Positions 1 through 64,000 of a DNA stretch of 64,000 bases are shown piece by piece. The number at the start of each line of letters is the position of its first letter. Positions within the stretch are counted from its first letter, which is position 1. The notes below the pieces were generated by a model that had not been told where the DNA came from, did not search any database, and was given only the letters and a program-made list of their open reading frames with translations. The translations under genes were made by a program, and so were the position numbers. The DNA comes from Amoebophrya sp. A120. Its lineage: Eukaryota; Protista; Dinoflagellata. Location: assembly GCA_905178155.1 (NCBI GenBank), contig CAJINV010000004.1:8145239-8209238 (forward strand). Reading direction: 5' to 3'.

Positions 1-3000
1 TTGCAATGCATAGACCCAACGGCGAATCTGCTCGCCCCGTTACAAGAGCTGTTGGACTCGGGGAAAGTGCAGTGGCGACAGACGATCGAGGGCGAGATCT
101 GCGACCAAAGGGAGTACTTGCTGATGTCGGACGATAAAAATTCTATCACAGACGACAACCATGGCAGCAACAGCAACACCACAAAGTCTTTTTTAGAAAA
201 AAACGACAACACCTGCAATTTGGTTCAGATCCAAGACTACAAAACGTCATTGAACAAGCTCCCGACGAACCAGACCTTCGACATTTTACTTGCCGATTTC
301 CGCTACACGAACTGCGAAGAAGAGCTAGCTGTTATCGTAAGGAAAAATCCCCCCTCCCCATCTTGAAAAGAAAATTTGTGATGCTGATTTGTGACCACAA
401 ATCAGCTTTGTCTTGCGTACAAGGCAAACGGCACCCATGTGGCGCATTGGAAAGCGAGTCTGTCATCCGTTTTCGCCTATGGCAGACTTGTTTCCCATGC
501 TCATCTGCTAGCCGGGTGAGTAGTCACATGGGCTCAGAATCTGCCGGCAACCTGTTGCTGCAATACAAAGCTCATTTGTGTACACAAATCCAGCAACACA
601 AATTGTCTTTTGAATATGAGGTGGAGCTTTTTTCACTTTGATAGCCGCCCTCGCCTCCCGCTGCCACGGAGTTCTACTGCTCGCGACGCTGCATATCAAA
701 TGCAAATATGTCTGGGTCTGGAAACTTGTGATGCTAAAACGTGGATGATAGAAACAGTCCCGAATGCAACCCAGCATGACAACTTTCTAGAACGCTTTCT
801 CATAGGAAATCCGCATGAGAAACTGCGTTTTTGTATGTACAAAAGAGGCCGCGACTTTTGCTGGTTACGCAATACAGATTTCCTAGGTATCGAAAGCAAG
901 CATTACAAGTTCCAACCCTCCAGACCCAGACATATTTGCATTTGATACTGCACAAAGTCGAGCAGCTCCCCGGGTTCGAAAAGTCGGATTTGCTGGACAG
1001 CGTCCGCGCGGAGGCCCTCGGTTTTTTCACCTCCAATGGCGACCGGGAGCCGGAAAGGACGAAATCTATCAAATGCAAAAATGTCTGGGTCTGGGAGATC
1101 GCGAGACTTGTCATGCTACTCTGGCATGACACTGGAATCTGTGTTGCGTAGCCGCATAGAGCTCCTCTTCCTTGTCATGCAAAAACGCAGTTTCTCATGC
1201 GGAGGACGCAATTCAGAACCACGAAAAAACTTGTCATGCTTGGCAGCGCATTACAGCGTGCTCGCTATTCCTTTCCTTGCATCACAAGTTTCAAGACCCA
1301 GACATATTTGCAATGCATAAAGTCCCATTGGAGACGAATGCGGGCGAAGGGGGTGGCGCACTTGGAGAAGCAAACGATCCACAAACACCAGTTTTTCCGC
1401 AGTTACCTTTATCAAATGCAAATATGTCTGGTTCTGGAAGGGTGTAAGTTGTAATGCTGCATTTGGATTCCAAAAAAAATCTGTGTTGCAGGAATAGCAA
1501 AAGGGGTGCGTTTTTTGCCACGCGGAGGGAGTATTTCTCATGCAGTATGGGCATCAGAAAGCCGTCACAATATCTGTGACGCTAGGGCATGCATCACAGA
1601 CATCGCCGGTGATACAAAATGTGCATGACAAACTTCCAGACCCAGACATGTTTGCAAGGTCAGTTCAAATTTCAGTACATAGTTCCTCTCATGCTCCATG
1701 TCATAAATGCTTCCCGATAAATCGATGATCTAGTAGTACTTTACTTTATTTACCTATAGCTCATGATGATTCTTACCCGAATGCTATAATAGTTGTTAAT
1801 CTAGTTTTTAATGCGCATTTGGGGGAAGGGTCATGAACGGTAGTAGTGTCAGCGAATAGTAGTGAGCATGCACCCACGGTGTGCTATTCGCACGGCCATG
1901 GCACTACTGCGCGAGCACCCACAGGCTCCCAGGTGCCTAGCGCTTTGGCCAGCGTAGCACCTCGGTAGAGCTTGCGGGACCCCGTGGGCAGAAGTTCATA
2001 GCACCCAATTTGTACGTTGCGCAAGTGATATTATAAGTAGTAATAGTTAGTTCCACCGGTGGACATATTAGCATGCTTAATCTCTCTCTAAATAGTGCAA
2101 ACACGTAGTTCTCTTTTATTTTCTTTCTTCATAAAGTTCAAGTCGTTCTCTTCCCTGTGCTGTACCAAGGTCTTGTTTCCAGACAAAACACCAGACATGT
2201 TTGCAATGCATAACCTCTCTGTCTGGGCGAAACAAGAATTCGCGGAAACGATCAAAAAGAACTACTCCCCCACGACAGAGGACAACTTCGACAGTTTGGT
2301 TCCCGACTTTGACAATGCAAATGACGAGTTATTCCTCTCCCGCCAGGGCTCGGCGGTTTCCGATTTGTACCGGGAAAAATCCGGGATGGTATCCGGAGGA
2401 AAAACGTCCCCACCCAGAGAGTCCTCAAGCTGGGGATTTTGCAGTACGCAAACCCACAGGATTTGGCTGTCGGGCATGACAAGTTTGGGTCTCTTGTGTA
2501 GATAGTCGTGGGTGGCTAGTTCTGAGGTCACATCACAAATCTAGCTCCTTATCCTGATTAGCGCAGGAGTCCTGCGCTAAAAAACATAGGAGTCATGCAT
2601 ATTTGGGACTTTGTCCTGCGGCAGGACAAAGTCCCAAATATGCATGACAATAAATCTGGGGTGGGGACGTAGTTTTTCCCAACGATAGGTGGCTGCTGCT
2701 GTTGGTCAACAAGTGAATCACAACCAGCAAACGACCGTGTACTACCAGGACGACAGCATTCTCGCCAGCTACTACGAGTTTCACTTTGGAAAAGTCCTCC
2801 CCCTCCGCGTCCCTAACTTCCCCGCGGCGACGTCTTCCTTTTGCTTGGAAATGTGCGAGAAATACGGTTCGAAATTGAATCTCGCGATGGACGCGGGTTG
2901 CGGGCCGGGGAGGTCGGCCTTTGAACTGCTTGCCGGAACAAGGGGTGGTGGAAACAGTGGCACCAACGGGTTTGCGAAGGTGGAAGCGTTCGATTACGCG

Positions 3001-4037
3001 GAAGGGTTTGTGGACATGCTGAAGCAGGAGCAGGCGAGGCTCGGTATTCCGGAAGAAAGATTGGCATCCTACCAGGGCGACGCGCATCTGTTGGCGGAGA
3101 TCTGCAAGAACCCGTATTGGATTTTTTTTTTGCTGTAAGTTTTCGGTAGGCTTTTTGTCTTTGTCATGCAAGAATTGCATGTTGGGTCGTCTTTCTGTTG
3201 CGGGAACTCCAATACACGTAAAAAAACAGCCTCGGCACCTACGATCTAGTCTCCGGCTGCAACTTGATTGACCGATTACACGATCCAATGCAGTATTTGC
3301 AAGCGTGCAAGAAGTTGGTGAATCCTGACAAAGGACTCATCATTCACTGCTCACCGTACACCTGTTATGCAAGCAGAGGAATAGGATTTTGTACCGGACT
3401 GTCCGGTACATTAGAGTAAAGAAAGAAATTGTCCGACAATTCCTTTCTTGACTTTGTCATGCATAAAACCATCGGCTTGCGACTTTGTTATGACGCAGTG
3501 ATCCGTGATACGCATTCTGTTTTCCAAAACTTCGTGGCAAAACGCATCACAATAAGACAATTTATGACGTCTCCGAACAAAATCCTCCCTCCCGCCCCCG
3601 TCATACTCCGAAGCCCGAGCATACGGAGATCGAGAAGTGGGTCGGCGGGAAATTCACGCCCCAGATGGAGAAGTTGTTCACCGAGCAGGCGTTGCAGGAG
3701 TTTATGGAGAAGGATAACGAATTTAAGCTTGTCGAAACCCGCAAGATCCCCTTTGTCATCCCCGATACGGATGGCTCATTTCAATATCGCAAGAAAAAAC
3801 TGCTTCACTGTAAACTTGTAATGCAGAAAATGGATCTGAGAAGTATCTGTCTTGGTACATATGCAAGACAATGGATTTTCACCTGTGTTTTTCATTAGGA
3901 ATCTCGCATGGCAAATTTTCTCGGTGCTGTAGAACAAACTTGTGATGCAAAACTTGCAAAACCCTTACAGTGTAACACTTTTTCCGTGCGATATTCAATT
4001 TACGTTCTCGAACGCCACGGTTTTTCAGCGGATATAG
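1..4037 (+). CDS. OvoA-like (ovothiol biosynthesis) protein, 3' part, with two tandem SAM-dependent methyltransferase domains; 5' end lies outside the window; 8 introns
   Basis: Joined exons read ...LQELLDSGKVQWRQTIEGEI...HQFFRSYLSVW (degenerate MTase). They continue YYQDDSILASYYEFHFG..VPNFP..MDAGCGPGRSAFEL..YQGDAHLL..YDLVSGCNLIDRLHDP..SPYTW.PEHTEIEKWVGG..IPFVIPDTDGSFQFTFSNATVFQRI*, matching the OvoA C-terminal 4-mercaptohistidine N-methyltransferase. There are 7 TIR introns and one GT-AG intron (3114-3229). Confidence 0.8.
333..643. mobile_element. Introner family B
   Basis: TATCGTAAGGAAAAATCCCCC...TTTGATA; DR gctgt/gccgc; frame restored. Confidence 0.8.
694..947. mobile_element. Introner family A
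   Basis: TATCAAATGCAAATATGTCTGGGTCTGG...CCAGACCCAGACATATTTGCATTTGATA; DR ctgca/ctgca. Confidence 0.95.
1067..1319. mobile_element. Introner family A
   Basis: Family A TIRs; DR aaatc/aagtc. Confidence 0.9.
1410..2212. mobile_element. Introner family A carrying a nested 533-bp insertion
   Basis: Left TIR at 1410, right end TGCATA at 2212; DR acctt/acctc; frame restored (RSYL-SVWAKQE). Confidence 0.85.
1658..2190. mobile_element. Insertion flanked by a 16-bp duplication, inside the right TIR of an introner
   Basis: CCAGACATGTTTGCAA at 1642-1657 and again at 2191-2206. Confidence 0.65.
2390..2687. mobile_element. Introner family C (internally rearranged, with two palindromes)
   Basis: TATCCGGAGGAAAAACGTCCCCACCCAGA...TCTGGGGTGGGGACGT..GATA; DR gatgg/ggtgg. 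Confidence 0.85.
3366..3605. mobile_element. Degenerate TIR intron (singleton)
   Basis: TATG..GGATTTTGT..CGGA / TCCGAACAAAATCC..CATA; DR degenerate (cctgt/ctccg); interrupts the conserved SPYTW motif. Confidence 0.7.
3785..3993. mobile_element. Introner family F
   Basis: TATCGCAAGAAAAAACTGCTTCACTGTAA...TTACAGTGTAACACTTTTTCCGTGCGATA; DR ttcaa/ttcaa. Confidence 0.9.
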
Positions 4038-5233
4038 ATTATCGTCGGTTTCGTGGTTTGTTTATTTAGTAATTACTTACGTATTTTCTGAGTTGAGTAT
4101 TGTGACTGCAATCGGCATCCTCCACGTCCTGCTGCTTGCGGCCTATGCTGGTATGGAACAGGAACTTTTTGGCCTCGACTCGTGTGCAGGAGTAGAATCT
4201 CTCGATTATGTGAATGTACTAAATGGTAGGAACGCATTTGTTTAGGAATTATGAAAAGAGCACAAATTTATACTTTTGCCTCCGTGGAAGAAAACTAGGA
4301 CGATCGTGCCTTGATGCACTGGATCGTTTTTTTTACCGCGATAGAATCCAGTTTCACTTCTTTTTTCCGACATGTTTTTTCCTCTCAATGATCGCACTAA
4401 ACAATATACTCACTGCCAAGTAATTATCCTCCGTCCTGCGCTTCGATATTAATAACTCTGATTGAATACCGTTTTCCATCGATAAGACTTAGATTATCCA
4501 ATCTCGATATTATTGGCCACCAGTTTTAGACTCCTCCAGGCAATAACGGCCTCGAGGTACGTAGTTGCGAAGGTACATATGTCCCTGTATACATGCGGTT
4601 GCAGGTCAATAACCGTTCAAAAAAACATAGGAAGTCATGGCTCGCAAGTCTAAAACGCAGGTGTAGTAACTTGTCATGCTGGGAAAATACTACAGCGGAC
4701 CGCCTGGTGTTGACTTCGGCATGGAACTTCAACGTCAAGGTAACTTCAAGTCGAATTTTTTCGTAGGGAAGATTGCTACTCTGAGATGAATTTGTGGTTG
4801 TGGGAACCGTCATTGGGGTATCTTTAACTTGTATCTCACTTCAACATACAAGATGTTTGATGAAAATCAAAACTCCTGTCCTATGCAGGAGCTTTCATCT
4901 CAGCACATATTTACTTCGTTGTTCCAAAATGCGACTCGGATGGTCGAGAAAATCTTTTCGTTCTTGGTTCGATTCACTGACAATTGAGATCACAAATGAA
5001 TTCGCTCTCCGTAAAGCTTTTCTGCTGCTGGGTTCCGAAAATAAATGCATCCATTTCAAAGACCGCCACACTCTCAACATCGATGTAAATGCGTAGCGCG
5101 TATAGATCGACCTTGCTATTCGCACCGGTTGTAAGGAGATCACGACGCATGATCTGTGATGCAAGTTCATGTGGTCCTTAGCATGCTGATTCGAAATGTT
5201 TTTGATATTTGCATTGCATGTTGGAACCTTTTC

Positions 5234-5255
5234 AACGTAGCCATTTTCGCCCAAG
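5234..5255 (+). other. Dinoflagellate spliced-leader-like sequence (relic or SL RNA exon)
   Basis: AACGTAGCCATTTTCGCCCAAG versus DinoSL DCCGTAGCCATTTTGGCTCAAG, 19/22 identical. Confidence 0.65.
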
Positions 5256-5283
5256 GCCCGCCAGGATTCAAGTCACAGAATCT

Positions 5284-5397
5284 CATCTATGATAGTTGCA
5301 ATCAATTTTAGTGGTATACCTAACTTAAGTACCTATCGCAGAGTCGCATCTACGATAGTTGCAATCAATTTTAGTGGTACACCTAACTTACGTACCC
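5284..5397. repeat. Tandem duplication, 63-bp period
   Basis: CATCTAYGATAGTTGCAATCAATTTTAGTGGTAYACCTAACTTA.GTACC at 5284 and 5347. Confidence 0.9.
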
Positions 5398-5582
5398 TGC
5401 TCGCTGGGGGAGCATATCCAATTCAACGCACAACGGGACGGCAAACCTCTTCAATTTGTAAAGCGCATTTCCTGTCAAACTCAAAGAGCTGCTACGCGTT
5501 CTATATCAGATCGAGGCGGCCTCGACCAATTTGCTTACTCCGTACGTATCTACAAGGTTCTTGATATTGTATATAAGTAATC

Positions 5583-8500
5583 ATGTGTGTGCCTTTCTAT
5601 CTATACTTTGTAAGTCCTATGGCGGTAGCCGCTTCCACCGTTTATGCTTCGGCGTCGGCTTTCCCTTGGGATGATCATGGCGGTGTGGAACCAGGCGAAG
5701 CCTTCGATTGTAACGCTGCGGCTTTTGCTGCGGGGAGCGTGCTACGGGAGTATCTGGTCCGCTTCACGACCAAGTCTTCAGCATCGTCGTCCTCGTCTAC
5801 TACTACTTTGACATCTTTCCCTTTTGTACAACAACTGGGGACCAGCTCCAGGCCCGTGACGTCAACACCCTCGACCCCCACTACACAATCTTCTATCGTA
5901 AGGAAAATAATTAAATCCCCCCTCCCCATATCGCAATTTCCTGATGCTGCAATTATTGGCCCAACAGACTAGACGTTTGCCATGCTCAGCGCCTAGCCCA
6001 AAACGACCTCTCTACTCCTCAGGCTTAGTATAGGCCTTTACTACTCTCCAGCAAGGCAAAAAATTTTGCGACAACGTTATATTTAATACAACTGCTGCGT
6101 CAGCAGGAGATGAAACTTCGTTTTGATAGTACGGGTAGGGGGGAGCGGGAAAAATTTTCCTTTTGATACTACCAAGAGCAGCTACCTTGGCATTTCTATC
6201 GCAGTCGCTGCCGCCTCAGCTCGTGGACGATCTCAACAACTATCCTGATTAAGAACGTACCCACACCAGAGTCAAGATGGGATTTTTGCAACACAAACCT
6301 AGGAGTTTTGGGAGTCACGCATAACAAGTTTCAGTCCGTAAGGTAGTGCAAGTTAGCAAGGAAAGCCGCATCACAAATCGATCTGCTGATCCTGTTTACA
6401 GCATTACAAGTTCCCAAACACGCTTGAAAATGCCTGTCATGGGGTTGCGCATCACAAATGTTCCTGTCATGGCAAATCTGCATGACAACTCTGGTGTGGG
6501 TACGTTTTTACTCAGGATAACAACCGTCCCTTGTTTAGGGAAGTCGGCACCTTCGCGGACCAGGACCGGACGTCGTATGCAAATGCTGGCGCTCACCAGG
6601 ACCAGGACCTAACCTCTATCGACGACCAACTCGCAGCTGAGACACTGGTGTTGCGAATGGGTGTTCTCGTCCGAGAAAAGCTGCCGAGTGTCCTCCTGTC
6701 CGCGAAGATATGGGGAACGTCGTGGTCGGGGGTGATTATAGAAGACGACTCTACGAGTGGAGAGGCGTCGGGAGACGAGAGCAGCCGCGGCCCTCGCGGT
6801 ATCGAAAGGAAAAATCCCTGACCCTCCCCATATCAAAACGGGATTTCTGATGCTGGATTTTTTGTGTACTACACAAATCAGCTTTGTGTTTGTACTTATT
6901 GTAGAGAGGCACTGCAGCCAGATCCCCCGGCTAGGCAGGGGCGCATGGGTCTAGTTTTTCAGCATGACAAACGGCTCCCCTTTGGGCCGAACAGCATGGA
7001 AAGTCGCTCTCTTAATGGGGCGGAAGGCTTCTGCCCTTGTCTTTCTGCAAGATAAACGCGATGTGTGGCCTCAAGTCAGCGAGGCAAATTTTCGGACACG
7101 GGACTTTCAAATATGGGGAGGGGGATTTTTTCTTACGATACGCGGCTTGCCATCTTCTGCAGGTGATTACGGTTGTGCCGCCGGTAATCCCCCCTCTCCA
7201 TATCGAAAACGAAATTTGTGATACTGTATTTGCGTACACAAATAATGCTAGAAGGCCAAGAAACGCAGCTGTGGCCGCCTCGTTTGCAGACAATTTGTCA
7301 TGCTGTTTCCCACTTCCAGCTGCCCCCTGTCATGCTGAAGATGCAAGGCTTTCCAACGCTAGTAACCCACCACAGTCCGCATCTTTTCCCTTTTAGCATG
7401 ACAAAGCTGATTTGTGGCCACATATCTGCATCACAAGTTTCTAGTTTGAGACAGGTAGTTCAAGTTCGCTACGGCGGGCCGCTTTGCTGTCCCCAGAGGA
7501 GACGTACCTCGACGTCAGTAGCATCCCCGAAATGCCTTTTGAACCGTCGTGCACGCGGCTGCTACACTGTCAAGAACGCGCCCGCCAGCACACAAATCAA
7601 CAAGCCGGTCAGGTTCAGGCGGTCGCTCTGGCGACGACCACCCGCCGCCGCACCGACGAGTACGAGCGAGACGAACACATCAGCAGGAGCAACATCACGC
7701 GCTCCGTCCGGCAAGTGCAGGTGCGGCCGCACGGGCGCCCGGGTAGTAGAAGTCGAAGGCGAACAAGCCTTCGCAATTCTAAAGCGGCCTTGGCAAATGC
7801 AATGCTTCGTGAGGTTGTGAGCGTTGTCGTGGGGGACGCGTGGGCCGCACTCAGTGTTGAGGCGACCAACCCTGTAACGCTTGAGGCCGTGGTCGGTTCG
7901 GCGCGGAAGCTGCGCGCATTTCTCCGGGCGGTGGCCGCGCTGTTCTTCACGGCCGAGTGGAGAGTCTCGATGCACCGCGGGACCCAAAAACAAGAACAAG
8001 AACAACGCAACATCCTAGACGACGCAGAAGTCCTTGCAGACCGCGTGAAGGCTGACCTCCTCGGCGCTCTTGCATTCGCAGACACGACGCTCGTTTTCAA
8101 CCCCGATAACAAGCTGACGCGAGGCATCCGCGGTCCGCAGAGATGGACCGGCTCAGCCACCAGAAGCGTTGTCTGGAAATACCAAAAATTGTTGAACAGG
8201 ACAGGCTATCAAGTGCAAATATGTCTGGGTCTGGAAGGATGCATGTTTGATGTTGTCATGCTTGATATCTAGCATGACTCTTCAATCTGTCCTGCGCGTT
8301 ACTTACTTACCCAAGAGCCCCATTTTGATCTTTCTGTCATAGAGAAATGCAGTCTGTCATGCAGAATAGGCAACACCTAGAACAAGCTCAGAAACTTGTC
8401 ATGCTGGGCCAGCACTTGTGGCTTCCTCATGATAAGGACCACGACACCCAGCATCACAAGTTTATTTTCCAGACCCAGACATTTTTGCATTTGATACAGG

Positions 8501-11500
8501 CCGCTCCGCTCCTTCGGGGAGCGGGCTCCCATGCTGGGCGACGGTTTCACAAGTCCAGGTGTGGGCGGCAGATTTCCGTCGGAGGTATTCACAGGCAGCG
8601 CTACGCGCTGCAGGAAGCTACGGACTATACGTTGCGCCACCTGATATTGTCCACGCGTGCGCGGCTAAAGATCCGGCATTCCGGCTGCGCTTTTCCGACG
8701 TCGGCCGTGCTGGAGAGCTGGTCCCAGGTCGCGCGGGTCCAGGTGGACCAGGGCCGCATTATCAAGTTGCCACCTTCTTGTTCGGCGCCGCAGCCGAGCA
8801 GCCGCTCAGCGTGAGCCACTTCACGCAGAGGTTGGCAAGGCTAGAGCGAGAAGAGGTAAAAAACCGCGCCGCGGTCCCCGGTCTGGTCGGCTCTTCGCCT
8901 ACTAGTACTTGTTCCGGCACAGCTTCTAGACGCTTACCAGGGCCGCCAGGGAGGTCGCGGAGGTCTCGGTCTCCCCAGCCGCGAAAGCGAAGCACAGAAG
9001 TGCTATCCTGTTGTAAAAACGCCCCCACCTCCCCAGAGTTGCATGCTGAAAATATTTCTCAACATGCGGAGCCCGCCCATGAGAGGCATTTATTTCTAGT
9101 CCTCGTGTTTCGGAATTTGTCATGCTCCAATCATCATGATTATATGCTAGATCTGTGATGCCGCTGAAGTAGCTAAACACAGAAACTACACTACGAGGCG
9201 AAACTTGTCATGCATAACCCCCAAGACTTGGAGATTTGTGTTGCAAATTTCCCATCTTGACTCTGGTGTGGGGACGTTTTTCCTCAGGATAAGTGCCTCA
9301 AGTTCTTCACCACCTCGCCGGAAAAGTGCTGAACACCTTCGCCCAACTCCTATGGATTGTAAAAATGTCTGGGTCTGGAAGATTGCGAGATTTGTCATGC
9401 ATATTTCGGATCACGCAAATGGCGTCTGATGCAGGCAAAAGCATCACAGGTTTTGCGCACGCCTCATGATGCCTGTAGTCCCGCATGAGAAACTTCCTAC
9501 TTGCGTGCCAAGAAATGGACAGCTCCTGGTGCTCATGCAACACAAATCCAGAGTTTGCATCACAACAGTAGTTCCAACCCTTCCAGACCCAGGCATTTTT
9601 ACATTTGATAACTCCGAGTGGAGTCTTACGTCCAGAGTGAGTGGTCCGAACTATCCTGGACGGAGAACCTTTCGCCAGGAGAGCGCGTGAAGGCTGCGAG
9701 AAAGGTTGAGGAGAATCTCGGGGGGCTGCTTCAGGCATACCTGGGAGATGAAAATGCTTCTGGATTCCTCGACGAGAAAAAAATCATGTACGGGCTGATC
9801 TACCTCGACCGAGTGCTCGACAAGTACCGATGTGATCTGACCGGAGACGACGATGACGAGGACAGCAGGGGTAGCACTTCTAGCAGGGATCCTCACGACG
9901 AGGCGGATCGTTTGCGCGAAGAGGAAGACATAGATATCAAAGGGATTGTAGCAAAGTCGGACGCCCGCATAAAAAAAGAGTTGGAAGCTAGAGGAGCAGC
10001 ATATGCAGCTGCACAACGTGAACTTGGAGAAGAGGAAGTAATGCGGGAAGTATCGTAAGAAAAAATCCCATATTTTTGAAAAGCTTTGTTTCCGAAGATT
10101 TGCGTTGCTCCTTTGAGGTCAGAATAAACCGCCTTTGTCTTGCAAGAAGACAAGGGCAAGTAGCAGCTTCCGCCCTATTCAGAAAGTGATTTGTCATGCT
10201 GTCCGGCCTGAAGGGGGGCCGTTTTCCATGCTGAACAACTAGACCCATCAGCTCTCACCTAGCCTGGGAACCTGGCCGCAATGCCTCTCTGCAGTACTAG
10301 TACAAAGCTGATTTGTGTACACAAATCCAGCAGCAGAAGTTCCGTTTTGATATAAAGAGGGGGGATTTTTGCTTTCGATAAGAAGTAGGAGGACTACATG
10401 CCCCCGGTGAAGCTGCTGCGCACGAGGGGGCCGCCGCCGCGTCTCGGCTGCAGACAGCACGGCAAGGTCTTGGGCTATCATTTGTAAAAACGTCCCCACG
10501 AGGACCCCAGAATCAAGTTGGGGAAGATTTTGCGACACAAACCTTGAAGTTTTGGGAACTACTACCACGCGTGACAAAGTGCAGGCTGTAGTGTAGTGCA
10601 GTTTAGCAAGGAAAGCCGCATAGCAAATCCATCTACTCATCCTGTTTACAGCATTACAAGTTCCAAAACACCATTGGAAATGCCTCTCATCATCAGGATG
10701 CGCATTACAAACGCTTTTGTGCTTGCAGACATCTCTGGGGTGGGGATGTTTTTACACAGGATTTGGGCGAGGTGATTTTTACACAGAAGATGGCCTCGAC
10801 GACGATGGTGCAGCCTCCGACATCTCGTCCTCTGCAGCGGCTAGTCACAGCGAAAAGCATGGAACTCTTGCTACCGTGCGGTTTCGGCAATTGGTCACAG
10901 ATTGGAGCCGCGCCTTTCCGCAGCGCGAACGGAGTGGGGCGACCCGCTGGACAGAAGTTCTTGTTGATGGTGTTCCTAGGACCACCACCACCTCCAGCAC
11001 TGCACGAGATGAGCCTGCTCCTCCTGGGAATACTCATGATCATGCTGATCGGGATCACGCTGCCAAGATGAAGAACATGGCGGGATCATTAGGCTTTCTG
11101 CTTTTGCCTCCAGGCTCTCGTGTCGTTGAGCCTGGACGAACTGCCGCGTTTGAAGCGGACGAACAAGTAGAGGGAAACCACGGCGAGCAGGATGTTGAAA
11201 CTACTAGCACGCGTCTAATGCGGGAGGGGCTAAACCACCCGACGGGCGGGGCCGGGGCCGTTGCGCGACGACCAGCACCTTCTGCCGACTACTCCGCTCG
11301 CCTGCTTCTGGACGTCAGAAGGCAGCTTCTAGGACTCCACCCTTCTCGTGCACCAGCGGGTCTCGAAGTAGAACAAGAACTACATGCTGAGACGTTGAGG
11401 GATCGAAAAAAGCCGCAGTCTGCGGGGGAAGAGTTCGGAATTGGAATTCTCCTGCATCCGGAGCTAGAAGTGGCTCTGCTGGCACTCAGTTTGGCCTTTC

Positions 11501-11844
11501 TTCCACTGGACGAAAGAGGCAGAATTCGTCAAACACCACTCGCCAGCTCTGCTTCGTCGGCCACCACCTCCACCTCGGCGGCCAGGTCGTTCTGGAAACA
11601 TGTATTTCTTTTCGACGCCGACGAGGACCTCGCGCGGGCGCAGAAATGGATGCTCCGGAAAATGGACCGGCTCAGTTTGCGATCTTTTAGTACCTTGCGG
11701 TCGCCAGTAGAGGAAGGCGTCGCTCTGGTTGCGCCAGTAGCGGTATCTGATCACGAATACACAGCCTACGAGGCCCTCTTCCGGGAGAGTCCTTTCCCAC
11801 GCATAGGGATGCGGGAGAGAGAGCTTGACGCGCAGGAGGTGTAG
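5583..11844 (+). CDS. Hypothetical protein, 9 introns (start may be the ATG at 5619)
   Basis: ORF pieces 5583, 6531, 7484, 8559, 9618 and 10717 join into one frame after removing 8 TIR elements (each with one DR) and a GT-AG intron ending at 7454; no domain recognised. Confidence 0.7.
5894..6168. mobile_element. Introner family B (degenerate)
   Basis: TATCGTAAGGAAAA..CCCCCCTCCCC...TTTTCCTTTTGATA; DR degenerate (tcttc/ctacc). Confidence 0.8.
6241..6519. mobile_element. Introner family C
   Basis: TATCCTGA..CCCACACCAGAGT...ACTCTGGTGTGGG..TCAGGATA; DR acaac/acaac. Confidence 0.95.
6800..7140. mobile_element. Introner family B
   Basis: Family B TIRs; DR cgcgg/cgcgg. Confidence 0.95.
7184..7454 (+). 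mobile_element. Truncated family B copy forming a GT-AG intron
   Basis: Family B body (AATCCCCCCTCTCCATATCGAAAACG...) lacking TAT/ATA ends; GTAAT...ACAG boundaries restore the frame. Confidence 0.65.
8207..8496. mobile_element. Introner family A
   Basis: Family A TIRs; DR caggc/caggc. Confidence 0.95.
9004..9291. mobile_element. Introner family C (opposite orientation to 6241)
   Basis: Family C TIRs; DR agtgc/agtgc. Confidence 0.95.
9351..9610. mobile_element. Introner family A
   Basis: Family A TIRs; DR actcc/actcc. Confidence 0.95.
10051..10380. mobile_element. Introner family B
   Basis: Family B TIRs; DR ggaag/agaag. Confidence 0.9.
10476..10763. mobile_element. Introner family C (right end ATT)
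   Basis: Family C TIRs; DR tgggc/tgggc. Confidence 0.9.
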
Positions 11845-12250
11845 CTGCAGTTGAGCTGCGAGGTCCTCGGGAGCGATGAACACGTTGAAATTTCGGAAAA
11901 GACAAATTTTACACCTGCCATGCACCGATTTTATTTTTAAAAAATACATTGTACAGACCTCGCCCTATTCTTATGTAAGAAAAAGCCACAAGATACAAAA
12001 AAATAAAGAGAAAATCAAAAAACACAAAAAAATATGTAGGGCTAGCAAAAAACATTGTTTGTTTGTTGCGAGTGGTCACATGGAACCGGTTGAAAGAAAT
12101 TCTTTCTTCTCATGTGTCTAGCGCTATTTCAATAAAAACACAACCTGGCGGAGCTGCTTTGGCACCCGTCTTAGAAAAACTGACTTCTGCTGAGAACCTT
12201 AAACTCCAGGAAAAAATAAGCTAAAACAAACTGAAGGCTCTCGAAAAGGG

Positions 12251-12735
12251 AAAAAGATAAAAGCGGTCGTAACTCAAAAACGTGTTTTTCAGAAAAAGAT
12301 AAAAGCGGTCGTAAAGCAAAAAACATAAAAACAAGGAGAAAGAGCACAAAGCGGCCCGTGCTCAGCAAAAAAATAAGATAACAAAAAACACAAAAAAATA
12401 TATAGGGTCGTAGCCAAATAAACATAAAAGCAGCACAGTGCGGCCCGTGCTGATAAAAAAGTAAAAAACATTAAAAAGCGGCTCTGATAGTATTTGTTTT
12501 CGTAAGTAAAAGTCAGCTAGCGGAATTTAGTCTAAGAGCTGCGTCTCCGTGCTGAAATTCGGGCTTATTTGTCGGCGAAAAATCTACCACATCACTTCTC
12601 TGGGATGTTAGCGCGCTATTTTAGACCATCACTCTTGAGTTTTGGACTTTTTTAGACGGCTAGCGTCGATCGTGCTATTTGAGGCCATTGCTTCCATGTT
12701 TTGGGTCTTTTTTAGACGACTAGCGTCGATCGTAG
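12251..12735. repeat. A-rich intergenic region with short direct repeats
   Basis: AAAAGATAAAAGCGGTCGTAA twice, GCGGCCCGTGCT twice, and TTTTTTAGACG.CTAGCGTCGATCGT twice. Confidence 0.75.
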
Positions 12736-15700
12736 CGTTTATAGCTTTATGAAGTGCGTTTTCGTATGAGAGTCGGGCGTTTTCGCAGCGACAGCTCCTC
12801 GTAACTTTAGAAAGCTAAGAGACCGCTCGATGTTCCGTATTTGGGTCGTGCGACACAAAAGAAAAGCGAACTGAGAGCACCGACGAACTTTTATGCGGGC
12901 CGTATCACAATTTTCTTTCCGCTGAACACACAACAGCGAGCGTTTTGAAGAAAAAAGCGGATGCTCATTCACACTTTCACCAATGAAAAACCGACAATAG
13001 CCACAGCGAAGCTGTTACTTGAAAACTGTACTTGACGAGCGAAAAAACTATAAAAACACACGGAAGAGTCCACATTTTGGCGGGCGCAGACATCTTGTTC
13101 TCACACCACCATCGTCGGATCCATCGCGTTTTGCGGTCGTCGTTTTCGTCGGCGTCAGGCGAGTTTCCACATTCGATCTCTTCTATCTTCGGTCCCACTT
13201 TGTTCCATCGGAACAATCAAGGCACAGTAGGCCCACGCTGGATCTCCCTTCTTCTTCTTCAGAGACGTCGGGAATTCAAAGGCGATTTCACGAGAGGCTC
13301 TTCTTTCTTCTTCAAACTTGATTCATTTCACAAGTGGCGAACCCCGAAGAACGCTGGCACAGGGTGGGTAATGTTTGTTCTGTTTGGGAAATAAATACGA
13401 AGCCGACCGACCAACCCACACTGCATTTTTAACGCCTACAGTCCCACGCCTATTGGAAAATACATACTTTGACCCGCGATGCGCATTACACTTTCTTCAT
13501 AAAGCTGGCCCGTTTTATTTTCGTCACAATTCCTACATAAAGAGCAACATGCGGAGCAGTCGCAGGTCCAGTTTTTCAACGTTCTTTCGCAAATTGTAAA
13601 GAGGACTTCTTATTGAAGTAGCGCGAAATTAGTAAAAAGGAGAGTAAACGCGTTCCCGCCTTGACGCACGATTACAAACAAATAGAAATTCAGATTTACT
13701 CCATTCCTGTGGGGAACGAACTTGCAATAGTACAAATTATCACCCGCCCCTTAACGATTCTTGGGGTTTTGCTGACCAATATGTGTCTGCAATTGCATCT
13801 TGAGAATTTTACGTCAACGGAAGTTATTGCCTGCGTTTTGATTTTGTTTTGGAACAACACGCATGAAGGTGTTGCTTCGTAAACTGCTCCATGAATTTAC
13901 AATGAGTTTGCTTTTCTTTACTTGAAACGCAAGGACAAGTTTGTCCTGCAGTTTGCCAAACTAAGATATCACTATTTTTTTTTACTGACCAGCAGAGGAG
14001 TTCTAGGCGTACAGCTGACAGATTCGGATCAGTATCCTCGGCACGTACGGACAAGCTGGAAGCTATTCGTCACCATACCACAGAAGGCGCTCTTCAAATC
14101 CATTTTCGCGCGCGCGAAAGGAAAAGAGGATGGCTGTCTGCCATTTTGTGCTGTTTGTCATGCATAAATTGCATCTCATGGCACCAAATCAAGTTTATTT
14201 ATCACGTGTCTAATTCTGTGCGCTAGCATTCGTGTACTTGTATGACCCACTACTTCTACTTAGTGCTATTACTATAAAGGTTTTCCAAACTACTAATGCT
14301 ACAGTGCTTCTTTCAAACTTCCTCTTGGGATTTTAGTTTTCAATAAGTATAAGGTTTTCCAACCTCCGCGTCGCTGTCGTAGCCACACCGATCGGACGAG
14401 GTGGATACCGCGTCGGCATGCCTAGGGGCGTGGGACAGGAAAACGGATAGAATCCTTGCCCTACTTTTTCTAGATATGTCGTTCATTTGTGGTTCAATCT
14501 GATGACCTCGAAAGCAGTCGCTCCGATGGCATTTCGTTGCATCGTCGCGACTAGGGGCGTGCGTGCATAATGGCATCGGAATCGGATCGAACTGCGGCCA
14601 CAAAAGAGCTCGCGCTTTGTAGAGCTTTTCTACTGGCTCGAGGTCTCTTTCAAGTTCTCACCTCACCAATAAATCGGGGGGGGTGGGGGGTCTTCGAGTT
14701 TTTAATCTTACCACGACGACATCACCGTGTAGAGCTGGGTGACATTTTACTGAATGAGCGACGTAGAATTCAACCACATTTTACGCCGCACTAAAAACAA
14801 TTTGGTAGATTGAGTCGGCTACGACAAACCACAACGCATCAAAGCGGTTTTATTTATACAGTGAAAAAATTATAACAACCATACTACTTAGAAATAAACA
14901 GGCATAAAACTAGAAATACACCAACAAAAAAGAGAACGAAAACTCAACTCATGCGCAAGATGCCAGCGGGGAGAAGCCTTGAGTCGTACCAAGACGAGCG
15001 GAACAGGGAAAGAAGCAGAAATTAACCCAGGCCAGCAGCTCTGACGCTAAGAAATTGCAGACCTCGTAAACGCATCGAGGTCAGAAAGCCGCGACCGCTT
15101 GCAGCAACTTTGTTTTCTCGGGCACTGTATGATGACAAGAGTAGACGGCGCCATTCGCCATGCATAACGCAAGGTGGTGCAACCGTGCTAGCATGCATCG
15201 CAGACACCAGGATATTAGCGCTTCTCATGAAAAGACTTCTCCCGACAAGACAACGTCCAGACAGCGTGAAACAGCAAGAAGCATCTGCGGAGGTCTTTGG
15301 GTGTTTGTTTAGTCGATACACAGGGCCACAGGTGAGCGTGCATGCCCCAAGCGGACATTGACAGGGAGAGTGTGCAGGTCGATGAAAAAAGTCTGGGGAT
15401 CATCAACACAATGTCAGCCCCTGATCAAGAAGCTATCGCCAAAACGTTCTCAGCAGTCGGGGCCCAACTCGGTATACAACCAGCCACGGCCCCGTGATTT
15501 CTCGGTGCACGGAAAGGAAAAGCCAAGCAGTTCCAGTGCACGAAGCAGAAAAGTGAGCAGCTTTCTGAACTACTTTCTAATGAATCCAAAAGGAGAAATA
15601 AAAAGTAAAAGCCTTGAACTGCTTCTAGAACGTCAGAGTTTCAAGACGTTGCATGAGATGAACTGTACCCTACAGAAGAACGCTGGCGCTTCATATTCGT

Positions 15701-16051
15701 AATGCGAGAATAAGAAAGCAGGGAAACCTGTCACGGAAGAGCCCAAAGCATGCAGCTTCGTGCATGCAAGACAGTTCGCTTGCTGGCGTACTTGTTCATT
15801 TTTGCATATACGAATGCGACACACTCTCTTTTTCTGTGTGATAAATTTCTGTGAGTGAATGCAAAATACCACTACAACGCTTCCGGACAGGCGCGAGCAT
15901 CTTAGCATACAAAATAAGCAATTCCGATTGCGGTCTTGTTGCACAACCCAATAATGTCATTACTTAGTTACGATCGGGGTCTCATTACTTGCGCAATTTT
16001 TACCAATGATGGTGATGCTGATTTTGCAGCAATTGAACTGCTATGTACGTA

Positions 16052-16450
16052 CCGTCCGGAGTGCGGTTGAAAGATGAGAGAATGAAAAGTGGCTGTTCAG
16101 AGCTGGAAGGCGTTTCACCGTGTCCTCTCGGAGCGATTTGATAACGCGTGAAGCTTCCGCTTACGATCACAAACTCTGTTTGTTTTCGAGAAAGAACTAC
16201 AGTGTCACTCTTATTGAAAAACAGACAGTCGCGAAGGTAAGTAGGTTCAACAGATGCAAATACTTCAATAGGTTGTGACCACCAAGAAACTGCACAACAA
16301 GCAACCATGCCCACCTTTGCGGCACAGCATCTGGCCAGCGTGGCTGCTCCAACTGTTGGAACCACATTGGGTGCTACGCAAATACCAGCGACGGTGGGTC
16401 CTCGTGGCACCAACCCCTCAACCTCCGCAGGTCTCGTCCCTGCTTCCACT
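16052..16450 (+). repeat. Diverged duplicate of 18339-18708 (truncated paralog 5' end)
   Basis: Shares CACAGCATCTGGCCAGCGTGGCTGCTCCA and CAACCTCCGCAGGTCTCGTCCCTGCTTCCAC plus upstream sequence; this copy stops after ...GLVPASTL. Confidence 0.75.
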
Positions 16451-18170
16451 CTATAGCACTTAGCCGCACTGGAGCTCGTGCATGAGAGAGCCATAAAGGG
16501 CACAGTTAGAGTACATTACCTTCAGTACCCAAGGTACGATTTTTTTTCAAAAATGCCCGGGTTATCGCAGCATCTTAATGAATACGTCGCGACCTGGTCG
16601 ACGGGGCGGTTTCGACAAGTAAATTTGCGGGTGCTCGAGCTCGTGCTTCAGGCATGCATGACAAAGATGCTTTTCAATTTCATCATGCAAAAACATCTCG
16701 CTTCTGCATGGAGAAAAACGCAACAGGTCCGAAGACAACCAGTTTCGTCGAATGGAATGGAGAAAATGCACCAAGTTCTGCGATGAATTCGCCATTTCTA
16801 CACGCACCGGAACGGGGTGTTGCTAATTATGCTGAGTCGCTACCGTTTCGCCGACCAGGACCCGATTACCCGATTCCAGCAAGGACTAGTACAAAGCGGC
16901 AGCTTGCGACGCCGTCAAGTTCGAGTTCAAGTCGGGTCTCAAGTTTTGCTAATACCGACAGCGGGCAAGGGTTGTCGGCAGTGACCGGCGCGGACAAGAG
17001 AGTGACAGCAGGTACAGGTGGTTTTGTGTTGTGGTCCGTGCATGAGCTCGTTTTGTATGTGGAAACATCCAAGGCCTTCGGCGCTGTTGAGAACCGAACC
17101 GAAACTCTAAAAAAAAAACAGGTGCGGGGAGATCGAGGAATACAGTGGCGTCGCATGGAACGCAAACAAGTGGTGGTACCGCAGCAGTGGACGCAACTAG
17201 CTTCAGATGGGGGTTTCCCTTCTTACGATCGAGTATCAAACGAAAATCATAGATATGTTCTTTGATTGTTTTTGATGACAATAGCAACACAGCCAATGTA
17301 TCAGCATCAATCTTCTTCACAACCAATCGGAATTAATTGGAAATTTCCCATTCAAGTTAGTTGCACTTTTATGCGCACTGTAGCAAAACCCCAGAACTAC
17401 AAAATTGGTTGAAGTCGGTAACGACGCGTGGCATGGAGTATTCCATTGGTGCTGCCCCGTGTCGCTGTTGCATGCGTTTGCCTCGGGTGCATTTCAGTAG
17501 GCCTCATCACTCACGCTTCGAATTTTCACAAATCACAGGTAAACCGGCAAAACCTACTCCCCCGGAGGATCCGCCACTATCAGCATGAAAGGCGTTCACA
17601 GGAAAGGGGTTTGCGACGCATTTTTGCAATCGACAAGTGCATACAAACCTGAAGCCAGGATACACAAAGGAAAGACGCTTCTTCAAGAAACAAAACGACT
17701 CCCAGTTCAATATTTATGTGCGGCTAAAATGGTTCTCGGAAATGTAGTTAAGATGAATCCAGCTGAGTTGACAAATGATCTGGTAGTGAACATTTTTCCT
17801 GCTGAAACAGGAACATCGTCAAGATTGATGGAGACAAGTTGCTGTTCGGTGGCAGGGATTGTGCGCGAATCACAGACGTCAGTACGTGTCGTGCCTCTGG
17901 AAATGAAAACCCAACACCCGATGACGGGGCGGCGCCTGATGCTACCGGAGAAGTCCGCGACGTGCTGTGCGTGACGAAGCAGGAGGGGTGCGAAAATATA
18001 CAGCTTTTCAACGTGAACCTCTGTTGGAATGCAAAATCTAGGTGGGCAACAGTGTGAAGAGATCAAAAAACCAAACTCTCCACAGGGGTGAAGACGCTCT
18101 GGGCATATGCGAGCAGCCGGGACCACCACACGTCGCCAGCGAAGACCACATACCGACGCCAGCACCCGCT

Positions 18171-18217
18171 GCAGCCGAAGCACCGACAGCGACAGCCGAA
18201 GCACCGACAGCGACAGC
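18171..18217. repeat. 21-bp tandem repeat
   Basis: CAGCCGAAGCACCGACAGCGA, a little over 2 copies. Confidence 0.85.
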
Positions 18218-18575
18218 GGCAGTGCGGAGAAGTAATTTCGACCGAAACGGGCCACGAGCTCTTGCTGTCAAACCCGCGGTTGATGTGCGCTTCTTGCGAA
18301 CGATAGAGCTATTGCATCGAAGAAATTGTTAGGTCCGCACCGTCCCGCGGGCGTTTGAAAGGTGAGAGAGAAAGAGCGGAAAGTGGCTGCTCAGAGGAAG
18401 GCCTTCAACACGTCTCGGAGCGATACACCGCATGTAGTTTCTGACGACGATCGCAAACTTTGCTTCGTGCTTTTGAGGACGAGAAAATATCAATCTTATC
18501 GGAAAAGAGCACGTCGCGAAACTATGACATGCTGCAATGCACATGAATAGATTCTGACCAAATCGCACAATTATA

Positions 18576-19337
18576 ATGCCCGGCTTCGCAGCACAGCATC
18601 TGGCCAGCGTGGCTGCTCCAGCTGTTGGAACATTGAGTACTCCGCAATTACCAGCGACGACGGGTGGCAGCAGCGCCTCAACCTCCGCAGGTCTCGTCCC
18701 TGCTTCCACGACCAGCCTTCCGGCCCCGTCGTACCCATCTCAGCCTGCAACCGCAGGTTCCCCCAACGTCGTACCCCCGTCCAACTTCCTCCTCCCGAGC
18801 AACGACACCCTAGTGCACACCAGCTCCCCGGAAATTCGCTGGGGCGGCAACAACTGCATGCTGGTCTGGAATCGCAATCACGATTTGCAGGACGAGTGCA
18901 ACAATCCCGGGTTGGGAAAGACCCCGCCGAACAAGGTGCTGTGCTACACGGAAAAAACAGTTGAAGACCCAAAGAACCAAGTTTTGAAAACGACCGCCAA
19001 GCTCGGAATCTGCACGAAAAGTTCCCACTTGTACAATTGCGATGTGGACTCTCCGTGGCAGATGGTCGGGAAGATCGACACGAATCCGGGCACGAAAATC
19101 TTCGACGACTTGCAACTAAAAGAGTTCGAAAACGACCCGGATCCGGAGATACCCTTGATTAACCAAAAGTACCACGAAACGGCAGAGAAACTGCTGGCGA
19201 AGCACAATAGGATCGCGGTCTCGGTGGAGAAAGCTTTCGGGGGGGAGAAGTTTTTCGCCGCCCCGGTCGCGGCGATTGATAATTTTTTGGACTTGCCAGG
19301 GAATAAACAGGGTGTGCAAAGTCAGAGTTTGTCGTGA
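18576..19337 (+). CDS. Hypothetical protein (253 aa; S/T/P-rich N-terminus, Cys-containing domain)
   Basis: Uninterrupted ORF with GC-ending codon bias like the neighbouring genes. Confidence 0.6.
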   Translation: MPGFAAQHLASVAAPAVGTLSTPQLPATTGGSSASTSAGLVPASTTSLPAPSYPSQPATAGSPNVVPPSNFLLPSNDTLVHTSSPEIRWGGNNCMLVWNRNHDLQDECNNPGLGKTPPNKVLCYTEKTVEDPKNQVLKTTAKLGICTKSSHLYNCDVDSPWQMVGKIDTNPGTKIFDDLQLKEFENDPDPEIPLINQKYHETAEKLLAKHNRIAVSVEKAFGGEKFFAAPVAAIDNFLDLPGNKQGVQSQSLS

Positions 19338-20009
19338 AAAGAAACGTGACAGTGGATGGTGAATGTGAAGATGTGCTTGGAGACGCGCCTGAAGGAGATG
19401 CTGATCTAGATAAGTGCTGACGTTTCAAGAACGTTAGTTTCGAAAGTTTAAAAGTGTCTTCTGCGTACTTATTCTGGGTTCACCAGAACAAATAGTCGTG
19501 TAGCGCGATTCGTTTTCGTCAGTGTGTTCTAGCGGCCTAAAGTTCTGACAAGATCTTGATGGCCACGCGAATGAGAGCCGAAAATGCAACTTTGAGCAAC
19601 ATGGATGGCAAATGAGAGAACATCTCAACCTGGTTGCGTTCCGTTCCTGCGTCTCAGCTGTTCACTTTCAAGTAACAGAATAAGATGAAATTTGCCCTAT
19701 GCGTGAAATAAAACTGTCTATCAAGATGTAGCCGCCTGTCGTGGGTGGAAAAGCAGCTGTTACACACCATGCGGCTGCCGCGTCGGAGCAAGAAGCTTCC
19801 TTTGCCAGATATTATCTGGCAGAATCGCATTCTCTCTTCAAGCACGCCAGAGTAGTTCTGTATACAAGAGGAGCTTCTGCAGTACTTCGAGCACACGCAC
19901 TGCCTGGTGTGCACGGGAATTTGGAGACACGCCTGAAGAGGCCGGGCCGATTCTGCAGTAAGGACAACCTCCCGACCTTCCACGAGAAGCCCCACGACCA
20001 TCAAAAACC

Positions 20010-22117
20010 ATGCAGAAAATTTGGGACCGCCTGCCCGACGCGGATGATTTTTTCGCGTACGACACCGCGATAAGCATTGCAAATATGTCTGGATGTGGAA
20101 GAGTTCATCCAACTTGTCATGCTAAGTCTGGATCGTGCGAAAATCTGTCTTGCGTCATCACCGAAAGTTGCACTTTTTTAACCAACACGAGAGGGAGTTT
20201 CTCACGCAGGATATGCATGATAGAGACCTCGCAAAATCTGTCATGCTAGGCCCTGCATTACAGAGCTCCTTCGGCCTGGAAATTCTGCATGGCAAGTTTG
20301 TGTCCTTCCAAAGGACCAGGACATATTTGCATTTCATACGCGAAGGAAGTCCGTGTCCTCGACCGGCGGCTGGGGCTGGTTTACTACACGGTGTTGAACC
20401 TCATCCTCTTCTACGTGTTGATCTACGTTTTCATGATCGAGAAGAAGTACCAGGAAAACGAAAAATCTATGGGCTGGGTCGTCTCCCGGGCCAGCGGCTA
20501 CAGTAACTTGGAGGAGGCGGCGAAGCAGGCCGCACTCCCACCCTTGGACTTGTTCGACTTGTCCGGGTATGAATTGCAAAAATGTCTGGGTCTGGAAGAT
20601 TGCAACTTGTCATGGTAAATCTGAAGCATGCAAAAATCTGTGTTGCATGAGTGCCAAAAGCTGTGCACTTTTGACCAAGTTGGAAGGGAGTTTCTCATGC
20701 AGGATAGGCATGGCAGAGACCTCGCAGCGTCTGTCATGCTAAGTCCAGCATTCCAGACCTCATGGGTCATGGAAAATCTGCATGACAAGTCTACACTTCT
20801 CCAGACCCAGACATTTCTGCATTTTATACCGGGCCGGGGGCGAGCTCGGAAGGGGAAGTGAACGCGGCGTTTTTGCCGACCAGGGTGCTGTACACGAAGG
20901 GACAGGAGAACAAAAACACCAATTCCGACGCGGACTTCTGCGCCAGTCCGTCGCACCCCTGCACTTCCCCGGCAGATTGCGAGATTGAGAACCCGGAGCT
21001 GCAGAAAGGTATACTACTACCACATATGCTTGATGCAGCAAAGTCAGCAATAACAAAGCTGTCTGTCATGCGTGTTAGTACTAGACAGCACGTGACAAAA
21101 ATACTCAAATCCTCCTTCAAACCCACACCACTAGGTGACCAATGCACCGGCGGTTTCTGCATGCGGCGGCAGTGGTGCCCGGCGGAGTGCGACCCGGTCG
21201 CGAACCCGAGCTGCGCCACGACCCAGGAGCTGCTGATTGACCCGTCGGGCTACGAGCTGCGGTTCCAGACGTCCGTGCACTTTCACAAGTTTCAGATGGA
21301 CGTCTCAACGATGGAAGAAAAGGAGGCGATTGTGTATCCGAAAAAAAAAGCAAACGTGTACAAGCTCCGGGATCTGCTCCGAATGGCCAACGTGGACACG
21401 AAAAAGGTGCAGAGCCACGGTGTGGTGATACTGGTGACGCTGGTATGGGAAGGGAAGGTTGCATGTATTCAATTATTTGTGTTGCATGTATTCAATTATG
21501 TGAAACTTATACAGCATAAGTGCGGTCCAAGTTTGTACCAAGTTTGTCATGCAAAAACTGTTTGAGGAGGACTGGACAAAAACGTATTTGCACTGCAGAA
21601 ACACAAATTTCTTCGTTCTCCATACGATCTCTTTGACTGCGAAATGGACGATGACACGTGCTCCAGTAAATTGGAGTCCGTCCACGTGGACAGCAAAACT
21701 GGGTACTGGGGTTTTTGTCATGCAGAACTAGTAGAGTGGTTGGCGTTTGTCATGCAGAAAACACAACATTGCGGTCTGCCTAAGCTTCGTTTGTGATGCG
21801 GCATCTGCATGAGATGAAAGAGGAGTTTAATTATTCAAAAATAACGTACCTACAGGTACAACTACGCGCGCTCCGTGTACTACAGCGACGCTAACGTTGA
21901 AAAGCGCGATCTCGTCCGGTTTTTCGGCGTCCGGGTCGCTTTGCAGGCCGTTGGGGACGGAGCGAAACGGAGTTTCAGCATGATCGTGCTGCAGGTGTCC
22001 TCGGCTATTGCACTTCTCGCGGTCGCGCGCACCGCCGCGGACTTTTTTCTGGAAAAGGTCGTGCCGGAGAGGAGGCACTATGTGGCTCAGAAGGTGCTGG
22101 AAGTGGAGGACTTTTAG
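20010..22117 (+). CDS. P2X: P2X-type ATP-gated ion channel, 5 introns
   Basis: FFAYDTAKEVRVLDRRLG (YxTxK), TM1, EKKYQ, FCMRRQWCPAE, LFDCEMD, GYNYARSVYY, RDLVRFFGVR, TM2 and YVAQK (YxxxK). Confidence 0.9.
20071..20338. mobile_element. Introner family A (degenerate, left end TAA)
   Basis: Family A-like TIRs; DR cgcga/cgcga; splits the YDTAK motif. Confidence 0.9.
20568..20828. mobile_element. Introner family A
   Basis: Family A TIRs; DR ccggg/ccggg. Confidence 0.95.
21444..21624. mobile_element. Degenerate TIR intron (singleton)
   Basis: TATGGGAAGGGAAG...CTTCGTTCTCCATA; DR lost, but removing the element plus 5 nt restores VTLLFDC. Confidence 0.65.
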
Positions 22118-23333
22118 AAACGGAGAATTGTGAAAAAGGAGAATAAAATCATGCTGACCATTTTCAAAAATCTTCTAGCAGGAAATAATCATACGTCGGA
22201 GTACTACGTCGAACTACCCGGCAGAATCGCGCTCTCGACACTCGTAGAACCAACTCGTCAAAGATGGCAGTACAGAACATAATCCAAATGCATCTTTTCC
22301 ACCTCGAATGCGCACAATGAGCCTCGACGGGCTGTCGGAGAATCTTGTCGATGAAAAAAGACCGTCTTCGCATCGAGTACAACAAAACCGTTGAGTGATG
22401 AAGCGAGTTCAAGATAGTACATCTAGCTTCAACCTTTTCGGGCCGTTTTGATGCGTTGAGAGATAACACACATTCTTTCAAGAACGCCACTTCTTTCCGT
22501 TTGTACCAAATCTCGTCGTCGTTCCGTGGGATCAAACCAAAACCGAAACCTTCTTCATTTCAATGCTGAAATCTTTGTTCTCACAACTTTGCCTCTAACG
22601 TCGTAGATTTTTTTGACATAGGAAACAATCTCTGCAGCGTGGCAGAGAGGACATCAAGCTGCGAAAAGTAGTGCAGCTGAGCAGACGAGCCTCGCTGCTG
22701 TCTGGTGGGTCGCTGCGAGCATCTCGTGGTTTGACTGTCTCGCGGACTGCCGGTTGCAACTGCCCATCAAGTGGTGGAGACACGAACTCTGCAAAACGAA
22801 GGTCCAACCACGGAACAACCAACCAGGGTCTACTCCTCCCCAGCGTGCAGATGAAACAAGGACTGTAGCTGTGCTTTTACTATTCCACCAGTGGGTTTCT
22901 GGCGGCAGGCTTTCTCGTAGCGACAGCAAACCCGTGTTGCAGCCCACGGAGCACTACAAGGGTTGAGTGAACGGAGAAAGACGAACGGCGAGGTCTTGCT
23001 GTGCGAGCACGTGCGCGACTACTTACTTACTCGTCCGTGCACGACGACACAACCCTGCGCTTGTTCCAAACGCTTTCCCAACTTCCCCCGAAGGACCAAC
23101 TCCGTAGAAGCACCAACGAGCTTTCAAGAAGATTTTTTCCAGCGCCTCCGCCTCCGAGAGGAAGCAGTAATCAGTACCCAGTGGACGAGTTCTTTATTAC
23201 CCTGAAAAGACGAAGGTCGCGCGACCAACCTCAAGGCCGGTAGTTCGCTCTCCTGACAGAGCGGTTCCTCGTGGATTCTGACTTTTCTTCGGGTTTACGC
23301 TTCTAGCACGAGGACTACGTCGGCGCACACAAG

Positions 23334-26300
23334 ATGGCGCGGCCGGTGGACGAGAATGACCTGACCAACGCCATTATCAAAAGGAAAAATCCGCCCTCCC
23401 CAGATCGAGAAGGAAATCTGTGATGCTGGATTTGCGTACACAAATCAAATTTGTCTTGCAGTACAGGACTGCAGGCCAATATCAAGCCAATATAGAGGGG
23501 TTTTGGCCTAGGCAGTTAGCATGAGGAACGTCTATGCTGTAGGCCCAACAGCATTACAAACCGCCTGCGTGATAATGGGGTGGAGCATATGCCGTTGCTT
23601 TCTTGCAACACAGACGCGATTTGAGGCCACAGATCAGCATCACAAATTTTCTGCGGCGTGCCTTTTTGATGTGGGGAGGGGGGATTTTTCCTTACGATAG
23701 CCATGGACCTGCTTCGGCAGGAGATGAACTCCGTGCAAGACAAGGCGTTGAAGCTGGTACAGAGTTGCTGCTTGTCGTGCGTATGAACGTAGCAGAAAAG
23801 GAGATTGTCTTGCATTGTCCGCATAGTAGAAACGCATCGTTAATACAGAAGTACCCGCATGACAACCCAAAATGATCCGACAGGTCGACAAGAAGATGGG
23901 TGGTATGATCACGGAGAAGGCAACAAGCTTGATGTCAGTTATGGAACACAGAATGGTTTGTTCTTTTCAACATTACAGACTTATTTTGTACAGTCTGAAG
24001 GTTGCATGACTTCTCGCTCAGCATGACAAACTTCATCACGCAATGTCAATGACATCGGTCAGCATGACAAAAAACTCCGAAAAGAAACATCAAACCTGAT
24101 TTCTATTCCATACCCGACGTGATGACGTCCGTCGATGCGAAGCAACAGAAAATGATGAAAACCATCGAGGCAAAATTTAACTCAACGGAGAAAGCGATAG
24201 GGATAAAGATAAAAGAAGGCGACGACAGACTCGGCGACAGGATAGACGACACAAATCGGGAATTAGCAACAACAAGACACGATTTGGCGAGAAATGTATT
24301 CATACGTATGGAGATTTGAAGATTTGATGTCGCCTCTTCAACCGCATGACAGATGACAATTGTATATGCGTAAAGAACTATATTACCACGACTGTAGAAG
24401 TAGTAGAGAAATTGAATTTTCCAGGTGCAAGAGCTGAAGAACATGATGGCAGAGCTGCGGCAAGAAACCCAGGACTCCCTCAACGACTTCAGAGAGCACG
24501 TCGACGCCGCACTGGCACAAGCTAACAAGCAGGGGGAAGACACGGCGAAACGGTTAGAAGAGGTCAACCAGATTTTGGAAGACGCCCTCGCGGAGATGAG
24601 AAAAAACCACGACATAGTGAACACGCGATTGGACGGTATGGATTGGTCTTTTTGTTGAATTTTATGTTGCGGGAGAATGGAAGTCAAACACTGCATGGTG
24701 TTGGAACATTGGGTTAAGTTTAGGCGCATGGAGGTGAAAAACAAATGGGCCACATGACGAACCACCATCATACTTATTTCAGGTCTGATCATGTACCAGC
24801 GGCAGCTCGAGCAGGATTTATTCGCGTGTGAAAACGTCGCGGCCAGAAGAGTGGAGTGGGAAATCACGGACGCAAAACGACTCTTGCTCGCGAGCAGAAG
24901 AATAGCACTCGCCTCTACCATATGTCTTGTAAAAATGTCTGGGTCTGGAAGATCGCTGAGGTTTGTGATGCTGTGCCTGCTTGACACGGAAGGTGTGCCA
25001 TGCAAGGCCTAGCATCACAGGTTTTTGAGGCGGTTCGAAAGAAGGTGTTTGTCATGCGGGTTAAGCATTGGGAAACGGGTGTTTTTCCCAATGCTTAACC
25101 CGCATGACAAACACCTTCTTTCGGCGACAGGAAAAGGAGCTCCCTTTGCTGTTTAAGCACGACAGATTTTTGTGTGATCCAAGTGTGCGTCACAAGGTCG
25201 CATCCTTCCAGACCCAGACATTTTTGCATTTCATATACCACCGTGCAGGGGACGCCCAGGCAGTCGTTTTTCTCACCGCCCTTCTCCGCAGCGGGGGTGA
25301 GGAATCTGCAAATCGAGTTGGCGGTGAAATTTAAACAGGCACCCAGCAAAGCCGCAACCAGCGATGTACACATCGGGGAGGCGCACATCTATTTGTGGGC
25401 GCCGAAGGGGACACATGTGTGGTTCAGGCTGTACTTGAACGACATGGTCAAGACATTTGAAGGTATTGGGATGATATTAATGTGTTTGAAAATCACACAT
25501 GTGAACCAGATGAGAAGGGCATTTTCTGCACCACCACAAAAATCCTATCAGGAACCTACCCCTCCCGACAGCCGGTCGGCGGTTTTTTCGGCGACATAGA
25601 CGTGCCAGTCAAGCAGCCAGCCGACGACTTCAAAATGCTGATCACGCTCGAGGTCAGCGAGTCAAAGGTGGTCCAGAGACACGAGATCGCACCCTATGTC
25701 GCGGTGAACGCCCAGGACGGAATCAGCTGCTCTGGAAACCTGTATTTTAGTCGACACGTGAATCACAGGCTGTTGGACCAGGTAAATTGGTGATGTTGTT
25801 CTTGTCCATCTGTTCTACTTTTCATTAAGACCGCTTGTTCATATGTAGTCAAACCGTTGGACCTTCGTCAACCAAAACTCTCAAGATCCGTTCCTTGACC
25901 AGGAGGAAATCGAAAACCTCTAAAATCTGCACCATGGAAATTCCATTAGATCCTTTTGAAAAAGAACCGGAGCGGTTATCTCACTGAAGCGAATTTTCCC
26001 AGTTTCGCGCTAAGTGTCAGGCCGCTCCAAAAATGAATCTCTTGCCTAGTTTCTTAACTGCTTCGGCTCTTTTTCGTGCTGAATCCGCAGTTGCTTAGCT
26101 AGGCGACACTGATCTGTGATTTTAGCTGTTATAGTTCTGCTACACAGAGGAACTGGTACTACAGCCCCAGCACGGTTGTGGTGATGTCCACCAACATGAT
26201 TATTACCCTTTTCAAGGCTTAATCTTTTCCAAGATTCAAAAGTCTGTGACGACCAAAACACTGAGACATACGTATGACTTCCGCACTATCAACACTCTTT

Positions 26301-27791
26301 CCGCCCCGCCACCGCCTCGTGCGTGTGGTGGCACCCGTCACACCCGCACGCCCTGTGTGGCAAAAGTGTGGATTTTTCCACCTTTCAAATACATGATTAC
26401 ACTCCGTTTAAGGCTTAATCTTTTCCAAGATTGACAAGTCTTTGACGACCGAAAAACTGAGACATACGTATGATTTAGGTTTAGTTTTTTACACCCTGGG
26501 AGAAACCCTCCTTCTCCGTGATGACCAACCTTGAGTATTCTGACACCTCTATTCAAAGAGGTTTCGTTCGAACGTCGATCAAGCCTCGATGTGAATCTAA
26601 ACCAAGTTATCCCTGTCTGAGTTGTGGTGAAACAAGTTATCATGCGAAACAACAGCGTTTCGCTTCGGTGCTCTTAGATCGTTATGATGACCAACCTTGA
26701 GTTCTGACACCTCTATTCAAAGAGGTTTGTCAAACGAACAAACTTCGATGTGAATCTCAATCAAGTTATCCCTGTCTGATTTTTTTTCGTTGATTTCTCA
26801 TACGGGATGAGCGGTCCTAATGCCTCTCGCAATGACGACGTAGAACCCCAATGAAAAATATCAAACCGAAATCCGCGGTTCTACTTACATCCAGGTCAAG
26901 CAGCAAGTCGAGGTGATCCGCAGTAGGATGCTGAAAAAAGTGGAATGGAAGGTGGAGAACGCAACGCAACTCCAGGAGCAGTTTCCTGCGGGAAGCGCGA
27001 TGCTGAGTCCCTATTTCGCTGTCGCGGGAATCGACAAACTCAGATTCCAGTTCTTCCCCAGTGGGTAAGTATATGCTTGTTGGTGTGGGTGGTGAAAGAG
27101 TATTTTGTCATGCAAAGAATCGTGCATGTCAATTTACATGGCACGTTTCTTCCCGGAAGATGCACTGAAACCCAATACAAGGTACCTCGACCCCGATGAG
27201 AATCCACAGGCGGTGAAGGGTTTTTGCTCGCTGTTTCTCCACTGCCCAGCCGGAACCACGATTAATGGCGTTCTCTCCATCAACATGAACGGCAACATCC
27301 AGAAGCGACCGATAGAGCACTTCTACCCGGACGCGGGATCGTTTGGACGGACGTTATTCTGCCGATACGCGGTGATACCAGGGTCGCATCCCGAAGATTT
27401 TCTGGTCATTAGTCTCGAGGTACAGAGAAATGCTTTCGATGAACTTGTAATGCATACCATGCAGCAATTGATGTTGATATGGTTCCTATTACGACGCAAT
27501 TCTGTTTCATAATGTGCATGAAATGTACCGATTCCAACAATCCATAAGGTCAACTCCGCGGAGCAGAAGCTGCAGTCAACAAACAATGACGTGGACGAGA
27601 GCGGCACGCTGCAGGTGAGACGCGGCGTGGTAGACACGAGCGACCTGAACGAAGTGCGGGTCTTACCAACGCTCTGGACCCGATATAGCCAGATGGGACA
27701 ACGGCTCCCGATCCGGCCCACAGAGGATCCCCCAAATCCCCCGCCGGTCAAGAAGAAATCGCGGTTCTCGCTGTTGCGGCGCAACAAGTGA
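23334..27791 (+). CDS. Coiled-coil plus tandem MATH/TRAF-like domain protein, multi-exon
   Basis: RVEWEITDAK..SPPFSAAGVRNLQIEL..HIYLWAPKG, then KVEWKVENAT..SPYFAVAGIDKLRFQFFP..GFCSLFLHCPAG..SFGRTLFC. Confidence 0.75.
23375..23699. mobile_element. Introner family B
   Basis: Family B TIRs; DR gccat/gccat. Confidence 0.95.
23940..24112. mobile_element. Degenerate TIR intron (singleton)
   Basis: TATGGAA...TTCCATA; removing the element plus 5 nt restores the frame; internal GCATGACAA motifs. Confidence 0.65.
24921..25235. mobile_element. Introner family A with an internal 40-bp foldback
   Basis: Family A TIRs; DR tacca/tacca. Confidence 0.9.
26196..26277 (+). ncRNA. Candidate box C/D snoRNA, 18S 5'-region guide, copy 1
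   Basis: C-like box ATGATTA; GGCTTAATCTTT is antisense to 18S AAAGAUUAAGCC; C' TGACGA; CTGA at 26261; duplicated. Confidence 0.6.
26393..26473 (+). ncRNA. Candidate box C/D snoRNA, 18S 5'-region guide, copy 2
   Basis: Same boxes and guide as copy 1; CTGA at 26457. Confidence 0.6.
26518..26620 (+). ncRNA. Box C/D snoRNA, snR38/SNORD1-like, double guide, copy 1
   Basis: GTGATGA; TTCTGACACCTCT is antisense to LSU AGAGGUGUCAGAA; AGTTATCCCTGT-CTGA is antisense to LSU ACAGGGAUAACU. Confidence 0.85.
26684..26779 (+). ncRNA. Box C/D snoRNA, snR38/SNORD1-like, double guide, copy 2
   Basis: ATGATGA...TTCTGACACCTCT...AGTTATCCCTGTCTGA. Confidence 0.85.
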
Positions 27792-28802
27792 GTGCGGTGT
27801 GGTCGTAGGGGAAGGAATACCGACTCCAGAAAATCCGCGCATCAAATTTGTATTTTAGCTGAGAAAGCCATCTCGCAATTAATACGTTTCAACCGAATAC
27901 TCAACCACTTTTTTATCAAACACTTCTAGTAAAAATTTAGCTTCGAAATACCTAACACACGTTCAACACACTTCTAATTTAGCTTCGAGAAAACACTTCG
28001 ATAGATTATAATTTCAGAGATGATCACGCGAGAAATTAAGCTGCACTAAATGCTGGTATTGCATGACCACACTGTTTCTAAGTTTCCACGATAATTTCAG
28101 AGAACACAACACTGTTTCTAAGTTTCTAACCGAGAAAACGCTATAGGAGGACTAGAGAGCCTCCAACTTTAGAGCCTGTTATTTAAACCTTACTTTTGCA
28201 CAGAAAAACTCTCTGTCAGAGAGGCGGGGAGCACCTACTACGCAGGACCAGCACTAGCTCTACAGTTTTGTACCAAATGAGCTAAGTCTGGTAGAGGTAC
28301 TGCTACCTTCCCGCTGAAGGCGACAGCAATCGTGTGTACTTATTTCCTCGAAGAACGTATCAGTATGCATAGAAGAATGCACCGTAGCAGGATGGATCTG
28401 AGGAATCAATATACACGTACCGATAATGCACACTTCTCGAGTTTTTAGTTTTTTGTTAATCTCAATTATAACGACTGGCTTTCTGCTGCGAATGAAGAAA
28501 ACGCGATTTCATGTACAAAAATCTGATTGAGCTGCTGTTGTCGATGAAATTTGAAAAGAAGCTTCCGGGAGCCGCGTTTTCTTGGGGTGAAGCAACACTA
28601 CTTGGCGACGCAGCATATCTTCCTCAACCAGGATAATAGTTCCGTGTTCGTGTTGCTGCAAGCGCTTTGAATGGATCTACTCCGCGAGAGGATGCTCTTT
28701 CGTGCTGCACTGCGTCGCGCAATCAACTTCGCTTGGTGGTCGCTCACTTACTTTCTTAGTAAGCCTGTATTGTAATTTTAGGAACAGTTCTACCGTACGA
28801 AA

Positions 28803-31800
28803 ATGTCGCCTTCGTTCCTTCCGTCGTCCCAAGGACGGTTCAATTTTTGCGTGTCTTTGTTCCTAGTGACCTCTCTAGCTGTCCATTTGTACCTCGCCCC
28901 GACTGCAAACGCCCAGTTCGTGTCCGGCGAGCATCAGCAGTTCCACATAATCAAACCAGGCGGCCCCTCTCCGCCGGTGATTCATCCCGACCAGGCCTCC
29001 GACCCGTCCGTCATTCCGCACATCCAGACCCAAATCGTGACCTACTACCACATATGGATTGCAAATATGTCTGGGTTTGGAAAGTTGTAATGCTGCGTTG
29101 GGAATCGTGAGTGCTCTGTCATGCACAGCCAAGCATGAGAAATATCTGCGCTTCTTTGTGTTGCGCTTTTCGCGTGGCAAACTGCGTTTTTGCATGACAG
29201 GCAAGAGGGTCTCTTCTTGGACACGCGTGACAAACTTTTTGGTCATGCCGGACAAGCATGACAAAACTCGCAATCTTCCAGACCCAGACATGTTTGCAAT
29301 CCATACCACAATGAGCAAACGAAGGCGCAACACGCGTCCAGTTCCATCGACGCAGTGTGTGGTGCGGCGGCTGCTCCGCCCTTTTACAGCGAGGGGCGGG
29401 ACGAGGCGAGATTGCAGTGGACGACGACGAGTAGCACGGGGAAAAGAAAAGCAGATGCGGAACAGAAAATCGGGGAGATAGAAGACGGGGTCCGGAGTCT
29501 CGCCAAATTGGAGCTCAATGTTACTACCGCGGAAGAGGACGGTGGTGGAACATCAAAGGCGGTTATTGATGAGGAGCTTCTTCTCCGCTTGTACCTACAC
29601 TACAGTACTAACAGGAAAATAAACGGCGCCACCACCAGCGATGTTGAAACATATCAAGTGTAAAAATGTCTGGGTCTGGAAGAATGCGCGACTTGTCATG
29701 CAGATTTTCCATGATCCATGAGGTCTGGCATGCAGGACCTAGCATGACAGATTCTGTGCGATCTCTCTCATGCCTATCCTGCATGAGAAATCCCCTCCCG
29801 ACGTGGTCAAAACTGGACGACTTTTGGTAATCATGCAACACAGATTTTTACATGCTTCAGATTTAGCATGACAAGTTGCATTCTTCCAGACCCAGACACT
29901 TTTACATTTGATAAAACAGACGCACCAACAACAGCCGCCGTCACCGAGCTCCAAACCCAGTTGTCTCAAGTCCTCCAGCTAGATCAGCCGTCGTTGCTCA
30001 TATGAAATGCAAAAATGTCTGGGTCTGGAAGAGTGCGAACTTGTGATGCGTGTTGCGGATCATACAGAAATCTGTGTTGCATGACTTGCAAAAGGTCCCC
30101 ATTTTTCGCCATGCTGAGAGGGCATCTCTCATGCATAATGGGCATCACCAACGGGCTGCAGAACCTGTGATGCTAGGCCCTGCATTCCAGACTTGGCGGA
30201 GCTTGGAAAAACTGCATGACAAATCTCGGAATCTTCCAGACCCAGACACTTTTACATTTGATAGCTCACCCAATTACTCGACACGGTAGGAAACGACAAG
30301 GTGAAACAACTCAGGAAACAAACCCTAGACGCTTGCCTCATCCTCGCTATCTTTGAGGCGGTGCTTGATAAAGAACGAGATGAACCCAGCGATAATTACA
30401 ATCTCGCAAGACCAAGGGGACCAGATGAGGTGTTCTTTCACAAGAAAGCAAACGTCGATTACATCGAGCAGCTCCACCAAAGCGCGCTGTTTCTCTGGCG
30501 ATCGCACTTCGCCAAATCGCAGTATAAGGAGCACCGGTGTCGGCACTTTTTCCTCGCGAAGCAAATCCAGAAGGACGCCGAGGAGTTTCGCGTGGCGGCG
30601 AACCGCACACTCTGGATCGCCGCGAGCGCAGCGAGGAAAAATGAGCAAGGGCAGCATCTCAACTTAGAAGAAGTGAAAACAACCACCACCTACGGTGCCT
30701 TATGCATAGCAAATACGTGTCTGGCTCTGGAAAGAATGGAACTTGTGATGCAAACTTTTAATCACGCGAAAACCTGTATTGTATGAGCAGCAAATAAAGC
30801 GCTCAGATTTTTGCCACCTCCCGGACAGGAGAGCATTTCTCATGCAGGATGGGCATGAGCAGGCCTTCGCAAAAGCTGTGTTGACGCTAGAGCATGCATC
30901 ACAGACATCGCGGGTCATGTACAAGCTGCATGACAAATTTCCCAATCTTCTCCAGACCCAGACATATTTGCATTTGATACGCCTCCCTCGCCACGTATGC
31001 CACCTTCTACGCCACCACCCTCGCCGCCTCCCCGGAATGGTCGGGGCAAAACCGAGATTTGCTCGAGCTGCAGCTTTACCAGCCGAGCTACATGCGGTGC
31101 TACTCCAGGTTGGCCTTTGTCCGGCCTCCGATCTTCGTCTGGCCCGTGATGTGGAGCACGAGTATCGCGTACCAACGGCTACGGGACGACCCGGTGGCGA
31201 GTCCGAAGGAAGTTATGGCACTCTCAAACGTTACATGTTACATGAATTTGTCATGCAAAACCACCATCATCATCCACACGATCAAGCTGCGTCGCGTGAC
31301 AAATCTGCGAAGGGCTAAACAGCACCTAAATCTGCGCGAAATTTGTAATACTAAATGTGCAGCCTCCCCATCTTTGACTTTTGCTATTCTTGCATCACAA
31401 ATTCGTGTAGCAGTTGAGAGCGTAACGGTTGAGAACGCCATAGAAGTCGGCCACACTGTCGGCGGGCACGAGGCCCACGCGACGCGCACCGGGAAGTTCT
31501 GGGTATCAAATGCAAAAATGTCTGCGTCTGGAAGAGGAGAAGTTTGTCATGCACGTTTTCCATGGTCCATGAGGTCTCTGATGTATGCTATAGCATCACA
31601 GATTTTTTGAGCGCCTATCGATGCGCATCCTGCATGACAAATGCACTCTCCGCGTAGCCAAATTTGACTCCTGTTGCTGCTCATACAATACACATTTTTT
31701 TCGCATCCAAATGCAGCATCACAAGTTAGGCTCTTCCAGACCCAGACATAGTTGCAATCCATACTGGGACTCGACCTACAATTTCTTCGTCACACCGAGC

Positions 31801-33093
31801 GCAGAACACGCTGCGCACGTCGACTACGCCCTGGACAGCAGCTATGTCTTCGAGGATCCTTCCGACAAGCTACGGCACCGCAAGATCCGGTTTGCGCGGA
31901 TTGACCAAATACAGCATTTGAGCGTGTTGAAACACCTACTCCTGCACAAACCAGGGGCCTACAAGGTGAACGACAGCAGTCACTCCGCGCAGCTCTCGCA
32001 TGCGATTTCCCACCACCTCCTCCCGCCCTGGTTCGAGCAAATTATCGAGTTCGGGGGAGGAACGGGAGAATTGGTAGCGCTGGTTTTTGAAGAAGCGAAG
32101 CAATTCGGGAAAAAACAGAACCCGAGATTTCTGATTTACGACACGCCCCCGATGCTGAATTTGCAGAAATACTTCTTGCGGTTTTCCGGCTTGCCGGCAA
32201 AGTTGGTGAAGACAACTGGTACTACTACTAGTACTGGTAGGAAGATCACAACTACTCCAGCAGCTGGTACAACAACTTCTACTACGAGTAGTGCAACTAT
32301 GCCTGCTCTGGCGCCAACAAATAAGGAGCAACTGTCAAGCGAGATCTTACTTCTTCCCAGCACGGTTTTCCAAAAGGACAGGCAGCTGTTCCACAACACG
32401 GTGAAGAAGCAGCTCCTACCCTCCAACACCCTCGTCGTGGGGTTCTATTCCCTCTCCGAAGCACCGCTCACGGTGAGAAAACGGTTTCTCTCCGCTGTGA
32501 CCGACGAGAAACAGAACCAGCCGCCGGCGACGGTCTTGCTGGTTCTAAATTCCTTCGACGGCATGCGGTGGTCGCAGTCGATTGCAGACATGAAAAAGGA
32601 GTTTTTTGACAGGTACGATTACGAAGCGTGTTGCTGGCGGATGGACCACTTTGGCCGGTTGGAGGGAACTTCCGCGGTCAGTTACTACTTCGTCGCGGTC
32701 AGGAAAAGTGCGTGGGCAAACTGGAAGAGTGAAGTGGGGAGTGCGCATGGTAGTGAGGCGAAACACGCCCTACCTGCGAGTTTACGGTGCGAACCTGCGA
32801 TTGGGTGCAATGCAGCGACGCTGGCAAAGGAGTTCTCCACCTGTACCGTTCCGGGGAGCAGTGGTGTCGGGAACAGTGGTGTGGGGAGCAGCGGTGTGGG
32901 GTCTGGTGTTGGAGATGGAGGTGAAATAAAGCATGCAACAATAAATGGATCTGTTGATGATGTTGTGAGTAAGAACAGTACAGCAACCACGCGTGGTGGA
33001 AGTGAGTCTAGTAATTCTACAGAAGATGAGATGAAACACACGGTAGAGAAAAAACCTGATTTGGAAAAGACACGCAGCAATGCTGCTACTTAA
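28803..33093 (+). CDS. Signal-peptide protein with a C-terminal putative sugar O-methyltransferase domain; 6 TIR introns
   Basis: Hydrophobic N-terminus; IIEFGGGTGEL..FLIYDTPPMLNLQKYFL..GFYSLSEAP motifs; the frame is continuous after removing the elements. Confidence 0.75.
29053..29305. mobile_element. Introner family A
   Basis: Family A TIRs; DR ccaca/ccaca. Confidence 0.95.
29652..29913. mobile_element. Introner family A
   Basis: Family A TIRs; DR aaaca/aaaca. Confidence 0.95.
30001..30263. mobile_element. Introner family A
   Basis: Family A TIRs; DR gctca/gctca. Confidence 0.95.
30701..30979. mobile_element. Introner family A
   Basis: Degenerate left TIR; DR tgcct/cgcct. Confidence 0.9.
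31214..31442. mobile_element. TIR intron (singleton)
   Basis: TATGGCACTCTCAAACGTTAC...GTAACGGTTGAGAACGCCATA; DR gaagt/gaagt. Confidence 0.85.
31504..31763. mobile_element. Introner family A
   Basis: Family A TIRs; DR ctggg/ctggg. Confidence 0.95.
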
Positions 33094-34812
33094 GAAGCCG
33101 AGCGTCGTCGCCAGAGCTCGATGATTTTACAGACGGCAGGACTTTTTTCTTTCTGCTTACGTGTGGTCGCGATATTCTTCAAAAGCGCCAATCTAACGCT
33201 TTCTGTGTTCATCTTCATTCTGGATAGCTGAGTGGCATTTGCTGTGGTTCCCAATACAAGCGCAACTGTGTGAGCTGGGGGAAGCGAATAGACAGCCGCG
33301 GGCCCTTCTTGTGCGCTGTGCCCAGCAGCGGCGCTTCTTTTCTGGCTGAGCCGACTGGTGACGCGCCAAGACTCGCGGACGCCGCGGGCGGAGCGCCCCG
33401 CGCCCCGCCTTCGCCAACATACGCGGCCGCCGGCATCTTCTTGGCCGCCGTGCGTGGCTGGTTTGTCCGGTCCTGGCGCATTCTACTCCAAGCCCGCAGC
33501 GCGGCAGGAAGTTGGTTGCGCGTGGGCGGGCGGACGGCGGGGCCGCCCCCATTTCGGCGCTGCCGGTGTTCGGCGGCGTGGGCGGATGGAGACCCGTTGT
33601 GGGCCCCTGCGCCAGGGGGGCAATGTCTTGGGGCTGCCGGATGTGAGAAAGAGGTCGGAGGCCGTGGCCAGTGCGCTGCCGAGCCCCCCGCCGGGGCAAG
33701 GAAGCGCCGCGCGCCTGGGCACGCACGGCGACGGTGATGCCCATTGTGCGGGGCGTCGATGGGTGTCGGAGACGTGCCCCGTGATGTCCTTCTCCCCGCC
33801 ATGGGCAGCGGGCTCGAGGTCCCGTTGGTTCTGCTGGACGGAAGGCTTTGAATCTCCGGCCAGGACTTCAACAAAACCGGCGACGCGCCTGCACATACCA
33901 GGCAAATCACTGCAACGGCAGCGCATGAGCATCAGCATGGTGGTGCGCCTCTTGCTCCTAGCGGATATACTCCGCCGGGCGCCGAAAGGTAGCGCGAAAT
34001 GCGTCCGCGGCGCTGCCGCGCGTGTTGCCGCCCAGGCGGCCAGGCGGGCGCCGCCAAACTCCGCGCGACAACGTGGACCGGGTCAGCCCGCCGCTTTGGA
34101 TTTCCGAGCCCGGCGGCGGCGACTTGGACGAATCGGAGGAAATGGGCGCTACAGTCGAGGAGCTACGAGGCGGCGCCGGCGGTGCTCAATCTTTGGCCGC
34201 CTTCTTCGGCGGCCCGGCGGGCTTGCCCGGCCGACGCGGGGCGCCCCGGCCCGGGCGCTTCCGCCCTGCGTCGTGTATAGTGTGCACCCGCTGGCCTAAT
34301 TGTGCGCGCGCGCGCCCTCTGCCGGCCGCTTCCCCCCGTGCCCCCGGGGGGTGGCGCCCATCCTGCAAGCAGCCGGAGCAAGCCTGCTGGCGGCGTCACC
34401 GCGGGCTCCCGTGCCCGTTGTAGCGGACGCCGGCGCTTGGTGTGTGTAAGTATACTCCCAGCGCGCGCTCGAAAGAGGCGAGCAGGCGGCGCGCATGGGG
34501 AGGGCGGGTTCCCCCCCTCGTTGCGCAGCAGGTTTGTGCGAGTGCGAGTTGAAAATGTTATTGGCCTTTGGCGTAAAGAATGTGTGCGGTCCGCCAGCAT
34601 GGACTGGAAGGAGCTGTTGCCCTCACTTCTTCGAAGCTAACCCGCAGTGAAAGTGTTCGCCCCTAATTTCACGAGCGAGCCTTGCGTGGTCGCCTGCTGT
34701 CTCGGCAGGCCGGCTCTCGAGAGAGACAATTCCATTTCCCGAGCGAAAAAAACCTACGCTCAGCCCCTTTTTCGGCCAGCCGCTTCAAGCTGGCCGTCGG
34801 CTCCTGATAAAG

Positions 34813-37407
34813 ATGGTTCTCCTGCTCCTCCCCCGCCCGCAATCACGGATCATCCAACAGCTACTTTTTGTTTCTCTCCCGCTTGCGCACCTATTGGTTT
34901 CCGCAAGCGACCAGGCGACAGACTTCGCCAACCGACGCCCAATCGTCGGCGTGGATGAAAGAACAGCACCTCGACCTCCTCCTCCTATGCTAGTACAAAA
35001 TGCATCGCCAGAAAAAAGAACAGCACCAGAAGCCTCCCTGCCACTGCAACTACGTGAGAAGGATAATTTCCCGCCCCGACCAATGCGCGAGGGCCCGTCG
35101 AGAACTACGCAGAACAAAACTAAAACCAGACCCCACTCTTCGTTTAGCAAAGACCACACTTGTCACCAGCAGCACGGTCGCAAAAGACAAACCTTCATCT
35201 CCCGCAGCACTACAAACCAACATCCTAATCACAGCGAAGCGCAGGAGGTTCGAGTCCTGGTTGAGAGATCACTGCAAGGTCACCGGCTTGGGGAACATTT
35301 TCCTCGGCACGTTCCAGACCCCGGGTAGTACCTCATTTTCCAAGAAAAAAGTGCGCGGTCTCGGGGCCCGAAAAGCGTTTTCGGCAAACGCCGAGGAGTT
35401 AGTTTGCACACCAACGGCGTGCTCAGTGGGTGGAGTGGTGAATCTGCCGGAAAGGTTTAAGCAGCTGGGGAAGCGGTTTCCAGAGGTATAGTTTTCATCT
35501 TGCTTCACGTTCTTTACAACATAGGCTTCTCAAGTTTGATGTTCCTGTCATGCATATTCAAGTTCCGTTTTGGTCGTTTTTCTACAAGTTATAAATCCAA
35601 AGACTCACTTCTATCAGTCCTGCCCCGACTCGGTGCTGGGAAAATTATGGCTAGCGGAGGAATTGACTCTGGGGGAAGACAGCTGGTACGCACCATATTT
35701 GGAATTCTTGCCGCCGCGAGAAGCGTTTCAACACCATCCGGCGACGATTGTGCAAAGCAGGGAGGAGGAATGCGGAAAAACCAAATTGGCGCAAGCAGAA
35801 ACGGCGGAACAGTTCAACAAACTGAATTCTTCTTCAGCTCTCTCCACCAGCTCCGAGACTATTTCCACGGCAGGATCAACAGCAGCAAAGCAGAATTGCA
35901 AAATACACAACCCCCAGCAGCACGCCGCGCGGCGCTTATGGTTACCGAAGTGGGTGCGGTTGAATGAATGCTACAGGAAATACGTGGTACAACTAGGGGC
36001 GACAGCGATAAACGACGTTCGTACCACCACAAACCGGAGCGACGACGAGTATACAACTACCGCAGGAAATTTTTTAGAGTCGGCGACTACCAGGCGTGGA
36101 CCTGGTGGTGAACAACAGCCTACGACTGTTGCTGCCACAGATAGTGTATCAAATGCAAAAATGTCTGGGTCTGGAAGATTTCTAGATTTGTCATGCATAT
36201 TTTCCCTGATCCATGTCGTCTGGAATGCAGGACCTAGCATGACAGATTGTGCCAGATCCCTACCATGCCTATCCTGCATGAGAAACTGCCTCTCGATTAG
36301 GTCAAAAGGGGACAGCTTCTGGTAATCATGCAGCACAGATTTTTACATGATTCAGTTTTAGCATGACAAGTTGCAGACCCACACATTTTTGCATTTGATA
36401 GAGTGTGTCCGAAACTGAATCTCCACGTCCCCTCCCAAAGCACCTGCTGCACGCGCTGCTGCTCTCGCACACACGGGAATTTCGGGGAGACTTGCTCGGA
36501 TTAGAACCGCTGCTCGATTTTGTGCACCACGGACATTTTTCAACTAGTACCGCGAAGAACGGAGGTACCTCGGGCAGTGGAGCTGCATCAAGGCAGTCCA
36601 CGAATGGCACAGCACTCCCTCTTACGTCGTCGAAAGCAGCAAACAACGCCGTCTACGTGCCTGGTCGAATTGTGGCGCGAAAAGTGGAGTATGGGGAAGG
36701 ACACGGGGGTAAAACGAGTGCGGCGAAAGTTCGTAGTCCAATCGATATGACGAGAAACAGAGCCCAAATCCCTTGTTAGCACGGTACCAACAGTTCCTGC
36801 ACCTCTTGTTCCACTTGTCAACACAACGACCGCCATCGGAGGAGACAAAGCAACGAAACCCAAACAAGAACCCTCTCCAATGCGCACCTGGCTGTTGAAG
36901 ACCGCCTACAGTTGCCTGGTTTCGAAAGCGAAAATCACGCCCGGCGAGCAGATCACGATCAATTACGGCTACGAACGGAAGGACGATTTCCAGTTTTTCG
37001 CGCAATACGGATTTCTACCGCAAGGACGAAGGAGGAGTATTCCGCTTCCGAGAGCGGAAAGCGGCGAGGCAGAAAAACACCCTGTTGCTGCGAAGAACCT
37101 AGGTAGGGTGGTAGTTGGTGGAGGAAGTAGCCGACGCAGTACAACTAGAGCTGCAGACGAGGGGAATAATAAAACGAAAAAGTTTTTTAGCCGGTTAACC
37201 CGCTACTTGGGAAACGCAACAACGGAGGTGTCGAAGCCGGTTGCAGGGAGGGGAAGTCCAGCTCTGGTGGGGACAGCAGGAACCAGAAAAAACACAACTA
37301 ACATCACTAAAGCACCCGCGGAAAAATATCCTGATCAAGCGACAAAGACACGTCTGCAGCAAGCGAGCTCCTCCTCGTCTCAACAACAAAAGCGGACTAG
37401 ACCATAA
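34813..37407 (+). CDS. SET-domain lysine/histidine methyltransferase (Rubisco-LSMT/SETD3-like); start and some junctions uncertain
   Basis: FESWLR..VRGLGAR..; SWYAPYLEFLP; LEPLLDFVHH; ITPGEQITINYG..FFAQYGFLP. Confidence 0.75.
36147..36400. mobile_element. Introner family A
   Basis: Family A TIRs (right one shortened); DR tagtg/gagtg. Confidence 0.9.
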
Positions 37408-40032
37408 AATAAACCTTTTCAGCGGAAAAACGTCTTGGCACTACAGCTTGATAAAAACGGAGAGGAGGAGGTTGTGGAGGTAAAGGACATGTACAGCAGG
37501 GCTTGGCTCGATGAGGAGTTGAGACGGGTGATTCTGCCCTAGGAGGGGTTAGAATAGTTTCTTCGACACTGCTTTGCGAATATTTCATTTTGCGATTTTG
37601 TTTATACTTTTGAAAAAAGTTTCCTTGGTTTTCACGGCTTTGTTAAGCGTTTCATTTCACGCCAAACTGCACCTGACACGGAAGGAACGAATAATCTGAA
37701 GTTGCAATTCCGACCTTTGTTTCAAATGAACCAGTTTCAAACTACAGAAGTGCCTAGTTTCTTCACACCGTATTCGAGCGATTGGAATAACAGAACTTCT
37801 ACCTGATCTGGACACTCTGCGTTTCGATGCTAAGCTTTTGTTTTCATCTTCTGCTGCTTGTGTTCTTTGACGAGTGGGTGAAGAGTGCGAACAAAACCAG
37901 CTGTAAGCAATGCTCATTTTCCGACTCGAGAAGGAAAGCGACAGGAGGGCGAGCCGGGTGCGCACAGGGAAGGGCACTGCCGCCCCTTGAAGTTTATCGC
38001 CATGCGATGCAGCGGACTGCGTGAGGGGCTGGGCGAGCTTTGCGACGACCTATGCCGGGCCCGTCTGCGTGGAATGCCGTCACCCCGCCCTGACGCTGCA
38101 GGCCGGCCGGCGCATGATACCAAAACCAAGTCGAGAGACCAAGACGCCGCTGCGAAGTGGGCGCGAGTCTGGAGCTGGGGAGTCCGTCATCAGTGGCATC
38201 CCACACGGTAGGCGTTCTCGAGGGCGCGCGACCCCATGGGCCCAGACCGCGCGGACCATTGGCCGCGATGGGCCGGCCCCGGCCTCCGAAGGTGTGGCCG
38301 GCCACCGCAATGAGTTCGGCAGCAGCAAGGCGAGGGGCCCCACGCCGATACCAAAGCCGCCGCAGAGTGGGCCGACGGCGGCCGGCTTCGCGCTTACTTT
38401 TCTTATCCGCGCTGAAGGAGTTTGAAGAAAAGGGCGCGGCCAATGCAGCAGCTGGCCGGGCGCTGTGCCGGGTGTCCCGGAGGGACTTGCCGCGGGGGGT
38501 ATTTGGCGACCACGCCGGCGGCGTCCTGATCTGGTGCGCCCGGATGTTTTTTGCGCCGCTGGCGGCGCTGCCTCGCTTCTTTAGCTAGCTGCCCCGTCCG
38601 TCATGGCCGCGAGCGGTCTAGTCCTGGACGCCGTGGCGGCCGATGCAGTATTGGCCCGAGGAACCTCCCGCCGCGTGTTTGGCCCCTTGCTCGGCCTGTG
38701 CACGTACATCGGGGAATGACCCCGGGCCTGCGGCCGGAGCCGGGCCAATGGGAAACGCTGGCGCCGCAAAAGGGGGCGGGATTGCCCCAAAAAGTACAGA
38801 AGTGCGCAGCACTAAAAGAAATATCATTCCCGACAGTTTTTTGTTTGCGCGCGTGAAGAGAGGAGGAAGGGCTTCTGTTCGCGAAGAAAGAAGTTTGCTG
38901 TGATGTTTTCTTCACAAAGTGGGAAAAGCCGCAACGAAGGTGAGGGCGGCGGTCCCTCTCCGCGGCGCAATCCCAAGAGGCCCCCAGCGACGGCCGAAGT
39001 GCTTCGGGGGTCTGGGTGGCTGGCAGCGCCGCACAGCTTGCCGACTTGGCTGACCCTGTGGGGCTGGCCACGTGGCTCGGGCGCACACTAACAGAGGAAT
39101 TGCTTCGGAGGCGGTGCATCATTTGCCCCGCGGTGGGCCTGGAGCACATTGGGGCCCGCAAAGTTCTCCCAGAGAACGGGGCCGAAGCGCTGCGGCGTGT
39201 GCTGTTTGACTTCGCGAGCGTCGGGCGGTATATTTCCGGGACCCTTCCGCCCCTTTGGGGGCTTTGCGTCTCCGTCAACCTTTTGCGGGGGGCGCGCAGG
39301 CGCCCGGCGCCATTGAGGCGCCTGCGCCTGCGCGGGTGCCTGTCGTCGGGGCCCAGCTCTTGCCTCCGGGGCGCGCCGCTTGGCGAACCTTTCCCCCCGT
39401 GCGCTATCAAAGCGCGCCGCCACGGGGGCCCCCGTGGTTTTCTGTTGCCCGCCGACCTGCGCATGCGTCTGTCCATCTGGCCGGCAGGCGCCGCAGCGTC
39501 AAAGCAGGCAGCGCGACAGCAGTAGGCTGTGGGCACAGACGCCGCCCGCGTGCTCGCGGTGTGGGCGCGCTGGTGTCGTCACCTTGACTTCCGCCGCCGC
39601 CCAACTTGCTGCAGGCACGCGCGTGCTTCTCGCGTTTTGCGCGCCGTTGTGCACCCGGCTTCTCGAGACCGGTCTCCGTTTTTCTGTTCTAAAAGGCTGA
39701 ATAAACCATGTTCCGCCCCCGGTGCTCGTGCAGCTGGGCGATATACAAAAACATTTGTGTGCTCCTTCCTGCACCTTCCACGGGCGGTTTTGAGCGTCCT
39801 GCGAGAGGTTCTATTTCGTATAAGAAACACCGCAATCTCCGAGCGCTAAAAGTTGCTCCACAGTTCGTCTCTTCAGCGAGGCTTGAAGCTAAGACAAGAT
39901 GATGGTCGAGCCGGACATCGATGGCGGGGGCGGGTTTTAGGTTGGTGAAACTGGAAGGTGGTAGGCGGAAGTTGTTCAAGTTTGGCCGCGTCTGTGCATG
40001 CCGATAAATATGTTCTGTAGACAAATCTTTCT

Positions 40033-42700
40033 ATGCCAAAATGCAAGAACTTCCTCCTGCCTAAGAACTCTTTCCCCGCCTGTTATACCCTGCAGTCCAG
40101 CAGCAGTAACGAGCCTGCAGACGACTCGCGAGGCGGCCCACCGCACCAGAACCCTCCGTATCAAATGCAAAAATGTCTGGGTCTGGAAGATTGCGAGATT
40201 TGTCATGCTTGTCTGGCATGACCAACAAGTTTGTAATGCGTGTTCAAGAAGGGATCCTTTTGCCTGTCATGCAAAAACGCAGGTTGTCATGCGAAAAACG
40301 CAACACAAAAAAGCGCAGATATTTCTCATGCTTGCCGGTGCATTACAGAGCATTCACTATTCCCAACGCAGCATTACAAGTTTCCAGACCCAGACATTTT
40401 TGCAATTGATATCCCGCCGGGCAACACGATAACGCAGGCCGTGATGCTGCCACCCGACTTCTTTTTCGAGTCCTGGCACCACTATGACACCGACGAGTTC
40501 TTATCCTGAGGAAAAAAGCCCCCACCCGATAGTTGTCATGCAGAGTTGCATATTCCAGGAAAGTATGTAATGCGCATCCCGCCCATGAGGGGCGTTTGTA
40601 GTCGTGTAGTTTTCGCATTTGCACTGCTGTTAACAGGATGAGCAGATGGATTTGTGACGCGGCTGCCCTCGCTCACCTGCACTACAGTACAACAGAGAGA
40701 AGCTTGTCATGCGTGACTCCCGCAGCCGCTGGATTTGTGTTGCAAAGTTCCAACCTTGAGTCCAAGGTGTGGGCTCCGTTTTTGCTCCGGATAGTTCTGC
40801 CCCCAGGAACAGGAAAAAGCCGCACTGGAGGCGCTACGACAAGCGGAGGAGGAAGGGGTGGATGAGATGCATTTACGAAGTATGGGATGGGGAGGCATTT
40901 TGACTAGGTTTCAGCAGTCCCCTTGCAAGAAAGTTCTAGTCCTTGATATAAAACGGTTGTATGTAGTTCTTGTTTTGCAGCACGAGCAATCATTATCGAA
41001 AAAACATGTGTTTTGAGATCAGCGCCAAGCTAGCCAAAGTCGTTTTCCCCATTCACACTCGGGCAAAAAGAGCAGCACGAGAGGACAAAAAGGGGTGAGC
41101 AGGAGCCGATGATCGCACTGAAGGTACCATTTCCAGTATCCAAGAAAAAAACTGTGTAAGTGCGACTTTGTGTTGCAGACGATGCAAGACGATTACAACT
41201 GTCATCCTGGACATGCATTAGACGCTGTTTTCGCACGTGTTTTCACGTACTAGGTACGCATGACAGGTTTTCTCTGTCATGCAGAGCAAACTTGTGATGC
41301 TGTTTTTTCCAAGGAAGTTACACTTACACAAATTTTTTCTTGCATATCAAGCAGGAGGCCGCGCGAGCAAGTACCCAAGAATAACCTATAGCCTGCCGAC
41401 AGGTATGAGATTTATTGATGCCACAGGTTGTTATTGTTTGTCTTCACATTTTGTTCCAACCGATCATGTGTTGCTTTGTCATTCATGTTCCTCCATGCCA
41501 TGGCAGATGAGGCTCCAGAATTTCTAAATTCGATCACGCACGAAAGCAAAATGATGGAATTATCAACTACATACAGGTCACAACTACAAGAAAGAAGACG
41601 TCGCGAGCATGCGTGCGGTGCACAGTGTATGGGAAGAGTGAAAAAAATGGTTGTGCCAGACATATATTGTTCATCATAAGTCGCAAATTAGAATTTGCCC
41701 GCGGCTAAGAACTCGAACTTTGTCATGCAACTCCTAAATGTCAAGATCTATGTGACAGCCCTTTGAGAGGAGATTGGAGCAGTTTTTCCAGTCCATACAC
41801 ACTCTACACGGCGTTTCGGCAAGACACCTCTTTCTGCCACAAGTACCGGATCATCGGTTCCGCGCTGCACCCAAAATACCCCGGCACGCTCCTGGTATTA
41901 TACTGCTTTTTGTAGATAGTTGTTGAAAGAAATTGAAATTTGTTGTTTTCTCCCCTTGTGTTTGTGATGCGGATTTTGCATGAGGATTCTGTAATGCGTG
42001 GACGTAATTTCAGTGCCAATTCTCAGGTTCTCGTGCACGGTGAAGACGAGCACTAATATGGGTATCAAATGCAAAAGTGTCTGGGTCTGGAAACTTGTGA
42101 TACTGGGTGGCGTATCATGAGGAGGCCACAAGTGCTGGCTCAGCATGACAAGTTTCTGAGGAGCTTCTAGGTGTTGCCTATTCTGCATGACAAACTGCGT
42201 TTCTGCATGACAGAAAAATGGGGCTCTTGGATAATGTGCACGACAAATTCAAGATTCATGTGAGACAAGCATGACAAACTTGCATTCTTCCAGCCCCCGA
42301 CATTTTTGCACTTGATAATGGCATTGAAAAAGCAATCGGTCTCCTTTCAGCTCGTACATATGATTTAGCAAGTCACCATCCGGAATAATTCTCTTCTGTC
42401 ATGCAGTCGTGCATCACGATAAGAAAATCGGTTTTGTTGTCAATCTATTAGGAGCTGAGAAAGAAAAAGCCGAGTAGTTTTTTTCAACCCCACATTCCCG
42501 TACCAGAGTACTGGCCCGAGCACGTGAACCATGCTATGCAGCCGCTACCCATGGTGTCTTGCCGTTATTTCTACTGCATGGAAAAAATGTAGTTGCACTT
42601 TGTCATGCAGAAATACCGGCAAGACAAACACCTCTTCTCCATACGTTGCGATATGGAAATTTGCCAGGAAACCTATAACAAGCACCCAGTGGACAAGAAT
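40033..42700 (+). CDS. Hypothetical multi-exon protein (many short exons; ends uncertain)
   Basis: Frame restored across the 40159 and 40502 elements (PGNTITQAVMLPPDFFFESWHHYDTDEFCPQEQEKAALEAL); later exons such as LYTAFRQDTSFCHKYRIIGSALHPKYPG. Confidence 0.5.
40159..40411. mobile_element. Introner family A
   Basis: Family A TIRs; DR ctccg/tcccg. Confidence 0.9.
40502..40793. mobile_element. Introner family C
   Basis: Family C TIRs; DR gttct/gttct. Confidence 0.9.
42063..42317. mobile_element. Introner family A
   Basis: Family A TIRs; DR atggg/atggc. Confidence 0.9.
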
Positions 42701-43538
42701 ATGCTAGGGCAAATCGCTTGAAGTTGAACTGAGTTGAAATTTGCCATATGGAACAAGCTGCAGATTTTTCGTAGGCGATTTTGTAGTTTATCCCTATTTC
42801 CTTTCAACTTTACCTGCACGCCTGAAGTTCTTCGGATTCTTGCGCTAATTTTCTTAGCAGGTCTTCGTCGAACAACACTCTACTACACTTATCACGATTT
42901 GCGTTGCATAACACACTTCCTAAGGCTAGAAATCTTTTTCGAGCACGACGCGCAAATACGAAGAAACAAACATTCTGAGCCCCCGACCTCGTCATAGATT
43001 TACTTGCAGCCACCATCGAAGCTAGAATGCTGGACCGACGTGTGAAAAAGTATGTATCTATTAACCAATCTAGAATGCTAAAACGAGAAAAAAATGCATC
43101 CTTCATCCAAGCCGACCGCTACTAAAATGTTTGTTTTCCCTGCCACATACGATCATGATCGACAACTGTTTGTCGCACGGCAAGGGGATCCCGCCACGAG
43201 TATCCGAAATGTAGTCAGTAGCGTGTAGTGTCAGTACTTGTACAATGTGTCTTGCATAATTAGATGACAGCACGACCAGAACGACCGAACAAGAAGAACG
43301 TTTTTCAGTGCGGATATTTTTTACTGTTTCCTCACACGGTCCACGCGTTTGTTGTGTCAGTCTCCTTTGCGTTGAAAACAAGCTGATGTGTAAGTACTCG
43401 ATCTGCAAAAAGACGCGTTACAAGCACGCCTACACGCTCATCCTCCGCCCGGGTCATAAGCGTACCTGTGGATGCATAGGGTGTTGACCTTGCGTCGGGC
43501 GTTACCGACACACCAGGTAGTACGTGTTGTGTAACGTT

Positions 43539-43602
43539 CAATTTGAATTTGTAATGCATGTTTTCCATCTCAATTTGAATTTGTAATGCATGTTTTCCAT
43601 CT
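43539..43602. repeat. 32-bp perfect tandem duplication
   Basis: CAATTTGAATTTGTAATGCATGTTTTCCATCT twice. Confidence 0.9.
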
Positions 43603-43670
43603 GAATCGATCATGAATTATGCTTTCTTGATGCTAAAACAACAGGAACAAGTCGCGAATGTGGGAAAGGC

Positions 43671-43952
43671 TATTCTGAGTAAAACCGTCCCCACCCCAGA
43701 GTTGTCATGCAATTCTGCATGCGAAAAAAGGTTCTCATGCGGAGCCCTATGAGAAGCATTTTCCATTTGTGTTTTTGAATTTGTGATGCTAGAATCAGCA
43801 TGCTAAGCTAGATCTTTGATGCTTCTGAACTAGCTAAACAGGACGATAACACTACGAGGACAAACTTGTCATGCCAGACGACCAAGGCTGGCTGATTTGT
43901 CTAGCAGATTTCCCGTCTTGACTCTGGTGTGGGGACGCTTTCAATCAGGATA
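43671..43952. mobile_element. Introner family C (host gene unclear)
   Basis: Family C TIRs; DR aaggc/aaggc. Confidence 0.9.
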
Positions 43953-45314
43953 AAGGCTTTGTTGCGGTTAGCGTTGGCCGTCGGTGATTTAGGATTCGCG
44001 ACTACTCAACATCGCGTTTTCTTCTTTATTTCCAACTTGTCATGCACGTTTTGCATGATTTGATACTTGCAAGAATCAGTGTACGTGCTTTCCTCTTGTC
44101 AATAGAAGTGTTCTGTCACGAAGAGTAAAAAGCGAGTGTTGACCACATCCTGTGCATACGCAGATGCGGCGCACGAGGCGGACGCGGCAGAGTTGCTGGA
44201 AGTCTTCTGCCACTGAAAGAAATTATCAGCGTTACTTTCTCGTCGAGTCAATTTTTGTAATAGCAAACGAAAGCAGGTAGAGTTTCGAAGAAAACAATTT
44301 TATGCAACCTAGGTCATGTCACAGCAAAAAAATCACACCTAAGATTATCGAACAGCAATTGAGAGTCAGAAGCCAAATTGGCTTATGCAGAGGTCGTCTT
44401 ACTATGCACAGAGAGATAGACGTGTTTTTTTTTTCACCGTATAGCTGCAGCTTGTAGTTACAGCTAATTGATTTAGCTTTTTTTGAGAAGTTTCCAAGCC
44501 GAAAGTTTCGATCTACGCAAATTATCCTTTGTAGAAATTTTGATTGAAATGGAATTCACCTAAGTAAAATGTCTTCACACGGGGTAATACTTGGCGAGCA
44601 CACTAGACTTGCAAAAACGAGTCGTCTGCTCCAGCCAGGAGCGGTAGCACCGCCACTAGTTTCTTATACCTAAAAATGCAAACCTGTAATCTATACCATT
44701 GTGATTCATCGAACAGGATGCCTCATCTTCTTCCGAAGAAATTTAGCGCTCGCCTGCTGATGATTTGGATCGGGCGTCAAGAGCAGCTCTTGACAACTCG
44801 TGATGAGCTCAGTTCAGCACGAGTTTTGTAGTTCTACAGCATTACAACCTTAAAGAAAAACCGTGTTCATCAGTGCCTGGCGGACAACCGCGCTCAGCTG
44901 AGTCTCCACACTGTACGCTCTTTACCATGCTGACAAGGACCGGAAATTCCGGAAATTAATCCTGATCCCTGTCTGGTGAGACAGACTTGATGCCGCAACG
45001 CCAAAAAAACGTCGTCGTGCTCTGCTTCTTCTGACTAAAACCGTACTACATGTTCCATCGTAAGATCAATTTCAGTTGTTCCTTTCTCTACCACTTTATC
45101 TCAGCGGCTGTATAGTGATGTGACAAACGAGACACTATCTGTAGCTGCCTTTTTCGTAATAGTGTCAGATTTGAGATATTTTTAGCCTCAAGTAACATAA
45201 TAGAATTTAGTTTCAAATTGGCAAAAAGTGTTGCCCTGCCCACGATGCGCAAAACCAAATCATGTTGCGCGCCGCAGGGCAACTACGACGTGAATTGCCC
45301 AGCCTCGGAGTTGG

Positions 45315-48300
45315 ATGCGCAGCAGCTGCAGGAGACCTGCTCGTGTTACTAGCCCCTCTGTAGACCATAGCGACCGCACTTCGGACGATCACCGGAAAAC
45401 CCCGAACAATATGTCCGTCGCAAAGTTTGTTTTCGACTTCGTCGACCAGCCCGAGGGGCTGGAGGACGTGGTCGCAGCGAGAAGAAACGAGGACGTCGGT
45501 CCGATCGGTCGGAACATCGATACCACTGCCAGTGCGGTGCAACAGGTCGTGGAAGCCGACCTCTTCGAGGACATAAACCCACAAACCCTCGAGCACGACG
45601 CCATCGATATCAAATGCAAAAATGTCTGGGTCTGGAAGGATGTAACTTGTGATGCTGCATTTGGATTCTACAAAAATCTGTATTGCATGAACAGCAAAAG
45701 AGGCCCAGCTTTTGCGACGGCGAGAGGGCATTTCTCATACGGTATAGGCATCAGGAAGCCATCACAAAATCTCTGATGCTTGGGCATGCATCACAGACAT
45801 CAGGAGTCATGCGAAATGTGCATGACAAACCTTGCATCCTTCCAGACCCAGACATTTTTACACTTGATAATCGATGCGACGCAGCAAAACAGCAATCTGA
45901 AGAAATACGCGTGGAACGCGGGCGACCTCGGCTACGTTCTCCGAATGCTATCAAAGGGAAAAATCCCCCCTCCCCATATCGAAACGAAGTTTCTCATGCT
46001 GGATTTGCGTACACAAATCAGGTCTGTCTTGCTGGAGAGGACTGCAGGCATATGCCAAGCCTGAGGCGAGAGGTTTTGCTATAGGCGACTAGCGTGACAG
46101 ATGTCTATGCTGTAAGCCCAACAGCATCACAAACCGCCCGCATAATGCGGCGGACTCTCTGGCTTTGCCTTCTTGCAAGACAGACAGGATCTGTCGTCAC
46201 AAATCTGCATTTACAAATTTTTCAATACGGGGAGTTGGGATTTTTCGTCACAATAAATGCACATCGAAGTTAATGCCGGCACCATGGCGCCGCTGCGGGT
46301 CACGGTGCCCGGCGTCGCGGAGGTGGTACAGTGCGAGCTCGCGAAAATAAGCGGGGGATCAGCAACATCTACTTCGGGAAGAGCAGGTTCTTTCCACAAC
46401 GCAGGAATGCAAGGGAAAAATGGTAACAGCAGCAGCACTTTGCACACCGCGGTATTTGGTGGACATCCACCGGGTGGTGCTGGGCAACTACAACCAGATC
46501 ATTCCGTCCAAAGGATACACCGAAGGCCACTTTTATCGAAAGCGAAGATGCAGCACTCGCGGTCGAGCACGAGCTCCTGCTGGTTTCAGGAACTGCATTC
46601 CGGAGCACATATTGCGGACGCCGCAAGCATGGCACGAACCGGGTCCGCGCTGCTCAGCACGAAAATCGACTTGCTGACCACGCAGTATCAAAAGTAAAAA
46701 TGTCTGGGTCTGGAAACTTGTGATGCTGGGTGGCGTCTCATGATGAGGCTACAAATGCTGGCTCAGCATGACAAGTTTCTGAGCTCCTAGGTGTTGCCTA
46801 TTCTGCATGACAAACTGCGCTTCTGCATCACAGAAAAACGGAGCTCTTGGGTAACGTGCATGACAGATTTAAGAGTCATGCCAGACGAGCATGACAAAGA
46901 TGAATTCTTCCAGACCCAGACATTTTTGCAATCCATACGCAGGAAAGGGAAACAAAACGGGGCAGGAGCAGTAGGGACCGTGGTCGAGGAGGACACCAAG
47001 ACGGAGAAAAACAACACGCACGGCGGAGAAGCGCGGACCGGAACAACTCGTCGAAGGAGAGAAATCGCGCAACTTCCAGAGACCGGAATCATGATGCGCG
47101 AAGTCGCAGCAGGGAGAGAACAAGAAACACCAAACACGACAGCAGCCCAAAGCCTATGAACTGCAAAAATGTCTGGGTCTGGAAGGTCACAACTTGTGAT
47201 GCCGTCTGTGGATTCTAAACAAAAATTGTATTGCATGACCAGCAAGAGGGGTCGGGTTTGTCCTACGCGGAAAGGGCATTTCTCATGCGGTAGAGGTATC
47301 ACAAAGCCCTCCAAAAATCTGTGATACTACGGCGTGTATTACAGACATCATGGCTCATGGAAAATATGCATGACAAATCTAGAAATCTTCCAGACCCAGA
47401 CACTTTTACATTTGATAAAGCCGACAAAGCAGCCAAGTTTGCCTTTTCTGGAACCGAAAACGCCCAGCGGCAGCTCTCCTGCGCCCTCGAAGGACAGAAT
47501 TTACAACATTTGGTTTCCGGAGTCGCACCGCATGGAGGTCATCCTCCACGTCTTGTATCAGGACCGCGGTAGCGTGATGCAGGTCCACCCGGCAGACACG
47601 AATTACGCCGTGCGAAACACGAAAGCAGCGACCTCTTTGCCGATCCACGCCTTCTTCCTCTCGCCAAATCACTTGCCGAAAGTCGTTGGTGGAGCGGCAG
47701 CTGACCAGGGATTTACCGTTTTCGGCGAGACGAATCGGAGAACGAAACAAAAAACCAAGTCGAGAGGACAATTTGGTCAGGACGGTAGTAGGAACAACTA
47801 CCTGGGTTCCTCGTCGAGGCTGGATGGCAGAACAGCTAAGTTCGATAACCAAACCGAACTAGAGATTATCACGCCCTGCTCCTACAACGTGCTATTGTCC
47901 GGTGAAAGATTGGAGTCACAAACCATCACCCCGCAGCAGCAGCAGCGAGCTATCCTATGTAAAAACGTCCCCACCCCATAGTCAAGATGCGGAATCGGCT
48001 ACACAAATCCGCAAGTTTTGGGTGTCTTGCATGACAAATTTGGACTCGTATTGTAGTGCTGTTTGAGGTACTTCAGCAGCATCACAGATCTAGTATATCA
48101 TGCTCATTGGAGCATGGCAAATCCCAAAACTCGACTAGAAGATACTTCTCATGGGGCTCCGCATGAGAACCATTCTCAGCACGCAGATTTGCATTACAAC
48201 TCTGGGGTGGGGACGTTTTTAAATACGATACGAGCGCGAGCATCCTCATCCTCCCCAACGCCGCTTGGAGGCGTAACACCCCAAGTTCTACTAATCGGCG

Positions 48301-51300
48301 AAGAGGACGACAGCGACGAATTTTCTCCGCTGTCCATCAGTGGCCCCGGCGGAACGATATTGAACAATCCGCTGTTGCAGGATTTTCAGGTGATCAGCAA
48401 ATCGAGCCCGTTGCTAGATGCGCCTTCCAATAATTTCGGAGGACCAAGTGGCGGCGGCGGGGACAACAATACAACTTCGATGTTGCAGCAGCCGGGCGGA
48501 GGAATACAACAACAACCGGGTGGTAGTACGACTGGAAATTCATCTTCCACCACCTTCTCAGAGCCGTATCAAGTCGACCGACATGTCTTAGTAGATTCCG
48601 ACGTCTACAAGGATTTTTTCGCGATTGTCAGCGAGGACTTGCATTTCCAGGATATTTACACGTCTTCGGAGCTGCGACCCACCGGGAACAAAAATAAGTC
48701 GTGGAACACCTACGCGAGCAGCGCTGTCCACCAAAATACTAACCGTAGACCAACCAAAAACTCCTCCGCAGTAGAGCAGGTGTACGAATTTGGACGGGAG
48801 CACGACATTTCTCCCCCTGAGGATATCGACGATTTGAACCAGTTTAATATTTTTCTGCCCAAAACAAGCAGGAGCAACTCCGTGGTCCACCAGCTAGAGG
48901 TTCCGGGTAGTTGTAATGTGGTTCCTCGCAAAGACACCATGAATTCCACTGTAAGCGAACAGGACCAGGATATAAATTTTGCTGCGTCAAATACCAAGCG
49001 AAAAAACACACGGAGCGACTCGGTTTTTTCCACCGCTGCTGCTAGTGCGGCTGGACTACAGCAGTCCGGACTACATGAGGCTGAACAACCAGGGGCCGCT
49101 CAAGAACCGCAACCGCAGTCTGCTGGAGCATCAGCAGCACGTGGTGCCAATAGAAACAAAGCTCCCCCGCCGCCGCCGGCTTCCCAACCCAATTTGGTCG
49201 TCCGAGCGGTTTTTCCGAAACTCCTGCTCGATTACGACGGTGTCACTTTACCAGACTTCTCCAAAGCCCTCCACCTGCTTTCGGAGTTTCGCGAGCACCG
49301 GCCGTGGCGGTTTCCGAACAAGGAGTTGAATTTCGTTTTCCTCCCGTTCCCGCATTTGGGCCTCGGCGTCCACGCCGACGCAAACTACGCGGACGCGTAC
49401 GAGTACCCGACGATCTATGGAAGGAACTTCGTCTGTCTGGATTTGTCCTTCCTCTATCATTTGTAAAAACGTCCCCACCCCGTAGTTGTAATGCAATTCT
49501 GCATGCTGAAGATGTTTCTCATGTGGAGCCCCATGAGAAGCGTTTTCTAGTCGGGTTTCGGAATTTGTCATGCTCCAATTAGAGTGATATGCCGGATTTG
49601 TGATGCTAGTGAGCTAGCCAAACAGGATTACACTACGAGGCCAAACTTGTCATGCGCAACACTCATACCTTGTGGATTTGTCTAGCAGATTTCCCATCTT
49701 GACTAGGGGGTGGGAACGTTTTTACATAGGATATCCTCGGCGCCTTCTCCATCCCGGACATCGAGCACCGCAGCCACTTGTTGCACGCGTGCGTGTATGC
49801 ATTGCAATAAAACGATATCGTACTAGTATAAATTGCATTACAAATTTTGTCAAGAACAAAACTGGAGTTTGTCATGCTATATCAGGTAGAAAGTTCGATT
49901 TGTCATGCTATAGACTGCAATTACTACAGGGTGCGATACTTTTGAAGAGCCTATAGTGTGACGTACGCGTACCTGAAGCAGTTGGAGCACATAATTCCGG
50001 CGGGCTGGATCACCGCGGGACTGTATCTGTACCTGGCGGACCTGATTGAGGCGAAAATTCTCGGACGCTTGAAAATGCAGGAGCGCGTGCTCGGGCGCGT
50101 GCAGAGCAAAACCCGGAGTATTCTCCAGCTCCCCCCGGAGACCGCTTTCTACCGGGAAAACAAGCCGCCCCTCGAGAAGCCGCCGCCAAAGCACGCGCTG
50201 GGGAGTTGGAAAGACCCGCCGTTCTACGGCCGGCGGGACGCGGCGTTGATTTTTCACGAGATGTTTCGGGTGTACCAGTCACTTACAGTACAGGAACTGC
50301 TGGAGGTCGTGGAGTGTTTGGACAACGACTTCTTCGTGAACGAGGCAGACGGTGGCGGGACTGCACCTGGAGATCATGCTGCTGGCTCTTCCTCAGCAGG
50401 AGGCCCCGAAACATCCGCCGGGATCATGCCAGCCACCGGGAACTATAACCAGACCGGCAGTAGCAACTCGACCGGAAAGACGAAAGCTGGCGCCGCCAAC
50501 AGCAGCGGGTCGGCCAGTGCAGCTGGTGAACAAAATAGACGAAAAACTGCTGCCGGTTCTCCAGGAACAACTTCAGGTAGTACTGGTTCCCCGTCGCAGC
50601 TGCCCCGCTGCACGACGTCGAGTATTCAAAGACTCCTGGAACGGCACACCCAGCCTGAGCACCTCGTCTCCCCCACCTCGTTCTTGCAAATGTGGGTTTT
50701 TGGAGTCGATTTCCCAAAAGTGGACCTCCACTGGTACATGTCACCGGAAATAAACAGTAGTTCTACGAAAGGACCACCTGCCGGCATGAGGATGGATGAC
50801 AAGCAAGGCAAAGCTTCAGGCGATTTGAACGCCTTACGGAACAACGGTAACCTCCGTGGCGGGGGGACCACAAGTGGTGTTCCTGCCGCACAACAAAACC
50901 AGCCTGGGCAACAGCAGCACCGGTCCGACCCATCCACCAACCCGGAGAACAACAACAACAACAAAAACAAACGGGAGCTGCGCATCCAGATTCGCCAGAC
51001 CCCCGCCTACCGGACCGCACTCCCCGCCGGCAACGAGCTCCTGTACCGGAAAGCGTCCGTGCGGCTGCCGCTATGAAGTACAAATATGTCTGGGTCTGGA
51101 AGGGTGCGAACTTGTGATGCGCATTTCTCAACACACACAAATCTCTCATGCAGAGGCAGCAAAAGATGCCCACTTCCTGTCACCAAAATCGGGGATTTGT
51201 CATGCGGATTAGGCAATACGGAAGCTTTTCGAAATCTGTGATGCTAGGGCTTTCATGACGGACATTCTGCGTCATGCAAAAACAGCATGACAAAAAACTG

Positions 51301-54300
51301 CATTCTTCCAGACACAAACATATTTGCAATTGATAGCCGCTGCTCGAGACCCAAATCGTCCGCAAGCCGCACGACAAAGTGCCCTGGCTGCACTGGGCGG
51401 GGTATCCTGTGTAAAAACGTCCCCACCCCAGAGTTGTCATGCAAATCTGCATGCTGAGAATGTTTCTCATGCGGAGCCCCATGAGAAGCATTTGCCAGCC
51501 GTGTTTTGGAAGTTGTCATGCTCCAATCAGCATGATACACGAGTTCTGTGATGCTGCTGAGCTAGTCCAAACAGCACTCACTACATTACGAGTCCAAATG
51601 TGTCATGCAAAACAGTCAAAACTTGTGGATTTGTCTAGCCGAGTCCCCATCTTGAATATGGGGTGGGGACGTTTTTACATAGGACACGGGGGTCTGCTGC
51701 TTCGACGTTTGCAACTGCTACGGGCAGGTGATCGCGGTGGTGAAGTTTAAGTTCCCCGAAATCACGAACAGCAAGGAGGCGATCAAGCTCCGCAAGGAAT
51801 TGCAGCACGACGACACCAGCTTATATGAGCAGAGCTGCTCGTACTTTTTTGACGATAGAAACGGCATGGACAAGCGGCAAACGCCCTGCTTCATAATCCC
51901 AAAATCCATCTGGACGCAGTCCCTGCTCCGGATCTACAACCTGCCGATGGAAAGCTGGAAGCGGGCGGCGCAGTTTTCGGGAAGTTTGCGCATGGAGCAC
52001 CTGTGCGTGCAGCAGTTCCAGATCTTGAAAGCCACGCCCTGGCTGCGCAGCATCGCGAAACAGGATGTGCGCGGCCCGAGCCTGTCCGTCCGCCGTGCCG
52101 CCATTAAGGCCCTGGTCGACCTGGCCACGGTCACCGACGAACAGCGACGGACGACGGGCACGAAGAATTCCATTGCCGGGGCGGCGGCCCCCGACGTGAA
52201 CAAGTCGATCGGATTGGACGCGTATCCTATGTAAAAACGTCCCCACCCCAGAGTTGTCATGCAAATCCGCATGATCAAAATGTTTCTCATGCGGAACCCC
52301 ATGAGAGGCATTTTCTAGTCGTGTTGTGGAATTTGTGATGTTAGAGCCAGCGTGATATGCTAGATCTGTGATGCTACTGAACTAGCTAAAACAGGATCAC
52401 GCTACGAGTCCAAACTTGTCATGCTCGCCAGCCAAAACTTGGAGATTTGTGTTGCAGATTTGCCAACTTGACTGTGGGGTGGGGACGTTTTTGCTCAGGA
52501 TAACGCGCTTCTGTTGCTCAAGGGACGGTTCGGGGGCACGAAAGCTTCTGGAGGCACAAGGACGACACAGAAGGGGACCAGAAGGCCCCACTGCGGGCGG
52601 TTCGTCACAACCTTGCAGTTACTGGATTCCGTGATGAAGCGGTGCTACAAGAAGGCGTCTGACATCGCCCACGAATTTCGCACGATTCAGGCGAAGCGTA
52701 CCAGTAAGGCTGCCGCACGACAACCCGCCGGCACACTGGAGCAGCAGCAGAGGTTTGGTTCTGCCGCGGCGCTGACCCGGTTTCAGCAGCTGTATCAAAT
52801 GCAAAAATGTGTGGGTCTGGAAGAATGCAACTTGTGATGCGTATTTCAGAACACAGAACAGTCTCGCATGCATATATAGCAAATAAAGCTCCCCACTTTC
52901 TGCCAGCAAAATAGGGGACTTGTCATGCGGATTCGGCATTGCGGAAGCTTCTCGAAATCTGTGATGCTAGAGCTTCCATGCCAGACCTTCGGTGTCATGC
53001 AAAAACAGCATGACTCTTCCAGACCCAGACACTTTTGCATTTGATAAGCTGGCACGAGAAGTGATGATGCCGGCTGGCGGGGCTCTGGGGAAGTATCAAA
53101 GGTAAAAATGTCTGGGTCTGGAAGATTGCGACTTGTCATGCTAAATCCGAATCATACAAAAATCTGTGTTGCATGAGTGCCAAAAGCTGTCCACTTTCGA
53201 CCGAGTTGGGAGGGAGTTTTTCATGCAGGATAGGCATGACAGAGACGTTGCAGAGACTGTCATGCGAGGTCCCGCATTCCTGACCCCATGGGCCATGGAA
53301 AACATGCATGACAAGTTTATAATCTTCCAGACCCAGACATATTTGCAATGCATAGCAAAAAAGATAAAACGAACTCCCTCGTTCCACCTGGGCAGAACCA
53401 AATGCGAGCTGCAGTGGGCGACAAACGCAAAACAACTAGTAACGTCGCATTGTTACACCAGATGAAAAATAAATTGAAGCCGTATCAGCTGCGGCAAATG
53501 CATCCGCGACAATTGCAACTCTACTCGATGCGGACGAAGCAACTCCTCCGCCACAAGAATAAAGTGAATAAACAAACTATGGAAGCGTCAGGATTGAAAT
53601 CGTCAAAGTTGAAATAGTTTGTGATGCATAAAATGCAACCCACAAAGTGCCTGTCTTGCAGAGTACGGAAGGGAGGCAGATTGTAAGCCTGTTGAGGGGT
53701 AGAAATAGAGCTGCTAAAGTAGCATGACAAAAGGCGTCTTCCTTACCCAAACAGCACTACAAACTGGATTTAGGCACCACCAAGATTTGTCATGCGCCAC
53801 TTGAAAACTGGGCTCCAACTGGCATTCATTTTATGCATGACAAATCATTTCAACTTTGTCGATTTCGATCCTGACAGTTCCATACAAACCAAGCCGACTG
53901 GTGTGGTTCCCGAGTCGGTCATTTTCGCCCAGCTTTTGAGTAAACTCCTCCTGATGGCCAACAACCACACCGTCCACGCCGAGGTGGTGAAAGCGGCGCT
54001 CCCCGGGTTCCAAGCGCTCAGCCGCATATGTCCGAAGTTCGACTTTGCACAGTGGCTGCTGCAGGAGTATTTTTTCTTTCCGACCACCACGACTGTCGGG
54101 GGAGGCGGTGCGACAGGAGCGGGTGCTGGTATCGTTGCAACCACAACTTCTGCCACCCCGACTGCAGCGGGGGTCTCAGGTGGAGGAGCAAGTGGTACTA
54201 AAGGCTCTATCAAATGCAAAAATGTCTAGGTCTGGGAGGTTCCGACATTTGTCATGCAGTTTTTTCAAGCTCCCCCACGTCTGGAATGCAGGGCCTAGCA

Positions 54301-57300
54301 TCACAGGTCCTGCAGCTCCTTGGTGATGCGTATTCTGCATGAGAAATGCCCTCTCTGCATGGCCAGAAGTGGGCACCTTTTGCACGTTCTGCATGACAGA
54401 TCTCTGTAGGATCCGAAACACGCATCACAAGTTCGGATCCGTCCAGACCCATACATATTTGCATTTGATAGGCTCGAAAATCACACGACCGGCGTACCTG
54501 GAAGGGATCGATTCGTGTTTGACCGGTAGTAACAAACGGCAGTTGATTCAGCAAGCCGCGATCCACTACTTGAAGCGAAAAGGGGCGAGTACCTTGGAAA
54601 AGATCCTCCAGTTCAACAGCGCGTGCCTATTGTGAGGAAAAATGTCCCCTCCCCGTATTGAAAGCGCATCCATCTGAAAACTTGTGATGCAGATTTGTGA
54701 CCACAAATCGCGTCTGTCTTGCAAGAAGGCTGTCCGAAACGTTATGCAGGCGATTTGTAATGCTGTAGGGCCGACAAGGCAGCCGTCTGCCGTGCTAGGC
54801 GCCTACACCAAAAGGCCCCTACCTAGGCTTGCGATCTGCGTGCAGTGCTCTAGTGCAACACAAATTTGATTTGTGTACTCAAATACAGCATCACAGATTT
54901 CGTTTTCTATATAGGCAGGGGGGATTTTTCCTTTTGATAGTGCTGGGGCTTCCCTTTCAACCGAGCTGTGCGGAAAGTTACGGTGCTGGAGCTGCGGCGG
55001 AGCGGCGCGTTCCCGTACATTGTCACGTGGAAGAAGCAGCAGGAAGTGAAGCAGGCGAATGGAGGAGACATGAATCAGCCCGACGCGAACGATGCGGTCG
55101 GCAAGGTCTTGGCGAAAAGTGGGGCGACTTTGACGGAACTGATGGCGGCGCACAAGTCAACCCTGATACAGACATTCAGCTACCCAAGCTTACAGCAGGC
55201 GATCGTGAGCCATGGGACAAACTTCTTGCGCCAACAACCACTGGCTGTAAAGACTAGTGGTACCGTGGCATACACCAGGACGAGCAAGGCGAGGTATGTG
55301 CTTTCCTCCGGGATTGGAAGATCATCGCAGCTGTATAGGACCCAACCTCCACACGAGATGAACAAACAAGCAAACAAAGTCCACCTGATGTCGAAGTTTT
55401 CGAACCAGCAACATGCAACTACCTCAAATAGAACTACTGCATCAAACGCAACTGCGCCACCCACCACCACTATCCCACGAAGAAAACTGTTTCACTGTGA
55501 TGATTTTGCAAGGTCTGCATCACAAGTTTGTTACGCATGACAGAGAAAACTTGGCATGCGTGCTTCCTAAGGGAAAACACAGCTAAAAATCCCATGTCTT
55601 GCATGTGTAGCAAGACAAATAGTTCTGTGTTCCATTTTCTGCATCACAGGTTTACACTGAAACAGTTTTTTCTTGCGATAATCACCATTTCCTCCCTCCC
55701 GGCCCTGTACGGCAGCCAAACGAGCTATGGAAGCGTCAGGATTGAAATCGTCAAAGTTGAAATTATTTGTGATGCATAAAATCGATACCAGCTGGAAGCC
55801 CAATTTCCCAGCGGCGCATGACAAATTTCGGCACCGTCTAAAGCCAGTTTGTCATGTTGTTTAGGGACAGAAGGCGCCTTTTGTCATGCTACTTTAGCAG
55901 CTCTATTCCAACCCCGAAACAGGCTCACAACCAGCCTCATTTGCCATCCCTGCAAGAGAGGCACTTCATGCCTTGCAATTTCTGCATGAGAAATTATTTC
56001 AACTTTGAGGATTTCAATCCTGACGCTTCCATACGAGCAGTCCTGAGTACCGCCTGCAAAAATTCCTCCTCACACCCTTCACTTGGTCGGATAAGCAGAG
56101 CTTACTCTCCGAAACTTGCCTCCGGTTCGCCTTTATGCTGCACAACGTGAAAGACCGCATCGCGGACCCGCGGGAACGGAAGCAATTCGAAAATTTCCTC
56201 CAGAAAGAACTCGCCGGGAAAAACTTGTGGCTGCTGCAGGCATTGTATGAGAGTGCACAATCCCCGTCCCCCTGATTTGTCATGCAAAGTACAAAGTTGC
56301 GCCTGGCCTATAGGCACTGTCTGCATGAGAAGTTCACTGGCAGCTCAAATAGCACTACAATCCTGTGCAAATTTGTCATGCAAAACCTGTATTCTTGCTG
56401 GCGCTTGTCCTGCCGTTTATGCAATACAAATGGGGGGGAGGGGGGCTATGTGCACATTCATACGTTGAAGCTCCCGATGATGCACCAACTGAAGGAGTTC
56501 GACGCGAATAACGGGTCGTATTACCTCCAACAACCGCGGCTCCTCCCCTATCACATGCAAAAATGTCTGGGTCTGGAAACTTGTAATGCTAAAAGTGGAT
56601 GATAGCCGGACTGCAATACGCAGCCAAGCATGACAAATTTTTGAGCTGCTATGTGTTGCGTATTCCGCATGAGAAACAACGTCTTCACATGACAGATAGG
56701 AGAGCCTTTTCGTGCCCATGCATCACAGATTCTCGAGTCTGTAGTGTCAGACATGCATGACGAATGTAAGAATCTTCCAGACCCAGACATATTTGCAATC
56801 CATATTCCCTCCGGCGAGACGAATTTCGCACGGCTCGCCCAGTACCACGGTTTACCCATGCCCGAGCCAAGCTGCCTGGCGAAAGCGGCGTTGCGAAATC
56901 AGCAGAGCAAGCGCCCGCTGCTGCTCTCGTCGTCGACGAGGATGCTGAATAACCCAGAGCTGTACAACAAAGCCCAAATGACCGGGTTTACCCCGGGCAT
57001 GAACCCGGATCTACACAAAGAACCGGACAAGCAGAAGCTGGAAGAACAGGCGGCGCGCATCGCCGCGAAGTCGTGGCTCGAGAAGTGCATGAACGTGCTG
57101 GGGCACATGCGGCTGGAGGCGCCGCACGATTACAGCAAGTTTGACGTGAACGTGCTGAACCAAATCCGGTCGCAGTACGCGTCCGAAGGGCCGCAGAAGG
57201 TGGAAAAGTTCATTCAGAAGTACCAGAAGACCATCCGGCCAAACCAACCGATCGACTTGATGGAGATCCGGACGAAACTGAAAAATTCCAACCCCCGTAT

Positions 57301-58217
57301 TGTGAGGAAAACTCCCCCCTCCCCGTATACTTGACAAGGCATTATTCTGAACATTTGTGATGCAGATTTGTCGTCGCAAATCATTTCTGTCTAGTGCAAG
57401 AATGCATATGTAATTGCCTAGGCCTGCGCCGCATCATGGAGGCGATTGGTCATGCTGTTGGGCCTGCAGGGCTGGCGTAAGTACTTAGGCGCTTCCCATG
57501 CTAAACAAGGCTAGGCCACTACGCTCCCAAACAGGCCAACAGTCTGGCTGCAGTTCTTCCTTACAGCAAGACAGTCCGCATTTGTGTAGTGCGCAAATCC
57601 AGCATGAGAAATTTCGTTTTTGGTATGGGGACGGGGGGTTTTCCATTTTGATACCCCGAGCGCTGAAAACGGCGCAGACGGAAGCGGAGCACATGGTGTC
57701 GCAGCAGGGCCAGTACAATATCAAATGCAAAAATGTCTAGGGCTGGAAGATTGCCAGGTTTGTCATGCATTTTTTGCATGACGCCTGATTGTTTGTGATA
57801 TATGCCCTAGCATCACAGATTTTTAGAACCCTAATGCCTATTCCGCATGAGAAATGCCCTCTCCGCGTAACACAAACTGGAGTCCTGTTGCTGGTCATGC
57901 AATACAGACTTTTTTGGAATCCGAAGACAGCATTGCAAGTTGCAATCTTCCAGACCCAGACACTTTTGCAGTTGATATGCAAGAACGAGCTGCAATTTAA
58001 ACAGGACATCAAAATGATGTTTGAAAACTGCGATCGCTTCAACCGGGACGAGAAAAACACCTTCCGGCAGGCGGGAAAGCGACTCGAGGAGATTTTCGCC
58101 CGGCTCTGGGTAGTTTTCTTTCCACCCGTCAAGCAACATGGGAGTAGCCTGAAGATTGCGGGCGCGCCGGTGGCGAAAAAGAGGCGACCGAACTCGGAGA
58201 GCGAGTCGGAGTCATGA
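45315..58217 (+). CDS. TAF2-like (M1-aminopeptidase-fold TFIID subunit) protein with a C-terminal bromodomain; 21 TIR introns
   Basis: NFVFLP..IYGRNFVCLDLSFL, GWITAGLYLYLADLIEAKILG and SVRRAAIKALVDL resemble TAF2. YQKTIRPNQPIDLMEIRTKL..YKNELQFKQDIKMMFENCDRFN..AGKRLEEIF is a clear bromodomain. The start may be the ATG at 45411. Confidence 0.7.
45608..45869. mobile_element. Introner family A
   Basis: Family A TIRs; DR atcga/atcga. Confidence 0.95.
45949..46255. mobile_element. Introner family B
   Basis: Family B TIRs; DR aatgc/aatgc. Confidence 0.95.
46686..46937. mobile_element. Introner family A
   Basis: Family A TIRs; DR cgcag/cgcag. Confidence 0.95.
47155..47417. mobile_element. Introner family A
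   Basis: Family A TIRs; DR aagcc/aagcc. Confidence 0.95.
47951..48230. mobile_element. Introner family C
   Basis: Family C TIRs; DR cgagc/cgagc. Confidence 0.95.
49455..49733. mobile_element. Introner family C
   Basis: Family C TIRs; DR tcctc/tcctc. Confidence 0.95.
49796..49955. mobile_element. Introner family I (about 160 bp)
   Basis: TATGCATTGCAA..TACTAGTAT...CGATACTTTTG..TATA; DR gcgtg/gtgtg; similar to 61593. Confidence 0.75.
51072..51335. mobile_element. Introner family A
   Basis: Family A TIRs; DR gccgc/gccgc. Confidence 0.95.
51403..51686. mobile_element. Introner family C (right end ACA)
   Basis: Family C TIRs; DR cgggg/cgggg. Confidence 0.9.
52223..52502. mobile_element. Introner family C
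   Basis: Family C TIRs; DR acgcg/acgcg. Confidence 0.95.
52793..53046. mobile_element. Introner family A
   Basis: Family A TIRs; DR agctg/agctg. Confidence 0.95.
53094..53354. mobile_element. Introner family A
   Basis: Family A TIRs; DR ggaag/gcaaa. Confidence 0.9.
53578..53884. mobile_element. Introner family D
   Basis: TATGGAAGCGTCAGGATTGAAATCGTCAAAGTTGAAA...TTTCAACTTTG..ATCCTGAC..TCCATA; DR caaac/caaac. Confidence 0.95.
54208..54470. mobile_element. Introner family A
   Basis: Family A TIRs; DR ggctc/ggctc. Confidence 0.95.
54628..54939. mobile_element. Introner family B
   Basis: Family B TIRs; DR gtgcc/gtgct. Confidence 0.9.
55471..55680. mobile_element. Introner family F (reverse orientation to 3785)
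   Basis: Ends CAGTTTTTTCTTGCGATA; DR accac/atcac. Confidence 0.85.
55726..56033. mobile_element. Introner family D (reverse orientation to 53578)
   Basis: Family D TIRs; DR cgagc/cgagc. Confidence 0.95.
56246..56462. mobile_element. TIR intron (singleton)
   Basis: TATGAGAGTGCACAATCCCC...GGGGCTATGTGCACATTCATA; DR cattg/cgttg. Confidence 0.85.
56549..56804. mobile_element. Introner family A
   Basis: Family A TIRs; DR tcccc/ttccc. Confidence 0.9.
57298..57653. mobile_element. Introner family B
   Basis: Family B TIRs; DR ccccg/ccccg. Confidence 0.9.
57719..57977. mobile_element. Introner family A
   Basis: Family A TIRs; DR tacaa/tgcaa; inside the bromodomain. Confidence 0.95.
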
Positions 58218-58252
58218 TAGAATACCTGAGTCGGAGTCATGATAGAATACCT
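58203..58252. repeat. 25-bp tandem duplication spanning the stop codon
   Basis: GAGTCGGAGTCATGATAGAATACCT twice. Confidence 0.9.
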
Positions 58253-58390
58253 ATGTCGGTGCTGCCATTTAAGTAGGCTGGATCGCAGCTGCGCAGTACT
58301 CTCGAAGAAGGTGGCTCGTGTAGTCCTCACGTCGTGTGACCAAGATGTTGTATGCAAAGAAGCGACAGATAGTAAAAAACGCATGCTGAC

Positions 58391-58443
58391 GTTCCATCAA
58401 TACGTCGTATTGATGGAACATCAATACGTCGTATTGATGGAAC
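58391..58443. repeat. Perfect palindrome with partial tandem duplication
   Basis: GTTCCATCAATACG-T-CGTATTGATGGAAC followed by a repeat of its last 24 nt. Confidence 0.9.
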
Positions 58444-59152
58444 GAATATATTGGTTGCAGAGGCGAGAAAAACAGATGCCGTGTTCAAGAGTTTTGATTG
58501 ATGGTGAATGTTCAAACAATGTGAGTCGTTTAATACTCCATTTTGATTTTGTTCTGCGCTTTTTGGATCTAGTAATCTCTGCAGATGAAGATCCCTGTTT
58601 TTGTCGATATTAAATCTGTAAAATCATTCCGATCGCAAAATCCGGCTTCAAAGTGGGTCCAAACAAGTCCGCAAAATTATTACGTAGGCGCCGCTTTTTT
58701 CATTAAAGGCAGTACAACTACAACATCTGCGCTCTGTATTAAAAATCGCCATCAAATCCAAATAATTTACCTCCGGATGAAAAATTCAAGGCAAAAATAA
58801 AAATTTGAACACGAAAATAAGGCCCTTTTTTTCGTCTTTCCGATCCGCAAAAGACGAACAAATTTTCCTTTGGTGTTGCTGATGTAGTATTTTTAGAAGT
58901 TCAGGCGCAAAGATAAATGGCGCTTGGGCAGCAACAGCAAGTGAACCGATTTCATTTCCATTCTCTATACCCACAAAAAACAGACAGTAAACGAGCCAGG
59001 TTTACGGGAAAATAAAGATCATGGCGGGAGCTGCACGGCTGCAAAACAATAGTGAAAATTCGGTTCATGGTCGTGGTGCAAGATGTAGAATTTTGTAGAA
59101 ATTATATCATGTACCTTCAGTGATTGAGTTTTAGTTAGAAATCACTCATCCC

Positions 59153-62100
59153 ATGGACCGCCGGCGCAATTCTCCGGTCGTCCTCAAGCGACGCAGATCG
59201 CGTCGCAGAGAAGAAAGACGGGAAGACAGGGATAGCAGACCACGTACTTATTTGTTTTCATAGCAGAACTTTATCCGCAGAATTTGCCATGCACGAAATG
59301 CGTTTTAGTTGGTCTTTGTCATGGGAAAAAGAAAACTACAGGTTGTGTACAGAACGGAAACGCAGCTTCTGTTGCATGGTTTGAAAGATTCTACTAAAAA
59401 AAAACAGGTCGCCGCGACCGGTCCCGGCGCGACCGTTCCCGCCGGCGCGATGACAGGTCTCGCAGAAGGTCCCGGCGACGCCGCGGGAACAACGACAGGC
59501 GCGAGCACGAGCGATCCCGGGAACGCAGCCGCGACCGAAATAATCGGAGCCGAGCCAACAGTAAGGAGAACAGCAGAAGGGACAATAACCAAGACGAAAA
59601 CAACAACAACAGCAACCGGGACCAGCGACTCCAACCCGTCTCTCGTTCGGAAAACAACAACAACAATAACCGAGCACAGAAGAAGAAGACCAAACGCGGC
59701 GGGCAGAAGCACCGGGGAGGGCAACAGATGAAGAACGATTTTGTCGAGGGGCAGGAACTGAAAAAATTCTTCGTCACGAACAACGACTGCGCCCGGATAC
59801 TGGGGCAGAAAGCGAAAATTATGAAGGAGGTGGAGATGGAGTGCGGCGGGGACATCATGGTGCAAAACCGAAAGGACGCGGAAAAAAGCGGGTCCCAATT
59901 TCGATTCATCCAGATTATCGGACTGCCGCACCAAATCGCAAAGGCCGAGGAACTTTTCCTGCCGTGGTGCGACTACTTCGCCCGGGAGGATAACGTATTG
60001 TGACTAGGAAAGAGATTTTCAATACTTTGGTTCCAGAAATGATTTCTCATGCGAAGATTGCTAGTAGATGACTAGATTTGTTTTTGGTGCGCAGCTCACG
60101 GTGCCAAATCTTCTTCTCCATTTCCGAAGTGAATCACGTCAAAAAAAAACACCAATGCAACAGACCGTCCTGAAAGACGTGCGCGGCACGCCAGAAGCAC
60201 AGGCACGACAGAAGGAGGAGCCTGTTCGACCGCAGAAGATTCGGCTTTTCCTTGAAATTAAAAACGAGGAAATAGGCAGGATAGTGGGAAAGAGAGGGAC
60301 GCTCATTCGCGAGATGGAGGTCCTTATTATAGGCTACAGAGTTCTTTTTTGTCCACCTGGATAAAATGTTTTTATAGTTGTAATAGATGAACATTTATTC
60401 CTGTTATGCATAAATTTGGCACGACATCGATCGTCGCCACTATGTAGTTTGTGATGCGAAAATAAAATCTTGCGTCGAACAAACATTCTCGAAATCAACA
60501 GGACGAGACCAACACGAAAATCGAGATTGACAAGGGCGCCAACGTCGTGGAAATCGTCGGTGACAGCGACGGGGATTGCGAACGGGCCCAGAACAGCATT
60601 CTCCACGAGGTCTCGTGGTTATCCTGAGTAAAAACGTCCCCACCCCAGAGTTGTCATGCAAATTTGCATGCCAAAAAAGTTTCTCATGCAAGGTCCCATG
60701 AGAAGCTTTTTCTCCCCGTGTTTTGGGATTTGTGATGCTACAAATAGCATCATATGCTAGATCTGTGTTGCTGCTGAACTAGCTACTCAGGATCACACTA
60801 CGAGGACAAACTTGTCATGCGAAACAGCCAAAGTTGGCCGATTTGTCTAGCAGATTCTCCATCTTGACTCTGGTATGGGGACGCTTTTCCTCAGGATAGT
60901 GGTGCCGAAATCGCGACACCGGGGAAGTTTTGAAGCGCGACTCCTTCCCTGGGCGAGACGGAATGGACCGAGCGTATTGAAATTACAGGTTTTTTGTTCT
61001 TTATGCATCTTCTTCACAGTCTGTTGACTGGTCCTCACAACTTGTCGTGTGTACATTTGCTCGCCCGGGAGGTGGACGACGAGAGGTTGTCACAACATTG
61101 CGCCATTCTATAGTATTCTAGCGATCATAGAATTCTTCTTCTTGTTCGTCCCACCACCAGCAAAACAACCGAAAGAAAAAAAAACAGACCCTACCGTGAC
61201 GAACCCATCGTGATGCTAATTCTGGACAAAGAAGCGGGTCGGGTCATAGGCCGCGGGGGCGAGGTTATTCGGGAAATTATGGACCTATGAAATGCAAAAA
61301 TGTCTGGGTCTGGAAGGATGCAAGGTTTGTCATGCACATTTTGCATGAGCCCTGATGTCTGTGATGCATGCCCTAGCGTCACAGATTTTGTGAGGGCTTT
61401 CTGATGCCTATACCGCATGAGAAATGCCCTCTCGCAATGGAAAAAACTGGACCTCTTTTGCTGTTCATGCAATACAGATTTTTGTAGAATCCAGCTGCAG
61501 CATCACAAGTTCGCATCCGTCCAGACCCAGACATTTTTGCATTTGATAGGACCGCTCCGGAGCCGACGTTCGGGTCGAGAAGTCCGAAGCAATATGCATT
61601 GCAAAAGTATCCGATACTAGTATGAATTGCAATACAAATTTCCTCAGCATGAGAAATGAAATTCGTAATGCGGATTTAACTTGAGAAAAAAATTTGTAAT
61701 GCATGTGCATGAATGGGATCATTATTACGAGTTTCCGATACTTTTGCACAGGATAAACAATTTGTGGCGACAACGACGTGTGCCAGATCCCGCACGAACG
61801 CCGCGTCGAAGTATTTTTGGAAATTTGTAATCCTAACGCGAACTGGAAAGTGAATTTGTAATGCTAGTAGCGCAAGTCAGTAAGTATGCATAAATACGAA
61901 TGCAGTACGTGTCGCCTTAGAATGCATGACAAAGGACCCAAACTGCTCTCCTTCACACTCCAGATCTTCGGCCGGTCGCAGCGCGTCAAGGAGCACGCCC
62001 GGGACCTGATTCTCCACGAAATCGGGTTTGCAAAAGACGAAGCGGGCAACGTCATCAAGGACGATCCAGATTTCGAAGACAAGGAAAGAAAACGAAAGGG

Positions 62101-63035
62101 CCTGACAAAGGGTCTCGGGAAGCGCATGCCGAGCATAGGAGCCTGGGTGTGCGGCTACTGCGCGGGGGATCACCGATCGAAGGTATCTAATACACAAGTA
62201 GAGACTGTCTTCTTGCCGTGAACTAGCAGTTCCATATTACTCTGAGATAGAATCGGACTTGCATATGATCGTGCAGCATGTGTTCTACTGCATTGTGAGT
62301 TTTTATTTGAAATCTGTTGATGCTTATAACCAAAACAACACCAGCACAAAAGAGAAAAAACACCATACACAGGACTGCCCCGCTCATACCCAGAACACGA
62401 CGACCCTGCAGATGCTCCAGCTCCTCGGATTCCACATGCTTCCAAGTCCTATACCCAGCATGCGCACCATCGGCATGTATAATTCAATTTTTCCGTGTCA
62501 ATACTTTCTGAAAATCATGCACAGTGTAGTTCGATGCCCGGTGTAGTAGTTTCACTTGCTGTTGTATTTTTTTGCACATTAATAGAGTTTTCAAAAAACG
62601 CACAGTATTTTACTTTTTCTGCAGAAAAAAAACTAAGTATGATTTCTACCACCAATCGACAAAAAAACCGGTCTTCACAGGCTCGCCCCTCCCGGCACCC
62701 AGCAACCCGTGATTCCCAGCAACATCCCGATGACGGCCATGCCCCACTACATCGCCCCGTTACCGGTCGGGCTCTACCCCCCCGCACCCTCCATGGTGGA
62801 CAACCAGTACCTGAATTTTACCGCCCGCGCCGACAACCTCCCCGACCACGGCGGCGACAACGAGTACGAACTGAATTCCGACTCCGACAGTGATAGCGAC
62901 AGTGAGGACTCCGAGTCGAGCAGCAGCTCCTCCAGCAGTAGCAGCAGTAGCAGTTCCGGCGACGGCGCCGCGAAGCATCCGGCGGCGGACGCGGCAAAAA
63001 AGACGACCGAGGGTGTCGACGAGGACGATTTGTAA
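59153..63035 (+). CDS. RS-rich, three-KH-domain, CCHC zinc-knuckle RNA-binding protein
   Basis: RSRRDRSRRRR N-terminus; ARILGQKAKIMKE, IGRIVGKRGTLIRE and AGRVIGRGGEVIRE (KH GxxG loops); WVCGYCAGDHRSK-DCP; Pro-rich then Ser/Asp-rich tail. Confidence 0.8.
60620..60898. mobile_element. Introner family C
   Basis: Family C TIRs; DR gtggt/gtggt. Confidence 0.95.
61286..61548. mobile_element. Introner family A
   Basis: Family A TIRs; DR ggacc/ggacc. Confidence 0.95.
61593..61755. mobile_element. Introner family I
   Basis: TATGCATTGCAAAAGTATC...GATACTTTTGCACAGGATA; DR agcaa/aacaa. Confidence 0.85.
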
Positions 63036-64000
63036 GGCGATTTTGGGATACCAATGCTGCTGGCAGTCCTGCAAAATCGCTGGGTCTTCAGATGGAGATG
63101 ACGCGATGTGGGGTTCTAGAAGTGCTGGAATTTTTGGTACAACTGTGGGAAAAAACGAGTCCTTTGGGCAGCTGAGGGTTTGCTGATTCGGAAGTGAGGC
63201 AACTGCTGGAGATACAGTTTTTACGGCGATGTAGAGTAGATTCCTGATCATCATTTACCCGGTGGTGGCGAAACTGACACAAATTTTTAATATCGAGCAA
63301 ACTTTACCAGTAGTAGGAACAAAGATTCAGTATATTGTGATGTTTGGCTGAATATGGCACTGCCATACGGATGAGTTGATTGAACTACCGATGCGACAAA
63401 AATTGAGACCTCGAGAATACCGACTTGTTGTAGAAAGAAAAATGAGTAGCGAAAAAGCGAAGACAAGGGAAAACCGAAGGAATACAGTCCTGAATCTAAC
63501 CAGGACGGAGTCGAATTTCTTGAGCGTTCGTGTGGCTTGCGAGCAGCCGATTCAAAAAAATTTCGTATCTCATTGGGTTTTAAAAGGCGCCTGCCAGGAA
63601 ACGCGCTTGCAGCCCTTTATTTGCGCAGGCCCGTCTCCCAGTGTCGCGCCCGCGCGCGCCAGATGCGGGCGGCTGAACTTAGGGGGACAAGGAAGCAGGG
63701 AACGGCGAATGGAGCCGGCCCGGCAGGGTGTCCTCCCTCCAAAGTGCTGCATCAGATGAGCCCAAGCACTGGCACCGGCGCGCGCATTGGCCCAGTCTGC
63801 ACAAACCCCGCGCCGGGTCGCCCCACAATCGGCGGGCCGGCATGATAAGTACTACTCAATCAACCCCTACTCTAGACACTGACTCCATTCAGAGCTCATA
63901 CTTCGCCTCCAAGAAGCGCTCCGCGTTGTAGATGTCTGTCTGACCGGCAAGAAAACTATCTACTTTCTGTTTACGTCGAGCAAAGCGAAGATACGGCCCA

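Follow-up and report, generated by a model that had tools for sequence, protein, structure and literature searches.

Introner elements have been described in the parasitic marine dinoflagellate Amoebophrya sp. A120, where the available sections of Farhat et al. (2021; PMC7789003) give a TAT-N7-AAA motif, direct repeats (DRs) of 3-5 nt and 29,850 copies. Gozashti et al. (2025; PMC12130899) described A120 families of terminal inverted repeat (TIR) DNA elements, one of them labelled with 5-bp target site duplications (TSDs) and TA/TA termini; most A120 introner families were labelled 'Unknown'. More distant parallels are the nonconventional introns of Euglena (PMC12501133), of likely MITE origin, and the MITE-derived non-canonical introns of Fritillaria borealis (PMC11282704, PMC13326754).

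The window, a stretch of 64,000 nucleotides, carries 56 elements that belong to the published A120 class. The exons at 2692-3111 and 8502-9002 match A120 proteins (P0001 and P0003) at 100%, and the elements resemble those in the available sections of Farhat et al. in their TAT-N7-AAA inverted repeat, 3-5 nt DRs (5 bp in the published example), length (NCIs averaging 240 nt), ends other than GT-AG, support from RNA and repeated families. The sequence-only reading had correctly placed the class in Amoebophrya, but understated the match, as the motif and the genome alike are those of the published work. Unlike in that published account, the cut is narrowed here to a likely position one nucleotide upstream of TAT and four downstream of ATA, and DR identity is dispensable. 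The families of Gozashti et al. of about 208, 260, 278, 305 and 320 bp fit the size classes of the window; their family 38 (near 808 bp, with ORF remnants resembling integrase) was compared by description, and window copies are unassigned to it.

Euglena introns likewise have non-GT-AG ends, inverted repeats near the ends, slidable DRs and a staggered motif, 3 nt from the 5' and 5-6 nt from the 3' boundary. However, their motifs are CDG/CH'G rather than TAT/ATA with offsets 1 and 4, and hybrids are rare there, whereas apparent hybrids occur in the window. The Euglena signature N3CDG…CH'GN5-6|R was not found, the window ends being N-TAT…ATA-N4, so the likeness is an analogy only. In Fritillaria, the introns are likewise removed by way of an adapted U2 spliceosome, as proposed here, but AG-AC and AG-AT ends are preferred and U1 is kept, whereas the window ends are free except for U at +2.

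Element families and interrupted genes

The curated elements comprised families A (26 copies), C (11), B (8), D (3), F (2) and I (2) and four singletons, with lengths of 160-803 nt (median 263), and occupied 24% of the window (Table 1). The total of 56 agrees with the sequence-only reading, most of whose family counts were kept; its two D copies became three, with one singleton fewer. A scan for TAT…ATA termini, an exact 5-bp DR and TIR identity of at least 13/20 gave 31 matches, compared with 0 in 30 shuffles. Another scan, which ignored the terminal letters, returned 36 (shuffles, 0-4), with TAT/TAT termini in 28 of the 36 and one-letter variants in three more.

The shared ends and 5-bp DRs proposed earlier were largely found: termini were exactly TAT…ATA in 53 of 56 elements (TAT at 109 of 112 ends; TGT at one end, in 51403), and the DR was exact in 35, although 5894-6168 had none. 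DR matches were 5/5 (n=35), 4/5 (n=15), 3/5 (n=3), 2/5 (n=1) and 1/5 (n=2), i.e. at least 4/5 in 50 of 56. Among 53 copies, the exact repeat length was 5 in 35, 3 in one and 2 in seven, and never 4 or 6-9; the 5-bp DR was uniform and without base preference.

The TIR cores had been called unrelated, which was overstated. An inward-facing TTGT(C/G/A)ATGC motif or its reverse complement was present in every family (121 of 145 window matches lay inside elements; shuffle mean, 1.9), indicating that the families are not wholly unrelated. The TAT-N7-AAA motif had 63 forward and 68 reverse matches (shuffle means, 14.9 and 12.7), and its A run was missing from family F and some singletons. The best identity between family A copies was 91%, and six families were represented in the window.

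The elements interrupted P2X YDTA^K (20071), OvoA-like SPYTW^K (3366) and a KH domain (61286 and 61593), as had been proposed. The proposed bromodomain was weakly supported, since the two exon pieces fitted successive parts of the profile with E values of 0.087 and 0.00084, neither of which reached the Pfam cut-off. Removal of each element plus 5 nt restored joined frames of 2394, 972 and 911 aa holding 21, 5 and 6 elements, respectively, whereas offsets 0, 1, 3, 4, 6 and 7 gave frames of at most 691 aa. GT..AG ends were present in no equivalent register of the 52 elements tested (GC..AG in three), in line with the earlier claim that the frame is restored without GT-AG. Offsets 2 and 8 are in frame with offset 5, and RNA is therefore needed to choose. 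Public A120 protein models lacked six of the seven elements of the OvoA-like gene and all five of the gene after it, and the distant ortholog P0002 was uninterrupted, at the protein level only. The locus was absent from the 2026 runs X9 and X10. In addition, 61812..61896 could possibly open a GT..AG intron (61811-61963) rather than being a decayed element, the frame being kept in either reading.

Table 1. Elements and related features of the window, all on the + strand. Two DRs are given where the upstream and downstream copies differ. Scan: exact, exact-DR scan; blind, blind-end scan. Model: public protein model.
Positions	Type	DR	Scan	Remarks
333..643	B	GCTGT/GCCGC		joint 330>647 = element+5, 3/4 runs; cut after DR position 3-4
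694..947	A	CTGCA	exact	joint 688>948, 3/4 runs
1067..1319	A	AAATC/AAGTC		joint 1064>1323, 2/4 runs; cut after position 3-5
1410..2212	A, 803 nt, internal insert	ACCTT/ACCTC		joint 1404>2213, 2/4 runs; cut after position 0-4
2390..2687	C	GATGG/GGTGG		joint 2386>2690 = element+5, 3/4 runs
3114..3229	canonical GT..AG intron, starts G-TAT			joint 3113>3230, 4/4 runs; outside the 56
3366..3605	singleton	CCTGT/CTCCG, decayed		joint 3364>3610, 0 ambiguous letters, 4/4 runs
3785..3993	D	TTCAA	exact	joint 3779>3994, 3/4 runs
5894..6168	B, degenerate	none (TCTTC/CTACC)
6241..6519	C	ACAAC	exact	no joint among those listed
6800..7140	B	CGCGG	exact	13-nt contig loose end = downstream exon
7184..7454	B remnant lacking the termini; GT..AG intron predicted			frame fits; outside the 56
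8207..8496	A	CAGGC	exact	removed in public model P0003
9004..9291	C	AGTGC	exact	model
9351..9610	A	ACTCC	exact	model
10051..10380	B	GGAAG/AGAAG		model
10476..10763	C	TGGGC	blind	3' end ATT; model
20071..20338	A, in P2X YDTA^K	CGCGA	blind	5' end TAA
20568..20828	A, in P2X gene	CCGGG	exact
23375..23699	B	GCCAT	exact
23940..24112	singleton	TCAGT/CCCGA, decayed
24921..25235	A	TACCA	exact
29053..29305	A	CCACA	exact	in 911-aa joined frame
29652..29913	A	AAACA	exact
30001..30263	A	GCTCA	exact
30701..30979	A	TGCCT/CGCCT
31214..31442	singleton	GAAGT	exact
31504..31763	A	CTGGG	exact
36147..36400	A	TAGTG/GAGTG
40159..40411	A	CTCCG/TCCCG
40502..40793	C	GTTCT	exact
41137..41346	D	TCCAG/TCAAG
42063..42317	A	ATGGG/ATGGC
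43671..43952	C	AAGGC	exact
45608..45869	A	ATCGA	exact	first of 21 in 2394-aa joined frame
45949..46255	B	AATGC	exact
46686..46937	A	CGCAG	exact
47155..47417	A	AAGCC	exact
47951..48230	C	CGAGC	exact
49455..49733	C	TCCTC	exact	absent from protein P0007
49796..49955	I	GCGTG/GTGTG		absent from protein P0007
51072..51335	A	GCCGC	exact	absent from protein P0004
51403..51686	C	CGGGG	blind	3' end ACA; absent from protein P0004
52223..52502	C	ACGCG	exact
52793..53046	A	AGCTG	exact
53094..53354	A	GGAAG/GCAAA
53578..53884	F	CAAAC	exact
54208..54470	A	GGCTC	exact	transcript-like contig piece arithmetic = element+5
54628..54939	B	GTGCC/GTGCT		piece arithmetic = element+5; downstream position 5 kept
55471..55680	D	ACCAC/ATCAC		transcript-like piece ends at 55467; upstream position 2 kept
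55726..56033	F	CGAGC	exact
56246..56462	singleton	CATTG/CGTTG
56549..56804	A	TCCCC/TTCCC
57298..57653	B, bromodomain-like region	CCCCG	exact	whole inside one DNA-like contig
57719..57977	A, bromodomain-like region	TACAA/TGCAA		transcript-like piece starts 57980; downstream position 2 not kept
60620..60898	C	GTGGT	exact
61286..61548	A, in KH domain	GGACC	exact
61593..61755	I, in KH domain	AGCAA/AACAA
61812..61896	possible 85-nt decayed element	CGAAG/CGAAT		outside the 56

Removal from transcripts and retention in DNA

In the OvoA-like gene, all seven element joints seen in transcript-like contigs skipped element+5 nt. These contigs came from one sample at depths of 2.9-10.6, had an RNA status guessed by the tool ('RNA?') and drop minor splice forms. 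The same removal was obtained by piece arithmetic at two further copies (54208 and 54628). Together with the public A120 protein models, the joints support the earlier proposal of non-canonical introns. Transcripts had been considered that might keep the elements or use nearby GT-AG sites; at 2390..2687 an in-frame GT..AG pair (element+2) was present and unused, three runs taking element+5.

Excision from DNA, as for ciliate IESs, would make the spliced contigs somatic DNA, and the guessed RNA nature of those runs, together with 764 joints beyond those listed, leaves room for such a reading. However, the contigs with element joints also skip a GT..AG intron and have no depth in bins 4915-6279, and among the eight DNA-like pieces listed, at least 17 element-flank junctions were crossed unbroken at a depth of 38-44, one piece holding a whole element. 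DNA excision, which the sequence-only reading had named as what would count against splicing, is thus disfavoured and exceedingly improbable.

Position of the cut

Expressed as nucleotides of the upstream DR kept, the joints allowed registers 3-4 at 333, 3-5 at 1067, 0-4 at 1410, 2-5 at 2390 and 4 at 3366, and contig pieces allowed 0-4 at 54628 and 2-5 at 55471 and 57719. Register 4 was compatible with all eight informative copies, whereas register 1 was excluded by six and register 5 by four. Copies with imperfect DRs leave DR positions 3 and 4 as candidates for the cut, and the copy with a decayed DR places it at position 4, the exact register resting on this one singleton (3366). A fixed offset, with the cut one base ahead of TAT and four bases past ATA (N-TAT…ATA-NNNN), is therefore likely, and matching DRs are not needed. 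At register 4, the +1 base was C in 19, G in 17, A in 10 and T in 8 copies (n=54), the last two intron bases were unconstrained, and the ends did not follow the U2-type pattern of a GT/GC donor and an AG acceptor.

In the available sections of Farhat et al. (2021; PMC7789003), the cut position is variable or unknown, and the Fig. 3 legend gives it as variable. If the cut floated within the DR in this manner, the 1+4 offset would be a small-sample coincidence. Public A120 annotations show N-T at the 5' end and A-N at the 3' end nearly equally often (6681 and 6598 of 9716 in family 2), a pattern mirroring registers 4 and 1 that counts against a fixed register, as does exact placement by one copy. 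We conjecture that the mirrored spectra reflect aligner choice among slidable positions. Because register 4 is common to all informative copies and no second form was seen for any element among the joints listed, a floating cut is considered unlikely.

Origin of the elements and splicing machinery

With their TIRs, 5-bp DRs and both orientations (9:8), the elements are plausibly non-autonomous DNA transposons moved in trans. The TIRs, fixed-length TSD, short length, lack of an ORF and insertion in either orientation are those of MITEs; in the 803-nt copy, the longest stop-to-stop frame wholly inside was 76 aa. No long (autonomous-type) element was found in the window, and no transposase family among its 26 exon or ORF pieces. 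A route of spread via RNA, by reverse splicing or retro-copying, appears quite improbable: the available sections of Farhat et al. (PMC7789003) report no transposase in A120 and favour copy-paste, and some A120 families are labelled non-LTR in public datasets, but family A lies in both orientations (9 vs 8) within same-strand genes, and a uniform 5-bp DR without base preference, together with TIRs, points to a staggered DNA cut.

The earlier view that no superfamily could be named with confidence has now been answered in part. A120 family 38 is labelled 'Ginger, 5-bp TSD, TA/TA Termini' and has Copia/Gypsy-like ORFs (Gozashti et al. 2025; PMC12130899), and GingerRoot has TA…TA termini in 72/77 and a 6-bp TSD (PMC6839031). 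Ginger2/TDD and GingerRoot (PMC2836005, PMC6839031) share TIRs with the window elements, TDD-4/5 a 5-bp TSD, and GingerRoot the TA…TA termini and GC-rich targets. In contrast, the ends do not fit the TGTNR termini of Ginger1/Ginger2, the 5-bp TSD differs from their 4 bp and fits TDD-4/5 only, and exact 6-bp repeats as in GingerRoot occurred in 0 of 53 copies.

The canonical intron 3114-3229, which contains the TTGT(C/G/A)ATGC motif common to all families as well as a 7-nt relic of an inverted repeat (3208-3214), is likely, by inferred origin, a decayed element. Confirmed by RNA and starting with G-TAT, it fits one machinery for both kinds of intron. According to the available sections of Farhat et al. 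(PMC7789003), the A120 spliceosome is near-complete, with U1 not detected; a tunicate paper links lower U6 m6A to a preference for U at +4.

Removal could instead rest with separate non-spliceosomal machinery that recognises paired TIR ends of the same elements at the same register, which we regard as somewhat unlikely. Such machinery, either a dedicated complex or an endonuclease working with a ligase, would act as proposed for Euglena nonconventional introns. The free +1 and last two intron bases, the ignored GT..AG at 2390, the undetected U1 and the analogous staggered Euglena code N3CDG…CH'GN5-6, with distinct factors proposed (PMC12501133), would agree with such machinery, as would predicted folds with mean TIR pairing above 0.5 in 43 of 53 copies. 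However, predicted terminal pairing was weak at the precisely spliced 3366 (0.14-0.17) and 2390 (0, positions 1-8), which gives no indication that the hairpin is required. Moreover, apparent hybrids join a G-TAT donor to an AG acceptor (3114-3229, seen in RNA; 61811 and 7184, predicted), and DR/IR occur in 15% of A120 canonical introns in the available sections of Farhat et al. (PMC7789003).

We favour the reading that A120 introner elements are likely miniature DNA transposons, likely cut from pre-mRNA at the fixed 1+4 offset, and consider it reasonably probable. They would be inserted in either orientation, with duplication of 5 bp, by a trans-acting transposase of integrase-related (Ginger/GingerRoot-like) type. 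They would then stay in the DNA, as in the DNA-like contigs, and removal of element+5, seen at seven joints and by arithmetic at two more copies, would restore the pre-insertion coding sequence. The intron would be N-TAT…ATA-NNNN, exact at one copy, placed at positions 3-4 at a second and compatible at all eight. A relaxed U2-type spliceosome may read an N-U-A-U donor (any base at +1, U+2, A+3, U+4), with the 3' cut placed by its distance from the terminal AUA, TIR pairing helping and AG unneeded. As the element class is already published, the likely fixed register represents a small, testable addition.

Element census and shared features

A strict scan for TAT…ATA insertions, which required a perfectly matching 5-bp direct repeat (DR) and inverted repeats of 20 nt at ≥13/20 identity, returned 31 matches in the window and none in 30 shuffles. 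Without preset terminal letters, 36 matches were found versus 0–4 across five shuffles, with TAT at both ends in 28. The scans, a relaxed DR, family matches and one copy exposed by a transcript joint gave a final list of 56 elements (A 26, C 11, B 8, D 3, F 2, I 2 and four singletons), in agreement with the at least 56 terminal inverted repeat (TIR) elements with 5-bp DRs proposed in the sequence-only reading. Their lengths ranged from 160 to 803 nt (median 263), and together they occupied 24% of the window. Weak TIR candidates at chance level (e.g., 16042, 26859, 35696, 41561, 42446, 58737 and 59820) were left out of the count.

The two DR copies were identical at 5/5 positions in 35 elements, at 4/5 in 15 and at fewer in 6. 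No exact border repeats of length 4 or 6–9 occurred in the 53 copies checked, and no fixed base sequence was found in the DRs. Mismatches at positions 1–5 numbered 5, 10, 5, 1 and 7 (55 copies), which hints at conservation of position 4, although these are small numbers and no weight is placed on them. Family A copies were oriented 9 versus 8 relative to one reference, with a top pairwise identity of 91%. Additionally, the motif TTGT[CGA]ATGC or its reverse complement was present in every family, mostly inward-facing and 30–55 nt from an end. The elements contained 121 of its 145 window matches (shuffle mean 1.9), and several of the 24 matches outside them sat in predicted or shown GT-AG introns.

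This element class is already published for the A120 genome, and the addition here is evidence on the cut position. The available portions of Farhat 2021 (PMC7789003) describe an inverted-repeat motif of TAT, seven less-conserved nucleotides and at least three As, DRs of 3–5 nt, and 1954 families with 29,850 repeated introns covering 17% of the assembly. They also report that no transposase was found in A120 and call the border position 'variable' or 'unknown'. Compared with Ginger and GingerRoot, as far as the accessible descriptions go, the elements here differ in termini or target-duplication length, and membership is not claimed.

Host genes and reading frames

Every host frame was on the + strand. 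Removal of each element plus five flanking nucleotides (element+5) joined 21 elements' exons into a 2394-aa frame, those around 5 elements into one of 972 aa and those around 6 into one of 911 aa, bearing out the proposal that taking out the element and one DR restores the frame. Removal of element+0, 1, 3, 4, 6 or 7 gave at most 691 aa, and +2 and +8 preserve the frame seen with +5. Of 54 elements, 47 lay in joined + frames that were 140 aa or longer. Two exons were 100% identical to proteins named Amoebophrya sp. A120, and public A120 models omit 6/7 elements in the first gene and 5/5 in the second. Among the domains thought to be interrupted, Pfam supported P2X and KH, as well as a methyltransferase domain, whereas the bromodomain match was weak.

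The public protein of the first gene (P0001) combines FGE-sulfatase-like and methyltransferase domains in one 1872-aa protein, and from this combination we take it to be OvoA-like; its C-terminus lies in 1–4037. A 51%-identical ortholog is uninterrupted over SPYT-WKPEH and FFRS-YLS. The public model keeps the last element (3785) and hence has a wrong end; contigs splice 3785, and the ortholog agrees with the end predicted from this splicing.

A single 2394-aa joined frame with its 21 elements extends over 45294–58214, and the weak bromodomain match lies at its end; the search for relatives found only a distant 1211-aa protein (P0005). A P2X-receptor-like gene of this parasitic dinoflagellate lies at 19962–22118, and no P2X homologs were found among longer proteins. 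The 8-kb stretch 11842–19960 is free of elements, and the rest of the window carries about one element per ~1 kb. This stretch contains a direct repeat (16036–16449 and 18324–18709, 71% identical) and short inverted repeats near 12.0–12.7 kb, and its three ORFs gave no Pfam match.

Removal from transcripts and position of the cut

Four low-depth contig sets from one sample, their type guessed to be RNA, were aligned to 1–8190, which contains 10 of the 56 elements. Seven had a joint, all skipping element+5, and each joint was seen in at least 2 of the 4 runs. For element 6800, a 13-nt loose contig end gave support, and the other two, 5894–6168 and 6241–6519, were uncovered; the gene at ~5577–11841, whose public model (P0003) begins at 7532, was barely covered by contigs. 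The joint-bearing contigs also skipped the GT..AG intron 3114–3229, and bins 4915–6279 had zero depth, as mRNA would give. Two further element+5 skips followed from piece arithmetic on one contig set (X3). Short contigs inside elements reached depths of up to 236 (bin 547–819) and 2.19 (bin 1912–2184); their source could be DNA, introns that were retained or loci elsewhere.

GT..AG was found at an equivalent register in 0/52 copies and GC..AG in 3, which together with the seven joints upholds the view of these elements as introns without GT-AG ends. A frame-keeping GT-AG pair lay nearby in 22/52 copies. Element 2390 has an in-frame pair of this kind, placed one base beyond each of its ends, and three runs cut at +5 instead, contrary to the alternative that nearby GT-AG sites are used.

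Loss of the elements from DNA had been named as an outcome that would speak against splicing. A run behaving as DNA covered all 30 bins of 42000–61999, and eight DNA-like pieces, among those listed, spanned at least 17 element-flank junctions unbroken, one including an entire element. Contigs lose rare forms, and rare DNA excision may occur beneath what they capture. On the same 42000–61999 region, two 2026 raw RNA runs with the same species label (X9 and X10) gave nearly nothing, 5 and 2 partial reads, located in bins containing family A or C elements.

In elements with mismatched DR copies, the base that was retained located the cut. The register, meaning how many bases of the upstream DR are kept, was 3–4 for 333, 3–5 for 1067, 0–4 for 1410 and 54628, 2–5 for 2390, 55471 and 57719, and exactly 4 for 3366. 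Register 4 is the sole value shared by all informative copies, and the intron is thus likely one base + TAT…ATA + four bases, a fixed 1+4 offset. The resulting donor is N-T-A-T with +1 free (C19 G17 A10 T8 of 54), and the last four acceptor bases are also free. Copy 3366 has a DR identity of 1/5, yet it was removed exactly in 4/4 runs, indicating that DR identity is dispensable. Judged by triplet frequencies in the window, TAT and ATA would both fall at given offsets by chance with a probability of ~1e-4, a value uncorrected for the few registers that might be accepted.

However, the exact value comes from one copy only (3366), the contigs share their low depth and single origin, and public annotations give 5' N-T and 3' A-N near-equally (family 2: 6681 and 6598 of 9716). 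In the accessible part of the published table, 9/9 of the top A120 splice motifs start N-T and 8/9 end A-N. This symmetry probably reflects aligners choosing half-canonical positions inside slidable repeats; being mirror-symmetric, the public spectra were rejected as a register test. The text of the openly accessible papers searched does not state a fixed register for A120, and Figs 3 and S19–S25 of Farhat 2021 may be relevant to this point. In the sections available, Euglena 2025 (PMC12501133) reached a splice code independently, to which an A120 fixed offset would, if true, be a parallel. The genome of a Karlodinium strain provides further context.

Decayed copies, mechanism and implications

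The canonical intron 3114–3229 opens with G-TAT, and a 7-nt stretch located 15 nt from its 3' end is a perfect inverted repeat of its beginning; the predicted introns at 61811 and 7184 may be similar G-TAT hybrids. The motif-bearing introns listed below suggest either that many canonical introns of this region are decayed elements or that TTGT(C/G)ATGC is a splicing signal.

Degenerate element copies and predicted motif-bearing introns
Position	Strand	Feature	Contigs
7184–7454	+	Degenerate family B copy; possible GT..AG use (predicted, frame fits)	Not covered
5894–6168	+	Degenerate family B copy; GTAAG in 5' TIR, without DR; possible GT..AG use (predicted)	Not covered
~21460–21856		Predicted GT..AG intron carrying TTGT(C/G)ATGC	
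~23757–23890		Predicted GT..AG intron carrying TTGT(C/G)ATGC	
61811–61963		Predicted GT..AG intron carrying TTGT(C/G)ATGC	

The 803-nt family A copy 1410–2212 holds ~550 nt of unrelated sequence (1659–2190) within its 3' TIR, and a ~16-nt piece of this TIR is repeated on the two sides of the insert; the insert occurs only once in the window and lacks a long ORF. All 808 nt were spliced out, a length equal to that of published family 38 (labelled Ginger). The copy has no long ORF, and its identification as an integrase-bearing family 38 member was unsupported.

We consider it reasonably probable that these are MITE-like elements, inserted in trans, kept in DNA and excised by a relaxed U2 spliceosome, which would take the equivalent of one DR along and cut at a fixed 1+4 offset. 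An integrase-related transposase would act in trans on the MITE-like DNA; the elements remain in DNA, as the unbroken junctions show, and the pre-mRNA loses the element and one DR's worth of sequence, as the joints show, with the cut likely at the fixed offset. The assignment of removal to a relaxed U2 spliceosome draws on the apparent hybrids, on a spliceosome reported in the accessible text of Farhat 2021 as near-complete with U1 undetected, and on a U+4 preference that a tunicate paper, in the part available, links to low U6 m6A. A 2024 review, as far as accessible, puts forward only a hypothetical new subunit for the splicing mechanism. TIR end pairing is predicted in 43/53 copies, but it is weak at 3366 and 2390, both well spliced, and the terminal triplets may therefore be read as sequence besides contributing to structure. 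The leading alternative, removal by a distinct machinery guided by hairpins like the one suggested for Euglena, appears rather unlikely.

We lean slightly towards a positional splicing code in A120, N|N-TAT…ATA-N4|N, measured from the transposon's terminal triplets, in which GT, AG and matching repeats would be unneeded and an adjacent in-frame GT-AG overridden. Whatever its orientation, every insertion of this TA-ended, integrase-like MITE clan would then become a scarless intron, and decayed copies would pass into GT-AG introns via the kept G-TAT donor. This would also explain why insertions do no harm in either orientation, since every removal takes out the equivalent of one DR. If true, the fixed offset would provide a defined substrate for minigenes and for lariat or circle tests, as well as rule-based annotation of A120 genes. 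Moreover, the missing transposase can be sought more narrowly through the TA ends and the internal motif common to the families, and if the positional code is genome-wide, the splicing question becomes directly testable.

Follow-up and report, generated by a model that had tools for sequence, protein, structure and literature searches.

The window, that is, the whole 64-kb stretch of DNA analyzed here, contains genes interrupted by families of 110-350-bp TIR elements with TAT...ATA ends and a 5-bp target duplication, along with GT-AG introns and older non-canonical introns (Table 1). Counts are drawn from this window and from ~612 kb of one related assembly, which was picked by the end pattern of family A and whose loci are among the matches listed. 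The RPB1 of this assembly is alveolate-like. The end logo, obtained from 1128 ends, gives frequencies of.99 for T, 1.0 for A and.98 for T, and of.86-.93 for A at positions 11-13, and the elements thus show the TAT-N7-AAA inverted-repeat start of A120-type introners. The 5-bp duplication is perfect in 390 of 518 detector calls and in 226 of the 279 family members in genes, bearing in mind that the element detector itself rewards duplications. Within genes, the elements lie in either orientation, being 18 vs 22 in the two orientations for the polar family C1.

Table 1. Elements and introns of the window, with their motif sites and splice joints (window positions).
Feature	Position	Strand	Sites, joints and remarks
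Family A (cluster C0), example element	29652..29913	.	TIR, 5-bp duplication, site map; site centres 29697>, 29729>, 29746<, 29769>, 29785<, 29839<, 29870<
Family A, other copies	694-947, 1067-1319, 8207-8496, 9351-9610, 20071-20338, 20568-20828, 24921-25235, 29053-29305, 30001-30263, 30701-30979, 31504-31763, 36147-36400, 40159-40411, 42063-42317, 45608-45869, 46686-46937, 47155-47417, 51072-51335, 52793-53046, 53094-53354, 54208-54470, 56549-56804, 57719-57977, 61286-61548		61286-61548 skipped as element+5 nt in putative RNA contigs
Family A, additional copy	start 1410		end decayed
Family B (C1), example element	60620..60898	.	joint 60614>60899; six sites, all on the same strand, forming three pairs of 30-33 bp; centres 60655, 60685, 60734, 60767, 60816, 60847
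Family B, other copies	2390-2687, 6241-6519, 9004-9291, 10476-10763, 40502-40793, 43671-43952, 47951-48230, 49455-49733, 51403-51686, 52223-52502		43671-43952: joint 43664>43952
Family C (C4), example element	23375..23699	.	sites from start 48>, 81>, 149<, 181<, 235<, 267<
Family C, other copies	333-643, 6800-7140, 10051-10380, 45949-46255, 54628-54939, 57298-57653		
Family C, degraded copies	near 5894 and 7200		
Family D (C3), element	41137..41346	.	dense alternating 16-bp array
Family D, other copies	3785-3993, 55471-55680		
Family E (C5), element	55726..56033	.	
Family E, second copy	53578-53884		opposite orientation
Family F (C2), element	61593..61755	.	terminus is a motif copy; joint 61589>61758
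Family F, second copy	49796-49953		predicted GT-AG splicing, 49795-49956
Family G (C6), element	56246..56462	.	
Family H (C8), element	31214..31442	.	four sites, alternating about every 48 bp
Old non-canonical intron	21443..21628	+	1 nt + TAT...ATA + 4 nt; two strong sites left
Old non-canonical intron	23939-24116		two sites; joint ambiguous by 1 nt
Old non-canonical intron	43989-44162		one site; joint in putative RNA contigs
Old non-canonical intron	43200..43462	+	joint 43199>43463; same end rule; no 11-bit site
GT-AG intron	21703..21855	+	perfect direct pair 21719, 21751; third site 21795; joint; no TIR remnant or element homology
GT-AG intron	43517..43644	+	direct pair 43553, 43585 inside local 32-bp tandem duplication; joint
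GT-AG intron	59244..59407	+	direct pair 59288, 59320 and third site; joint
GT-AG intron	61811..61963	+	direct 31-bp pair 61829, 61860 and inverted site; joint
GT-AG intron	21009..21134	+	one strong site; joint
GT-AG introns, similar	27420-27548, 59995-60163, 60320-60501		joints; two sites in 60320-60501
Predicted GT-AG intron	3114..3229	+	direct 32-bp pair 3165, 3197; gene model only
Predicted GT-AG introns, similar	23757-23883, 27065-27181, 35486-35617, 41403-41576, 41895-42026		33-bp pair in 23757-23883; gene model only

A 10-bp motif, YYTGT[CGA][AT]TGC, is shared by 15 of 15 element families (at least 522 copies in the window and the related assembly) and by 51 of 51 window elements, with a density of ~16.5 sites/kb in the families. 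This agrees with the initial annotation, which described every family as filled with the motif whatever its TIR. The exact forms TTGT[CG]ATGC and GCAT[CG]ACAA occur 75 and 49 times in the window, and a matrix learned from the window, applied at cut-offs of 10, 11 or 13 bits, finds 361 sites of at least 10 bits vs 48-64 in three Markov-3 controls. In coding DNA, the motif is no commoner than expected by chance, with 3 sites in 16.6 kb (shuffles, 3.2), as the near-absence from exons noted by eye had indicated, whereas the motif is present in 8 of the 13 RNA-supported GT-AG introns (shuffles, 0.8). Intergenic DNA shows a two- to three-fold enrichment (72 sites vs 25-36), its density being 0.5-0.6 sites/kb vs 2.3-3.9/kb for GT-AG introns. 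Moreover, 128 of 1044 element ends are themselves motif copies (shuffles, 23); these belong to four of the 15 families, and a terminal copy is absent in the other 11.

Regarding the arrangement of the sites, inverted pairs spaced 7-10 nt apart, a palindrome with an N7/8 center, had been proposed. N7 pairs with up to two mismatches are indeed above chance (18 matches, 0.01 by chance), but this is not the main arrangement, direct N22-24 pairs being commoner (68, vs 28 for inverted N6-8 and 25 for inverted N39-40). Exact inverted pairs with a 7-10-nt spacer are absent from the window, and in the seven exact pairs that do lie less than 60 nt apart the spacer measures 39-46. In the ~612 kb of related DNA, the exact pairs correspond to N6-8 in 2 cases, direct N22-24 in 33 and inverted N39-40 in 41. 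The sites lie on an alternating 16-bp lattice, in which direction flips about every 16 bp, with inverted spacings at 16 and 48 bp and direct spacings at 31-33 bp. Over the 15 family consensuses, which are not independent of one another, the helical phase score peaks at 10.4 bp with a value of 0.575 (best of 1000 random placements, 0.28) and is -0.10 at 11 bp; the phase survives removal of the 31-33 pairs (39 adjacent gaps, Rayleigh p ~1e-4). The first inward site is found 36-37, 44-48 or 59 bp from the element end, in steps of one turn, and the lengths of family C0 copies have modes at 252 and 262. Off-phase gaps also exist (18, 39 and 49 on the same strand, 33-34 outward), and no clear helical phase was seen in the lengths of exons between elements. 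The spacer sequence between paired sites is unrelated across families.

The splicing of the elements follows a simple rule, with cuts 1 nt before TAT and 4 nt after ATA (-1/+4). RNA support comes from contigs of the putative RNA runs X3, X4, and X7, all from one sample, with joints taken from those among the matches listed in the joint table (best 15 of 59), and the raw-read runs X9 and X10 cover only element ends. In these contigs, at least four young and at least four old elements are skipped as element+5 nt, and removal of the elements restores frames of 383-1571 codons. In the old intron 21443-21628, the cut is unambiguous because the duplication has decayed. A 15-17-bit site is kept by three of the four RNA-supported old non-canonical introns, and no site reaching 11 bits is present in 7 of 22 old orphans. 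The latter, together with the RNA-supported intron 43200-43462, speak against the suggestion that the motif is required to define introns without GT-AG borders. The element ends, not the motif, set splicing.

A comparison of family members shows private changes at 2.9-3.2% of core positions and 7.4-7.7% of other internal positions, whereas the neutral post-insertion change estimated from the duplications is ~4.0% (37 of 920 sites facing codon positions 1-2; 8.8% for position 3). Because the core rate is close to the neutral one, constraint would act mostly while lineages transpose, and a pattern of sites kept between lineages yet fading at about the neutral rate once inserted would favour a role in transposition. 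The two strands decay equally (3.0% and 3.2%), and site density is 21.8/kb for 254 young copies but 6-7/kb for 22 old orphans, these decay estimates being rough and of low power, with 14 elements in the old class with relatives. On the other hand, selection by the host on individual sites would be masked in redundant arrays, and near-neutral decay is therefore compatible with the host needing one or two of them.

The motif is not confined to elements and their relics. Among 99 GT-AG introns devoid of element homology and TIR remnants (13 RNA-supported and 86 gene-model predictions without RNA), 36 keep it, and the three most enriched 7-mers correspond to the motif (CATGACA, 29 vs 4.5). The 13-bit sites amount to 0.34 per intron vs at most 0.044 in simulated neutral relics past homology, and 7 of 20 same-strand pairs fall at 31-33 bp, where the null mean is 0.79 and 0 of 20,000 trials reach 7; both the motif and the two spacings are far above the neutral-relic model. 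This is the persistence beyond neutrality that the initial annotation had suspected for introns devoid of TIRs. Its further proposal, that the motif proves the origin of most introns from these elements, does not follow, since the positive introns show no element homology, no TIR remnant was found in 31 motif-positive introns compared with 52 motif-negative ones, and 63 of the 99 have no 11-bit site. Of the five examples then given, that at 27105 lies in a predicted intron and consists of an inverted pair with an N10 spacer. Those at 21715-21810 and 59283-59325 do lie in RNA-supported introns, but the former combines a direct 32-bp pair with a degenerate N7 pair, and the latter is a direct 32-bp pair. 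The example at 3161-3183 holds a full site in a predicted GT-AG intron, although its N7 partner is a 5-nt half site and its direct partner lies 32 bp on, and 41274-41300 is a direct pair inside the TIR element 41137-41346 and not a GT-AG intron. The retention of the motif in GT-AG introns is not predicted by a purely transposon-level role.

Taken together, the 10.4-bp phase, the fixed end offsets and the conservation between lineages suggest, with a probability of roughly 0.6, that YYTGT[CGA][AT]TGC is the half-site of a sequence-specific dimer on double-stranded DNA and that introners likely use arrays of it for mobilisation. A dimeric DNA-binding protein was among the possibilities initially raised, and as a likely transposition-linked site it gains support here from sequence data, the binder being putative. 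The putative dimers would sit on one helix face with a 32-bp repeat, and their array could serve as a scaffold on which such very short elements form a paired-end complex. One putative protein would serve all families, and the family-specific inner TIR would mainly provide a stem for splicing. The putative binder may be the missing transposase itself, a domesticated copy of it, or a cofactor supplied by the host. A Pfam scan of the 118 longer of the 390 locus frames and of 33 window frames gave no transposase, nor an IS3-like DDE transposase, and the genome paper likewise reports none found in A120 (PMC7789003). Two long TIR-bounded candidates for an autonomous element, of 972 and 631 bp, have no frame over 86 codons, and a third of 6.2 kb consists, by eye, of parts of two short elements. 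Three scans of viral contigs gave 0, 2, and 0 matches, both matches being one chance site in a reading frame.

Judging from the motif sites of GT-AG introns, the binder may be of use to the host as well, and a host role may exist alongside transposition. In a tentative and rather unlikely version, a host or domesticated protein would polymerise on intronic DNA with the 32-bp repeat and mark introns, on the DNA itself, for splicing in a lineage for which U1 snRNA is reported missing, while also mobilising introners, drawing new copies beside old ones and licensing either orientation. Alternatively, the mark could be the primary function: a host DNA-binding protein on the sites would promote co-transcriptional splicing or polymerase pausing, and introners would owe their spread to the large number of sites they bring and to being marked whichever way round they insert. 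The excess of motif, 7-mers and 31-33-bp pairs in GT-AG introns free of TIR remnants, at a density above the intergenic one, is in line with such a mark, as is the reported failure to detect U1 snRNA in A25 or A120 (PMC7789003). Nonetheless, most GT-AG introns and a third of the old orphans (63 of 99 and 7 of 22) have no 11-bit site, 43200-43462 is spliced without one, 86 of the 99 GT-AG introns are predictions, and the phase with element ends and the near-neutral decay are better explained by mobilisation, which makes this explanation improbable.

A general host chromatin protein, for which the sites would organise or bend non-coding DNA and from which elements would gain indirectly, for example through insertions drawn beside bound arrays, seems less probable still. 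It would account for the intergenic enrichment and for the clustering of elements: 128 of 262 exons between two elements measure 30-85 nt (52 expected) and 11 are below 30 nt (34 expected), and an element lies within 85 nt in 14 of 53 flanks of motif-positive GT-AG introns vs 12 of 95 (p 0.04). However, the clustering test assumes uniform insertion, the intergenic density is 30-fold below that of elements and may be due to unrecognised introns, and the fixed end offsets imply coupling to end recognition.

A signal at the RNA level, whether a short hairpin, a branch-point-like sequence or a target of snRNA, appears very unlikely. The sites of GT-AG introns do prefer the sense strand (36 vs 12 antisense; shuffles ~3.8 vs 2.4), and inverted sites are often base-paired within the long hairpins formed by consensus RNAs. 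Yet the sites of GT-AG introns lie 18-210 nt from the 3' splice site without a peak, and the phase is that of 10.4 and not 11 bp. A Rfam search of the window gave no match. The hairpin proposed initially is not supported, given the near-absence of exact N6-8 palindromes, the six strong sites of C1, all on one strand, and the lack of compensatory change, partner sites matching at the variable center in 60 of 200 C0 copies vs 90 in shuffles. This lack of covariation and the unbiased orientation of polar elements point to double-stranded DNA. Finally, inheritance without function from one ancestral element multiplied by internal duplication, for which one 32-bp pair did arise by tandem duplication (43517-43644) and some families are related, is hardly credible given the unrelated spacers, the 2.5-fold conservation of core positions over their neighbours, and the phase outside the 31-33 pairs.

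The elements resemble the introners described for A120 (PMC7789003; PMC12130899), which begin with TAT, seven variable bases and AAA, carry short direct repeats and are spliced non-canonically, a match based on features of the elements; the published lengths of 149, 208, 252-260, 278, 305, and 319-322 correspond to clusters C2, C3, C0, C1, C5/C11, and C4. The published text, as far as available, makes no mention of the internal motif, its lattice or its phase, and the A120 paper gives 3-5-nt repeats with variable sites where a 5-bp duplication and the -1/+4 cut are observed here. The Emigrant MITE/Lemi1, Hermes (hAT) and the P element likewise carry short motifs in their interior, oriented both ways and placed at set distances from the termini. 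MITE subterminal motifs are bound cooperatively (PMC1636448), the P element has internal 10-bp sites (PMC7776569), and Hermes has phased repeats (PMC10368747); cooperative binding is described for these systems and phasing matters in Hermes. In the present elements, by contrast, families whose inner TIRs are unrelated share a single motif, which occupies the element throughout on a 16/32-bp lattice and turns up again in GT-AG introns of the host; moreover, target duplications are 5 bp long, vs 8 bp for the P element. The ends of IS21, Mu, and Tn7 share the 5-bp duplication and the repeated sites per end, wrapped in their case on a tetramer (PMC10122671), but these bacterial systems have CA-3' ends and 23-bp direct repeats including the terminus, in contrast to the TA-3' ends and alternating half-sites here. 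TA..TA termini are shared with IS3EU/GingerRoot (TAYGG..CCRTA in fungi), whose integrase-like enzymes may be compared with the integrase-like frames reported in one A120 family, although their duplication is usually 6 bp and not 5 bp. In the nonconventional introns of Euglena, too, a paired terminal motif lies at a constant distance from the splice sites (PMC12501133), but the motif is CAG/CTG, with other offsets, and concerns the ends and not the interior.

Amoebophrya harbors tens of thousands of introners. The shared, phased 10-bp site offers a bait for fishing out the protein and a signature for autonomous elements. In addition, the -1/+4 rule assigns the splice code to the ends, apart from the internal array, and should help to correct gene models. 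Should the result for GT-AG introns hold, it would point to an intron mark at the DNA level, an unusual situation.

The motif YYTGT[CGA][AT]TGC fills the introners, the short TIR elements that act as introns in this organism, with 16.8 sites/kb of at least 11 bits of matrix score in the window and 16.5/kb in 343 related elements, 342 of which carry at least one site (754 sense and 709 antisense). In GT-AG introns, the density is 3.9/kb for those with RNA support (a site in 8/13) and 2.3/kb for predicted ones without element homology (a site in 28/86, after exclusion of 7/93 for such homology), being 0.5-0.6/kb in intergenic DNA and 0.2-0.3/kb in coding DNA, the latter near shuffles. Fixed-pattern counting agrees with the matrix densities, and in an unbiased 7-mer ranking of GT-AG introns the motif occupies the top three places. 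Two claims of the initial annotation, a motif shared by element families and GT-AG introns and nearly absent from exons, are thus confirmed.

A scan of metagenome contigs yielded at least 147 loci, all from one named assembly, JACKZZ01 (merged total of ~612 kb), whose copies reach 96.7% identity to window elements and whose encoded RPB1 is alveolate-like. In total, 564 elements gave 15 clusters of at least three copies (522 copies) with differing inner TIRs, and all 15 consensuses contain the motif. Measured from center to center, inverted adjacent sites show gaps of 15-17 and 46-50 bp and direct ones of 31-33 bp (17/56 gaps). A phase score combining same-strand pairs at whole turns with inverted pairs at half turns has its maximum at 10.4 bp (0.575; -0.10 at 11 bp), the best of 1000 random placements being 0.28 on a coarser period grid than for the real data. 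Phasing also holds for the 39 gaps that are left once the 31-33 pairs are removed (p ~1e-4, with families not independent). The first inward site is 36-37 bp (149 ends), 44-48 bp (389), or 59 bp (22) from the element end, and lengths in cluster C0 are bimodal, 252 and 262. Moreover, some termini are themselves motif copies in 4/15 families (128/1044 ends versus 23 in shuffles), located 31 bp from the next site in clusters C2 and C12. The N7/8 palindrome first described does not occur in its exact form in the window; degenerate N7 pairs are real, yet outnumbered by direct N22-24 pairs. We infer that this palindrome would be a single putative dimer site within a lattice of 32-bp repeats on one face of B-form DNA. 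The lattice works like the subterminal binding arrays of Emigrant/Lemi1 (PMC1636448), the P element (PMC7776569), and Hermes (PMC10368747), and the binding array of IS21 (PMC10122671). Membership in the subterminal-array class is unproven because no binder of the motif was found, including by a Pfam scan for transposase over 118 locus and 33 window frames.

A short RNA hairpin had also been suggested as one possible form of the signal. In folds of the consensus RNAs, inverted sites pair with each other, and sites in GT-AG introns prefer the sense strand (36 versus 12, partly explained by composition), both of which count against a DNA-level signal. Nonetheless, the hairpin is not supported, since symmetric partner sites show no covariation (60/200 matching versus 90 in shuffles) and orientation in genes is even, 18 versus 22 in cluster C1, where all six strong sites lie on one strand, and near even in the remaining large families. 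Also, core positions decay equally on both strands, and GT-AG intron sites show no peak close to the 3' splice site. For TIR positions 5-16 of clusters C0 and C3, the arms agree above the shuffled level at some variable positions (181 versus 125 matches at C0 position 14), which suggests selection for pairing or arm homogenization.

In 363 elements with perfect duplications, private changes reach 2.9% in the core, 4.9% in TIRs, and 7.4% elsewhere. This core rate lies near the neutral change after insertion (~4.0%, from duplication mismatches), so the sites look protected during lineage transposition and little protected later. From perfect to badly decayed duplications (14 old elements), the rate rises from 3.2 to 7.8% in the core and from 7.7 to 11.8% at other positions. 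Old decayed elements, most of them predicted introns, retain 6-7 sites/kb, with none in 7/22, and the old intron at 43200-43462 is spliced although it has no strong site. Consequently, non-canonical splicing does not require the motif, and its suggested role in defining introns lacking GT-AG is not supported; redundant sites could hide a dependence of the host on one or two of them.

Every modeled gene in the window is on the + strand and is interrupted by elements starting with TAT and finishing with ATA, a 5-bp duplication bordering each of the 51 curated copies (eight families). In contigs of putative RNA runs, young elements are skipped as the element plus 5 nt (at least four joints), and at least four old elements with decayed duplications are cut 1 nt upstream of TAT and 4 nt downstream of ATA, the cut being unambiguous in three and uncertain by 1 nt in one. 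Application of this -1/+4 rule restores reading frames of 383 to 1571 codons, and it resembles the cut in nonconventional Euglena introns (PMC12501133). Window GT-AG introns (e.g., 59244-59407, 60974-61187) have A/C-rich 3' ends ahead of CAG, with no pyrimidine tract, and most of them begin with GTAT or GTAC. Among 262 exons flanked by two elements in the window and loci, 128 measure 30-85 nt (52 expected if random), exons <30 nt are scarce, and no peak appears at 150-200 nt; from this excess and scarcity, new elements seem to insert directly next to old ones. The similarity of raw RNA reads in runs X9 and X10 to the window (at 53094-53178 and 51598-51655) is confined to element ends (90-95%), beyond which they continue into other sequence, and thus transcripts of a different strain likely carry related families.

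Features in the window and in loci of the related assembly
Feature	Source	Positions	Remark
P2X-receptor-like gene	window	19962-22117	
KH-domain gene, Arg/Asp-rich start	window	59153-63035	
GC-rich stretches, long frames on both strands	window	33200-34800, 37900-39700	no Pfam match among scanned frames; possibly other repeats
Diverged local duplications (by eye)	window	16040-16450 and 18330-18720; 26230-26480; 26500-26780	last two within a 1113-nt GT-AG intron
Family F element, borders now GT...AG	window	49795-49956	predicted intron; likely a step from non-canonical toward canonical intron
972-bp family A element, perfect TIRs, near RPB1 gene	L053	8001-8972	~700 bp of interior without strong site or long frame
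Two adjoining frames with C-5 cytosine methylase domains	L013	635-4090	

The introner elements themselves are already known: TAT...ATA ends, short duplications, and non-GT-AG splicing fit those described for A120 in PMC7789003, and family lengths agree with rows of the PMC12130899 supplement, where, among 22/58 A120 rows, most matching ones are assigned to TIR DNA elements with the superfamily given as unknown. Termini similar to those here are described for IS3EU/GingerRoot in PMC10045372 and PMC12730594; this assignment was rejected because the duplication is 5 bp here instead of 6. An internal motif or phase is not mentioned in the partial text (figures excluded) of PMC7789003, PMC12130899, PMC9860276, PMC11282704, or PMC11453091, nor was a mention found in portions of supplement text and the wider literature.

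Finally, GT-AG introns give a result at odds with a role in transposition alone. TIR remnants are no commoner in motif-positive than in motif-negative GT-AG introns. In simulated relics, modeled as uniform decay of whole elements and not of internal fragments that were captured or of donors that lack TIRs and went unsampled, strong sites per intron after homology loss are at most 0.044 versus 0.34 observed (98 introns, 86 predicted), in agreement with the earlier proposal of selection behind the motif in TIR-less introns. Same-strand pairs 31-33 bp apart account for 7/20 in GT-AG introns (null 0.79), one of the seven being a local tandem duplication, and an N7 inverted half site follows 6/49 strong sites. 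A host intron-marking system has a bounded chance, and these introns are most simply explained if the host, too, retains sites for the same putative protein.

Follow-up and report, generated by a model that had tools for sequence, protein, structure and literature searches.

Introners of Amoebophrya sp. A120 that have TAT-ended inverted repeats, a 5-nt target duplication and ends other than GT-AG have already been published (Farhat et al. 2021, PMC7789003), as part of a picture in which tens of thousands of introns are without a splice signature. In that account the splice sites are "variable" relative to the hairpin, their border is "unknown", and the repeats are placed 1-5 nt from the splice sites; Table S4 gives NT-NN for nine of the nine top A120 site classes and TT-NN for nine of the nine top A25 classes. 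Nearly all spliceosomal proteins are reported for A120, together with U2, U4, U5 and U6, while U1 was not detected, and 98.6% of the intron positions common to A25 and A120 are canonical (PMC7789003). The A120 Prp8 carries the identifier GSA120T00009175001. The deposited A120 gene models were built from transcript alignments, and section 25 of the same paper, which describes this, does not describe an N-TAT rule. Searches of the open-text literature (without figures or subscription papers) returned no statement of a fixed register for Amoebophrya introners, and the passages of PMC12130899, PMC12005148, PMC11453091, PMC12787238, PMC9860276 and bioRxiv 2020.10.14.339549 that came up likewise contain none. 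Such a rule is nonetheless partly anticipated, because Table S4 of PMC7789003 already has T at +2 in all top classes, and the logos in its Fig. 3 and Figs S19-S23 may hold part of it.

The window analysed here, a stretch of 64,000 nucleotides of A120 DNA, contains dozens of TAT...ATA-bounded elements of 200-350 nt with 5-nt flanking repeats. The flanking repeat is perfect in 33 of the 54 elements listed, and one more was mis-indexed. Exon 56810-57295 is 100% identical to a deposited A120 protein and a second deposited A120 protein maps to 39.9-44 kb; these two, P0001 and P0002, match at 100% over their exons.

A non-canonical intron in an OvoA-like gene

The intron at 3365-3609 is a decayed introner, and it is informative because decay has left its two flanks different from each other. 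The features of this locus are as follows.

3114..3229, + strand: canonical GTAT..CAG intron of the same transcript (RNA joint)
3230..3364, + strand: upstream exon of an OvoA C-terminal-like (thiohistidine N-methyltransferase-like) gene (X2 contig; TIGR04345; PDB 9bxl, 9bxh and 8khq)
3361..3365, + strand: left flank CCTGT, four nt exonic and the fifth being intron +1 (sequence, RNA joint)
3365..3609, + strand: non-canonical intron T-TAT...ATA-CTCC, 245 nt, a decayed introner (RNA joint; open frame with Trp)
3366..3368, + strand: TAT, intron +2 to +4, left end of the former terminal inverted repeat (sequence)
3603..3605, + strand: ATA, intron -7 to -5, right end of the former terminal inverted repeat (sequence)
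3606..3610, + strand: right flank CTCCG, four nt intronic and the fifth being the first exon base (sequence, RNA joint)
3610..3783, + strand: downstream exon (joints 3364/3610 and 3779/3994; frame)

The original prediction placed the cut at this element so that four bases of the left flank are joined to the fifth base of the right flank (4|1), and the RNA joint falls exactly there: a transcript-type contig of run X2 (depth 631.6, short side 30 letters) runs from 3364 straight on to 3610, the joint having no ambiguous letter, so that an intron with the ends TT..CC is removed from RNA without GT-AG. The join forms the expected TGG codon from the four left bases and the one right base, within the open frame SPYTWKPEH. 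The Trp had been called conserved; it is common, with SPYTW also in 8khq, but not invariant, since 9bxh has SPYTL. The description of CCTGT and CTCCG as direct repeats did not hold. They agree at one of five places, and the flanks at 21444 at none of five; both pairs are therefore decayed flanks and not direct repeats. One X2 contig with a non-canonical joint also skips the GT-AG intron 3114-3229, and the run therefore behaves as spliced RNA.

The methyltransferase-like gene matches TIGR04345 with an E value of 9.7e-06, below the curated cut-off; its OvoA C-terminal/OvoM-like thiohistidine N-methyltransferase coding region corresponds to window positions 2217-4030, and its exons sit in a 6083-nt transcript contig that reaches further upstream. 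TAT and ATA are still present in the intron, though its terminal duplex is no better than shuffles (z +0.5); as a whole the intron folds better than shuffles (z -2.4).

A single register across RNA joints and proteins

The RNA evidence covers 2200-22199 and consists of contigs, not reads, from runs X1 and X2, which are guessed to be RNA; the raw-read runs X8 and X9 have three reads each on this region. X1 and X2 gave 15 listed joints, with three more beyond them. Among the joints listed, four are GT-AG introns, four fall within repeats (8227/8467, 8235/8387, 9061/9142 and 9075/9577; short side 20-23) and were not used, since they probably stem from other copies, and seven are non-canonical, an N-TAT cut being possible at all seven. 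One joint with letters between its halves was also set aside. Junctions of P0001 and P0002 were all derived from the proteins alone, with every exactly translating cut enumerated, and P0003, an orthologous transcript protein (84%), was used as well. The introns placed in these ways are the following.

1409..2216, + strand: 808-nt non-canonical intron T-TAT..ATA-ACCT (X2 loose end)
2389..2691, + strand: introner intron G-TAT..ATA-GGTG, cuts 2-5 allowed (joint 2386/2690; X1 and X2)
5893..6172, + strand: introner intron C-TAT..ATA-CTAC, cuts 4-5 allowed (joint 5892/6173; X1 depth 7.8, open frame)
17577..17811, + strand: non-canonical intron C-TAT..AAA-CAGG, uniquely placed (X2 depth 20.8, zero ambiguity)
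21443..21628, + strand: probable GT..AT intron of a P2X-receptor-like gene (homology)
23939..24116, + strand: TT..CG intron, cuts 1-4 allowed (P0003)
40880..41061, + strand: GT..CG intron with ACA as its right triplet, compatible with cuts 4-5 (P0002)
41627..41801, + strand: GT..CA intron, uniquely placed (P0002)
42056..42498, + strand: AT..CC intron A-TAT..ACA-TTCC, uniquely placed, with element 42063-42317 nested in it (P0002)
42534..42647, + strand: CT..TT intron, uniquely placed (P0002)
54627..54943, + strand: introner intron, 5|0 cut excluded (P0001 has CW, not CR)
57718..57981, + strand: introner intron of a bromodomain gene, cuts 2-5 allowed (P0001 has Tyr)

The joint 17576/17812 (CT..GG) has the same geometry as 3364/3610 and ignores an AG one base earlier. 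At 1409-2216, the X2 loose end before 2213 is window 1375-1404 and is followed by 2213-2386 without other letters (join 1404/2213); the fifth flank base comes from the right copy, which excludes a 5|0 cut. This 808-nt intron, spliced in X2, is about three times the usual element length. The joint 10046/10382 allows cuts 1-5.

In the proteins, TA at intron +2/+3 is possible in 26/26 junctions of P0001 and P0002 (23 with TAT), and other offsets fit fewer, offset 3 in 21/26 and offset 1 in 20/26. The junction 42955-58/43151-55 fits only as TAC..ACA, and at 43200 a nearby AG is passed over. Several elements with mismatched flanks had been singled out beforehand. The CW (not CR) of P0001 at 54628 is consistent with a 4|1 cut, which is also among the cuts 1-4 to which P0003 restricts 23940; at 57719 the bromodomain Tyr was said to need the left copy, and the deposited protein reads GQY; at 21443, proposed as GT...AT and with zero RNA depth, the P2X frame is open and the hydrophobic-then-Leu pattern of the closest homologue favours cuts after flank base 3 or 4. 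The junction at 53094 is uninformative at the protein level, and 42063, put forward as an exon junction, lies inside the intron 42056-42498 in the deposited model. For 42063, 53094, 54628 and 57719 the evidence comes from deposited proteins only. These models are not circular with respect to the register, because they were made from transcript alignment; they and runs X1 and X2 may perhaps not be independent of each other, as the same RNA could underlie both.

Five junctions are uniquely placed, two by RNA and three by protein. Their +1 bases are T, C, G, A and C and their last two bases CC, GG, CA, CC and TT, whereas TAT at +2 and A at -7 are found in 5/5; against the marks of U2-type introns, there is no fixed GT or GC at +1/+2 and no AG at -2/-1. 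Of the six registers, only register 4 agrees with 5/5 informative RNA joints and 13/13 informative protein junctions, the others reaching at most 3/5 and 8/13. If cuts were uniform over six positions, the chance of one common register would be about 0.03 for RNA, 7e-5 for protein and 4e-7 together, figures to be read with the caveat that the anchors of decayed elements were picked after inspection. Fifteen junction predictions were written in advance, of which 12 matched, two failed (42061/42322, which is nested, and 43049/43154, where the deposited model uses another donor) and one fell outside the proteins. The scope is one window, five unambiguous junctions and contigs, with all genes tested on the + strand.

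Within this scope the 4|1 register is supported by RNA joints and deposited proteins alike, and a single register fits the informative joints. The proposal that +1 is relaxed and that no AG is required is supported by the free ends of the uniquely placed junctions and by the AG passed over at 17577. As to the 3' site, put at 4 nt past ATA, the distance stands but the triplet does not, since it can also be ACA, AAA or ATT. The register is real: the element and exactly one 5-nt target copy are removed at one fixed spot, and the pre-insertion gene sequence is therefore restored. Low-frequency variable cuts may also occur at these introns, given that contigs do not retain rare isoforms and that three of the joints fell outside the listing.

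A scan of a metagenome collection returned at least 183 loci (L001-L183), and a related assembly carries the same element family at 81-89% identity in the longest matches. Among the matches listed there are 159 paired elements; the 5-nt duplication is perfect in 130 of them, and 142 have TAT/ATA ends. Also among the matches listed, 92 of 148 copies have a strand margin of 5 or more, with G+1 in 29 and a terminal AG in 9, which is composition-level with no enrichment, and 30 orientable copies divide 14:16; young insertions are therefore unselected for GT/AG and work both ways. Three copies (L030, L006 and L179) that lie in what looks like coding sequence have a changed terminal base, at +3 or -7, the frame of L030 being sulfate-transporter-like by eye.

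Several further observations concern individual genes. The young element 42063-42317 sits within the older non-canonical intron 42056-42498, 6 nt in from its donor end; once the element is taken out in the 4|1 register, the terminal stem of the outer intron forms again, with the duplex going from -6.0 to -9.6 kcal/mol and the fraction of shuffles as good from 32% to 1%, making this a candidate twintron. Downstream, the P0002 model runs through the junctions 42698/42915, 42955/43152 and 43199/43463, and leaves a second GTAT at 43050 unused, while without splicing the frame would stop near 42720; 42699-43956 is possibly a region of alternative or untranslated-region splicing. Two early candidates were rejected: 42652-42748, taken for an element, is exon in P0002, which also contradicts a GT-AG intron from 40880 ending at 41033. 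The P2X-receptor-like gene at 20340-22117 has two canonical and two non-canonical introns.

Sequence, pairing and the splicing machinery

In 34 supported non-canonical introns set in the 4|1 register, all four bases occur at +1, at -4 to -1 and at the exon ends (+1: G12 C11 A6 T5; -1: C10 G9 A9 T6). Position +4 varies twice, -6 four times and -5 once; +2, +3 and -7 never vary, for +2/+3 partly by construction. The A at -7 is present in 34/34 window introns, partly by register choice, and in 90/92 copies of the related assembly. Freedom at +1, -2 and -1 and insertion in either orientation are observed features of the class. It is somewhat more probable than not, in our judgement, that most introns of A120 are removed by a machine that ignores the first and the last two intron bases and measures both its cuts from the ends of the transposon hairpin, be it a U1-less spliceosome that has dispensed with the G+1/G-1 pair in exon ligation or a new parallel nuclear system; if so, an element of this kind makes a perfect intron wherever it inserts and whichever way round. 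As to which machine this is, we lean slightly towards fixed-register removal by a modified U2-type spliceosome positioned by the element ends and not by GT/AG.

Such a spliceosome would cut one base before the opening TAT and four bases after the closing inverted triplet. The left end would supply the donor core, U+2, A+3 and usually U+4, whose TA also occurs in the GTA of canonical donors and which is perhaps read by U6 alone because U1 is undetected. Pairing of the ends would bring both splice sites together, and distance, not AG, would set the acceptor. For the element class, exon ligation would skip its G+1/G-1 check, with stemless introns still needing GT-AG. Ageing elements would lose their target duplication and long stem but keep the register and the terminal TA..A(T)A. 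Against a spliceosome stands the stem over +2 to +20, which would have to open before U6 and U2 could pair. Precedents can be found in the VTATGTT donors and fixed branch-to-acceptor spacing of Giardia (PMC6679479), in the branch A at -6 in Stentor (PMC9505925) and in tunicate non-canonical introns, handled via altered U2AF and U6 methylation (PMC13326754), where loss of U6 m6A favours U+4.

A branch adenosine at -7 found no support. The advance prediction that terminal changes spare +2, +3 and -7 was scored on 11 cases, of which seven agree, three disagree (L006 and L179 change A-7, L030 changes A+3) and one is ambiguous (p 0.17); L021 was scored by the copies next to it and L030 by a transporter-like frame, and the strand classifier is right for 35/37 on the window. 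Agreement in 7/10 therefore does not support this reading. The VCTRACACRCAG 3' motif, of the Giardia type with fused branch and acceptor, is absent from the 3' composition of the supported non-canonical introns, and the window has no snRNA (0 Rfam hits). A family of short motifs (TGTCATGC/GCATGACA, TGTGATGC/GCATCACA and TGTAATGC/GCATTACA) recurs by eye across the whole window, in elements, canonical introns and intergenic DNA and in both orientations, for example at 3161-3170, 3455-3464 and 41720-41730.

A less likely but serious account keeps the same register and assigns it to a spliceosome-independent, structure-guided endonuclease and ligase, a mechanism suspected in euglenids (PMC11282704), which would place its cuts 1 nt and 4 nt away from where the terminal stem ends, the TA in common with canonical donors being a coincidence. 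The full freedom at +1, -2 and -1 and the splicing of both orientations speak for it, as do the changes at -7 and +3 in apparently coding elements and a terminal duplex that is better than 95% of shuffles in 21/21 young, 7/13 decayed and 0/16 canonical introns. Positions +5/-8 are paired in 12/13 decayed introns against 46/92 young copies (p 0.006, confounded by family), and euglenid introns leave as circles, not lariats, according to the review PMC11282704. Several points count against it. The terminal duplex is no better than shuffles in 6/13 decayed introns, 3365-3609 included, and these keep TA..A, so the stem is not the whole signal; half of the young copies are mismatched at +5/-8. Among single-base changes, eight fall on the partners -5/-6 and one on +2/+3 (p 0.02, one-sided; not an advance test, the window cases having been counted post hoc), which hints modestly that TA is read as sequence. 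TA at +2/+3 is also implied in A25, where repeats start TTA (PMC7789003). With top classes of TT-NN in the same paper, a repeat beginning at +1 would again give TA at +2/+3 there. Sequence and pairing both seem to contribute, and neither alone covers all cases.

It is improbable that one spliceosome handles all introns without terminal-nucleotide proofreading, the GTAT donors being the case N=G, as the original prediction had it. All nine donors cited for it do read GTAT, and six are backed as donors: 3114 by RNA, 41403 by P0002, 24636 and 25463 by an exact P0003 junction match, 24296 by alignment to P0003 and 21009 by the open P2X frame. The other three belong to a KH-like gene, in which in-frame acceptors are many for 59995 and 62183, and none passes the filter used for 61811; this gene, at 59200-63035, has several GTAT donors, and its GxxG motifs look KH-like by eye. 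In 16 supported GT-AG introns the donor reads GTA in 15/16 and GTAT in 8/16, and the failure to detect U1 in A120 (PMC7789003) would also suit a general loss. The GTA core is thus common, but the GTAT excess is not significant (p 0.086 against 31% intron T), the terminal stem is absent in 16/16, the exon-final G is kept in 13/16, A is at -7 in 6/16 and ATA at -7 to -5 in 1/16. The stemless introns here are GT-AG, as are the 98.6% of old common positions already mentioned (PMC7789003), which makes a general loss of proofreading unlikely. Canonical introns are a separate class that shares a TA core with the element-ended introns, and it fits better that terminal-base checking is bypassed for the element-ended class and not lost in general.

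Finally, reverse-transcriptase template switching across the hairpin or excision at the DNA level is very improbable. Template-switch artefacts typically arise at hairpins that have short direct repeats, and the runs are only guessed to be RNA, but template switching is disfavoured because the joints at 3364/3610 and 17576/17812 have zero microhomology. In addition, the same run removes GT-AG introns, 3114-3229 even in a contig that has a non-canonical joint too, and the joins restore frames and conserved residues.

Comparison with known intron systems

The elements were known beforehand, and the claim made here is the register, a well-supported rule for a known but unexplained class of introns. 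Farhat et al. 2021 (PMC7789003) describe the same organism, TAT repeats, 5-nt duplication and non-GT-AG ends with variable sites, whereas here a single register fits all tested cases, including decayed elements without a duplication. One positional rule thereby replaces the variable-border picture and lets A120 gene models be corrected; it explains how the elements spread without damage to genes, and it shows exactly where a lariat or a circle should be sought. For spliceosome chemistry it raises a sharp question, namely what allows exon ligation with an arbitrary base at +1, -2 and -1.

The nonconventional introns of euglenids, as presented in PMC11282704, resemble those of A120 in deriving from inverted-repeat elements with target duplications, in their non-canonical ends and, as far as the young A120 introns go, in an asymmetric intronic stem. 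The stem starts at +4/-6 in euglenids, occupying +4 to +6 and -8 to -6, and at +2/-5 in A120; in the same account euglenid junctions prefer pyrimidine|purine, a preference that A120 introns lack, and circles have been shown for euglenid introns. Fritillaria borealis is like A120 in having an element-derived majority class of non-canonical introns beside old introns that are GT-AG. The non-canonical introns of F. borealis are processed there by the U2-type spliceosome, with preferred ends AG-AC and AG-AT and an intact U1. A120 differs in having no constraint at +1, -2 and -1 and in its U1, which has been reported as not detected.

Giardia shares with A120 a relaxed +1 before TAT, in its VTATGTT donor (PMC6679479), and in Giardia and Trichomonas and in the tiny introns of Stentor the acceptor lies at a fixed distance from the branch A (-6 in Stentor). 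The introns of all three keep AG and are without terminal repeats, and A120 introns differ on both counts. The introners of Micromonas, Aureococcus and Symbiodinium have one splice site from the element, one in the target duplication and clean removal, as in A120; those introners co-opt G(T/C/A) and AG, whereas in A120 the target sequence is unconstrained.

What the first reader, a model, noticed from the sequence alone, without database searches (positions are those of the whole stretch)
6241..9291. The same element sits in either orientation within + strand genes
Seen: family C at 6241 and 9004, family D at 53578 and 55726, family F at 3785 and 55471, and family A at 45608 and 61286 lie in opposite orientations, all in + strand genes with the frame restored. 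Inference: the excision signals must be symmetric (TIR stem plus palindromic motif). There is no polarised branch point or pyrimidine tract, so every insertion is harmless.
Basis: seen in the sequence. Interest (0 to 1): 0.7.

Follow-up and report, generated by a model that had tools for sequence, protein, structure and literature searches.

The report
Two-way introners in Amoebophrya A120
Genes of the marine parasite Amoebophrya A120 are interrupted by known transposon-like introns that face either way about equally often and are missing from the matching annotated proteins and a transcript-type contig; the cut likely falls one base before their TAT start and four bases after their ATA end, so it would follow the direction of transcription instead of being symmetric.

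Summary
Observation confirmed. All four pairs are reverse-complement relatives. The window holds 55 elements with TAT…ATA inverted ends and a 5-nt target duplication. Removing element+5 nt opens + strand ORFs, one of 2394 aa across 21 elements. The result matches two public Amoebophrya A120 proteins with 0 differences and the gap lengths of a transcript-type contig for 8 of 8 elements. With loci from a second assembly, 11 of 11 families of 5 or more copies occur both ways, none off 50:50. These are the published A120 introner elements, and two-way introners are known elsewhere. The ends are symmetric, but the internal motif is one-sided in family C, and harmlessness is unproven. Six informative junctions together allow one register: the intron starts 1 nt before TAT and ends 4 nt after ATA. 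The inverted repeat would then supply the TAT of the local GTAT donor in either orientation, and the cut would follow transcription. That register rests on few sites and needs stranded RNA reads.

The parts
6241..6519 (+). Family C introner, 279 nt, direct repeat ACAAC/ACAAC; same orientation as 10476 and 47951
   Evidence: removal gives P0002 exactly
9004..9291 (-). Family C introner in the opposite orientation, 288 nt, AGTGC/AGTGC
   Evidence: removal gives P0001 exactly
10476..10763 (+). Family C introner (ends ATT), opposite to 9004 within the same annotated protein
3785..3993 (+). Family F introner, TTCAA/TTCAA, near the end of a methyltransferase gene
55471..55680 (-). Family F introner, opposite orientation, ACCAC/ATCAC; left copy kept at repeat position 2
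53578..53884 (+). Family D introner, CAAAC/CAAAC
   Evidence: (contig piece starts at its boundary)
55726..56033 (-). Family D introner, opposite orientation, CGAGC/CGAGC
45608..45869 (+). Family A introner, ATCGA/ATCGA
   Evidence: frame only
61286..61548 (-). Family A introner, opposite orientation, GGACC/GGACC, inside the third KH domain
3366..3605 (.). Degenerate TAT…ATA element, direct repeat 1 of 5 alike; inferred intron 3365-3609 fixes the register (1 nt before, 4 nt after)
   Evidence: free search of intron ends against ortholog P0003; W conserved in 9 of 9 homologues; weak end stem predicted
5894..6168 (.). Degenerate family-B-like element, repeat TCTTC/CTACC; annotation keeps the left copy at positions 1-4
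54628..54939 (.). Introner with GTGCC/GTGCT; contig keeps the right copy at position 5
5583..11844 (+). Host coding region with 8 elements. Public annotation gives two proteins (P0002 partial, 5583-6635; P0001, 7532-11841); one gene of 1184 aa from ATG 5619 is my inference
7184..7454 (+). GT..AG intron made of a decayed family-B element; donor ambiguous (7163, 7172, 7175 or 7184 are all in frame; 7175 was used in the model)
45294..58214 (+). 2394-aa ORF opened by removing 21 elements
   Evidence: contig evidence for 53884-58468
59398..63032 (+). KH-domain gene with 3 elements and 6 modelled GT-AG introns (5 of 6 start GTAT)
333..61755 (.). Further elements: 333-643, 694-947, 1067-1319, 1410-2212, 2390-2687, 6800-7140, 8207-8496, 9351-9610, 10051-10380, 20071-20338, 20568-20828, 23375-23699, 24921-25235, 29053-29305, 29652-29913, 30001-30263, 30701-30979, 31214-31442, 31504-31763, 36147-36400, 40159-40411, 40502-40793, 41137-41346, 42063-42317, 43671-43952, 45949-46255, 46686-46937, 47155-47417, 47951-48230, 49455-49733, 49796-49955, 51072-51335, 51403-51686, 52223-52502, 52793-53046, 53094-53354, 54208-54470, 56246-56462, 56549-56804, 57298-57653, 57719-57977, 60620-60898, 61593-61755 (55 in all, 15,319 nt, 23.9% of the window)

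Best explanation
These are Amoebophrya A120 introner elements, non-autonomous inverted-repeat elements with a 5-nt target duplication that sit in coding sequence in either orientation and are likely removed from the RNA by a spliceosome-type reaction that cuts 1 nt before the starting TAT and 4 nt after the final ATA. Shown: the structure, both orientations, and loss of element plus exactly 5 nt from the transcript-type contig and from annotated proteins. Inferred from six junctions: the single register. Inferred: because both ends read TAT inward, either orientation hands the transcript N-TAT, the local canonical donor GTAT with a relaxed first base. The 3' site has no fixed letters and would be measured from the paired ends. 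Orientation is therefore neutral while the cut follows transcription. Inferred: the internal TTGTVATGC motif, spaced at the DNA helical repeat, acts on DNA (mobilisation or packing) and is not the splice signal.
For: Element+5 removal: contig gaps skip 585, 1011 and 625 nt, equal to the sum of length+5 for 8 of 8 elements; element+2 would not fit. P0001 and P0002 show 0 differences over 943 and 151 aa across 7 elements. Orientation: 44/38, 19/25, 17/13, 11/16, 8/8 and six smaller families, n=236, summed chi-square p=0.89. In the window 20 of 24 and 21 of 24 lie in ORFs of 300 aa or more. Register, with k = bases kept of the left repeat: the contig gives k>=2 at three sites and k<=4 at one; P0002 gives k>=4 at 5894; a free 31x31x3 search at 3366 picks k=4, the only k giving the conserved W; one locus has a stop at k=5. 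Donor: 54 of 55 start N-TAT under k=4, and 6 of the 7 canonical donors with a fixed position start GTAT. All 9 commonest A120 splice pairs in Farhat's Table S4 start N-T. Repeat mismatches are fewer at position 4 than at mirror position 2 in transcript orientation (window 0 vs 8, loci 5 vs 14) and in both element orientations. A GT/GC..AG pair is reachable in only 3 of 52, and the target site shows no clear base preference. Motif spacing peaks at 10.4-10.6 bp over 41 families (null 4 of 500).
Against: No raw RNA read of this locus was seen. Run X3 is only guessed to be RNA and gives contigs, and the two raw RNA runs laid did not hold the locus. Only one site fixes k=4 outright, and it rests on homology at an old element; 5894 rests on an annotation. 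Eight of the 9 pairs in Table S4 end A-N, which k=4 does not predict, and Farhat describe splice sites as variable relative to the hairpin. A codon-usage test of which repeat copy is exonic was flat (35 vs 33). The position 2 vs 4 contrast was noticed in the window first and reaches only p=0.064 in the independent loci. G-U and A-C mismatches in the stem are equal (43 vs 49), so no selection for RNA pairing is shown. No branch-point consensus was found (CTRAC 0 of 48). Spliceosome involvement is untested, and U1 was not found in this genome.
Confidence: 0.65

Rival explanations
1. Symmetric, structure-guided excision: a non-spliceosomal nuclease and ligase, or the transposase itself, recognises the terminal RNA stem and makes a staggered cut in the direct repeats.
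For: End stems of about 25 pairs are predicted in 51 of 52 elements on the transcribed strand. No target base preference. U1 not detected in A120. Euglenid nonconventional introns have stem-paired ends with repeats at the junctions (review passage). A 1-before, 4-after cut could also be made on a stem.
Against: Stem positions 4-7 pair poorly (22-39 of 52) while TAT and AAA are near invariant. No G-U excess. The register gives N-TAT, matching the canonical donor. Canonical introns coexist in the same genes, and one decayed element has become a GT..AG intron.
Confidence: 0.22
2. Excision is exact in length, but the register floats inside the 5-nt repeat from site to site, set by matching of the two copies.
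For: Farhat place the inverted repeats 1-5 nt from the splice sites. Table S4 holds both N-T starts and A-N ends. The contig alone allows k=2-4.
Against: Elements whose repeats match at only 1 of 5 positions (5894, 3366) still fit exact removal, at k>=4 and k=4. Aligners cannot place a junction within a perfect repeat, which alone would make the published positions look variable (own knowledge).
Confidence: 0.1
3. The elements are removed from DNA (programmed elimination or fresh transposon excision), not from RNA.
For: TAT…ATA ends with a duplication resemble DNA excision substrates. The internal motif is phased like a DNA-binding array. Only 15 of about 1510 joints of the DNA run were shown, so an empty-site form is not excluded.
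Against: The DNA-type run covers the locus at flat depth (23-32) with contigs that run into the elements and 0 differences. Farhat validated such introns with RNA-seq against the genome. An asymmetric register that follows transcription is not expected of DNA excision.
Confidence: 0.03

Closest known systems
Introner elements (IEs) among the non-canonical introns of Amoebophrya sp. A120 (Farhat et al. 2021, PMC7789003)
   Same: Organism (public A120 proteins 100% identical), TAT + 7 nt + AAA inverted ends, 3-5 nt direct repeats, size near 240 nt, no splice dinucleotide signature, no coding capacity.
   Different: Not different in kind. The text and supplement that I searched say nothing on element orientation within genes and leave the border position unknown. 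The fixed register, the N-TAT donor reading and the 10.4-bp motif phasing are added here. Figures S19-S25 could not be seen and may already show some of this.
Two-way introners of Polarella glacialis and Aureococcus anophagefferens (bioRxiv 10.1101/2020.10.14.339549; Huff et al. 2016 as cited there and in PMC10228655)
   Same: DNA-transposon introns with target duplication that form introns in either orientation.
   Different: Those take G-type donors and AG acceptors from the element or the duplication, and the two-way classes 6, 8 and 10 are biased to one orientation. Here GT/GC..AG is reachable in 3 of 52, with no target preference and no orientation bias.
Euglenid nonconventional introns
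   Same: Non-canonical junctions, inverted-repeat stem set a few bases from the junction, duplication-like repeats, no pyrimidine tract (review PMC11282704).
   Different: Other lineage and consensus (CAG/CTG at +4..6 and -8..-6; pyrimidine|purine junctions). Not tested for common ancestry.
Fritillaria borealis non-canonical introns
   Same: MITE-derived, with inverted repeats and duplications, spliced by a modified spliceosome (review).
   Different: Those favour AG-AC and AG-AT ends and an exonic TAC. No such preference is seen here.

Membership tests
Amoebophrya A120 introner elements | Host is strain A120 | tested here: met
   P0001 and P0002, named A120 by their sources, are 100% identical to window exons
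Amoebophrya A120 introner elements | Inverted ends starting TAT, 7 nt, then AAA | tested here: met
   45 of 53 at the 5' end and 42 of 53 at the 3' end, strict
Amoebophrya A120 introner elements | Direct repeat of 3-5 nt at the borders | tested here: met
   5 nt: 35 of 53 exact in the window; 184 of 225 in further loci, other lengths 0-20
Amoebophrya A120 introner elements | Non-canonical introns removed from RNA | tested here: met
   8 of 8 skipped by a transcript-type contig; GT/GC..AG reachable in 3 of 52. Contigs only, and the run type is a guess
Amoebophrya A120 introner elements | Repeated in families across the genome | tested here: met
   6 families in the window; DNA-run depth of 10^4-10^5 over elements against about 28, with many foreign flanks
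Amoebophrya A120 introner elements | Assignment to one of the 1,954 published families | not testable with these tools
   family profiles are not in the supplement text
Aureococcus/Polarella-type two-way introners | Canonical or near-canonical splice sites taken from element or duplication | tested here: not met
   GN..AG reachable in 5 of 52; no target base preference
Aureococcus/Polarella-type two-way introners | Intron formation in either orientation | tested here: met
MITE of a named DNA-transposon superfamily | Cognate transposase with the same ends | not testable with these tools
   no whole genome held; Farhat found no transposase in A120; Gozashti 2025 assign A120 introners to diverse TIR elements
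Spliceosomal (U2-type) intron | Lariat at a branch adenosine, snRNP dependence | not testable with these tools
   no branch consensus found; no lariat data
Euglenid nonconventional introns | CAG/CTG stem consensus and pyrimidine|purine junctions | tested here: not met
   ends are TAT/ATA and junction bases show no preference

The most novel reading that the evidence does not exclude
A120 has a rewired spliceosome for which the transposon's own end is the whole intron signal. The donor is N|TAT (no G, no U1) and the acceptor is any four bases counted from the ATA end, so this element is removed exactly from any site in either orientation. Its interior carries a separate helically phased DNA code.
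Probability: 0.4. Interest if true: 0.75.

Novelty: already known. Interest (0 to 1): 0.47.

Why it matters
How A120 removes tens of thousands of introns that lack GT-AG ends, with no U1 found, is left open in the genome paper. A single register and an N-TAT donor would explain the missing splice signature, since the end letters come from the target site. They would also explain the lack of orientation bias, correct gene models at mismatched repeats, and turn the question into a direct test on existing RNA-seq. The elements themselves and two-way introners are already described.

Tried and rejected
No whole genome was held, so the genome-wide ratio was replaced by 130 loci of another public assembly. 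Of 319 elements, 99 had no host-strand call and were dropped; the calls needed an open frame after removal (window cross-check 33 of 33 called, 12 uncalled). The run search listed no holder on record as RNA, and raw RNA runs X9 and X10 did not hold the locus. No reads were obtained for 2200-11900, so retention by orientation and direct RNA proof for C6241, C9004 and F3785 stay open. A blind search for GT-AG models of the KH gene was uninformative: 239-14,047 solutions for any subset removed and 0 with none removed (one search timed out). The 1-of-54 fit used candidates filtered by GC step. The codon-usage test of the register was flat. G-U bias and strand difference in folding: none. Length+5 modulo 3 is even (97/79/97 of 273), so there is no selection for in-frame length. 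No homologue was found for 49946-51070. No Rfam match, no viral contig match. The first ortholog-guided intron search began out of frame and was redone. Ends of 1410, 10476, 20071 and 51403 were first set wrongly and then corrected; predates these fixes, and predate some. Huff et al. 2016 was not held. The transposon superfamily was not assigned (listing only). No earlier notes by place or sequence.
Full report
Observation. The four named pairs are real and lie on opposite strands. Every member begins TAT, ends ATA and is flanked by a 5-nt direct repeat. Thirty such structures with an exact repeat occur against a mean of 1.35 in 20 shuffles. After corrections the window holds 55 elements, 23.9% of its length. 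Six families were found among 52 of them, each in both orientations: 10/7, 3/7, 5/3, 3/3, 2/1, 1/1.

Frame. Removing an element plus 5 nt lengthens the stop-free frame across the junction on the + strand only; shifts of 1 or 2 nt abolish the effect (50 elements). Of 53 elements, 45 lie in + ORFs of at least 300 aa, 20 of 24 in one orientation and 21 of 24 in the other. The longest ORF is 2394 aa across 21 elements. In the finding's own region, removal of eight elements and one GT..AG intron gives 1184 aa from ATG 5619, and keeping or mis-cutting any one element truncates it.

Outside evidence. Two public proteins named Amoebophrya sp. A120 match this model with 0 differences: P0001 over residues 242-1184 and P0002 over 1-151. 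Farhat's gene models were built from transcript alignments. The stretch between the two proteins is my inference. A DNA-type run covers 44001-64000 at flat depth with contigs that run into the elements, and shows very high summed depth over them. A contig of run X3 (guessed to be RNA; a second contig breaks at GT..AG borders as mRNA should) skips 585, 1011 and 625 nt, exactly element+5 for 8 of 8 elements. F3785 removal restores a C-terminus that matches a transcript-derived ortholog from another Amoebophrya: score 260 against 217-220 for the alternatives. No reads were obtained for 2200-11900.

Orientation at larger scale. An end motif retrieved 130 loci (379 kb) of another public assembly with the same families. 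Of 319 elements, 220 were given a host strand by a codon model. With the window, all 11 families of five or more copies occur both ways and none departs from 50:50 (n=236, p=0.89). End logos are symmetric and the target site shows no clear base preference.

What is and is not symmetric. TAT and the AAA at positions 11-13 are near invariant at both ends, while positions 4-7 pair poorly. Predicted end stems are equal on both strands, with no G-U excess. The internal TTGTVATGC motif is not a universal two-ended signal: family C has it at both ends in 0 of 27 copies and carries it almost only on one strand (4 vs 121). Its spacing peaks at 10.4-10.6 bp, which suggests a role on DNA; family descent from a tandem unit of about 31 nt is not excluded. 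Because the left end is A-rich, the 3' end of the RNA is T-rich in both orientations, but 5 of 6 canonical introns lack a pyrimidine tract, and no branch consensus was found.

Where the cut falls. Where the two repeat copies differ, the kept copy brackets the junction. The contig requires k>=2 at 55471, 56549 and 57719 and k<=4 at 54628. P0002 requires k>=4 at 5894. At a degenerate element, 3366-3605, a free search of intron ends against the ortholog picks 3365-3609, which is k=4; only that k gives the tryptophan found in 9 of 9 homologues. Under one register, k=4: the intron begins 1 nt before TAT and ends 4 nt after ATA. Its 5' end then reads N-TAT in 54 of 55, and 6 of the 7 canonical donors with a fixed position read GTAT. 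For: all nine commonest A120 splice pairs start N-T, and mismatches are rarer at repeat position 4 than at position 2. Against: eight of those nine pairs end A-N, the codon-usage test was flat, the replication of the mismatch contrast is weak (p=0.064), and the sites are few.

Mechanism. The most likely reading is insertion by a DNA-transposon route with a 5-nt duplication (inferred from structure; no transposase at hand), then removal from RNA by a spliceosome that accepts any first base and no AG. The inverted repeat gives the donor in either orientation and probably positions the acceptor. A stem-cutting nuclease remains a live rival. DNA-level loss is unlikely.

Known systems. These are Farhat's A120 introner elements (PMC7789003; seen: abstract, passages, sections 10, 11, 12, 16, 25, 32, supplement text searches; figures not seen). 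Two-way intron formation is reported for Polarella and Aureococcus, with G-type and AG sites (bioRxiv 10.1101/2020.10.14.339549, passages; PMC10228655, one passage). PMC12130899 (passages) clusters introners only in matching orientation. PMC11282704 and PMC11453091 were seen as passages. I found no statement on orientation or on a fixed register for A120 in searches or in term searches; subscription papers and figures were out of reach. The name OvoA for the methyltransferase gene is recalled; the calls show only FGE-sulfatase and methyltransferase domains in its orthologs.

Verdict. 'Symmetric signals' holds for the DNA ends but probably not for the cut, and 'harmless' is unproven; IEs are reported to be rarer in core translation genes. 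The value lies in the testable register.

Noticed in passing
window 7184-7454: A GT..AG intron that is a decayed family-B element without its ends (best matches 54628, 45949, 23375): possible conversion of an introner into a canonical intron.
   Followed up: partly
window 1410-2212; L063:475-1011: An 803-nt composite element: a family A left part joined to about 550 nt that recurs at 88% identity in L063. It still fits exact removal.
   Followed up: partly
elements throughout; KH-gene introns 59995-62680: The TTGTVATGC motif occurs at 10.6 per kb in elements, 5.0 in seven GT-AG introns, 0.9 elsewhere and 0.2 in exons, and is phased at 10.4-10.6 bp.
   Followed up: partly
window, whole: Elements sit in GC-rich, exon-like DNA: 1 of 55 has flanks under 45% GC, against 24% of the background. 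None was found in 11850-19960.
   Followed up: partly
window 59995-62680, 3114-3229: Canonical introns have T-rich starts and A/C-rich ends finishing in CAG, mostly without a pyrimidine tract.
   Followed up: no
window 10476-10763, 51403-51686, 20071-20338: Three elements have an altered terminal triplet (ATT, ACA, TAA) yet fit exact removal; 10476 is confirmed by P0001.
   Followed up: partly
window 1-4035: 3' part of a gene whose orthologs carry FGE-sulfatase and methyltransferase domains; resembles ovothiol synthase OvoA (name recalled).
   Followed up: partly
window 20786-21562: P2X receptor-like domain (Pfam PF00864, E 2.6e-6).
   Followed up: no
window 51598-51655: Raw RNA run X10 does not hold this locus but has about 50 reads matching an element interior with element-like loose ends: a related strain may carry kin families.
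   Followed up: no
window and loci, direct repeats: Repeat mismatches fall on third codon positions twice as often (44 vs 22 and 21), and A-to-G and T-to-C differences from left to right copy are common. Unexplained.
   Followed up: no
window 16036-16449 and 18324-18709; 26194-26782; 5273-5396: Direct duplications unrelated to the elements.
   Followed up: no
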